Origin: Octopus sinensis
Lineage: Eukaryota
Direction of reading: 5' to 3'
DNA length: 64,000 nucleotides
Assembly (NCBI RefSeq): GCF_006345805.1
Contig: NC_042997.1
Coordinates: 114,576,001-114,640,000 of the forward strand
Shown: one piece after another, positions 1-64,000 of the stretch
How the letters are laid out: the number at the start of each line of letters is the position of its first letter
Numbering within the stretch: the stretch's first letter is position 1
Program-made: the position numbers and the translations under genes
Notes under the pieces: generated by a model
Told to the model about the DNA's origin: nothing
The model's input: the letters and a program-made list of their open reading frames with translations, nothing else
Databases searched by the model: none

Positions 1-59
1 TATCTACCTATCTAACAACAAGTAATATGTATGAAGAAAATCATACGTATAGATATATA

Positions 60-586
60 TTGATATACACATGGACTCACACAAAACACGGAGGCCTACA
101 TCAATTGCTCGGAGGAGGCAGTGCTGCCCTGGGTCAAGAGCGTGGCTGCTAGAAGACACTATGTCTGCACCATGCCACACAAGCATGAGAACCTGGCCAT
201 GGCTGTCAGACAAATTCTGTGACCACATCACTCCTAACATCTGGCCTACTAACTCCCCAGATTGCAACCCCCTTGATTATTATGTGTGGGGCGCAGTTGA
301 GTGAGAGACCAACAAAACTCTTTGTAACACCAAAGATGAACTGAAGATAAGGATTATGGCAGCATTGACCAACTTAAACAAGGAGACTGTCCAAAGGTAT
401 TGCTGGAGATTCCGAAGTCGTCTGGAGGCCGTGGTTGAAGCCAATGGTGATTTTATTGAATAAATTTACTCTTTAGTATTTCAAGATATTTCTATGTAAT
501 TTTGGGAAATATATCGGTTAAAATGAGCTGTCAGTGTTATTTTCGTTTTTGTGTAATTTAGACAATAATTTATTCACCTCACCCTG

Positions 587-590
<4 letters not shown>
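60..590 (+). mobile_element. Tc1/mariner-superfamily (maT/DD37D-like) transposase 3' remnant with right TIR
   Basis: Translates to SAPCHTS...WPTNSPDCNPLDYYVWGAVE*ETNKT...RLEAVVEANGDFIE* and ends ...ttattcacctcaccctg+TA. Contains an in-frame stop. Confidence 0.85.
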
Positions 591-620
<30 letters not shown>

Positions 621-776
621 TGTATGTATGTATGTATGTATGTATGTATGATTGTATGTATGTATGTATGTATGTATGTACATATGTATGTATGTATTGT
701 TTTGTTTTGTTTGAGGCTGTATTTGTTTGTATAGCTTAGTGTATATGCATGTTAAACACCATTCATAAATTCATAC

Positions 777-13687
<12,911 letters not shown>

Positions 13688-14689
13688 GATGCCTGGTGTT
13701 TGTTAACAAGAGGAATCTAGAGAAAAACAGAAAAAAGAAACATAAAATTATATGGTTACAGAAAAAATATTTTCACTTCTCTTTCTCTTCATCCCACGGA
13801 AGTTAAAATAAAAAAAAACCCTTATACTATTGACCCGCGTGAAAGTGCCTCTGGCTCCTTCATTAAAAACTACCCATTCATTCTAAATCGTTTAATATTT
13901 TTGCAAGTCCCTTCCTGTTAATTTTTTCCCAAAACAACATTTTAACATACACGTTTAATAATAAGCGAGATTGGAATGAAAGTCGGTGATGATGGCCTGA
14001 CAAAAACTGCAATATTTTAGCTGTGTTATCAGAACCCAGAACTTCTGGCCAGCATCCATAGAGTTGGGTACTAAGTGGATGAAAATCATGCTCTTGGGAG
14101 ACAAAGATGAAGATGAAGCAATGACAATGAGGACTGAAGGGTAAGGACCCTGGTGGGGTTTATGGTTGCAGCATAAGATCGCAGTGTGTGGCAAGGAATA
14201 ATGGTTGCATCAGAAGCTCCCTACCCTTAACCACGGTGACAGGCATATTCACTAATAATGAGATTATTTTACTAAAGCCCTTCATTGGATATTATTAAAA
14301 AGAAAACACAAGCAATGTATATTGTTAGAAATGACTGTGAAAAGGATGAAAGTGTATCTGGGAGACAAGAAACACTTAAATTCAATTGATTCATGTGAAA
14401 TACAAATGACAGCTTGACAGAATTTGAAATCAGAAATTTATATAAGGAAAGCTGACACCAATAAACACTCTGGTATTTCTATAATCTTTTCTCGTCATTT
14501 AGCTGAATTATATCATTTAACTCAGTGTTTTTCAAACAACCCTTTTGTACTACTCCCCACTCGATTTTCAAGCAAAAATGCACCAACATAAATAGACAAT
14601 GTGTATATGTATATGTGTATGTGTGTATATATAAGTTGGCGTATAATAACATGTGTGTATATATATATATATATATATTTATATATAAT

Positions 14690-15135
14690 AATAAATATTA
14701 GGGAATAAATCCAAATTTACAGGGAAAAATCAGATTTAGGATTGAATCCAATTTTATAGTAAAAATTATATTATATTAAATTAGAAACAAACCACTATTA
14801 TGCAATCAAACAAAGAAAGACTTAAGCCAAAACATAAATTAATTTAAATAAATTTAGAAATTTAACATTATAAATAACCACTACGATCGTTTCATGTCTT
14901 ATTTCAGCACATCTTTGAGACATTCTTCAGGTGGTTTCAAAACTCCCAGAAGGTTTTGAAACCACTGAAGAATGTCTCAAGATGTGCTGAAATAAGACAC
15001 GAAACGATCATAGTGGTTATTTATAATTGTTAAATTTCTAAATTTATTTAAATTAATTTATGTATTGGCTTAAGTCTTTCTTTGTTTGATTTGCATAATG
15101 GTGGTTTTATCTCTAATTTAATATAAGATATTATA
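14690..15135. mobile_element. Fold-back element with hammerhead in each arm
   Basis: 14765-14940 is the reverse complement of 14955-15135. The outer left part recurs inverted at about 28005-28100. Confidence 0.75.
14876..14936 (-). ncRNA. Type I hammerhead ribozyme motif, core intact
   Basis: AACCAC-CTGAAGA-ATGTCT[18 nt]AGACAT-GAAA-CGATCG-T-A-GTGGTT: perfect 6-bp stems I and II, palindromic stem III (ACGATCGT), GUA site. Confidence 0.8.
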
Positions 15136-15196
15136 TAATATATTTCTATATATCTATATTTATATATATTATATATATATTTTATATATATTATAT

Positions 15197-15296
15197 NNNN
15201 NNNNNNNNNNNNNNNNNNNNNNNNNNNNNNNNNNNNNNNNNNNNNNNNNNNNNNNNNNNNNNNNNNNNNNNNNNNNNNNNNNNNNNNNNNNNNNNN
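15197..15296. other. Assembly gap (100 N)
   Basis: Run of N between an AT tract and an RTE 3'UTR fragment. Confidence 1.
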
Positions 15297-15654
15297 CCTT
15301 CCTAACGCCAACCACTCCAAGGGTGTAGTGGGTGCTTTTATCTGCTACTGGCATGAGGGCCAGTCTGGTGGTACTGGTAAAGGCCACGCTCAAATGGTGC
15401 TTTTTATGTGCCACCTGTACAGGAATCAGTCCAGTGGCACTGGCAATGACCTCGCTCGAATGTTTTGTTCAAGTGCCAATATATATATATATTTAATAAA
15501 TTAAATAGAGGGATACATATATATAAGGGTATTGAATTGTTTATCTATCAAACATTTGTATAAAGTCAAAGCAAATTATTGGTTTGTTTTGGTTGTTTAA
15601 ATAATTATGTTATATTATAGTATAATATAAATAAAGTATTGGATTGTCAATTAA

Positions 15655-15862
15655 TAATAATAATAATAATGAAATTATTGTATATAGTGCTCAGGTGCAC
15701 CACAACTTGTCAGACAGTGCGTATAAAGTATATGCAGTAATGTACAAATGTCTGGAAAGCGAATAATGTATGAATCAGACACATGCTTGTGTGTGTATGG
15801 AGGGGAGAAAATCAGGTGTAGTGTTGGCGAATCTCAGAAAGCATGGAAGTTTTGAAGGATAC
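15655..15862 (-). mobile_element. 3' end fragment of CR1-type LINE
   Basis: Shares the gtgcacctgagcact...(ATT)n terminus with the LINE at 48440-52570. Confidence 0.8.
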
Positions 15863-16699
15863 AGTTAATCGCTCTATTTAATTTATTATTTGTAATTTGC
15901 ATTATACCCATTTTTATGTGGTATCTAACCAATATACCAGTGAATTGGATGTTTTACACATCCATTTAAAGGAATTCTTTTCTTTTGCTTGTTACCTTAT
16001 ATATTTATACATATATACATATATATACACATACAATAAGTTCATTATTATTATATATAAGGAGTTGAGTTGTATGAATGTACCACTGTTACACATAAGA
16101 AAGCTATTAGTATTTTTTTGAACTTCGACACTGAGTTCGATTACGGTCAAATTTAATATCTATTGTAGAAATATTATTTTAACCATTTTGCTCATTGATA
16201 AGGTTCTTTAAAGACATTCAAAATAAAACTTCCATAGTTCAACATAAAATATTTGATTAAATAATGCAATTAATTTCATTTAGAAAGCAACTATGAAGAG
16301 TAAAATAGCTCAAGGATTATGTCTGGTCAAAAGATGCAAGGGAAACAACTCTGAAACATTCCTAGAATTTTCACAGTACTTGCAAAAGCTTCGACTCACT
16401 CCTCCTTCAATATCACTGTTCAAGTTATCTCCCTTATTCTTCTTCAACTGGAATTCTCTCCAGCATCAATCTAATTTTTTCCTCTCATTTCTAAATTTAA
16501 CATTTTTCATTCTCTATATTAAATAAACTAAACACCAGATTTGCCGCTAATCTTCCACTGATGATATACAAAAGATATAATCATTTCAATGATTTCTAGG
16601 GTCAGAGTCTGCCTTTTATCCTTTTTTTCATTAGATCTTCATTTCCTACATGACACAATACTACACGGAATTAAACTACAATTTTTTTTATCATTTCAG

Positions 16700-16762
16700 T
16701 GACTGGACATTTTATAGAAACATCACCTCTGTGCAAAGACTTTCATTGCCAAAATGCACACA
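16700..16762 (+). CDS. Gene P candidate exon, 63 nt ([21 protein letters not shown])
   Basis: Acceptor tttttttatcatttcag, donor A|gtgagt. Symmetric phase 1, with C-x4-C. Confidence 0.6.
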
Positions 16763-17942
16763 GTGAGTATTGCATTTTCATTTTTTCTCAGTCCTTCATC
16801 ATCATCATTTAATGTCCTCTCTCCATGCTGACATAGATCAGACGGTTTGATTGGAACTGATGAGCCCGGTTCCAGTCTGATTTGGCATAGTTTCTATAGT
16901 TAGATGCCCTTCCTAATGCCAACCACTCCAGGAGTATAGTGGGTGTTTTTATGTGCCACTGGCACAAGTGCCATTTTCATGACACCAGCAATGACCATGA
17001 CTACACTTCATGGGTGCCTTTAACATGACACTGGCAACGATCACAACTAAGATTCACAGGTGCCTCATGCCGGTGGCACGTAAAAAGCACCATCTGATTA
17101 TGGTCGATACCAGCTCCTCTGGCCCCTGTGCCGGTGGCACGTAAATAGCACCCACTACACTCTTGGAGTGGTTGCCAATAGGAAGGGCATCCAGCTGTAG
17201 AAACACTGCCAGATCAGATTGGGGCCTGGTGCAGCCTCCTGGCTTCCCAGACCCCAGTCGAACCATCCAACTCATGCCAGAATGGAATATGGACGTTAAA
17301 CGATGACGATGATGATATAGGGTGCAGTGAATAAACTCTCATCTAAATTACACAAAAATGAAAATAACATTGACATCTCAGGCCACATGGGAAGATGAAT
17401 GGAGGCATAACATCGCCATCACTAGTGATCACTCGAAGCACCATGATGTTGACTGGATGTTTGATTTTTATCACTTTCGGTACATGTCCTCATATTGACA
17501 GGCAAACACTCTAAAATGTTTGTATTGGAGCTTCCAGTGTAAATGCCAAACAGTACAGCATGTCATTTCCAAATTTCTGGCAGACCAAATTGCATCATGG
17601 TGCTGTTTTTCTCAGAGACAATACCCAACTGACCCTACTATACTGTGTAGTCAACAAAATCAAAAACAAACGATGCACATGCGTGAAATTAAAAATATAA
17701 AATAGCCACAGTTTACCCATCATACCCTGTGTGTGTGCGCACGCCTGTGTATTCCTCCTCCCCTTCCTTCTCCCCCTCCTCTCTCCCCCCTCCTCTCCTC
17801 CCCCTCTTCTCCTCTCTCCACACTACACCACACGACTTTACACATCACATCATATATGATGTGCCATACTAATACATACTAATACATACACCAACCCTAT
17901 ACATACACACGTCCAGACCTCTCATACGCACTAATACTCTCT

Positions 17943-17983
<41 letters not shown>

Positions 17984-20900
17984 ATACATACTAATACGTA
18001 CTAATACATACTAATACATACACCAACCCTATACATACACACGTCCAGACCTCTCATACGCACTAATACTCTCTCATACACACACACACACACACACACC
18101 CTTATGTTGGAGCTGGTCACTCAACCCTATTATCTCCCCTAATTTCGCTCTCGCGTCTCATGTTTGATCTTTGACTTCTGGCCGAAATCAGATCGCCATG
18201 TTGGTTCGTTAGTTACTGCACGCATTTTTTTTCTCTCCTTCTTTCTGTGTTTTTTTCTCTCTGTGTATCTTTCTGTTGAAGAGCGTAGGCTCGAAACGTT
18301 AAAGACTTGTTTTATTTATATTTCCTGAGCGCCATACTAATACAATTGTTTGTTTGTTTTCCACCTGCCTTCGTCTTTTGTCTATTTTCATAAAGCTTCC
18401 CGTTATATATATATATATATATATACTCACACACATGATTATGCATGTGTCTTTGTGCTTGTGTCCCCATAGATTGGATGTTCAGTGTTGGTTTGTTTAT
18501 GTTCAAATAACTTAGCAGTGTTGGCAAAAGAGATCAATAGAGTAAGTGCCAGACTTAAGAAATAAGTACCGGGATTGAAATCATTTCAAGCAAATATTTC
18601 TGTTAATTTCATTAATGAGATTAGAAAAGCAAAACTGTTAAATACACAATCAAGGCTGTTTACTTTTAGAAATGTAGATGCTTTGAGAAATATGGCCTTT
18701 TTTTATATCTAACCAAAGACTTTTTCACACAAAATATTCATTTTAAATTTTGGCCCAAGGTCAGCAATTTTGAGGATAGCAGGTGGTAGGGGGTGGGGGG
18801 CTAGTCGATTGCATCAACTCCAGCACTCAACCGGTACTTATTTCATTGACCCCAAAACGATGAAAGGCAGAGCTGGGCCTTGGCGGAACTTGAACTCAGA
18901 ACATAATGACAGACAAATGTTGCTAAGCATTTTGCCCGGCATGCTTACAATTCTGTCAGCTCGCTGCCTTAATAATAATAATGATAATAATAATAATAAT
19001 AATGCCCTGATGCAGTACCAGGCAATGGCTCTCATGGCTTCTGATCTTAACTGATTGGAAGTGTTATCATGTACATTGTTTTGTCTTGGTATAAAAGATG
19101 GGCTACAGCAAATATTCTGCTCAATACCACAGATTTGCTTGTCAGTTGTTTGACCTTAACCAGTTGAGCATGTCCCTTAGTGGCTGACGATATGTGCATC
19201 TCTGATCACGAGCAGAAGTAGTGGGGGAGCATCATAGCCATGTGTTGAGAGGGATTCTTTGGGGTTTGAATAATTCACCTCTGGAAATATGGGTGGTTCT
19301 TTCAACATCCTTAAACAACCCTTATTCAGGGACCGTTGAGCGTTTGAGCGGGAGGGCTACTCAACCTGAAGAAAATTCTAACTGGGCCCCACCTGCAAGG
19401 TCATGTGCTGTTTATCTTGATATGAGATCACCATGTCGCGCACATATGGTTGTGATGCATGTGCCTGGTGTGCCTTTATCAGACGGGTAGTCATGATGGG
19501 TATATTGGGCTTCGTATATTTTACCCCAGTGTCACTTTGATGGCATGAACTGCTCTCTCACTCAATAATAATAATAATAATAATTACCCTGATGCAGTAC
19601 CAGGCAGTGGCTCTCATGGCTTCTGATCTTAACTGATTGGAAGTGTTATCTTGTACATTGTTTTGTCTTGGTATAAAAAATGGGCTACAGCAAATATTCT
19701 GCTCAATACCACAGATTTGCTTGTCAGTTGCTTGACCTTGACCAGTTTAGTATGTCCTCTTAGTGGCTGGTAATTTGTTCATCTCTGATCATGAGCAGAA
19801 GTAGTGGGGGAGCATCATAGCCATGTGTTGAGAGGAATTATTTGGGGTTTGAATAATTCACCTCTGGAAACATGGGAGTAAGAGTAAACCACAATCCAAT
19901 GTTTTCCCATTGTTTTACTTTGATGTCATCCACATGCCTCTTTCATCTGCTTCCTCAGCATCTTTTGTTACACCTTTCCCACTGCAGCTTTGTACCGTTT
20001 TACGTAGCTTTTTTTCTCATCTTCCATATATCTTCCTTGTTATTGTTATTGTCTTCATCACAATTATCATCATCATCATTATCTTCATCATTATTTTCGT
20101 TATTATTATTTATCATCATTATTGCTATCATCACTATCAAAATCATCATCACTGCTGTCATTATTGTCATTATTATCACCAACATCTTTATCATCATCAT
20201 CATCATCATCTTCATCATCGTTATTGTTATCATCATCCTCATTGTCATCATTGTCACCACCACCCTCATCATCATCATTATTGTCATCGTTGTCATCATC
20301 AACATTATCATCATGCTCAACATCATCATCATCATTGTCAAGATTATTATCCTCCTCCTCCTCCTCCTCATCATCATCATCATCATGACTGTCATCTTCA
20401 GTTTGCCTTCAAACTTAATTTATCCCATTCTTTTCTTCTTTCTTCCTTTCTGTCTAACCCTAATATATTTTCTTTGATATTTTCTTCCAGTGAACCCAGA
20501 AATTTTTCGCATTTGTCAACAAATTGGTTGTTACAATGAAAACCCAAGTAAGAATCACAATTATTTTCTAGTAATGAACATTTGTACCATAATCTGTAGT
20601 AATCATAATTGTCACCACCATCATCATCATAAGTCTTTCCAAGCACAGCATATCGCCAAACGTCTCGGTCACTTGTCATATACATATATACATATATATA
20701 TACTAGCAGTATCACCTGGCGTTGCTTGGGTTTGTTTCAACCCTTAAGAATTGGAATTTTTGAAAAGTAAAAATTTTGCATTATGTAGCTTGTTATTCTC
20801 TTTAAGTGAACATTTTTTTGGTTGAAATACACTGGAAAATGGCAACACAGCAGTAAAAAAATCGTAAAAAATAGGGATTTTCATAGAAAAAGCACCTTTT

Positions 20901-21529
20901 TGATGTAAATAATTTTTGGTGTTAACATGGTCCAATTTGAAGTTTTTCTTCTACGGAATGAAGAGCAAGCCTTCTTTTGTCATACTCTCAATTTTGGTCA
21001 ACTTGCGTTGCAGGGTCTTGGAGGAGATAGTGTTAGTTGAAGGCTATCAAACCTGCCATACACGGACAACTTCAGCTTTATATAGAGAGAGATGACAGAG
21101 TGGTGTTTCATCATGATAATGCAAGTCCTATGCTGCAAAGATTACACCAGAAGAAAAAAATTGAAGAACTTGGCCTTATTCCCTATCTTGTGCCTTGGAC
21201 CCTGCTCCTTTTGATTACCAGTTGTTTCAAAGCTTACAAAATCATTTAGACGGATTTGTACTCAAGTGCTCCAAAGAGGTTGAAACTGACCTCTCTTCCT
21301 TTTTCTCATCAAAGCCTAAAGTGTTTTTCACTAATGGAATTTTAAAATTGATGAGTAGATGGAAGGAAGTCATCAATGACAATAGGAATTAAATTTTTAT
21401 AAAATGTAAAATTAAATCACTTTCTTTTCCATACCCAAAATTCAGACATTACCTCTGAGATGACCTGTTACACACACACACACACACCTCTATTATATAC
21501 ACATATATCATATATATATATATATAATA

Positions 21530-21561
<32 letters not shown>

Positions 21562-22587
21562 TATATTTATATATATAAAAATATATATGAGAAAGGTTGA
21601 GTTCAAATAGAACAGTTTTATTTTGGGGGCAGGGGGTTCAAAGTTAGTTTTCCAATAAAGAGTTTTAGTTCCTACACAACTAGACTCAACACTACCTAAG
21701 CATATTTCTATATTTCATCTTTCACAACCTTTTTATCAATATCCAAATGAGTTATGCGACATGCACTCAATACAGACTCCTGTAACAACATAATTCTTCC
21801 ATTACAACTTTTCTGATGTATCCTTCATTTTTGCACTAAGGTAAATGGTAATATATAATAAAATTAATTTTAATTGGTTGTATACTGTCAATCTAACATG
21901 AACGTGACAGTAGTGGGGTCCACCACCGCTGTTTTGCCCCCTACTGTCACATTCATGTTATATTGACAGTATACAACCATTCTATCGCCCCACCACCGTA
22001 CATATCTCTATGAGAGATTTAGAAATTTAATATTTCTGATTAATTTTAATTATAATTAGTTTAATCTCTTTCATGTTTCTTACATGTTGGTGTTACTATT
22101 TGAAACGGTCGTATGCATGGATTAAAATTTTGTAAAACTTTTAACACCTTCTCTTCTCCATCTTTAATTGTTTGTTGAGTTTATATAGGACTGTATTCTA
22201 TAAATGGTCATAATACACCATGTGTGTATCTGTGTGTGTGTGTACTTACTTGGAAATGGATATACATATGAACAGCTTACTTTCATAACCTGAGATACTT
22301 TTGAGTAATTGAGGAAACAACAACTTGAATATATCTGACTTTGATAGGAAGGCTAAGATTCGCCTCCTGTCTATATGGCATCTATTCCCAATTTGACTGA
22401 AAAAAAATTTGACACGCATGAAGCCAGCAGCTTTCAGATTGCGTTTTAATAGTTATCATGAAATCAACCAAATATGCACTTATACTGGTTTTGAAAGCAA
22501 GCTCCTCATATACATATACACTCATATATATATACATACACATACACACACACGCACACACACACGCACACACACACACGCACACAC

Positions 22588-22623
<36 letters not shown>

Positions 22624-25600
22624 CATATACATATATCTATTTCACGTTGCTCCAGTTCACTCAGCTGTAGAAATGAGTTGCGACGTCACTGGTGCCAAGC
22701 TGTATCGACCTTTGTCTTTCCCTTGGATAACACTGGTGGCGTGGAGAGTGGAGGCTGGTATGCAAGGGCGACTGCTGGTCTTCCATAAACAACCTTGCCC
22801 GGACTTGTGTCTAGGAGGGTAACTTTCTAGGTGCAATCCCATGGTCATTCATGACCGAAGGGGGTCAAATAAAAAAAAATACATATATAAAATATCTTTT
22901 TGTTATTCTGCTGTGTAAGAGCCAGTGACACTATAGATAGATACATCATATTTGCTTTAGTGTCAGATCTGCTTGTATATGATTGATAAACAAAGTTTTC
23001 AATCTGCATTTGAAGTTATTATATTTTATCAATGAAATAAAAATGATCACTAATAAAAATTTTCTCATTTCTACAGGACCATATCCTCCCCCAATAAATT
23101 CTCCACCAGGAAACTTTCCACCAGTAAACTATCCACCAGGAAACTTTCCACCAGGCAACTCTCCAACAGGAAACTCTCCGCCAGGAAACTCTCCACCAGT
23201 AAACTATCCACCAGTAAACTATCCACCAGTAAACTATCCACCAGGAAACTTTGCACCAGGCAACTCTCCACCAGGAAACTCTCCGCCAGGAAACTCTCCA
23301 CCAGTAAACTATCCACCAGGAAACTATCCACCAGGAATCTTTCCACCAGGAATCTTTCCAGGCAACTCTCCACCAGTAAACTTTCCACCAGGAAACTCTC
23401 CACCAGTAAACTTTCCACCAGGCAACTTTCCACCAGGAAACTCTCCAGCAGGAAACCCTCCACTAGGCAACTCTCCACCAGGAAACTTTCCACCAGTAAA
23501 CTTTCCACCAGGAAACTCTCCATCAGGAAACTTTCCGCCAGGAAGCTTTCCACCAGGAAACTATCCACCAGGAATCTTTCCCTCAGGCAACTCTCCAGCA
23601 GTAAACTTTCCACCAGGCAACTCTCCAGCAGTAAACTTTCCACCAGGCAACTCTCCACCAGGAAACTCTCCACCAGTAAACTTTCCATCAGGAAACTATC
23701 CACCAGGAAACTTTGCACCAGGAATCTTTCCCCCAGGCGACTCTCCAGCAGTAAACTTTCCACCAGTAGACTTTCCACCAGGAAACTATCCACCAGGAAA
23801 CTTTCCACCAGGCAACTCTCCACCAGTAAACTCTCCACCAGTAAATACTCCACCAGTAAACACTCTACCAGGAATCTTTCTCCCAGGCGACTCTCCAGCA
23901 GTAAACTTTCCACCAGTAGACTTTCCACCAGGCAACTCTCCACCAGTAAACTTTCCACCAGGAAACTATCCACCAGGAAACTTTCCACCAGGAATCTTTC
24001 CACCAGTAAACTCTCCACCAGTAAACTCTCCACCAGTAAACTCTCCACCAGTAAACACTCCACCAGTAAACACTCCACCAGTAGACTTTCCACCAGTAGA
24101 CTATCCACCAGGCAACTCTCCACCAGTAAACTTTCCACCAGGAAACTATCCACCAGGAAACTTTCCACCAGGAATCTTTCCACCAGTAAACTCTCCACCA
24201 GTAAACTCTCCACCAGTAAACACTCCACCAGTAAACGCTCCACCAGTAGACTTTCCACCAGTAAACTATCCACCAGTAGACTTTCCATCAGGCAACACTC
24301 CGCCAGTAAACTATCCGCCAGTTCCACCATATTATGATTCAGGTAATGTTTTTTGAAAGCTTGTTATTTCAATGTTTTAGACAAATACTTGTTTTTGATT
24401 AACTGGATAATTGTTTTTCTATTGAACTCTCACACAGACTAAACTGCTATCCTACCATACTGTCACTCACTAATATGCTACAAATTTTGCCAGTCGTGGC
24501 CAATGCCAGTGCCGCCTGATGGACACCTGTGCTGGTGGCACATAAAAAGCACCAGTCAAGCATGGCCGATGCTAGTGCCACCTGATGGGCACCTGTGCTG
24601 TTGGCACATAAAAAGCACCAATCAAGCATGGCCGATGACAGTGTTGCCTGACTGGCATCCATGCCAGTGGCACATAGAAAGCACCATTCAAGCGTGGCTG
24701 ATGCCAGTGCCACCTGACTGGCTCCCATGCCAGTGGCATGTAAAAAGCACCATTCAAGTGTGGCTGATGCCAGTTCCCCCCTGACTGGCACCCATGCTGG
24801 TGACATAAAAAGCACCATTGGAGTGTGGTCTATGCCAGTGCCACCTAACTGGCTCCCATGCCGGTGGCACATAAAAAGCACCATTCAAGCGTGGCCGATG
24901 CCAGTGCCACCTGACTGGCTCCCATGCCAGTGGCATGTAAAAGCACTCACACCACTCTCGGAGTGGTTGGCATTAGGAAGGATATCCAGCTGTAGAAACC
25001 TTACTAAATCAAACTGGAACCTGTGCAGCTTCCCAGTTTGCCAGTCCTCAATCAAATCGTCCAACCCGTGCCAGGATGGAAAACAGATATCAAATGACAA
25101 CAATGGTGATGATGACTATTTGAAGAACTTGAAATGTATTTGAACCAAACATTTCACATTCTCTTATGCTGTGTATGTACTTTTAGCTTTCATTGCTATC
25201 ATTCTCTACGTGACTTCTATGTCTGCTTTTTGTCCCCACTTTTAACTTTTTCCAACATGCTTTTAGTGCACCTGAGCAGGGTTGAGTTCATCATCATCAT
25301 TATTATTGTTATTTATCTGCGGCTTTATATAGCTATGGTACAACCTCACCTGGAATTTGCATCACCAGTCTTGCCCAGGATATTAATCATCTGGAAGTCA
25401 TTCAGCGACGTGCAACCAAGAGAATACCCTCCATCAGGCATTTGCCATATTCTGAACGTCTTGCTTCCCTGGGCATGGATACATTGAAACTCTGACGTCT
25501 GGCAGCTGACTTGGCAGACACCCATAAAATTATTAACCATCTTACAAACAATAACTCTGAGCACCTTTTCAAACTCCATCTGTCTAACACTCATGGACAT

Positions 25601-27302
25601 GTTTACAAAGTCAGAAAACAGCACAGCTCCCATGACTTTCGGAAACATTTTTTCACGCTAAGAATTGCTGAAGCATGGAACAAACTGTTGGCATCAGTTG
25701 TTAGTTGTCAGAGCACTGCATCCTTCAAAACTTCCTGAGATTCGCCAACACTACACCTGATTTTTCTCCCCTCCATACACACGCAAGCATGTATCTAACT
25801 GTTCACTTCCCAGACATTTGTACATTGCTGCATATACATTATACGCACTTTTGACAAGTTGTGGTGCACCTGAGCACTGTATACAATAATTTTATTATTA
25901 TTATTGTTATTATTCATGGTGTGCACTAATGTTTTACATTCAGAATCAATGTTCTTGACACTGGATCACAACAAATTTCCTTGGAGACCAAGAATCTTTC
26001 TTACAGTCCTTGCTCTTCCCAATCGAGTACATTTCAGAATTAATGCCTCTCTCAGAGTTACACCAGTCTCGATAAGAAAACCATCTTTGATGACAGTACC
26101 TAAGGCACCCAAAACATCTTGGGTTACTTTTGTAGAAACCCTCCTCAGTTGTCATATTTCTCTTACCAGATCCTGGTAATTTCCTATTTTCTCCTCTTCT
26201 TTGACCACTACGTTAATGTCCAAAAAATATAGCCACATCTTTGATAATGCACTTTTTTCCCCCTTCTCCAGTACAATAATATTTGGTCACTTTGCATGAA
26301 GTTTGCAATCAAGGCCTCGTGCCTATGGTAGGAACGATTATTATTATTATTATTATTATTATTATTTATGACGATGAGTTCAAATTCCGTCAAGGTTGAC
26401 TTCGCCTTTCATTCTTTCAGAGACAGTGAAATAAGTACTAGTTGAGAACTAGGGTCGATGTAATCGACTCATCCCCCTCGCCCAAATTCTAGGCCTTGTG
26501 CCTATAACAGGAAGGATTATTATTATTATTATCATTATTATGCATGGTTGGATGAAACCGAATGGTACAGCAATATTTTTCACAAAGGGAACATACTGGC
26601 TCAACTTGGAAAAATCTTCAAGAGTTATTTTCCTTGTTCTTGCTTTGCTGCAGTTGAAATAAAATGAAGTGGTTGATCTTTTTCCAAGTGGACAGCAAAC
26701 TGTTGAATGCCAACGTACTATCATAAATAGGAAAGACTTAAAAGTGTTGCTGATAACATTGCTCTTGTTCGGCTTTGCTGGAATTAGGGTAACTTCCTCT
26801 TTGCTGTTTTGCTAGAGGAGACCTGTTGAGTCAAGTACACGAACATGAACATCGAAATAAATATCAATGGAAATAGTAGTTGTGATACCTGTACCGGTGG
26901 CACATAAAAAGGACTATCCAAACGTGGCCATAGCCAGCGCCGACTCGACCGGCTTCTGTGCCGGTGGCACATAAAAAGCACCATCCGAACGTGGCCGATG
27001 CCAGCGCCACCCCGATTGGCTTCTGTGCCGGTGGCACATAAAAAGCTCTATCCGAACATGGCCGTTGCCAGCGCCGCCTTGGCTGGCTTCCGTGCCGGTG
27101 GGACGTTAAAAGCTCCAACCGATCGTGGCCGATGCCGGACTCCCCTGGCACCTGTGCAGGTGGCACGTAAAAAGCACCCACTACACTCGCGGAGTGTTTG
27201 GCATTAGGAAGGGCATCCAGCTGTAGAAACTCTGCCAGATCAGACTGGAGCCTGGTGCAGCCCTGGTCGAACCATCCAACCCATGCTAGCGCGGAAAATG
27301 AT

Positions 27303-27335
<33 letters not shown>

Positions 27336-27433
27336 GTGTATATATATTATACATATATATATATATACACACACATATATATATACATATATATATAATA
27401 TACATATATATATATACATATATATATATATAA

Positions 27434-27499
<66 letters not shown>

Positions 27500-27512
27500 C
27501 ATATATATATAC

Positions 27513-27563
<51 letters not shown>

Positions 27564-27623
27564 CTATATATATACATACATATATACATATATATATTAT
27601 ACATATATATATATATACATATA

Positions 27624-27696
<73 letters not shown>

Positions 27697-29898
27697 ACAT
27701 AATATATATATTAGTGGTTTTATCTCTAATTTAATATCAAGTGATCACGTGACCGACCAGACCATCAGATGTTTTACACATCGCTGGTCACAATGCATTC
27801 ACATTGTTTTAGCCTTCAAATGACGTCACCCCGCTGGCTAAGCGTGCAGGCCAACAGAAGAAAGAGTGAAAGAAAGAGTACAGCAGGGATCACCACCCCC
27901 TGCCGGAGCGTCATGGAGCTTTTAGGTCTGGGAATCGAAACCGCAATCCTACGACCGCGAGTCCGCTGCCCTAACCACTAGGCCATTGTGCCTCCACCTA
28001 ATTTAATATATATATTATATATATTTATACTGTAAAATTAGATTTAATCCTAAATCTAATTTTTTTCCCTGTAAGTTTGGATTTACTCCCTAATATTATT
28101 ATTATTATATATATATATATATATATATGTTGTAGTTGTGTTATCTGTGCCGGTGGCACGTAAAAAGCACCATCTGAACGTGGCCGATGCCAGCACCGCC
28201 TTGACTGGCTTCCATGCCAGTGGCACGTAAAAAGCACCCACAAGGGCATCCAGCTGTAGAAACACTGACAAATCAGACTGGAGCCTGGTACAGGCTCCTG
28301 GCTTCCCAGGCCCCAGTCAAACCGTCCAACCCATGCAGTATGGAAAACGGATGTTAAATGATGAAAGAAAAAATGAAAGAAAGAAAGAAAGAATATATAT
28401 ATGACAGGCTTTTTTTCAGTTTCTGTCTACCAAATCCATTCACAGGATATGATAAAGAATGGAAGATTCTTGCCCCAAGGTGCCGAGTGGTGGGACTGAA
28501 CCTAGAGCCATGTGGTTGGGAAGCAATCTTCTTACCACACAGCCATGCTGTGCCTATGCATATTTTAATTTTACTGGCCAATAGATAGAGGTTGTGAGAA
28601 CTGATTTGCATATGATTTGCATGTTAAGTCTTTTATCTTACATCTTTTATTTGTGTCCATCATTAGATTGTAGCCATGCTGGAGCACCACCCTGAAAAAT
28701 TTTCAGTTGAATGAATCGACCCCAGTGCTTATCTTTTTTAAAGCCTGATGCTCATTCTATTGGTCTTTTTTGCTGAACTGCTAAGTTATGGGGATGTAAA
28801 CACACCAACACTGGTTATCAAGGAGTGGTGGTGGACAAACCCAGACACAAAGACCCACACACACGCATGCATGCATGCACACATGCATGCACGCACGCGC
28901 ACATACACACACAATGGGTTTCTCTCAGTTTCTGTCTACCAAATCCACTCACAAGGCTTTGGCCAGCCCATGGGTCTAGCAGAGGATACATTTTCAAGGT
29001 GCTAAGCAGTGGGACTGAACCCAGATCCATGTGGTTGTGAAGTGAACCTTTTACCATACAGCCATCACCAGTAAAAATTTAATCTGTGCTGTGAGGGTTC
29101 AATCGGGTGGTCATGTCTGGGTTATTTCAGATGCGACCATTTTATCAATGGCTGTTAACATGTCAGTATTTGAAAGATCTTCTCATTTTGGTTTCAATTC
29201 TACTTAAATTTCACATCACAGAAAGGACTCTTCATTTCCCTGCTGTGTTCCCTTGAAGCTCTTCCTTAGAATCATTAGATTTACCAATAATAAATCTTCT
29301 AATTTCCACAGGGCCATATTCTCGACCACCTCCATCAACGTTTCCACAAGCATTTCCACCAACAATGTATCCGTCGCTTCCACCGTTTTATGATCCAGGT
29401 AATATTTTAGCCGTTTTACTTTCACATTATTCTCTCTAATATAAAGCTTATTTCAAATTCCACTGAGGTTGACTTTACCTTTCATCCTTTCGGGGTTGAT
29501 TAAATAGGTACCAGTTACGCACTGGGTTAATGTAATTGACTTGATTCTTTTGTCTGTCCTTGTTTGTCCCCTCTATGTTTAGCCCCCTGTGGGCAATAAA
29601 GAAATAATATAACAGACAATTGGAACCTGACCAGCCCTGTCAAACTGTCCAACCCATGCTAGCATGAAAAACAAGTGTTAAACGATGATGGTGATGTGAT
29701 TGTATATTTGATGATGTGATTACTCTTTTACTTGTTTCAGTCATTTGACTGTGGCCATGCTGGAGCACCGCCATTTTAGTCGAGCAAATCAACCCCAGGA
29801 CTTATTCTTTGTAAGCCTAGTGCTTATCCCATTGGTCTCTTTTGCCAAACTGCTAAGTTACAGGGACGTAAACACATCAGCATCAGTTGTCAAGCACA

Positions 29899-29939
<41 letters not shown>

Positions 29940-29948
29940 ACACACACA

Positions 29949-29993
<45 letters not shown>

Positions 29994-32900
29994 CATATAT
30001 ACGATGGGCTTCTTTCAGTTTCTGTCTACCAAATCCACTCACAAGGCTTTGGTCAGCCCAAGGCTATAGTAGAAGACACTTGCCCAAGGTGCCATGCAGT
30101 GGGACTGAACCCAAAACATGATTGTTTATTTTTAGAATGGCATTGTAGGGTAGGTGTGAGCAGACATATCTGGCCAGTTTGAACATAAAGCAGGTAGAAT
30201 ATTTTGGCCAGATATGACCAGTTTGAATCCTTAAGGGTTAAAGTCTTTTTCATAATTCTAGATAAAGATTTGTACTTACACCTTTCAATATTAAACTGTC
30301 TAAGACCACCTTGGGTTCTGTGATGCAAAATATTTCATTTTAAAGCATTCATAACCAATATAAAATTTTCAACCATAATTATTCCATTCTGGGGGTGCTG
30401 GTGGTGGAGGTACTGGTGGTGGTGGAGAAAGTAGCAGAAGAGACAAGGGAAAGGATCATATCAGGGAGTGAAAGAACAGTGTCAGGGTTAGTGAGAGAGA
30501 GTGGGGGGGGTGACTGGGTTGAGTTGTGTAGGGCAGATACAGAGATAGAGATGTGAAAGTGAAGAGGAATCCAAGAAGTTGTGAGAAGGGGGTCAGAAAG
30601 AGAGAAGAGAGGTCTCATGAGAGTAGAGGAGAAGACTGTAGAAAAAGGCTCAGTACAGGAAAAGAAAGACAGGACCGGGGGATGAATGCAGCAAGAGCAG
30701 TGATAAGGAAGTGTGAGGAGGGGTGGAGAGGATCATAGATGCAGGAGGAAAAGGAAAGGATGATAGGGAGTGTGGGGAAGAAGAGGAACATAGGGGCAGA
30801 GGGCGAAGAAAAGGATCATAGGAGCAGGAGAGGATCATAAGTAAAAAAGAGGATCAAAGGACCAATGGGGGAGGAGGGGATCATAAGGAGGAGGGTGAGG
30901 ATAGGATCATAGGAGCAAGAGGGTGGAGAGAGGAAGCAGAGGAGTGGTTTGTAGGGGCCCTATGAACCTCTCCTCCACCTCATATTCCTGTGATCCTCTC
31001 CACTTCTTAGTCCTAAATTATATTGTGGCCAATGCCAGTGTCGCATAACTGGACCATTTAAAAGTACCTTTCAATCATCAGGCAATATGCTGTGCTTAAG
31101 AAGACATATTGAGTCAAATGAAATCATTGCCAGTGCCACCTAACTGGCACATAAAAAGCACCAATCGAGCATGGTCGTTGCTAGTGCCGCCTGACTGGCA
31201 CCCGTGTCGGTGGCACATAAAAAGCACCATTTGAGTGTGGTCAATGCCAGGACCACCTGATTGGCTCCCTAGTCAGCAGCACATAAAAAGCACCCACTAC
31301 ACTCTTGGAGTGGTTGGCATTAGGAAGGGCATCCAGCTGTAGAAACCTTGCCCAAACAGATTGGAGCCTTTTGCAGCCTCTTGGCTTGCCAGTCATCAGT
31401 CAAACCATCCAACACATGACAGCATGGAAAGTGAACATTAAAAGATGATGCTGATGATGATGTTAAGTATTAGATTGTCAGATAATTTCGTTTTTTTTCC
31501 ATTTTATTCCTTTTTTGTCATCAGCAATTTTACCAAATCAGTCAATAATAAATTCTCTTTCATTGTTCATAACTGCTTACCAACATTCCAGTCACTTGTC
31601 AATGCTCTGAAGATCCACATCTCATTGAGCCATGTCTCATTGAACCACATTTCATTGAACCACATCTCATTGAGCCACATCCCATTGAGCCACATCACAT
31701 TGAGCCACATCCCATTGAGCCAAATCTCATTGAACCACATCCTATTGAGCCAAATCTCATTGATCCACATCTTATTGATCCACACCTCTTTGAGACACAT
31801 CTCATTGAGTCACATCTCATTGACCCACGTCTCACTGAGCCATGTCTCATTGAGCCAAATCTCATTGAACCACATCTCATTGTGTCACATTTTCAGCTCC
31901 TTGAGAAATGAAACTCTTCAGAGACTACTGATGAGTGACTGAAAAAGTTTATAATCTGAGGGTGCCATGTTATGAGAATATGGTAGATGTGGCAGAACTT
32001 CGCAACTGAGCTCAAATTAGCAAAGAGAGAGCTATAAAAAAAAATCCATAAAACAATAATTTTTGTACAATTTTTACATTATTTAAATTTGACAGATATT
32101 TGTTCTCATCTTATTTGTTGGTTAACACAACGTTTTGGCTGTTATACCCTCCAGCTGTCTTCAGGTAACCTGGGGGGAAATTTCAAACCTGGGTTCTCAT
32201 TCCTAAGGTATTTTTCAATGTGTTGTTGTTATTCAGGTCACTGCCTTTAATTTTTTTGTGTTCAAATAACATTGGAAAGAAACAAAGGAATTTATCTGAA
32301 ACCCCACCACTTTTGGAGCTGTTTCTTAGAGTCATCATCATCATCACTTAACATCTGTTTTCTTTTCCATGCTGGTGTTGGTTGGACAGTTTGAGCAGAG
32401 CTGGCCAGCTGGAGGGCTGCACTAGGCTCCAGTCTTCTTTTTTTTTTTTTGCATGGTTTCTATGGTTAGATGCCCTTCCTAACACCAACCACTTTACACA
32501 GTGTGTAGGGTGCTATCATGTGGCACCATCACCTATGTTTTTAGAACATGGAGACAAGGTGGATAAGTTCCTTTGAGCATTGGGCCTCATGGTGGCAAGG
32601 TGGATGAGTTCCTTTTGAGTGTTGGGCCTCATGAAGGTAATGACCAAGACCTTTGGCTTTATGTTGTGCTTGAGAAGAAGACCCATCAGGCCAAGCAAAA
32701 TCACAGTCGTGGAAGATACCGGTGTCATGCAAATGGCACCCGTGCCGGTGGCACATAAAAACACCCATTACAATCTTGGAGTGGTTGGTGTTAGGAAGGG
32801 TATCAAGCTGTAGAAAACCATGCCAAATCAGACTGGAGTCTGGTGCAGCTATCTGGGTCGCCAGTCCTCAGTCAAGCCATCCAACCTGTGCCAGCATGGA

Positions 32901-33380
32901 CAACGGACATTAAATGATGATGATGATGATGATGATGAATTAAAACAGTTTTTGTATTCCGTCAGTAAGAAAAGTGACAACTTACCAAAATAATTCTTCT
33001 AATTTCTACAGGACCGCATTCTCCACCAATGATGCAGCCATCACTTCCTTTTGTACCACATGCACCAGCAACTGGTCCACCATATTATGGTAATGTTTTA
33101 ATTTTTAACTATTAAATTTTTATAAAGGCTTGTGTCAGCCTCTCCAGTACTAAACAAACTTAGGCCACCTTCAGTTCTATGATGCAAAGCATCTCATCCT
33201 GATGTGTTCACAGGCACTGGTGTGGGTGTGTGGCAAGAAGCTTGATTCTCAACCAGATGGTTCCAGGTTCAGTCCCTCTGTGTGGTAACTTGGGCAGTTG
33301 TCTTTTGTTATTGCCTCAGGCTGACCAAAGCCTTGTTAGTGGATTTGGTAGATAGATGCTAAAAGAGGCTTTGTCACTTA

Positions 33381-33418
<38 letters not shown>

Positions 33419-35892
33419 TGTGTGTTTGTGTTTGTCCCCTATCAATGCTTGACAACTGGTGCTAGTGTATTGAAATCTTTGTAACTTAACAGTTTGGCAA
33501 AAGAGAGTGATAGAATAAGCACCATGCTTAAAAAAAAAGAAATAAGTAGTGGGTCAATTCAGTCAATTAGAAATTCTTTAAGGCAGTGCTCCAGCATGGC
33601 CACAGTCTAATGACTGAAACAAGTAAGAGGTAAAAGATAGTTATATTCAACTTAAAGCCTTCTGTCGTAATTATTTCTTATTTCATTATTGCCCACAAGG
33701 GGCTAAACATAGAGGGGACAAACAAGGACAGACAAAGGGATTAAGTCAATTACATTGACCCCAGTGCGTAACTGGTACTTAATCTATTGACCCCGAAAGG
33801 ATGAAAGGCAAAGTAGCTTTCTAGGTGCAATCCCATGGTCAGCATCATGACCAAAGGGGGTCTCGATGATGGTGGCACTTGTTTACACATAGTGCATAAT
33901 ACCAAGACAAGAGCACGCACACACATACACCCTGAAGTACGCATGTATATATAATAGATATATAAAAAGAAATTGCTCTTTCTAGGGATGTCTTATATCC
34001 AAGCATCCACTGGTTTATCTCTGTATCGATTAATTTATAGATGTTTTCATTTATTCAATATATGAGAAGAGAATTTAGTAATATAATATAAAGAAAATGG
34101 AGAGTTTGAGCACAACAAAATCAATTTATTTGCATAATAATAGTCAATTTGATAACGACTATGCACGTTTCAATATCTACCTTCATTTATATTTTACAAT
34201 TAATATTTTACAATTAAAAATTACATTATGAATTTTGAAGGTAAAAATCTCTTCAGGGCATATACATTTTACATCCTAATAGATGTGGTTTTCAATACAG
34301 ACATTCTTTCTCTATATTATATTACTATATAGTTATACATAAATATACAATGAGCTGTTTTAAGTTTCCATCTACCAAATCCATCTACAAGGCTTATATA
34401 GACATTTGTAGGAAGAGATGATGAGAATAGTTGCTGCAGTATGACCATTCCATCTATTATTCAAATAGATTTAGCTGCTGTTAATTCTACAACAACTTTT
34501 CTTCCACAGCAGACTTTGGTATTGCATGAATAATGACTTGTTGCTTATAATTTGGCTACTTATTTTTGTGGCAAAATTTAGAGATGAAGGACCAAAAGCC
34601 AAAGCAGTAAGATATAAGGTGTTAGATGTGAATTTCTGCATTTTTGAACTGAAAGGTAAACCTTGCAAGCTGTGTTCTGTCGGCCTCTGATGTGGCACTC
34701 TTTTCTTTAATCATTAATCATTGTCTTCCTTCCTGTCACTTCCAAAGTTAGATGGAGTTGAAGACGGCATCATTTTCCTTTTGGAAAGCAGCCTTGTGAA
34801 TGGATCTGAGTAAAATGAATTTGCTCAAGTTGTTATGTAGTGGGACTGAACCTGGAGATATGTAATTGAGAAGCAAACGTCTTAACCAGACAGCCATGCC
34901 TGCACCAAGGGTTATGGTTTAGCTTCTTTTACTATTGAACCTCTGAACTCTTAATCCTCTTATTACTGAATCGTTTCATGAAACAAATAATACAGACTGA
35001 TGTAATATATTTCAAATTGCTTAAAACGTAATTTTTTTTATGGCATATTCAGAGGAGGAAGAGTATTGCCTGTAGTCCTTTTAAGGGCCACCTAAACTAA
35101 TGGGAAAAATGAATGAATTTATCTTACTATCAGATAGCTAACTCTAATGCTAACTAAAGGTACTAAAGATCAGGTGGTGGTGTTAAGCTAAATTGCAGAT
35201 TAAGTCTATTCCCCAAGAAAAAGACGATCCCCCTTCCCCAAGATTCCATCTCCTTAATTTCGTTCACAAGTGTTTGATCAACCCAAAGTTGTGGTAGAAG
35301 ACATTTATCCAAGTACCACACTGTGAGATTGAACTCAGAGTTATGCATTTCCTAAATGAACTTCTTAATCACCCACACTCCATCCTGATTAAACCATTAC
35401 CAATATTTAATGCAGTGGTTCCACTCAGATGGACCTTCATAGCCAACCTGTGTTTTAAAGAAATCTCATATTTTTATAATTTAATATTATTAAGAATTGT
35501 ATAAAATGAAAACTGTTAAAATATTTTTTGCATATTGTAGAAGTATAGAATGTTACTAAAGTAATTGTGAAAGTCACCAATGTAATTTGGGTTCAATCGT
35601 AACACGGTGTGTGTAGTTACTAATTTAGAGTGAGTGTTCTGTGATTTTAAAGTATGAAGAGTATCCGTGAGAGAATCCGTTTGAGTGTCCTTTTCAATAA
35701 ACGTGAATAAAGAATGTTCAGGAGGCAGTTCATTTACAACAAAGCATTGTAAACTTTATTTAAATAAAACAAGCGCTGGCAAGTAGTAGCAATGATTAAT
35801 CGGTGGGATGGGAGAGATAAAAGAAACTTAGGAAGGAGGATAGATCAGAAAGTAGGGGAGATGATGTGCAAGGTGTAAAAATGAAAGGGGAT

Positions 35893-35926
<34 letters not shown>

Positions 35927-38900
35927 CTGTAGGACAGAAATGGAGATGAGAGGTACATGGGGGTAGTTAGACTGAGTAGAGTGACAATGGTGCACATTCA
36001 TGTATATGACTATTTGAGTTCTTTCACTTTCATGTTTTGACTTTTACTTACACCCTCGTTTTCACTTCAAGAAATCTACAATATTCAGATTACAATAAAT
36101 GTGAACAAACTAGTGTTTGTTTTAGAAGTGTCGAAATGTATTGCGAGATACAAATAAGATAATAATTTATTTTCAAATGCAGAAACATTGCTAGAATGGC
36201 AGAGATTGGATAAAATATCCATACAAAGCAGAAAAACTTGTCAGCAACCAGTCATGAGACTCTAATTCACATCCCTTTGATTACTGGTCAAGTGCTTTAC
36301 CATTTAAGCTAAACTGCCCACTGACAAATTTTTCTGCTTTGTTTGGGTATTTTATCCAGTCTCTGTTGTTCTAGCAGTGTTTATGCATTTGAAAATAAAT
36401 TATCACCTTATGTGTATCTAGAATATTCTTTTCTTTCAAATGTACAAGTAGTTACTTGGAATATTTTAACATCTTTTGTTTCTGCTTATAACAGGCTTCT
36501 ACCCTTCCTATTCTTGGCACCATCACTCAGCACCAGTGCCACCACACCACACTAAAGTCCCAGCACCTATAAAAGAAGAAGCAGCAAACTTAACATACCC
36601 TGATAATGATAATGGAGATAACAACAGCGATTGGTTAATAAAAGGCTTCGACTGGCCAGGATGGCAAGTTGTGGCATCGAATGCCTCTGAGGTAGCGCTC
36701 CTAAAAAAAGGTTTGAAAAAGATTGTTGATGATGCTGGTCAGTCCTGGAAAGCAAGGGTGTCAAAACATTTCAAGGAACAAAAGAAATTATTTGGCTTTT
36801 TGAACAAGGTGAATACTCTTTATTTTTATTCTTTTTTACTATTATTTAAGGTAATGAGCTGGCAAAATTGTTAGCACAGTGGATAGAATGCTTGACTGCA
36901 TTCCATCTGTCTTTGTGCTTTGATACAGTTCTATATTTAGAACGGACATATGGCATAGTGGCTAAGAGCACGGGCTACTAACCCCAAGATTCTGAGTTCA
37001 ATTCCAAGCAGTGACCTTCATAATAATAATGATAATAATAGCATCGAAAAATACTTTAAGAATGAGAACCCAGGTTCAAAATTTCCCCAAGATACCTGAT
37101 GAAGGCTGGAGGGTATATCAGCTGAAACGTTGTGTTAACAACAAACAAGATGAGGACAAATATCCGTCAAATGTAAATAATGTTTATGCTTTGAGTTCAA
37201 ATTCCACTAAGGTTGACTTTGTCCTTCATCTTTTCTGGATTGATAGAATAAGTACTAGTTGAACACTGGGAGGGTCTATCTAACTTACCGACCCCTCTCT
37301 TCCAAAATTGAAACTATTATTTTTACTTAAATGTTTCTATATTATTTTAGTGTTGTGCAGTTCTCAATCACTGGGCCGCAGCCATAAAAGGTTTTGTACC
37401 ACCGCCTTTGAGGGTTTTAGTCAGTTATTTCTAGCAATGCTTTTGCTTGTTTTATTGATAACTATTTATTATTGATAAACTATTTTTGGAGAATTTTCTT
37501 CATTTGAATTTCTATGTGCTTGATGTTAGCCAAGTTTATATGTTGGCGGATCTGAGACTCACCTACGAACAGTTGACCAGTACCAGAAATAAGCCAGTTT
37601 ACCAATCCACTGTCATTAGGGAGTGACGACCCTACCTGACACAAGTCCTGGGCTCAGCTGGCTCCAGCTGACAGTACCCAGTATGGGCCCTATCCAGGGT
37701 TTACGGAAAGGAGACAACCTTCAAAGAAATCTGGAGTGGAACCCTGTAGGCAGTTTAGTGTTCAACTCGACACTCTTCCGGCAGCTCCTGCAACCAAGTT
37801 GGTGCCAAACGTAATGCTCTGCACTCCTTTGGACTACATCAGCAAGGTCGAGAGAGGAATCCTGACGATTGGGCTACCCAGGATTTTCTTACATCTAGCC
37901 CAGGCCTGCGCAAAACTGGAGAGAACATGAAATGTAAAAACCAGACTGGATTAGTTTATGCACAACTCCATTGTCTCCCGAGACAAAAGGATGCCAACAT
38001 AACATGTATATGGAATACTTTGCATTTTTGCACACATACACACACATATGTACTCACACATATATGTATAAACATATATTCAGGGTGTGGCAGAAGTAAC
38101 ACCCTTTTTGCATTTAATAACCTTTATCATATATAAATATTTATAAAGTAATTTTTTATTCAACACAAATTCAATGCTTTACTTAAAGAAACAAATAATA
38201 AACTAATGAAAAAATTGCAGAAGTTTTAAGAAATAAAAAAGAAAAAGAAAAACCAGAAAACTCAAATACAAAAGGGCATTACTTCTGCTGCACCCTGTAT
38301 ATATGTAAACATGTTTACATATATACTACATATACTACACTCTCAGAGTGACATGTATATACTACACTCTTGGACTGATTGGCATTAGGAAGGGCATCCA
38401 GCTGTAAAAACTCTGCCAGATCAAGAGTGGAGCCTGGTGCAGCCATCTGGTTCGCTAGCCCTCAGTCATTCATCCAACCCATGCTAGCATGGAAAGCGGA
38501 CGTTAAACGATGATGATGATGTTTCACATGATCTCATGATTGACTAGACTATTGGATGTTGTTATACATCACTGGCCACAATGCACTTTGCATCATTTTA
38601 GCTTTCAAATGATAGTTAGGTGAGCAGCGTTGCCCCTGATTGGAAGACTATTCATTTACAGCCAAGTAGACTGGAACAATGGGAAATGAAGTGTTTGGCT
38701 CAGGAACACATTGTACTGTTTAGTCCAGAACTGAAACCCATGATCTAGCAATCGTGAGTGCTATACCGGAACCTCTAGGTCATGCGCCTTCTTATACATA
38801 TCGATGATGAATGATGATTATGTACAATATTATATATCCATCACAACTGATCTTACCAATCAGTTTCGCGCAAGGATTACAATGGAGTGTTAGGTAACAA

Positions 38901-40841
38901 CCAATTATATAACCTTATGCTCATCAGAGTTAACCAATATGAAAGAGGATATGGCAACTGTTCTCTATTGTTGGAGGTGGATTAACACAACTGGTTTGCA
39001 GCTGCTGTGAAAAAGGTGGTGGAACTTAAAGGGCCAGGAGATTAGGTTAGGGGTTATGTCCCTTGGTTGGGTATGCTGTAAGGCCAGTAAGAGTTATCAT
39101 GAAGTTGTTTGTGGGAAAAGTGTACATTATTAAGTGTCATGCACCTGTGGGGATGGAGTGTGTGATATGTGTAGTGGTGTCATATTCATAATTTTTTCCA
39201 GGGGTATCGGATATATATAGTTGTGTTCATTGGTCTGTTTTCTTTCTGTATCGGTTAAGGTCATGAGGAGTTTTATGTTATCTAGCAGTGTGTAATGTGT
39301 GTGTGGTCTATATATCTGCACTAGGTGCAGAGCTAAAGGATATTCTCAGGGTATGTCTATTAAATATCTATGGTGGTACAATGTATGTGAAAGTGTATAT
39401 GCTGGTGGTGGTGGGAGATAGTCTATTTTGTAGGGTGTCCGCCTTATAGTGGTATGCATGTGTGTACATGGGTGCATTGGTGTATACTTTGGTCAAACTC
39501 TTTGCTGGGTTTAAAGGCATTAGTGGAAGGTCAAGGCTGGGGTCCTGTGGTTGCAGTTATGGTGGGGTGCACAAGTACAATAGAATATACTTCCTTTCAT
39601 GTGGGCAAGGATTAAACACCTCACTCCTGCTATTCAGGTAAATATCCTGGCATTGGGTACCCTTTAAAATTGCTTCCTGTTGTTGTTGAAGTACAGTTTG
39701 CATCTCTCCAAGATCCTCCACTTTATGTTGTACTCTGTGGTACTTTCTTTCAAAGACTAAATGTACTTGGCTAAGGTTGTGGTGTTACGTCTCCCTAGGA
39801 TGTTGAAGGAGGACTTGTGATTGTTAAAGTGGGTTCTGAAGGGGCTTTCCCTGCCATTTTTCCACATGCTTGGTTGCCCACTGGGTCCTATGGTTGTTAC
39901 CTCTGCTTCATGTACAACTGTCTTCGTGTTACAGTCACCATTCAGTGGACAAGTTGTGTTACCCCTGCATGAGCATCCTGCCTCTGCCTCAGGTGTAGAC
40001 CTACTTACTAAAATCTTTTTTACACCAGGTGCACAGCTAAAAGATATTCCCAGGGTATGTCTATTAAATATTTTGTTGAAGCTATTAGTATAGGGAAAGT
40101 GTTTATCAACTAAACTAAGAAAGATTTTACCTACTCTAGTTTTAACATTTAAAGAGATGGGCAGCATGAACCACAACACTTTCCTGTTGTGCTTTCTCTT
40201 GAGGGTTCCAGGGTCTGGCATGTAACTAATACTATCCTTGAAACTGCTGGCAACCAGAACCCAGTTGAAGTACAGAGCAGTAGCATCAAAGGTCTCTTTG
40301 CTTGAAGATAAAGTGAAGATTCTCCTGCTGTGACAGGTTGGCAAGAACCTGTGTTAATGTATGATAGCTTCTCATTTGGTTTCCTAAAGGGCCTATAGGC
40401 TCCAGATTCCAGGTCCAGGGTCATGTCAAGGAAGTCTACCATTTTCTGGTTGGGTTAGTGGTCAGGGTGATGCACTCACGATCCAGCGGTTGTGATTTCA
40501 ATTCCTAGATTGGATAGTGCATCGTGTTCTTGAGCAAAACACTTCATCTCATGTTGCTTTGTGATCACTTCAACACTTGACACATGATACACGGTGCACC
40601 TGTTCAGACAATGTCAATTTGATGGAAGGAGTGAGGTAATATGCAAAACAAATATTTGATCACTATAAACAAATAATTTGTGTGGATCATTTGGCAAAAG
40701 CTGTCTTCAACAGAAGAGTCCATCATACACACACATATATATATATGTATATGTATATATATATATGTATATGTATATGTATATATATATATATGTATTG
40801 TATATAATATATATATATATATATATGTTGGTGTGTGTGTG

Positions 40842-40878
<37 letters not shown>

Positions 40879-41300
40879 GTATATATATAATGTATTAGAA
40901 AAATAAGCTACTCAGAAATCTGGATGGTTGTACATTTACAGATTTTTATTAATATGTCACATGTTTTTATAAATCATATATTAGCACTTTCATCTACTCT
41001 AGTAGATTCTTCAGATTTGAATTTTTTGAAGGGATGTGTCTCTATTTATAGTATTATTGAGTGTGAGTGTATAGAATTTTTATAGTATTATTGAGTGTGT
41101 CCTCCACCCCTACACACTCAATAATACTATAAAGAGAGATGAATCCCCTCGAGAAATTCAAATGTGAAGAATCCACTAGAGTAGATGCAGGCGCTAATAT
41201 ATGATTTGTAAAAACATGTGACGTATTAATAAAAATCTGTAAATGTACACCATCCAGATTTCTGAGTACCTTATTTTTTCTAATACATACATACATATAT

Positions 41301-41374
<74 letters not shown>

Positions 41375-41466
41375 TATATAATATATATATATGTATGTAT
41401 TTGTATGTAGTATGTATTAGAAAATAAGGTACTCAGAATCTGGATGGTTGTACATTTACAGATTTT

Positions 41467-41517
<51 letters not shown>

Positions 41518-41618
41518 ATTATATATATATATATATAATATATATATATATGTATATATACAATATATATATATATATATACATATATATATACATTATA
41601 TATACATTATATATAAAT

Positions 41619-41673
<55 letters not shown>

Positions 41674-41714
41674 GATACATATATATACATATATATATAT
41701 ATCCATATATATAC

Positions 41715-41749
<35 letters not shown>

Positions 41750-41935
41750 CACTATAACATATATATATATAGAGATATATATATATAAATATATATATAT
41801 ATACATATATACATATATATATTATATATATACATATATATATATATATAACATATATATATATATATATACATATATATAATATAATACATTATAATTA
41901 TATATTACATATATATATATATATACTGATACATA

Positions 41936-41985
<50 letters not shown>

Positions 41986-42158
41986 TATCTATATATATTA
42001 TATATATATACATATATATACAATATATACATATATATACATAATATACATATATATACATTATATTATATATATACATATATATACATATATATACATA
42101 TATATCATATATATACATATATATATACTATATATACATATATACATATATTATATAC

Positions 42159-42192
<34 letters not shown>

Positions 42193-42193
42193 C

Positions 42194-42257
<64 letters not shown>

Positions 42258-42466
42258 CATATACATATATATATACATATATATATATACTATATATATT
42301 ATATACATATATAATACATAATATATATATATACATATATATATATACATATATATATATAATAACATATACCATATATATATACATATACATATATTAT
42401 ATACATATTATATATACATATATATATTATATACATATATATATATATATACTATATTATATATAC

Positions 42467-42538
<72 letters not shown>

Positions 42539-42666
42539 ATATATCTATATATATAAATATTATATATATATATTATAATATAATATATATATATATATTA
42601 TATATACATATATATATATATATATATAATATATATATAATACATATATATAATATATAATATATA

Positions 42667-42698
<32 letters not shown>

Positions 42699-42722
42699 GT
42701 ATATATATTATATATATATATC

Positions 42723-42782
<60 letters not shown>

Positions 42783-42788
42783 CTATAC

Positions 42789-42819
<31 letters not shown>

Positions 42820-42903
42820 ACATAATATAGATATTATATATATATTAGGTTATATCCATAATATATCTATATATATACATATATATATATATATATTATT
42901 ATA

Positions 42904-42947
<44 letters not shown>

Positions 42948-42950
42948 ATC

Positions 42951-42982
<32 letters not shown>

Positions 42983-43582
42983 CTCTATATTATATATATA
43001 CCTCTATCTATATCAATAGATATATCTATATACCCTAATATCTATATATATCCATATATATATAATATATAATATCCATATATCGATATATATATATAAC
43101 ATATATATATATATATATACATCTATATATATATATATACATATATATCTATATATATATCCTCTATATCTATATATATATCTATACATCTATTATATAT
43201 ATATACATATATATATATATTATATCTACATATATACTATATATCCTATATATACATATATATATATATATATATACATATATATATAGATACTATATAA
43301 ATACTATATACCCTATCTATATATATACAGATATATATATATATACATATATATCTATATATACATATATATCTAGATATACATATATATATCCATATAT
43401 ATATACATACTATCTATATATATATAATACCATATATAATATACATATAATATATCTATATATATATATCTATATATACCGATATATATATATCTATATA
43501 TATATATATTCGACATCTATATATATATTACAATATATCATATATACATATATATATATATATATATATTATATATTATAAC

Positions 43583-43628
<46 letters not shown>

Positions 43629-44587
43629 AACATATATATATATACATATATATCATATATATATATTATATATACATTATATATAACATATATATATCTA
43701 TATATATATATCTATATATATATATATATCATCTATATCTTATATTATATATATATTAATATTATATTACATATCTATATATCTACCTATAGATATATAA
43801 TATATATACATATATACATATATAATATATATATACTATATCATATATACATATATATATATATATATAATATATATATATATTATTATATATATACCTT
43901 TAAACAAGAGAACAAGAAACCATGATGGTCCTCTGAAGACACTTGTCCTAGGTCACTTTGACTATTGCTCTCAGCTTGGTCACCATCCAGTGTCAAGTTG
44001 ATCACAGAACTTGAGGCGATCCAACGAAGCTACACGAAGAAGATAGCCTCTATGCAGAATGTAAGCTACTGGAAAGACTCAAGAGATTAAAATTATATTC
44101 CCTGGAGCGTAGGCGGGAAAGATATGCCATAATATACATCTGGAAGATCCTGGAGGGAAGTGTCCTGAACTTTGGCATCGAGAGTTACGCAAACGCCAGA
44201 ACTGGGCGCCACTGCGTGGTGCCTAGGACTCCAAACTTGCCATCAAGATGTAGGACAAGATTCTGTGATAGCCTGGGCTTCCGAGGCCCACAGCTCTTCA
44301 ATATCCTCCCGATGAACCTGAGAGACCTGCATGGGGTGGATACAGATGTCTTTAAAATGGAGCTGGATCTCTTCCTGTCAGGTGTCCCAGATGAACCAAC
44401 TTCACGGCAGGAGGGGCAGATGAGGGCAGCTGCATCGAACTCTCTCATGCACCAAATAGCAGTTGCTAGAAAGCCTCCATGAAGTGAAACCAAGTAGCAA
44501 CACCAAATGGCGGTGCCCCAGCATGCCACACAGCTCATGAGCTGAAACTGGAATCAATCAATCAATCAATCATATATATATAATATA

Positions 44588-44621
<34 letters not shown>

Positions 44622-44646
44622 CATATATATATATAATATATATATA

Positions 44647-44703
<57 letters not shown>

Positions 44704-44760
44704 AGATATATAATATATACATATATATATTATATACATATATATATATATATAATATAC

Positions 44761-44811
<51 letters not shown>

Positions 44812-44926
44812 CATATATTATATATATATACATATATAATATATATATCCATAATATATATATATACAATCTATATATATATATTATACATAATATATAA
44901 TATATATACATATATATATATATTAC

Positions 44927-44979
<53 letters not shown>

Positions 44980-45052
44980 CATATATAATATATATATACA
45001 TATATATATATACAGTATATATATATATATACATATATAATATATACATATA

Positions 45053-45083
<31 letters not shown>

Positions 45084-45141
45084 CATTATATATATATACA
45101 TATATATATCTATATATATATATATATATACTATATCATTA

Positions 45142-45177
<36 letters not shown>

Positions 45178-45328
45178 TAATATATATATATATATATATA
45201 TATTCCTCTATATATATATATATCATATAATATATATCGATCTAATATATATATATACATATCTATACATATATATATCCATATAATATATTATATATAT
45301 ATATATATATAATACTATATATATACTA

Positions 45329-45359
<31 letters not shown>

Positions 45360-45415
45360 CATATATATACATTATATATATATCCCTACATATATATATA
45401 TATATATACTACATA

Positions 45416-45455
<40 letters not shown>

Positions 45456-45694
45456 CTATATATACATCTATATACATATATATACATATATATACATATA
45501 TATACATATATATACATATATCTTACCATATATCCATATATATACATCTATATATATACTACATATACATATATATACCTATATATATATATACCTATAG
45601 ATATATATACCTATATATACATATCATATATATACATATATATATATATACCTAGCTATATAATACATATATATATACATATATATCTATATAC

Positions 45695-45727
<33 letters not shown>

Positions 45728-45729
45728 AG

Positions 45730-45770
<41 letters not shown>

Positions 45771-45840
45771 CATATATATATACATATATATATATAATAT
45801 ACATATATATATATCTATATACATATATATATATCTATAC

Positions 45841-45878
<38 letters not shown>

Positions 45879-46228
45879 TATATATACATATATATATATA
45901 TACCATATATATATACATATATATATACATAATACATATATATACATATTATATATATACATACTATATATATATACATATATATATATACTACATATAT
46001 ATATCATACATATAATATATATACATATATATCTACATAATACATATATATACATATATATATATAATACATATATATATATATACATCTATATATATAT
46101 ATCATATATATATATACATATATATATTATATACACATATATATATATATACAATATATATATATACATATATATATATATACATATATATAATATACAT
46201 AATATATATACACATATATATATATAAC

Positions 46229-46291
<63 letters not shown>

Positions 46292-46340
46292 CACATATAT
46301 ATATACATAATATATATATATACACATATATATAATATAC

Positions 46341-46371
<31 letters not shown>

Positions 46372-46403
46372 CATATATATATATACATATATATATATAC
46401 ACA

Positions 46404-46435
<32 letters not shown>

Positions 46436-46470
46436 CACATATATATATATACATATATATATATACATAT

Positions 46471-46502
<32 letters not shown>

Positions 46503-46537
46503 CACATATATATATATATACATATATATATATACAC

Positions 46538-46606
<69 letters not shown>

Positions 46607-46641
46607 CATATATATATATATACACATATATATATATACAC

Positions 46642-46672
<31 letters not shown>

Positions 46673-46688
46673 CATATATATATAATAC

Positions 46689-46775
<87 letters not shown>

Positions 46776-46882
46776 ATATATATTATACATATATATATAT
46801 ATTATACATATATATATATATATATACAATATATTATATATATATAATATATATATATACAATATATATAATATATATATAA

Positions 46883-46936
<54 letters not shown>

Positions 46937-49900
46937 TAGCGGGGGAAGGATCTTTATGCTTTGGTTCTTTGGACATTAGCAATCTTCATAAGAAAAACGA
47001 AAAGAAAAGAAAAAGAATGGTGGAAAGAAGGGAATAGAAAAGAAGAAAATGTTTTGGGACCATGTGGGAATGTGGTTCTATAGGGATGAATTAAGATGAG
47101 ATGGAGAAACAGGGTGTTGAGTTGCAAAGAGTATCTGTGGAAAGAGATGGGCATAGGAGGGAAGGTGTTTGAGTGGGGTTGGGATGCAGGTGGTTTGTTG
47201 GGGCTGAGTGGTGTTGGGTAGGATATGAATGTGGTAAAGGTGAAAAATGCGGGGAAACGGCGAAACAAGCTAAAGAATAAAACAATTTGTGTCTGCATAG
47301 TATATGTGTGTGTGTGTGTATGTATGTGTATGTGTACGTTTGTGTGTCTGTGTTTGTCACCCCAACATCGCTTGACAACTGATGCTGGTGTGTTTACTTC
47401 CACATAACTTAGCAGTTCAGCAAAAGAGGCTGATAGAATAAGTACTAGGCTTACAAAGAATAAGTCCTGGGGTCAATTTGCTCAACTAAAGGCGGTGCTC
47501 CAGCATGGCCACAGTCAAATGATTGAAACAAGTAAAAAAGTAAAGAGAGAGTAATAGTATGTACATATATATGTATGTATGCATGTAGGTATGTATGTAT
47601 GTATGCATGCATGTATGTATCTATATATGCATGTATGTATGCTTGTATTTATGGTTGTATGTATGTTAGCTAAAGGAGAACAACCTCCACATAAACCAAA
47701 AAAGAGGTATAAGGACTTGTTGAAGGCTTCCTTAAGAGATGCTTGCATCTCTCCTGACACATGGGAAGGCATAGCTATTGATTGTGCACGAGGGGACAGC
47801 CACTTTTGAGAAATCTCGAGTTGCACATGAGAAAGTAAGGAGAAATGTCAGGAAGGGCATCGCTGTTGCACTTCCAGATGGGAAGGGTCTTCCTTTGATG
47901 CTGACATGCAATGTCTGTGCAATATCTGCCTCAGTAAAGCTGGACTCAAAAGTCATCTTCGTAGTCATAAAGCGAGACAGATTAGTGACAACCTGGCCAC
48001 TGATGGTGGTGTAACACACCATACTAATCATATCTGTCGAGCATGTGGAAGAGAGTGTAATTCGGCAGGAGGACTTAAACGACATGCAAAGGTACATGAA
48101 GCCCAGTTACAACTACAGCCAGCTATTACCGGTAAAGGTATTAGTTGCCAATTCTGTACAAGACATTGTAGATCTTTAGCTGGGCTAAAAAGTCACATTT
48201 GATCACAGCACCAGTAACAGTTAAGCTTCATGCAATGGCCATACTCGATAATGAGGGAGCAGCCATAATAATAATGCATGTATGCTTGTATGTATGTATG
48301 CATGTATTTCATCTATTCTCATAATTTCTTTTCTCTATCCCAAATCATTTTGTCTGGTCTGTTGTGCAAGCATTTTATTGAAGCCTTGACAGAAGTTTTC
48401 CACCAGCATTCTTTCATACTGTCTGTGGTTATGATAATGATATAATGATATAATAATAATTGTGTACAGTGCTCAGGTGCACTACAACTCATCTAAAGTG
48501 TATATATAATCAGGTGTAGTTTCGGCGGATTTCGGAAAGCATGAGGGCCTTAAAGGATGCAGTGTCATGGCAGTCAACAACTGACGCAGGCAGTTTATTC
48601 CATGCTTCAGCAACTCTGAGCGTGAAAAAATGTTTCCGAAAGTCATGGGAGCTGTGTTGTTTTCTGACTTTGTAGGCATGTCCACGTGTGTTAGACACAT
48701 GGAGATCAAAAGGTGTTCAGTGTTGTTGTTGGTGAGGTGGTTGATAACTTTGTGGGTGTTTACCAAGTCCGTCGCCAGACGCCGGAGCTTCAGTGAATCC
48801 ATGCCCAGAGAAACAAGGCGCTCAGAATATGGTAGGTGTCTGATGGAGGGTATGCGTTTGGTTGCACGTCTCTGGACAGATTCCAGGAGGTCAATGTTCT
48901 GAGCAAGATAGGGGTTCCAAACTGATGATGCGAATTCCAAGTGTGGTCGTACCATAGCTGTATACAGTTTTAAATAGATGGCTGGAGAGCGGCTAACAAA
49001 AGTCTTGCTAAGTGATGCCAAGACACCCTCGGCCTTCTTGACAATTTTAGAGATATGCTTTGTCCAACGCAAATCACTAATGACAGTGATGCCTAGGTCA
49101 CGCTCGCAAGAGGATTTCTTGATATCAGTGTTGTGGAGGGAGTATGTGGACGCAGGGTTTTTTCTCCCAAAATGCATGGTGGTACACTTGTCCACAGCCA
49201 GTTTCTGTTGCCAGTCTGTGATCCATTGCTGCATTGTGTCTAGGTCTGATTGCAGGAAAGAGTTGTAGACATCAGCATCTGTCCTCTTGATTTCAAGGTA
49301 CAGCTTGATGTCGTCTGCATATTTCAATACTGTGGCATTCTTTAAATTGGCATCTATGTCATTAATGTATGCCACAAACAAGAGGGGACCAAGGACAGAT
49401 CCCTGTGGTACACCCGATGACATCTCATATGGTGTAGAATGCTGTCCTAGAACTGTGACTACCTCCTTTTGGCTGAGAATGAAGGATTTCAACAAGTTAA
49501 AAAGGTCATCCCTCACACCCATTGCAGAGAGTTTCACCATAAACCTTTTGTGTGGCACAGAGTTGAAAGCCTTAGCAAAGTCAAGGTAGACAACATCCAC
49601 CCATGAACCACTGTCAGTGATCTGAGTAATGTCCTCAAGGAACTCGACAAGCTGATCACTGCAGCTGGAGTTAGGGACAAATCCATATTGTGAGGGTCGG
49701 ATGAGACAGTGAGAGCTCCAGAAGTTCCAGAGTGTTTCTCTGACACACGATTCCATCAGTTTTGCAATACAGCTAGTGAGATTGACTGGGCGATAGTTGA
49801 CAGGTGATGTGCGGTCACCCTTTTTGAACAGAGGAATGACACTGGCAGTTTTCCACTGCTCCGGAGTGGCACCATTGTTGAGACAGTACTGGAAGAAAAT

Positions 49901-52064
49901 AGAAAGCTGATGTAAAAGGAAGTACCTGCCACGTTTGAGGAGCAGGTATGTAACTCCATCGAGACCAGGGGAGGCATAGTTGCGCTTATTTTGAAGGTGA
50001 CGTCGCAGCATTGCAGGTGTAAATTCCATAGTTGTTATGGAATTTGCTGTTAGTGATGGTGAAGATGGTACATTTTGACTTTCAACAGTGAATATGTTTG
50101 CATAGCACTCGGCAATGAGTTCTGCGCATTCCTTGGGGTCGTCAGTGATCTGGTTTGTGTGAGGGTTGCGAAGAGGGCCCACTGGAGAGTGAGGTCTCTG
50201 CTTTGAATGCACATATTTCCAGAAAACCTTGCTGTCAGGATTGGCTGCTATGCACTGTTCAAATTCAAGCACTGTTTTTTGTCACTTGCTTGAGATGGTT
50301 GGAAGATTTATTCTGCTTCTTCCTGTTGGTGTCTGATTTATGCAACTTGTATTCCCGTTCAGCAATCCGACGTTCCTTCCTGGCAAGTCGGACCGCTGAA
50401 GTTTCCCAAATTGCCCTTTTGGGGCGGTTCTTCTTTTTCTGTTTATGTGGCACTGATGCTGCACATGCTGCCCATATTGAGTCCAGGATACTCTGGAGTA
50501 TAGTATTCACATCTCCAGAGTTGTAGAATTCACGCCAGTTTGGGTGCTGTAGTTCAGTGTGGTACAGGTTCCAATCTGCTCTCTTCCAATCAAAGGAAGC
50601 AGATTGGAGATGGTTCAGGTTTTTGTTGCCCACAAGAGCCAGATTGGCGATGATCATAGCATGATCAGAGTCACCTAGAGGTTCCTCCGTAGTGCAATTG
50701 ATAACCGCTTCAGGAGTTGTGGTGAAGAGCAGGTCCAAGGTGTTGTCACCTCTTGTTGGAGAGGTGACTACTTGTGACCAGTTTGAGTCCAGTACAAGCT
50801 CAACAAAATCGTTTGCACTCTGTGGCTAATGGAAGGTTTCCCAATTGATCTCAGGATGATTGAAATCACCTGCAATAAAAACATAAGTGACTGTTTTCCT
50901 GGCAGCAGCTCGGAGGATATCGCAAAGCTGTGTGTCCTGATGGTAATTTGGGGGACGATAAACAACGCCAAGCAGGAGTGTTGACATGATCATACGTACA
51001 TCACAGAAAAAAAACTTCTTCTTGTGATTCGTTCAAATCGGCACAAGGAATTACCAAAAAATTTGAACAAACGTAGACCATCACACCACCACCACGGCGG
51101 TTAATGCGGTCCTTACGGAAGAGGTTGTACCCCGTAATGTTGAAAACCCCATCACAGAGTAAGGAATGCGCCCATGTTTCTGTGACAGTGGTGAAGTCAG
51201 GGTCAATACTTCTGACGTAGGCGTTGAACAAATGTATTTTGTTGCATAAACTGCGAGCATTTAAGGACAACAATTTGTACCCTGCTTGCAGTTTATGATG
51301 GTGTGTAGAGGATGGCAGGTTGTTCTGGTTTAGTTTCCCTGAGTTGCTGTAGTCTTTTTAGATTTTTTTCAGTGTCAGTTATTGTGGGTAGAGAGCACTC
51401 AGACCAGCTGGTATCTCTCTTCCATGTTTCAGCAGTCTTAACAAATCTCCAGATTTGTCTATCTTCACGAAGACTGAAACTTTCTTGTAGAGCTGAGTTC
51501 CGGTTCAGGGAAGCCGCTACACGTAGCTTCGGACGTACATCGGATGGTAAGCCTGGGCGTGTTCGGAAGGTAGTCCGATTTTCACGCCCAGCTTTAACTG
51601 AGGCCAGATGGTATGAGGTTGCCTTAGCGTGGTCTGAAAAAGACAGCTTGATGAGCCTGGGTTTTGGGCCAGGTCGTCCAAGGCGGAGAGCACCCGTTGG
51701 GGGAACGCAGCCTAGGTCTTTGGCTGAGTTGGCAGCAAATGCCTGAAGATCAGCCATGTCTTCTGGCACCCCAATGGCAATAACTTCATGGGTAGCAGAA
51801 TCCGTGGTCTTAGATTCGGCAAGAGGTACAGGTACAGGGAGGTTCTTTAGCAGAGCATTCCGATAAGACCCCTCATTGTGGAGTCCAACCTGAATGCTAG
51901 CTTTTATTCCTGCTACTTCCCCTCTTAAAGCACAGATCGATTGTTGCAGTTCTGCAAGAACCGCACTGGTCAATTGGTGTTGTTGTTGTTGTTGTTGCTG
52001 CTGCTGCTCTAGTTGTGGTTGATTTTGTTGTTGCTGCTGCTGTTGTTGCTGCTGCTGTTGTTGT

Positions 52065-52098
<34 letters not shown>

Positions 52099-55000
52099 CT
52101 GGTTGTGGTTGATTTTGTTGTTGCTGCTGTTGTTGTTGCTGCTACTGCTCTAGTTGTGGTTGATTTTGTTGTTGCTGCTGTTGCTGTTCCGCCTCCTCCA
52201 CGGGAGTGGCAGGGGGAGACACAATCGTCGGTTGTGGAGGCATGCAGGCCTGACACTGAAAAGTCCAAGATTTAAGCTGAACCATCTTCCAGAGTCTATC
52301 CATCATAGCATTATGATGGCTCTTTTTTTGGCCTGGGATCTTCTGAAAATCCGTGGCACATTGGAGTCAGACAGAGATGAGACATGTCCCACATTCGACC
52401 CAGCAATTATGGAACGTATTTTCGGGTTCCGTACAGATGTGGCAGGTGTGATTTTCTGGGCAGTGTTCTATTTTGGAGCAGCGACCAGTCTTATCGCACT
52501 CCACTATGGATTCCACCATGGCGATTTTGTTGCTTCTGGTCATCCGTAGAGACAGAAAATGCCCTCATCATTACTGTAACTCCTTTCATTTATCTCTTCG
52601 AGATTATCCTTTCTACAGATTTCATTATATTATGTATGTATGCATGTGTGAACAGACACATGTATGAATTTATGCATGCATGAATGTGCGTGTGTGTGTG
52701 TGTGCATGTGTGTGTATTTGTTGGTTGGCTGCCATTTGACGTGGTGGAGAATACTCTCTCAAAGCTCTGGGTGTTAAAACACCTGAAAGTCATGGAGAGG
52801 CAAGATAAATCACTTCCAATCCCATCCAGGAATGATAAGCACCTATGGATACACACGCACACATACACACACTCATACAAATATATATTTATATAGATAT
52901 GTTTGTGTGTGTGTATGTGTATGTTTGCATATGCAAAATAAATTATGCACTATAAATATACATATATCAAATATGCAAATAATACAAATTAAAATCATTA
53001 GCATGTTCATGGATATCTTAATTACAATAATGACTTTGATTTATTCTAAATACAGTCCTTTTTTTTTTATAGTTAAACGCTGACTTCAACAAGTGCAATT
53101 GTATAGTAGCTTTGTCCAAATGGTTGGAAGCTATTGGTTTGTCTGCCAATGATGGAACTTACTTTAAGAACTGGCTCAACGACATTGTAAAACCAGATAA
53201 AGGAGGTAAGTTTTCTACACATGTACAGGTGGAGACGTGGGTGTGTGGTAAGAAGCTTGCTTCCCAACCGCATGGTTCTAGGTTCAGTCTCACTATGTGG
53301 CACCTTGGTGGGGCAAGTGTCTTTTACTATAGCATCAGGCTGACCAAAGCCTTGTGAGTGGATTTGTTAGATGTACACTAAAAGAAAGCCTGCCATATGT
53401 GTGTGTGTGTGTGTGTGTGCTTCTATGTTTGTCCTCCACCACCACTTCACAACTGCTGTTGGTGTGTTTACATCCTCATAATTTAGCGATTCAACAAAAA
53501 ATAGAATAAGTAGAATGCTTAAAAAGAAAAAAAATAAGTATAGGCATTGATTCATTTATCTAAGAATTTCTCAAGGCTGTGCTCCAGCATGGCCCCAGTC
53601 TAATGACTGGAACAAGTAAAAAGTAAAAGATAAACACTAAATGATATAGAACCTTGTTTGTCTCTGATTCATTCATCACTGATCCAGAATAACATGGTAC
53701 ACATAATTGTGAACCCTGTTGTGCTTATCAGGGATTGAACTATGATAGCACAAGTTGGTAATCAAAGATTCTGCTTGTACAACAAAAGTGTGCCCCAGCA
53801 ACTACTTGACTATATTTTATGGATTTACATCAGTGGTTCTTAACTGGGGTCCACATGGCTTTTGGTGGGGTCCATATAAGATTTTGTCTTTAAAATCCAT
53901 GTGCAATAAGATGGTTATGCTTCTACAACACACAAAATATTTGAACAATTTTTTATATGATTTCTAATAATATTTAATCATAAAAATGTAATAGGATTTC
54001 TTTAAAAAAAATTCAGTGGGTATGAGGGTCCAGTAGAGTAAAATAGGAACGAAAGGGGCCGATAAGCAAAAAATGACTGAGAACCACAGATTTACATAAT
54101 TAACCCTTTTGTTAACCCTTTCGTTACCAACCTAGCTGAAGCCACCTCTGGCTCTGAGTACAAATGTCTTGTTTTCATAAGTTTTGAATTAAAATCTTCC
54201 TCCAAACCTTAGTCACAATTTATGTTCCTAACACTAGCTTAATGATAACTAAGTTATTTTACTGAATTCATTGTTATATTTAAAATCAATTGAAAGAATC
54301 ACAGAACATCTCAAGATAAATACGGTAACAAAAGGGTTAAAATATATAATAGAGAAACAATTCTTAACCCTTTCATTAGCAACCCAGCTGAAACCAGCTC
54401 TGGCACTGTAATACAATGTCTTGTTTTTATGTTTTGAATTAAAATCTTCCACTAAACCTTAGTCGCAATTTATGTTCCTAATACTAGCTGAATGATAACT
54501 AAGTTATTTTACTAAATTCTTTGTGATATTTAAAGTAATTAAAAGAAACACAGAGCATCTCAAAATAAATACAGTAATGAAAGGGTTAACATGGGACCAG
54601 TGAACAGAAAAAAATACGAATTCACCTGATCCTAACACGATGCAGACAAGTGTCTTTTTTCTGCAGGAAAAGGTAGAACTTATGAAGAAAATAAGTGACA
54701 GCAGAAGCTGCTTTGCTGTTGTGGGCTGCAAGCTTAGTATTAATGAATCTAGCATTTGTTCCATTTACAAAGCTGCCGTGCCAGTGGCACTTAAAAGGAA
54801 CCATTCGAGTGTGATCGTTACCAGCGTCGCCTTACTGGCACTTGTGCCTGTGCTAGTAGGGTGCCAAGAGCACCATCCAAGCGTGATCATTGCCAGAGCA
54901 GCCAACTGGCTTCCGTGCCAGTGGCATGTAAAAGGGCACCATTCGAGCGTGATCGTTACCAACGTTGCCTTAATGGCACCTGTGCCGGTGGCATGTGTAA

Positions 55001-56973
55001 AAAGATTTGAGCGAAGTTGTTGCCAGTACTGCTTGACTGGCCCCCGTGCCGGTGGTATGTAAAAAGCACCCACTACACTCTCGGAGTGGTTGGCGTTAGG
55101 AAGGGCATCCAGCTGTAGAAACTCTACCAGATCAAGATTGGAGACTGGTGCGGCCATCTGGTTCGCCAGCTCTCAGTCAAAATCATCCAACCCATGCTAG
55201 CATGGCAAGCGGACGTTAAATGATGATGATGATGCTAGTGATGACAAAGCACATGGAGAAGATTCATTTCCCACTAATTCATTTATCACTGAGTTTCTTT
55301 TGGAACCAGACCAAAACAGACAACTGGAGCCTGGTACAACTCTCCAACTTGCCAGCTCCTGTCAAACCATAAAACCCATGCCAGCATGGAAAACAGACTT
55401 TTACTCATGATGATGAAACCAAACCAAATCCAAGATATATGTTCTGTATTATTTCATTTAGTCAATACAGTTCTATATTTAAGAGATGAGGAATTATTTT
55501 CTTTATTTACATTTGACAGATATTTGTCCTCATCTTGTTTGTTGTTAACACAACTTTTCGGCTGATATACCCTCCAGCCTTCATCAGATGTTTGGGTAAA
55601 TTTCGAACCTGGGTTCTCATTCCTAAGGTATTTTCTGTCGTCGTCGCCGCCGCCGCATGCCCATGGGCATATGGCGTAGTGGTTAAGAGCATGGCCTACT
55701 AACCCCAAGATTCCGAGTTTGATTCCAGGCAGTGACCTGAATAATAATAATAATAATAATAACTTCGAAAAACACCTTAGGGATGAGAACCCAGGTTCAA
55801 AGTTTCCCCAAGACACCTGATGAAGGCTGGGGGGTATATTAGCCGAAGCATTGTGTTAACAACAAACAAGATGAGGACAAATGTCCGTCAAATGTAAATA
55901 AATAATGTTCATTTAGTCAGTCAATTACAGTTAGTTTGTCTGTCATTGTTGATGACGACCACGGACATCACATGGGAGATGAAGATGGGGCTTGGTGTGT
56001 CCGGTTGTGACCAATCAGTCCAATGCATGCTTGGAAGGCTCTGCCACAGATCAGATACTGGTGGTCTGTCAGGACTGAAGGCAAGGAGTTGGCTCTGGTC
56101 TTGATTAGTTCACATTTTCTTTGTGCCCCTGCAATCTCTTCGTAGCAGGTGGCCCCTCTGTGGCTGCAACCATGCCAATTAAGGTGGTCTTGTGCTTGCA
56201 TTATTTTATTTATAAGCTCTTTCATAGTCAAATACTGTTACCACATTATATACTATAGTGTAGACACTCAAATGAGTTAAACATTAATTACTATATTCTG
56301 TTATTTTTATTTATGTCAAAGGCAGTGAGTTACCAGAACTGTAAGATCATTGGACCAAATGCTCAGTATCATTTCTTCTGACCCTTTACAGGAATCCCTC
56401 AATTATCGCAGGTGTTACATGCCAACCACCCTCCCCCCCCCCGGTGATAGGGGAAAATCTATAAAGTAGAAATAGTACTGTACTGTATAACTTTTTATAT
56501 AGTTTGTATATATTTATTTTATTATAAATGCAAAACAACACAATGGAGGAATCAGCATAAGCTTAAATAATAAACCGTGATAGGTGAACAGTGACAGGTG
56601 AACCACGATAGATGAACCACAATAGGTGAACTGCAACAGGTGAACCATGATAGGTGAACAGTGATAGGTCAACCACGATAGGTGAACCGCGATAGGTGAA
56701 CTGTGATAGGTGAACCACAATAGGTGAACCATGATAGGTGAACTGTGGCAGGTAAACCATGATAGGTGAAATGCAATAGGTGAACCATGATATGGCAAGG
56801 GATTACTGTACATTCTGAGCTCAAATCTCACTGTGGTAGACTTTGCCTTTCATCCTTTTGGAGTTGATAAAATCAAAACCAGTTGAGCACTGGGGTCAGT
56901 GTAATCAACTAGCTCCCTCCTCTACAAAAATTTCAGGCCTTGTAGAAAGGATTATTATTATTACTATTACTAC

Positions 56974-57033
<60 letters not shown>

Positions 57034-57487
57034 TTTAACGTCCGCTTTCCATGCTAGCATGGGTTGGATGAATGACTGAGGGCTGGCGAACCAGATGGCT
57101 GCACCAGGCTTCAATCTTGATCTGGCAGAGTTTCTACAGCTGGATGCCCTTCCTAATGCCAACCACTCCGAGAGTGTAGTGGGTGCTTTTACATGCCACC
57201 GGCATGGAGCCAGTCAGGCAGTACTGGCAACAACCTCACTCAAATCTTTTACACATACCACTGGCACAGGTGCCAGTAAGGAGATGCTGGTAACAATTGC
57301 GCTTGAATGGTGTCTTACGTGCCACCAGCACGGAGGCCAGATAGCCGCTCTGGCAACAATCACACTCGGATGGTGCTCTTAATACTCTACTAGCACGGGG
57401 CACAAGTGCCAGTAAGGCAACGCTGGTAATGATCACGCTCGAATGGTGCCTTTTAAGTGCCACTGGCACGGAAGCCTATTATTATTA

Positions 57488-57532
<45 letters not shown>

Positions 57533-58022
57533 TATTATTATTATATATTATTATTATTATATTATTCATTTAACGTCCGCTTTCCATGCTAGCATGGGTT
57601 GGATGAATGACTGAGGGCTGGCGAACCAGATGGCTGCACCAGGCTTCAATCTTGATCTGGCAGAGTTTCTACAGCTGGATGCCCTTCCTAATGCCAACCA
57701 CTCCGAGAGTGTAGTGGGTGCTTTTACATGCCACCGGCATGGAGCCAGTCAGGCAGTACTGGCAACAACCTCACTCAAATCTTTTACACATACCACTGGC
57801 ACAGGTGCCAGTAAGGAGATGCTGGTAACAATTGCGCTTGAATGGTGTCTTACGTGCCACCAGCACGGAGGCCAGATAGCCGCTCTGGCAACAATCACAC
57901 TCGGATGGTGCTCTTAATACTCTACTAGCACGGGGCACAAGTGCCAGTAAGGCAACGCTGGTAATGATCACGCTCGAATGGTGCCTTTTAAGTGCCACTG
58001 GCACGGAAGCCTATTATTATTA

Positions 58023-58080
<58 letters not shown>

Positions 58081-59266
58081 GAAGGTAGTGATCTAGGAGC
58101 ATCATTTGTGTGGCAGCAATTCTTTTGACTCTGTACATTCTGAGCTCAAATTCCATGAATGGATCAACATTGCCTTTCATTCTTTTAGTGTCAAGAAAAT
58201 AAGGACAGTAAGCTGGCAGAATTGTTAGTGTGCCGGGCGAAATGCTTAGTGGTATTTCATCTGTCTTTATGTTCTGAATTCAAATTCCGCCGAGGTCAAC
58301 TTTACCTTTCATCCTTTCAGGGTCGATAAATTAAGTACCAGTGATGCACTGGGGTCAATGTAATCAACTTAATCCATTTCTCTGTACTTGTTTGCCCTCT
58401 CTGTGTTTAACCCCTTGTGAGTAGTAAAGAAATAGGTATTTCATCTGTCTTTATGTTCTGAGTTCAAATTCCATCGAGGTTGATTTTGCCTTTCATCCTT
58501 TCGGGGTCAATAAATTAAGTACCAGTTGCATACTGGGGTTGATCTAATCAACTGGCTCCCTCCTCAAAACTTTTAGGCCTTGTGCCTAGAGTAGAAAAGA
58601 AAATAAGTACTGGAGGTGATGTCATTTGTGTGTGTGTGTGTGTGTGTGTGCGTGTGTGCATACGTGCATGCGCGTGTGTGTTTGTGTGTGTGTGTGTGTA
58701 TGCACTAAACATTGAAATTTGTTGTGCAACTTATAAAAATGATGAAAACTGATATTTATTCTTTGTTATTCTGTAAATAACATGTTTTTCTTTATTTACA
58801 TATACATATATATTTATACATATTTCAGATAACTCGAATAATATCAGGTACTCTCAACAGCAACAACAACAACAATCCAACTACAACCCTTATGGATTCT
58901 ATGGAGATCCTTATCTGATGTACAACCCACACTATTTCAACAGTGACCCCTATGCACCAAGTGTGAACAACATGTATGACAGTTGGTCATCTGGGATGTC
59001 TTATCCTTTAACTTTTGGTAAGTAGAATAAATTTCTTTCATCACTGTCTCAGCAAATGGAGGGAGAAAGTTTAGTAAGACTGAACATGGCTGTGTGGTAA
59101 GAAGTTTGCTTCCTGACCACATGGTTCTGTGTTCAGTCTCACTGCATGGCACCTTGGGCAAGTGTCTTCTACTATAGCCTCAAGCCAACCAAAGCCTTGG
59201 GAATGGATTTGGTAGATAGAAACTGGAAGTAACCCATTGTATATATATATGTGTGTGTGTGCATGT

Positions 59267-59300
<34 letters not shown>

Positions 59301-59449
59301 ACATGATGGGCTTCTTTTAGTTTCTGTCTACCAAGCCCTCACATCAACACTGGTTGTTGGGCTCACCAAAGCATTGCAAGTTAATTTGATAGACGAAAAT
59401 ATCTGTCTGTCTGTCTATTTATCTCTCTATCTATCTCTCTATCTCTATT

Positions 59450-59491
<42 letters not shown>

Positions 59492-62372
59492 CACATAATG
59501 TAACCTTCCTTTTCTAAGTTTCTCAAAACATCTGTATCATGATATGTGATTCTTAATTATTCAAGAAGCTTAGAATTTCTCTTGGAAGTTTCTAGAATGT
59601 CTAACATTCCATTAATAAAAACAGCTTGCTAACCCAGCTCTTCACTTCTTAGTCAATTAGACTTAGAGCCATTCTCGTCATTGCTATGTCCATCTATTTC
59701 TCTATGCCACATGTCTGAAAGCCACCACTTAGCTGTTGTTTTACATTTGCTATCTCTGAACCTTCTTGCATAGATTACTTCATTCAACTAGATTCTACAT
59801 TTTGATTCTATGTATCATCATCGACCAGTAAATAAAATATATTTTCATGTAGTAAATATATAGATCGTGAAATTATTCTTCATCTCTTTACGAACTATTG
59901 TAATAACATACACGCAGCCACATCAACACCTTGTACTGACTATATATTCCCACTACACATGCATACAGACATACATCATCATCATCATCGTTTAACGTCT
60001 GTTTTCCGTGCTGACATGGGTTGGACGGTTCGTCTGGGGGCTGGGAAGCCAGGGGGCTGCACCAGCCTCCAGTCTGATCTGGCAGTGTTTCTACAGCTGG
60101 ATGCCCTTCCTAATGCCAACTACTCCGAGAGTGTAGTGGGTGCTTTTTTACATGCCACCAGCACAGGGGCCAGAGGGGGCTGGCATCGACTACAATCAGA
60201 TGGTACTTTTTAGGTGCCACCAGCACAGGAGCCAGTCAAGGCAGCACTGGCATCAACACATTCGGATGGTGCTTTCTACCTGCCACCGGCATGGGGATCA
60301 CAACTACAATTTCCATTTGATTTTGATGTACTTGACTCAATAGGTCTCCTCAAGCACAGTATGTCGCCCTACGATCCAAGGTACATTTGAGTGGGCTGGT
60401 TATGTGACACTGGTGTAGGTTACAGCTGTGGACTCACTTTATTTGCCAAGTCTTCTCAGCCACAGCATATCTCCAGAGGTCCCTGTCATTTATCATTGCC
60501 TCTGTGAGGTCCAATGTCTGAAGGTCATGCTTCACCACCTCATCCTATGTCTTCCTGGGTCTCCCTCTATCCCAGATTCCTTCAACTGTTTGGGAGTGGC
60601 ACATCTTCACACAGCTCTCCTCTTCCATCCGTAGTATATGACCATACTAGCGCAAACGTCTCTCTTGCATGCCACATCCAATGTTTCTTATGTCCAACAT
60701 TTCTCTCAGGGCACTTACACTCTGTCGTGACCAATACTCAGCTACCTGGAACGCACTGATTATCACTTGTGTTTACATCACTGCAATGCAAGGCTGCATA
60801 TTTTTTGTACAGGTCTATGTACACATAGTTCGGTCAGATGGTGGGGGCATGCACCCTTGCAGTGTGTTGCTGCATTCACTATTCATTAGTATATTCCCTT
60901 ACACTTGCCTCCTTATGAGAGCTCAAAATCTCTCGTGGAAGCGTCATCCAACTAAAGTACAAATATATGGGAAACTACCACCTGTATCATCTCTTGTGAA
61001 AGGTAGAAAAGTCCAGTTTGCTGGACATTGTTGAGAGCTGAAAACGAGGTAATTTCTACTCTTCTCCTCTGGAAGCCATCTGCTCGCAATACCAGAGGGC
61101 GCACATTCTCCTACCCTGATGTAATCTCCAGCGATACAGGTATCCAGCAACAGGACCTCCGTAATGCTACGATGGACCATATAGTCTGGCATAACAGTAA
61201 ATTCCATTGTCTCAACCACGGTCAAACAATGATGATGATGAGTATATTCCCAGGTCCTCCCAGGTGACCCGTCAAGCAGAGTCATATTTAGTCCTCACCT
61301 CTCTGAAAAACCTCATCCTGCATGACCGTGTGTCATGTGGTCAACCAACATGGGCTGTCAACCCAGCTAGATTCTCAGTAAAGCGAATATGATGAGCAAG
61401 GTCTAAATTAGAAAATCAAGCAACACAACCAAGTAATCTGAGCTAAGCTCCTGAATCAGTAACTGGGATGCATCCTTTAACAGAATCCATCCCAGTTTCA
61501 GAGGAAAGTTTGTTGGTTAAATACAGAATATTTTTCACTGTTATATTTTTATTATTTATTGATCATAGGTGCAGGAGTGGCTGTGTGGTAAGTAGCTTGC
61601 TTACCAACCACATGGTTCCGGGTTCAGTCCCACTACGTGGCACCTTGGGCAAGTGTCTTCTACTATAGCCTCGGGCCGACAAAAGCCTTGTGAGTGGATT
61701 TGGTAGACAGAAACTGAAAAAAGCCCGTTGTATATATGTATATATATATATGTATGTGTGTGTATATGTTTGTGTGTCTGTGTTTGTCCCTCCAACATCG
61801 CTTGACAACCAATGCTGATGTGTTTACGTCCCCGTAACTTAGCGGTTCAGCAAAAAAGACTGATAGAATAAGTACTAGGCTTACAAAGAATAAGTCCTGG
61901 GGTCGATTTGCTCGACTAAAGGTGGTGCTCCAGCATGGCCACAGTCACATGACTTAAACAAGTAAGAGAGTAAAAGAGTATCATGTTATTAAATTTTACT
62001 CTAAACATTATACCAACCATAAAACAATATCATTGTGTGTACTTCGAGTCTTTTTGGACATGTTATTTGGGTATGTTAGGGGTAGAACTTGAGGTCTTTT
62101 CGGAAGCAAATACTTGTGATAAATGAGGACAGATGTACGAATCTTGTGTTTTTATCATGTTCAGTTATAATATAATTGTAATCCAACATTTTTTTTTTTC
62201 ATTTCAGTGCCTGGTACCATTTATCCCAACATCGATCGACCATATTCTAATCAACATCAAGACCAGTGGCCTGTTCCAAGCAAGAATTTCGATGCTGCTT
62301 CCCAAGATGATAAAAAACCAATTCCTCTCGTCCAACAGAATTCTACAACACCCAATACTCCTAATCCTCCGC
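16700..62372 (+). CDS. Gene P: multi-exon proline-rich repeat protein, 5'- and 3'-incomplete (join 16700-16762, 20491-20547, 23077-24342, 29312-29398, 33012-33089, 36495-36808, 53073-53205, 58829-59017, 62208-62372)
   Basis: Nine exons (2352 nt, 784 codons) with canonical GT-AG sites splice into one stop-free frame. All junctions are phase 1 except 36808/53073 (phase 0). No ATG exon was found. Confidence 0.75.
16800..17315. mobile_element. Two RTE 3'UTR fragments, head-to-head
   Basis: Minus copy about 16800-17050 and plus copy about 17055-17315, each ending in (GAT)n. Confidence 0.7.
18268..18305 (+). ncRNA. Minimal hammerhead-like motif with A6 mutated
   Basis: TCTTT-CTGTTGA-A-GAGC gtag GCTC-GAAA-CG-T-T-AAAGA. 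It lies downstream of an AC-rich tandem duplication (about 17865-18110). Confidence 0.55.
19004..19877. repeat. 582-bp unit in 1.5 tandem copies, bounded by (AAT)n
   Basis: The start ccctgatgcagtaccagg occurs at 19005 and 19587. The second copy is truncated near 19877. Confidence 0.85.
20020..20395. repeat. Compound (ATC/ATT/CTC)n trinucleotide tract
   Basis: Degenerate triplet run that produces low-complexity ORFs on both strands. Confidence 0.9.
20491..20547 (+). CDS. Gene P candidate exon, 57 nt ([19 protein letters not shown])
   Basis: Acceptor tttgatattttcttccag, donor A|gtaaga. Symmetric phase 1, with a second C-x4-C. Confidence 0.6.
20700..21500 (+). mobile_element. Probable Helitron/HINE-like element with a nested mariner 3' fragment (21036-21469)
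   Basis: Starts TACTAGCAGTATCACCTGGCGTTGCTTGGG. The insert encodes HHDNAS...[17 protein letters not shown]...RWKEVI, with tgtta at both junctions and an (AC)n tail after it. Confidence 0.55.
21876..21978. repeat. About 100-bp hairpin / mini-MITE
   Basis: Arms ggttgtatactgtcaatctaacatgaacgtgacagtag / ctactgtcacattcatgttatattgacagtatacaacc. Confidence 0.75.
23077..24342 (+). CDS. Gene P repeat exon, 1266 nt: about 80 PP[G/V][N/D/I][S/F/Y/T] pentapeptides
   Basis: Lies within ORF 22983-24356. Acceptor tttctcatttctacag, donor G|gtaatg. The 15-nt repeat keeps frame throughout. Confidence 0.9.
24490..25115 (+). mobile_element. RTE 3'UTR with expanded internal tandem array (about 65-70 bp units, about 7 copies)
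   Basis: Repeated gtggcac(a/g)taaaaagcacc units precede the conserved ...ccaacccgtgccag...gatgatga end. Confidence 0.8.
25311..25903 (+). mobile_element. 5'-truncated CR1-type LINE
   Basis: [16 protein letters not shown]...[33 protein letters not shown] plus 3'UTR and (ATT)n. Same family as 48440-52570. Confidence 0.88.
26810..27300 (+). mobile_element. RTE 3'UTR copy
   Basis: About five internal units plus the conserved terminus. Confidence 0.8.
27300..27712. repeat. (TA)n/(TACA) microsatellite tract
   Basis: Near-pure AT dinucleotide run. Confidence 0.95.
27740..27998 (-). mobile_element. tRNA-derived SINE (third body type)
   Basis: A box tggcctagtggttag and B box ggtttcgattccc. A related tail occurs at 38530-38790. 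Confidence 0.75.
28395..30112 (-). mobile_element. Cluster of major-family SINE copies and fragments flanking gene P exon 29312-29398
   Basis: Reverse-strand matches at about 28395-28560, 28640-29065 and 29720-30112. Confidence 0.7.
29312..29398 (+). CDS. Gene P exon, 87 nt ([29 protein letters not shown])
   Basis: Acceptor tcttctaatttccacag, donor G|gtaata. Ends resemble those of exon 23077-24342. Confidence 0.88.
31615..31890. repeat. 15-bp minisatellite (ccacatctcattgag, about 18 copies)
   Basis: Direct tandem inspection. Confidence 0.9.
32088..32245 (-). mobile_element. Degenerate copy of the tRNA-head/hammerhead element
   Basis: Reverse complement of ggcagtgacctgaataac...gagaacccagg...CTGAAGA cagctggagggtataacagcc AAAA cgttgtgtt. 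Confidence 0.7.
33012..33089 (+). CDS. Gene P exon, 78 nt ([26 protein letters not shown])
   Basis: Acceptor ttcttctaatttctacag, donor G|gtaatg. Confidence 0.88.
33220..33640 (+). mobile_element. Major tRNA-derived SINE
   Basis: Head, central (TG)n and tail are collinear with 61572-61980. Confidence 0.8.
36495..36808 (+). CDS. Gene P exon, 314 nt ([11 protein letters not shown]...[15 protein letters not shown]...KKLFGFLNK)
   Basis: Within ORF 36476-36874. Acceptor ttctgcttataacag, donor AAG|gtgaat, phase 1 to 0. Confidence 0.85.
36924..37182 (+). mobile_element. Composite element: short inverted 3' end, tRNA-like head, (AAT)n, hammerhead-bearing tail
   Basis: Flanked by a 12-bp direct repeat, tttgtgctttga (36912-36923) / tttatgctttga (37183-37194). 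It splits a second-family SINE. Confidence 0.8.
37091..37136 (+). ncRNA. Minimal type I hammerhead motif
   Basis: GATAC-CTGATGA-A-GGCTG gagggtatat CAGCT-GAAA-CG-T-T-GTGTT, with an extra A after A9, AACGTT palindrome and GUU site. Confidence 0.7.
38081..38297. mobile_element. Tc1/mariner-type MITE
   Basis: TIRs cagggtgtggcagaagtaacaccct / agggcattacttctgctgcaccctg. Confidence 0.75.
38855..38932 (-). ncRNA. Degenerate hammerhead-like motif downstream of the PLE ORF
   Basis: AACT-CTGATGA-GCATAAGG[long loop]CCTTGCGC-GAAA-CTGA-T-T-GGT. Same strand as, and about 650 bp 3' of, the PLE remnant. Confidence 0.5.
39590..40442 (-). pseudogene. Penelope-like element remnant (RT C-terminus plus GIY-YIG)
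   Basis: [10 protein letters not shown]...[14 protein letters not shown]...[19 protein letters not shown]...[22 protein letters not shown]...[16 protein letters not shown]...[21 protein letters not shown]...CPH. Contains frameshifts and stops. Confidence 0.9.
40452..40700 (+). mobile_element. tRNA-derived SINE
   Basis: Degenerate A and B boxes, and shares gtgttcttgagcaaaacacttcat with 10815-11075. Confidence 0.65.
40893..41286. mobile_element. Fold-back element with degenerate hammerhead motifs
   Basis: The left arm on the minus strand reads CTGAAGA-ATCTAC taga GTAGAT-GAAA-GTGC-T-A. The right arm has a mutated core. A partial extra copy lies at about 41400-41475. Confidence 0.65.
41290..43897. 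repeat. About 2.6-kb degenerate (TA)n tract
   Basis: Almost only A/T, with interspersed C. Confidence 0.95.
43897..44570 (+). mobile_element. 5'-truncated CR1/L2-group LINE (second family) with (ATCA)n tail
   Basis: [13 protein letters not shown]...[12 protein letters not shown]...[22 protein letters not shown]...GPQLFNILP...RAAASNSL. Confidence 0.85.
44571..46939. repeat. About 2.4-kb degenerate (TA)n tract
   Basis: Same composition as the tract at 41290-43897. Confidence 0.95.
47656..48275 (+). mobile_element. 5'-truncated RTE-clade LINE ending in three C2H2-like fingers, (TAA)n tail
   Basis: [14 protein letters not shown]...TWEGIAID...VHEGTATFE, then CNVC...[35 protein letters not shown] and [18 protein letters not shown]. 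Frameshifted. Confidence 0.85.
48510..51300 (-). pseudogene. LINE ORF2 (APE endonuclease plus reverse transcriptase)
   Basis: Frameshifts near 51000, 50270 and 48705, and a TAG at 50828-50826. Confidence 0.92.
51293..52543 (-). pseudogene. LINE ORF1: PHD-like finger, poly-Gln tract, coiled coil, RRM-like region
   Basis: One frame of 417 codons with two internal stops (TGA 52369-52367, TAG 52144-52142): CHIC...WVECGTC...V*LQC...FQCQAC, a Q-rich tract, then VIAIGVPE...[16 protein letters not shown]. Confidence 0.8.
53073..53205 (+). CDS. Gene P exon, 133 nt ([44 protein letters not shown])
   Basis: Acceptor ccttttttttttatag, donor G|gtaagt. Phase 0 to 1, matching both neighbours. Confidence 0.8.
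53235..53632 (+). mobile_element. Major tRNA-derived SINE
   Basis: Collinear with 61572-61980. Begins about 30 nt after the donor of exon 53073-53205. Confidence 0.8.
53831..54089. mobile_element. hAT-type MITE
   Basis: Ends cagtggttct / agaaccacag, with a perfect 8-bp TSD ATTTACAT (53823-53830, 54090-54097). Confidence 0.85.
54116..54585. mobile_element. Two tandem piggyBac-type MITEs (54116-54336, 54368-54585)
   Basis: Each reads TTAA|CCCTTT...AAAGGG|TTAA, and the two copies are homologous. Confidence 0.85.
54630..54770 (+). pseudogene. pogo/Tigger transposase N-terminal HTH fragment
   Basis: [37 protein letters not shown] resembles the Tigger LQEKVELL...INESSVRTI motif. Confidence 0.6.
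54770..55235 (+). mobile_element. RTE 3'UTR copy
   Basis: Internal unit array plus (GAT)n terminus. Confidence 0.8.
55465..55907. mobile_element. Head-to-head pair of the tRNA-head/hammerhead element with 12-bp TSD
   Basis: Minus copy 55468-55635 (no tRNA head) and plus copy 55665-55907 (A box tggcgtagtgg, B box gagtttgattcc). TTCATTTAGTCA occurs at 55453-55464 and 55908-55919. Confidence 0.85.
55940..56235 (-). mobile_element. RTE/BovB-like LINE 3' fragment
   Basis: GATCYEE...[20 protein letters not shown] followed by gtcgtcatcaacaatgacagac. Confidence 0.75.
56574..56790. repeat. 14-bp minisatellite (ccacgataggtgaa, about 15 copies)
   Basis: Direct tandem inspection. Confidence 0.9.
57031..58012 (-). 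repeat. 535-bp-period tandem duplication of an RTE 3'UTR copy, bounded by (ATT)n
   Basis: The ORF track is identical at offset 535 (57095/57630 and 57236/57771). Confidence 0.9.
58829..59017 (+). CDS. Gene P exon, 189 nt ([10 protein letters not shown]7[47 protein letters not shown])
   Basis: Acceptor catatttcag, donor G|gtaagt. Open and symmetric phase 1. Confidence 0.82.
59975..60890 (-). mobile_element. 5'-truncated RTE LINE (ORF2 end plus full 3'UTR)
   Basis: [22 protein letters not shown]...[14 protein letters not shown]...[13 protein letters not shown], then the unit array and (GAT)n tail seen in many other copies in the window. Confidence 0.88.
60895..61240 (+). mobile_element. RTE/RTE-X-like LINE 3' fragment
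   Basis: [15 protein letters not shown]...IYGKLPPVS...QFAGHC*R...LLLWKP...[12 protein letters not shown], with a (GAT)n tail. Confidence 0.75.
61572..61980 (+). mobile_element. Major tRNA-derived SINE, intact reference copy
   Basis: A box tggctgtgtgg, B box gggttcagtccc, central TA/TG microsatellite, tail ...gagtaaaagag. Confidence 0.88.
62208..62372 (+). CDS. Gene P exon, 165 nt ([26 protein letters not shown]...PNTPNPP)
   Basis: Acceptor ttttttttttcatttcag, donor C|gtaagt. The gene continues beyond the window. Confidence 0.82.
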
Positions 62373-62647
62373 GTAAGTTAAAAACTACCATTCTACTTTG
62401 TCTAGCTGAAAATAAAATGTACTTTTTTTGTTAATCAACAGTAGGACTTTCTGGCTAGTATAAGCATATTAGATTGACAATAATTACTTTTCTTCTCGAT
62501 ATGATTAACATTAAAAAATTATTCTCAATTTATCACATTAAATATGGAAGCCCATATGTAACTATATGTTTTTTTATACTTTACATTAATTATGGTAGCC
62601 CATATGTGACTATATGTTTTTTCTATATAGTAACCCTTTAACATATA

Positions 62648-63930
62648 TGAGGGGTGTCTGAAAAGTCTTGAGCCTCAAAAAACAAAACATAGTACAAGAC
62701 TTCTGATTATTTTTAAACATAGTCCCCTTTGATGGCTGAACACTTTCTCCGGTGGTGCTGAAGTGCCATCATCCCGGCGTAGAGGAACTCTTTTGTCTGA
62801 GACTCTAAGAAACTTCCTACAGTGTCTATGACGTCATTGGCAGTGGCAAAATGGTGACCAGCCAGGACTTTTTTTATTTTTGGGAATAGATGAAAGTCAG
62901 AGGGGGCTAAGTCTGGTGAATAAGGCAGATGGGGAACAAGTTCGTATCCACAATCACGAATTGTTGCCATGGCAACCACTGAGGTGTGGGCTGGAGTATT
63001 GTCGGGATGAAAAAGGACTCCTCAGGTGAGCATTCCTGACCTTTTTGCTTTGATTGCTTCCTGGAGGCATTACAGTAGCTGAAAATAATACAGCCTTGTC
63101 ACAGTGTGACCCTTTCAAAGGTAATCGATCAGCAAGACACCTTGAGAATAAAAAAAAACTGACGCCATGACCTTGCCAGCTGAAGGAATGACCTGGCTTT
63201 CTTTGGGGTAGGAGAAGATGTGTGCTTCCATTGCTTTGTTCTTGGTTTCAGGCTGGTAGTGATGAACCCAACTTTCGTCCATAGTAATAAAACAAGCAAG
63301 AAAATTCTCTTCATCTGCTTCAAACAGTTCCAGTTTGCTTGTGAACAAAGTGCACCTGGTGTGTTTCTGTTCAGAAGTCAAAAGGTGAGGGACCCACCTT
63401 GCAAAAACCTTTGAGAACCCAAGTTCTTTTGTCACAATGTTGTCTGCTTTTTCATTTGAAATGCTCAAGTCTCTCAGCTATCTGGCGACATGATATTCAA
63501 TGATCTTGCATTATCATACTAAGAGCAAGGACAATGTTGTCCTTGGTGGTTGCAGTTGGAGGCCTCCCTGGTGTGGGATCATCTTCCACACTCTCCCTGC
63601 CATTCTGGAATTCATTTACCCAGCGTTTGACTGTTGCATATGAAGGAGCATTGTCTGTTAAAGGTTCTCACCATATCTTCATAGATTTCTGATGGAGTCA
63701 TGCCTTTCAAATGAAGGTATTTTATGACAGCACGACACTCAGTTTTCTCCATTTTCCTTGTAACGTCGACACTTCTTTATTCAAAAATCCGTAACAAAAA
63801 AATTAAAATATCAGAGTCATGAAAATTAGCAAGAATACTCCGAAAAGATTGTACTTACCAGAAAAAATTGTTTCAGCTACCTAGTAGCCTCGTTTCTAGG
63901 TTAGGCTCAAAACTTTTCATACACCCCTCG
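62648..63930 (-). mobile_element. Full-length mariner element (1283 bp), transposase pseudogene 63752-62713
   Basis: 28-bp TIRs (tgaggggtgtctgaaaagtcttgagcct / aggctcaaaacttttcatacacccctcg), TA on both sides, and motifs MEKTECRAVIKYL, WVPHLLT, ITMDESW, YSPDLAPSDFHLF. Frameshifted. Confidence 0.95.
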
Positions 63931-64000
63931 TAAAACCTGCCATTCCAGCTGAAATATTCTGTTTTATGATCAAACTGGCCAGACCTGACTTCTTATGCCT

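What the first reader, a model, noticed from the sequence alone, without database searches (positions are those of the whole stretch)
16700..62372. Large uncharacterised proline-rich multi-module gene spanning more than 45 kb (gene P)
Seen: 784 stop-free codons from nine exons. The order is two C-x4-C motifs, about 80 pentapeptides, two short Pro/Tyr modules, a His-rich linker, a roughly 110-aa non-repetitive segment with Trp and CNC, a Q7 plus Tyr/Asn/Pro/Met segment and a Pro-rich segment. N-glycosylation sequons (NLT, NNS, NAS, NST) are present. Inference: a lineage-specific extracellular or biomaterial protein (cuticle, egg casing, glue or mucus). xTG/HF at the first exon could be the end of a signal peptide.
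Basis: partly seen in the sequence, partly recalled or inferred. Interest (0 to 1): 0.72.

Follow-up and report, generated by a model that had tools for sequence, protein, structure and literature searches.

The report
Octopus-only proline-repeat modular protein gene
This is a real octopus gene, already in RefSeq as 'uncharacterized', that encodes a long, mostly disordered, fast-evolving protein: about 82 proline-rich five-residue repeats, small folded modules, and an end domain (just outside the window) that resembles the vitamin-B12-carrier beta domain.

Summary
Nine + strand exons between 16700 and 62372 have canonical AG/GT sites and splice into 2352 nt, or 784 stop-free codons.

The window is Octopus sinensis. 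The gene is RefSeq LOC115218319 ('uncharacterized' / 'basic proline-rich protein-like'), and the O. bimaculoides orthologue is LOC106871109. An exhaustive HMMER search of 1.84 billion representative proteins found no credible relative outside Octopus.

The gene does not end at 62372. Three more coding exons lie beyond the window and encode a ~104-aa C-terminal domain. That domain matches the beta domain of intrinsic factor/transcobalamins (hhalign 88-90%, E about 2e-6; 0 of 200 shuffles reach it).

Against the orthologous locus, the frame is kept, there are no stops and gap totals are multiples of 3. Evolution is fast (dN/dS about 0.7).

No signal peptide was found, and the RefSeq start codon is probably not the true start.

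A secreted, glycosylated, spacer-plus-binding-domain protein is the best reading, but the support is indirect. A biomaterial role is untested.

A 57-residue match of the middle domain to bacterial MltG is unproven, because an SH3 match of similar strength covers the same stretch.

The parts
16700..16762 (+). Exon E1, 63 nt, phase 1-1. Encodes (x)[20 protein letters not shown], with the first C-x4-C motif.
   Evidence: AG/GT sites. The O. bimaculoides orthologue is at L082:133-189, the same length, open, with C-x4-C kept. There are 8 nonsynonymous and 0 synonymous differences. The peptide is absent from database proteins.
20491..20547 (+). Exon E1b, 57 nt, phase 1-1. Encodes (M)[18 protein letters not shown], with the second C-x4-C motif. 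The N-terminus of RefSeq isoforms X11-X13 lies here.
   Evidence: The junction codon with E1 is A|TG in O. sinensis but T|TT in O. bimaculoides.
23077..24342 (+). Exon E2, 1266 nt. About 82 pentapeptide repeats P-P-[G/V]-N-[F/S/Y/T], ending in VPPYYDSG.
   Evidence: TRF finds 81.9 copies of a 15-nt unit. A 180-nt higher-order period appears in the 3' half. The same repeat type occurs in O. bimaculoides (P0005).
23155..23466 (+). GC-AG 'intron' inside the repeat exon, implied by RefSeq isoform X11 (312 nt).
   Evidence: This is the deletion consistent with the X11 protein that has GC...AG ends. It is flanked by direct repeats.
23422..23916 (+). GC-AG 'introns' inside the repeat exon, implied by X12 (23422-23901, 480 nt) and X13 (23422-23916, 495 nt).
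   Evidence: Whether these are real splicing or an artefact is not decided.
29312..29398 (+). Exon E3, 87 nt, phase 1-1. Pro/Tyr module [30 protein letters not shown].
   Evidence: The splice flanks are paralogous to E2 and E4. Orthologue at L082:9956-10078.
33012..33089 (+). Exon E4, 78 nt, phase 1-1. Pro/Tyr module [27 protein letters not shown].
   Evidence: Orthologue at L082:11571-11666.
36495..36808 (+). Exon E5, 314 nt. His-rich linker, an acidic N/D stretch and the first ~65 aa of the folded middle domain ([15 protein letters not shown]...FLNK).
   Evidence: dN/dS is 0.46 against O. bimaculoides. The local MltG/YceG and Eps8-SH3 matches lie here.
53073..53205 (+). Exon E6, 133 nt, entered in phase 0. 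Second half of the middle domain ([10 protein letters not shown]...NDIVKPDKG).
   Evidence: Orthologue at L082:20933-21076. No similarity to the MltG catalytic region.
58829..59017 (+). Exon E7, 189 nt, phase 1-1. Q7 followed by a Tyr/Asn/Pro/Met low-complexity segment.
   Evidence: Orthologue at L082:23406-23627, 78.5% nt identity, 15 gap positions (a multiple of 3).
62208..62372 (+). Exon E8, 165 nt, phase 1-1. Pro/Gln/Asn/Thr-rich linker. It ends at a GT donor, so the gene continues.
   Evidence: RefSeq proteins continue with a 104-aa domain that is not in the window. In O. bimaculoides three further exons follow (L082:30138-30269, 32446-32616, 34882-34938).

Best explanation
The region is the larger part of a single, real protein-coding gene of Octopus sinensis. 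The gene is RefSeq LOC115218319 (orthologue LOC106871109 in O. bimaculoides). It is restricted to Octopus as far as the available protein libraries show.

The product is about 870-890 aa or more and is modular:
- a short Cys-motif N-terminal region;
- about 410 residues of uncharged P-P-[G/V]-N-[F/S/Y/T] pentapeptides;
- two Pro/Tyr modules and a His-rich linker;
- a ~105-aa Lys- and Trp-rich middle domain, tentatively helical (low-confidence model);
- a Gln/Tyr/Asn-rich low-complexity segment;
- a ~100-aa C-terminal domain, encoded beyond the window, related to the beta domain of cobalamin carriers (intrinsic factor, transcobalamins; Pfam DUF4430 type).

Most likely mechanism (inferred, not shown): the protein enters the secretory pathway from a first exon not yet identified. 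The repeat array forms an extended, polyproline-II/beta-turn-rich spacer, possibly hydroxylated or glycosylated. The aromatic, His-rich and low-complexity segments mediate self-association or cross-linking. The two small folded domains, above all the C-terminal one, bind a specific ligand or partner.

The gene evolves fast (dN/dS about 0.7) while keeping its frame.
For: Shown:
- Exon structure and open frame.
- Identity to RefSeq proteins.
- Orthologous locus with the same exon order, no stops and gap totals that are multiples of 3. dS is 0.20, dN 0.14 and dN/dS 0.70, against syntenic intron identity of 80-89%.
- No relatives outside Octopus among 1.84e9 representatives.
- The repeat keeps P1, P2 and N4, while variation is concentrated at two nonsynonymous nucleotide positions.
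- The repeat region has 0 Lys/Arg.
- The C-terminal domain against the IF/TCN1/TCN2 beta domains gives hhalign probability 88-90%, E about 2e-6, 64 columns and 33% identity. None of 200 column shuffles reaches it (38.4 against 11.0 +/- 2.2).
- The top Foldseek PDB hit of a poor model is transcobalamin 2v3n, covering 97 of 104 residues (not significant).

Inferred (secretion):
- Class 1-1 exon phases (Patthy's rule).
- Four sequons conserved between the species.
- The known relatives of the C-terminal domain are secreted.
- Pro-Pro-Gly, found in about half the units, is the classical substrate motif of collagen prolyl 4-hydroxylase (established knowledge).
Against: - No signal peptide was found in the window or in RefSeq isoforms X11-X13.
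- The true 5' end is unknown.
- HMMER finds no Pfam DUF4430 or PDB hit for the C-terminal domain, and both AlphaFold models are unusable (pLDDT 33 and 38). The domain assignment therefore rests on one profile-profile comparison with very shallow profiles.
- That domain lies outside the window.
- No expression, proteomic or literature data were found.
- A dN/dS of 0.7 also fits a weakly constrained gene of little functional importance.
Confidence: 0.55

Rival explanations
1. It is an intracellular scaffold or condensate protein. The proline-rich array and the PP[Y/F]Y motifs act as ligands for SH3, WW, EVH1 or profilin-type domains. The Q/N/Y-rich segment drives phase separation. The middle domain is a protein-interaction module, possibly SH3-like.
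For: - RefSeq isoforms start without a signal peptide, and none was found upstream.
- PPYY and PPFY end E2, E3 and E4.
- A profile of the middle domain matches Eps8-family SH3 domains at E = 0.004-0.012.
- The composition of E7/E8 is Q/N/Y/S/P-rich.
Against: - The RefSeq start codon is not conserved: it is TTT in O. bimaculoides. The true N-terminus is therefore upstream and unknown.
- Class 1-1 exon phases, conserved sequons and a C-terminal domain related to secreted carriers all point outside the cell.
- Pfam SH3 models do not hit.
- The SH3 match is limited to Eps8 sequences and overlaps an equally strong MltG match.
- The low-confidence model predicts helices there.
Confidence: 0.2
2. It is a chitin- or glycan-associated structural protein. 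Its middle domain would descend from a fragment of a bacterial MltG/YceG lytic transglycosylase acquired by horizontal transfer. The fragment would be catalytically dead and serve as a glycan-strand-binding module that anchors the Pro/Tyr/His-rich protein in a chitinous structure such as the sucker lining, beak, radula or gut cuticle.
For: - E. coli YceG structure 2r1f at E = 0.0026 and 0.0016.
- NCBIfam NF007619 at E = 1.2e-5 (O. sinensis) and 3.8e-4 (O. bimaculoides); TIGR00247 at E = 0.03 for both.
- BLASTP against E. coli MltG residues 152-196 gives 37% identity and pairwise E = 4e-7.
- hhalign probability 64%, and 0 of 200 shuffles reach the score.
- A His/Tyr/Pro-rich composition is common in cephalopod hard-tissue proteins (from memory; not tested).
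Against: - Only 57 residues match (E. coli 152-209).
- The rest of the octopus domain shows background similarity to the region holding the catalytic E218.
- Pfam YceG does not hit.
- No bacterial genome encodes a closer relative by pattern scan.
- No MltG reached E < 0.001 in the exhaustive search.
- An unrelated fold (Eps8 SH3) matches the same stretch with a similar E-value. At least one of the two matches must be chance.
Confidence: 0.12
3. It is an annotation artefact: a chimera of separate transcripts, or a decaying, non-functional gene.
For: - dN/dS is high, at 0.70 overall and 1 or more in E1, E4 and E6 on small counts.
- Exons are no better conserved than introns.
- Many RefSeq isoforms differ only by GC-AG deletions between direct repeats.
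Against: - About 345 aligned non-repeat codons have no stop in either species, and all gap totals are multiples of 3.
- Splice sites and phases fit throughout.
- The same domain order occurs in two species' independent gene models.
- dS exceeds dN overall.
Confidence: 0.05

Closest known systems
RefSeq LOC115218319 (Octopus sinensis; XP_036359999/360000/360002, isoforms X11-X13) and LOC106871109 (O. bimaculoides, XP_014772898)
   Same: It is the same gene: 100% identity to the E1b-E8 translation. The orthologue is 67-71% identical, with the same module order.
   Different: RefSeq gives no function, and 'basic proline-rich protein-like' is only a compositional label. The RefSeq models listed here omit E1, start at a non-conserved junction ATG and carry deletions inside the repeat exon.
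Beta domain of eukaryotic cobalamin carriers (gastric intrinsic factor, haptocorrin/TCN1, transcobalamin/TCN2; Pfam DUF4430 type)
   Same: The C-terminal ~100 aa, encoded beyond the window, aligns over 64 columns at 33% identity. The conserved Ala, Phe, Gly, Trp, Leu and Gly positions are kept and the predicted strand/helix order is the same.
   Different: There is no alpha domain: the middle domain against the IF/TC alpha domain gives hhalign probability 0.15%. HMMER, Pfam and PDB searches give no hit. The rest of the architecture is unrelated. Ligand binding is untested.
Proline-rich tandem-repeat proteins with five-residue units (elastin-like VPGXG type, plant extensins, salivary proline-rich proteins)
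   Same: It has a long, uncharged or low-charge, Pro-rich short-period array that is expected to be extended or disordered. The Pro-Gly turn motif is in about half of the units. The Pfam Extensin_1 model scores 103.3 bits on the repeat.
   Different: The score is below the Extensin_1 gathering threshold of 105. There is no Ser-Pro4 motif, no Lys/Arg (so it is not 'basic'), and Asn is nearly invariant at position 4. The resemblance is in composition and is not homology.
Bacterial endolytic transglycosylase MltG (YceG, PF02618 / TIGR00247 / NF007619)
   Same: A 57-residue local match of the middle domain to E. coli MltG 152-209.
   Different: The match does not cover the catalytic Glu218 region. 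The Pfam model gives no hit. There is no transmembrane helix or LysM-like part. An SH3 match competes for the same stretch.

Membership tests
Cobalamin-carrier beta domain / DUF4430 (C-terminal domain, outside the window) | Sequence-profile similarity to the beta domains of IF, TCN1 and TCN2 | tested here: met
   hhalign probability 88-90%, E about 2e-6, 64 columns. None of 200 shuffles reaches the score, and the reversed sequence scores 7.4.
Cobalamin-carrier beta domain / DUF4430 (C-terminal domain, outside the window) | Passing the curated family HMM (Pfam PF14478) or matching solved members by HMMER | tested here: not met
   No Pfam hit at E <= 10. No PDB hit with a two-sequence profile at E <= 10.
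Cobalamin-carrier beta domain / DUF4430 (C-terminal domain, outside the window) | The fold itself | tested here: inconclusive
   The AlphaFold model has pLDDT 37.6. The top Foldseek PDB hit is transcobalamin 2v3n, but at E = 2.2.
Full cobalamin-binding protein (Cobalamin_bind, alpha6/alpha6 barrel plus beta domain) | Presence of the alpha domain | tested here: not met
   The middle domain against the IF/TCN1/TCN2 alpha domains gives probability 0.15% and a score at background. No Pfam PF01122 hit.
Full cobalamin-binding protein | Binding of cobalamin | not testable with these tools
   Needs recombinant protein and a binding assay.
MltG / YceG lytic transglycosylase | Match to the family model over the catalytic domain | tested here: not met
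   Only model positions 153-209 of 340 match, at 24.6 bits against a cut-off of 532. TIGR00247 scores 13.3 bits against 103.4. Pfam YceG gives no hit.
MltG / YceG lytic transglycosylase | Catalytic Glu (E218 in E. coli) and its surrounding motif | tested here: not met
   The downstream half of the octopus domain against MltG 200-340 scores 10.9, compared with shuffles at 9.5 +/- 1.9.
SH3 domain | Match to general SH3 family models | tested here: not met
   No Pfam SH3 hit. Only Eps8-family chains match, at E = 0.004-0.9.
Extensin (Pfam Extensin_1) | Gathering threshold of the family model; Ser-(Hyp)4 motif | tested here: not met
   103.3 bits (spliced model) and 76.1 bits (X12) against 105. 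The units are PP[G/V]N[F/S/Y/T], with no SPPPP.
Basic proline-rich proteins (the RefSeq name of isoform X11) | Basic residues within the Pro-rich repeats | tested here: not met
   0 Lys/Arg and 8 Asp/Glu in 406 repeat residues.
Secreted protein | N-terminal signal peptide | tested here: inconclusive
   None in the RefSeq N-terminus or in E1, and none predicted in 1-20490. The true first exon is unidentified, and the RefSeq start codon is not conserved.
Protein-coding gene under constraint | Frame preservation between species | tested here: met
   No stops, gap totals of 9, 15 and 21 nt, and dN/dS 0.70 with dS 0.20.

The most novel reading that the evidence does not exclude
The conserved middle domain is a relic of a bacterial MltG/YceG transglycosylase captured by an octopod ancestor through horizontal transfer. 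It would now serve as a non-catalytic glycan-binding module. In the same protein, the C-terminal transcobalamin-like domain would bind a corrinoid or other small ligand. That would make an animal protein assembled from a bacterial cell-wall-enzyme fragment, a B12-carrier domain and a newly expanded pentapeptide array.
Probability: 0.1. Interest if true: 0.75.

Novelty: new variant of a known kind. Interest (0 to 1): 0.4.

Why it matters
Cephalopod genomes hold many lineage-restricted genes of unknown function, and this is a well-defined example. It combines a very regular 82-unit pentapeptide array built by exon and repeat duplication, class 1-1 exon modules, evolution near the neutral rate with a preserved frame, and a terminal domain that links it to vitamin-B12 carrier proteins. 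If it is secreted, it is a candidate component of an octopus-specific secretion or matrix, and a natural proline-rich repeat polymer of interest for materials work. If the C-terminal domain binds corrinoids, this would be a B12-carrier-type beta domain outside deuterostomes, in a very unusual context. The practical gain here is a corrected gene model: E1 is included, the start codon is doubtful, the repeat-internal isoforms are doubtful, and three exons lie beyond the window.

Tried and rejected
- Pfam on the spliced protein, RefSeq proteins and single domains gave only a sub-threshold Extensin_1 hit and a PapG_N hit at E = 0.078, treated as noise.
- Exhaustive phmmer with the orthologue gave one extra hit, P0006, a bacterial T/V/A-rich 13-repeat protein. 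I rejected it as compositional.
- A word-based search for proteins containing the E1 peptide found none.
- A bacterial-genome pattern scan with the middle domain found no relative. A second scan with an MltG alignment, and the third protein search, returned only Enterobacteriaceae. A diverse MltG profile could therefore not be built.
- The middle domain against the IF/TC alpha domain showed no similarity.
- The second half of the middle domain against the MltG catalytic region showed no similarity.
- AlphaFold of the non-repeat part (single sequence) and of the C-terminal domain (two sequences) gave pLDDT 33 and 38, which is unusable. Foldseek on the latter was not significant.
- An ab initio scan for a signal-peptide first exon in 1-20490 returned only microsatellite-derived false positives.
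- Literature searches by LOC ids, repeat peptides and 'octopus + proline-rich' found nothing relevant.

Full report
**Source of the window.** The window is eukaryotic. It has about 37% G+C, long TA microsatellites, a LINE-type reverse transcriptase and SINE-like repeats. A protein search with the non-repetitive part of the spliced product returned a 100% identical RefSeq protein of Octopus sinensis. This is LOC115218319 isoform X12, 'uncharacterized protein', on a 213-Mb chromosome record. The search also returned a 67%-identical protein of O. bimaculoides, LOC106871109. Isoform X11 of the same gene is named 'basic proline-rich protein-like'.

**The observation.** I located nine + strand exons, each with a polypyrimidine tract, an AG acceptor and a GT donor:
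- E1 16700-16762
- E1b 20491-20547
- E2 23077-24342
- E3 29312-29398
- E4 33012-33089
- E5 36495-36808
- E6 53073-53205
- E7 58829-59017
- E8 62208-62372

Seven exons are multiples of three and lie between phase-1 introns. E5 and E6 are joined by a phase-0 intron.

All listed features are present:
- CKDFHC and CQQIGC.
- A 15-nt repeat of 81.9 copies.
- Two Pro/Tyr modules.
- [13 protein letters not shown].
- A ~105-aa Lys/Trp-rich segment with CNC.
- Q7 plus a Tyr/Asn/Pro/Met segment.
- A Pro-rich exon.
- The sequons NLT, NNS, NAS and NST.

E2, E3 and E4 share their acceptor and donor contexts (…TTCT[A/C]ATTTC[T/C]ACAG|G… and …[C/T][A/T]TATG…|GTAAT…). They are therefore products of exon duplication.

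**The repeat.** The consensus is P-P-[G/V]-N-[F/S/Y/T].
- Of the 15 nucleotide positions, two carry most of the variation. They are the second base of codon 3 (G/T, giving Gly/Val) and the second base of codon 5 (T/C/A, giving Phe/Ser/Tyr).
- Most third positions are nearly invariant, and 145 of 155 Pro codons are CCA. This indicates recent amplification or homogenisation of a few unit types, with Pro1, Pro2 and Asn4 kept.
- The 3' half has a 180-nt (12-unit) higher-order period.
- The array has no Lys or Arg, so 'basic proline-rich' is a misnomer.
- Pfam Extensin_1 scores just below its threshold (103.3 against 105). That resemblance is compositional.

**Extent of the gene.**
- RefSeq proteins continue after …NTPNPP with 104 residues (QVLVTF…INNTSV) that tblastn does not find in the window.
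- In the O. bimaculoides orthologous locus (L082) all nine exons occur in the same order, followed by three more coding exons. The first of these lies about 1.9 kb after E8, farther than the 1.6 kb of window that remains.
- The gene therefore runs past the right end of the window.

**The 5' end.**
- RefSeq X11-X13 begin with 'MNPEIF…', where the Met codon is formed across a splice junction (A|TG). E1 ends in A and could supply that base.
- In O. bimaculoides the corresponding codon is T|TT, so this Met is not a conserved start.
- E1 itself is the same length in both species, open, and keeps its C-x4-C motif and splice sites. No database protein of 431-1370 aa contains the E1 peptide.
- The true start probably lies upstream. 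I found no convincing first exon in 1-20490.

**RefSeq isoforms.** X11, X12 and X13 differ from the genome by in-frame deletions of 312, 480 and 495 nt inside the repeat exon. Each can be drawn as a GC-AG intron flanked by direct repeats. These may be real minor splicing. Template switching or repeat-length polymorphism is an equally good explanation. This is an inference and was not tested.

**Is it coding?**
- Syntenic introns of the two species are 80-89% identical. The exons are 74-94% identical, so they are no better conserved.
- About 345 aligned non-repeat codons contain no stop in either species, and gap totals are 9, 15 and 21 nt.
- Nei-Gojobori counts give dS 0.20, dN 0.14 and dN/dS 0.70. 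E5 (0.46) and E7 (0.53) are among the most constrained. E1 has 8 nonsynonymous and 0 synonymous differences.
- This is a real but fast-evolving gene.

**Homology.**
- phmmer of the orthologue against 1.84 billion representative proteins found only the two Octopus proteins and one bacterial repeat protein. I regard the latter as a compositional artefact.

*C-terminal domain.*
- Its pattern reminded me of the beta domain of cobalamin carriers. I recovered the true sequences of human intrinsic factor, TCN1 and two TCN2 beta domains from PDB search output and compared profiles.
- hhalign gives probability 88-90%, E about 2e-6, 64 columns and 33% identity.
- The score of 38.4 compares with 11.0 +/- 2.2 (maximum 16.8) for 200 column shuffles.
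- HMMER-level searches (Pfam, PDB) see nothing, and AlphaFold failed (pLDDT 38).
- Even so, the top Foldseek hit of that poor model among 350,542 PDB chains is a transcobalamin entry aligned over 97 of 104 residues. At E = 2.2 it is not significant.
- I consider the relationship likely (about 0.75-0.8). The octopus protein has no counterpart of the carriers' alpha domain.

*Middle domain.*
- A 57-residue stretch ([56 protein letters not shown]) matches E. coli MltG/YceG residues 152-209.
- The scores are PDB 2r1f at E = 0.0016-0.0026, NCBIfam NF007619 at E = 1.2e-5 and 3.8e-4, TIGR00247 at E = 0.03, pairwise BLASTP at E = 4e-7 and hhalign at 64%.
- Several results count against homology. Pfam YceG does not hit. 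The similarity stops before the catalytic Glu218 region. No closer bacterial relative exists in the collections searched. The same stretch matches Eps8 SH3 domains at E = 0.004-0.012.
- Two unrelated folds cannot both be homologous to one stretch, so these E-values cannot be taken at face value. I leave the middle domain unassigned.

**Mechanism.**
- Shown: the architecture, the lineage restriction, the preserved frame with fast evolution, and the likely relationship of the C-terminal domain.
- Inferred: secretion. The grounds are class 1-1 exons, four sequons conserved as sequons in both species and secreted relatives of the C-terminal domain.
- Inferred: an extended polyproline-II/turn-rich spacer role for the repeat. 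About half the units contain Pro-Pro-Gly, the classical prolyl-4-hydroxylase substrate, and about a third have Ser/Thr followed by Pro-Pro.
- Inferred: self-association through the Tyr-, His- and Gln/Asn-rich segments, and ligand or partner binding by the folded domains.
- The missing signal peptide is the main weakness. An intracellular scaffold role remains a serious rival.

**Verdict.** The finding is real and accurately described. It is already annotated, without a function. Interest is moderate.

Noticed in passing
window 48482-50272 (- strand), with adjoining ORFs 50265-50738 and 51293-51973 (- strand): A LINE-type retrotransposon sits inside the 16.3-kb E5-E6 intron. The 596-aa ORF hits Pfam RVT_1 at E = 3.4e-33. 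The two upstream ORFs have no Pfam hit.
   Followed up: partly
window about 40600-47000: A ~6-kb block of TA/TATATAC-type microsatellite with G+C down to 10-25% and strong skew lies in the same intron. It produces many long spurious 'YIYIYI' ORFs on both strands.
   Followed up: no
window 15197-15296: A run of 100 N (an assembly gap) lies 1.4 kb upstream of exon E1. An upstream first exon could be hidden in or near it.
   Followed up: no
window 63115-63468 (- strand): A 117-aa ORF looks like a mariner/Tc1-type transposase remnant. Pfam Transposase_1 scores E = 0.0018, below its threshold.
   Followed up: partly
window 17068-17316, 24833-25115, 27064-27267, 31177-31462, 55009-55244 and others: A dispersed SINE-like element of about 250-290 nt has many copies in both orientations. 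It translates to '…[19 protein letters not shown]…'-type pseudo-ORFs and also matches several places in the O. bimaculoides locus at 73-86% identity.
   Followed up: no
window 16700-16762 versus L082:131-189: Exon E1 differs at 11 of 63 nt from O. bimaculoides, while about 100 nt of flanking intron on each side are about 95% identical. Eight of its aligned codons differ, all nonsynonymous and none synonymous. This may be positive selection on the N-terminal Cys-motif region, or chance on small numbers.
   Followed up: partly
window 57345-57611 and 57880-58077 (with 57080-57379 and 57615-57914): A tandem duplication of about 535 nt in the E6-E7 intron carries a SINE-like element and a (TAT/ATA)n tract. 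The translated stretches are nearly identical.
   Followed up: no
window 39757-40344 (- strand): A 195-aa ORF in the E5-E6 intron (…[27 protein letters not shown]…) has no Pfam hit. It may be a fragment of another mobile element.
   Followed up: partly
L082 (O. bimaculoides) about 5437-5853 and the neighbouring N runs: The orthologous repeat exon is interrupted by assembly gaps (6590 N in the locus). This explains why the O. bimaculoides gene models are truncated at the 5' side (440 and 593 aa).
   Followed up: partly
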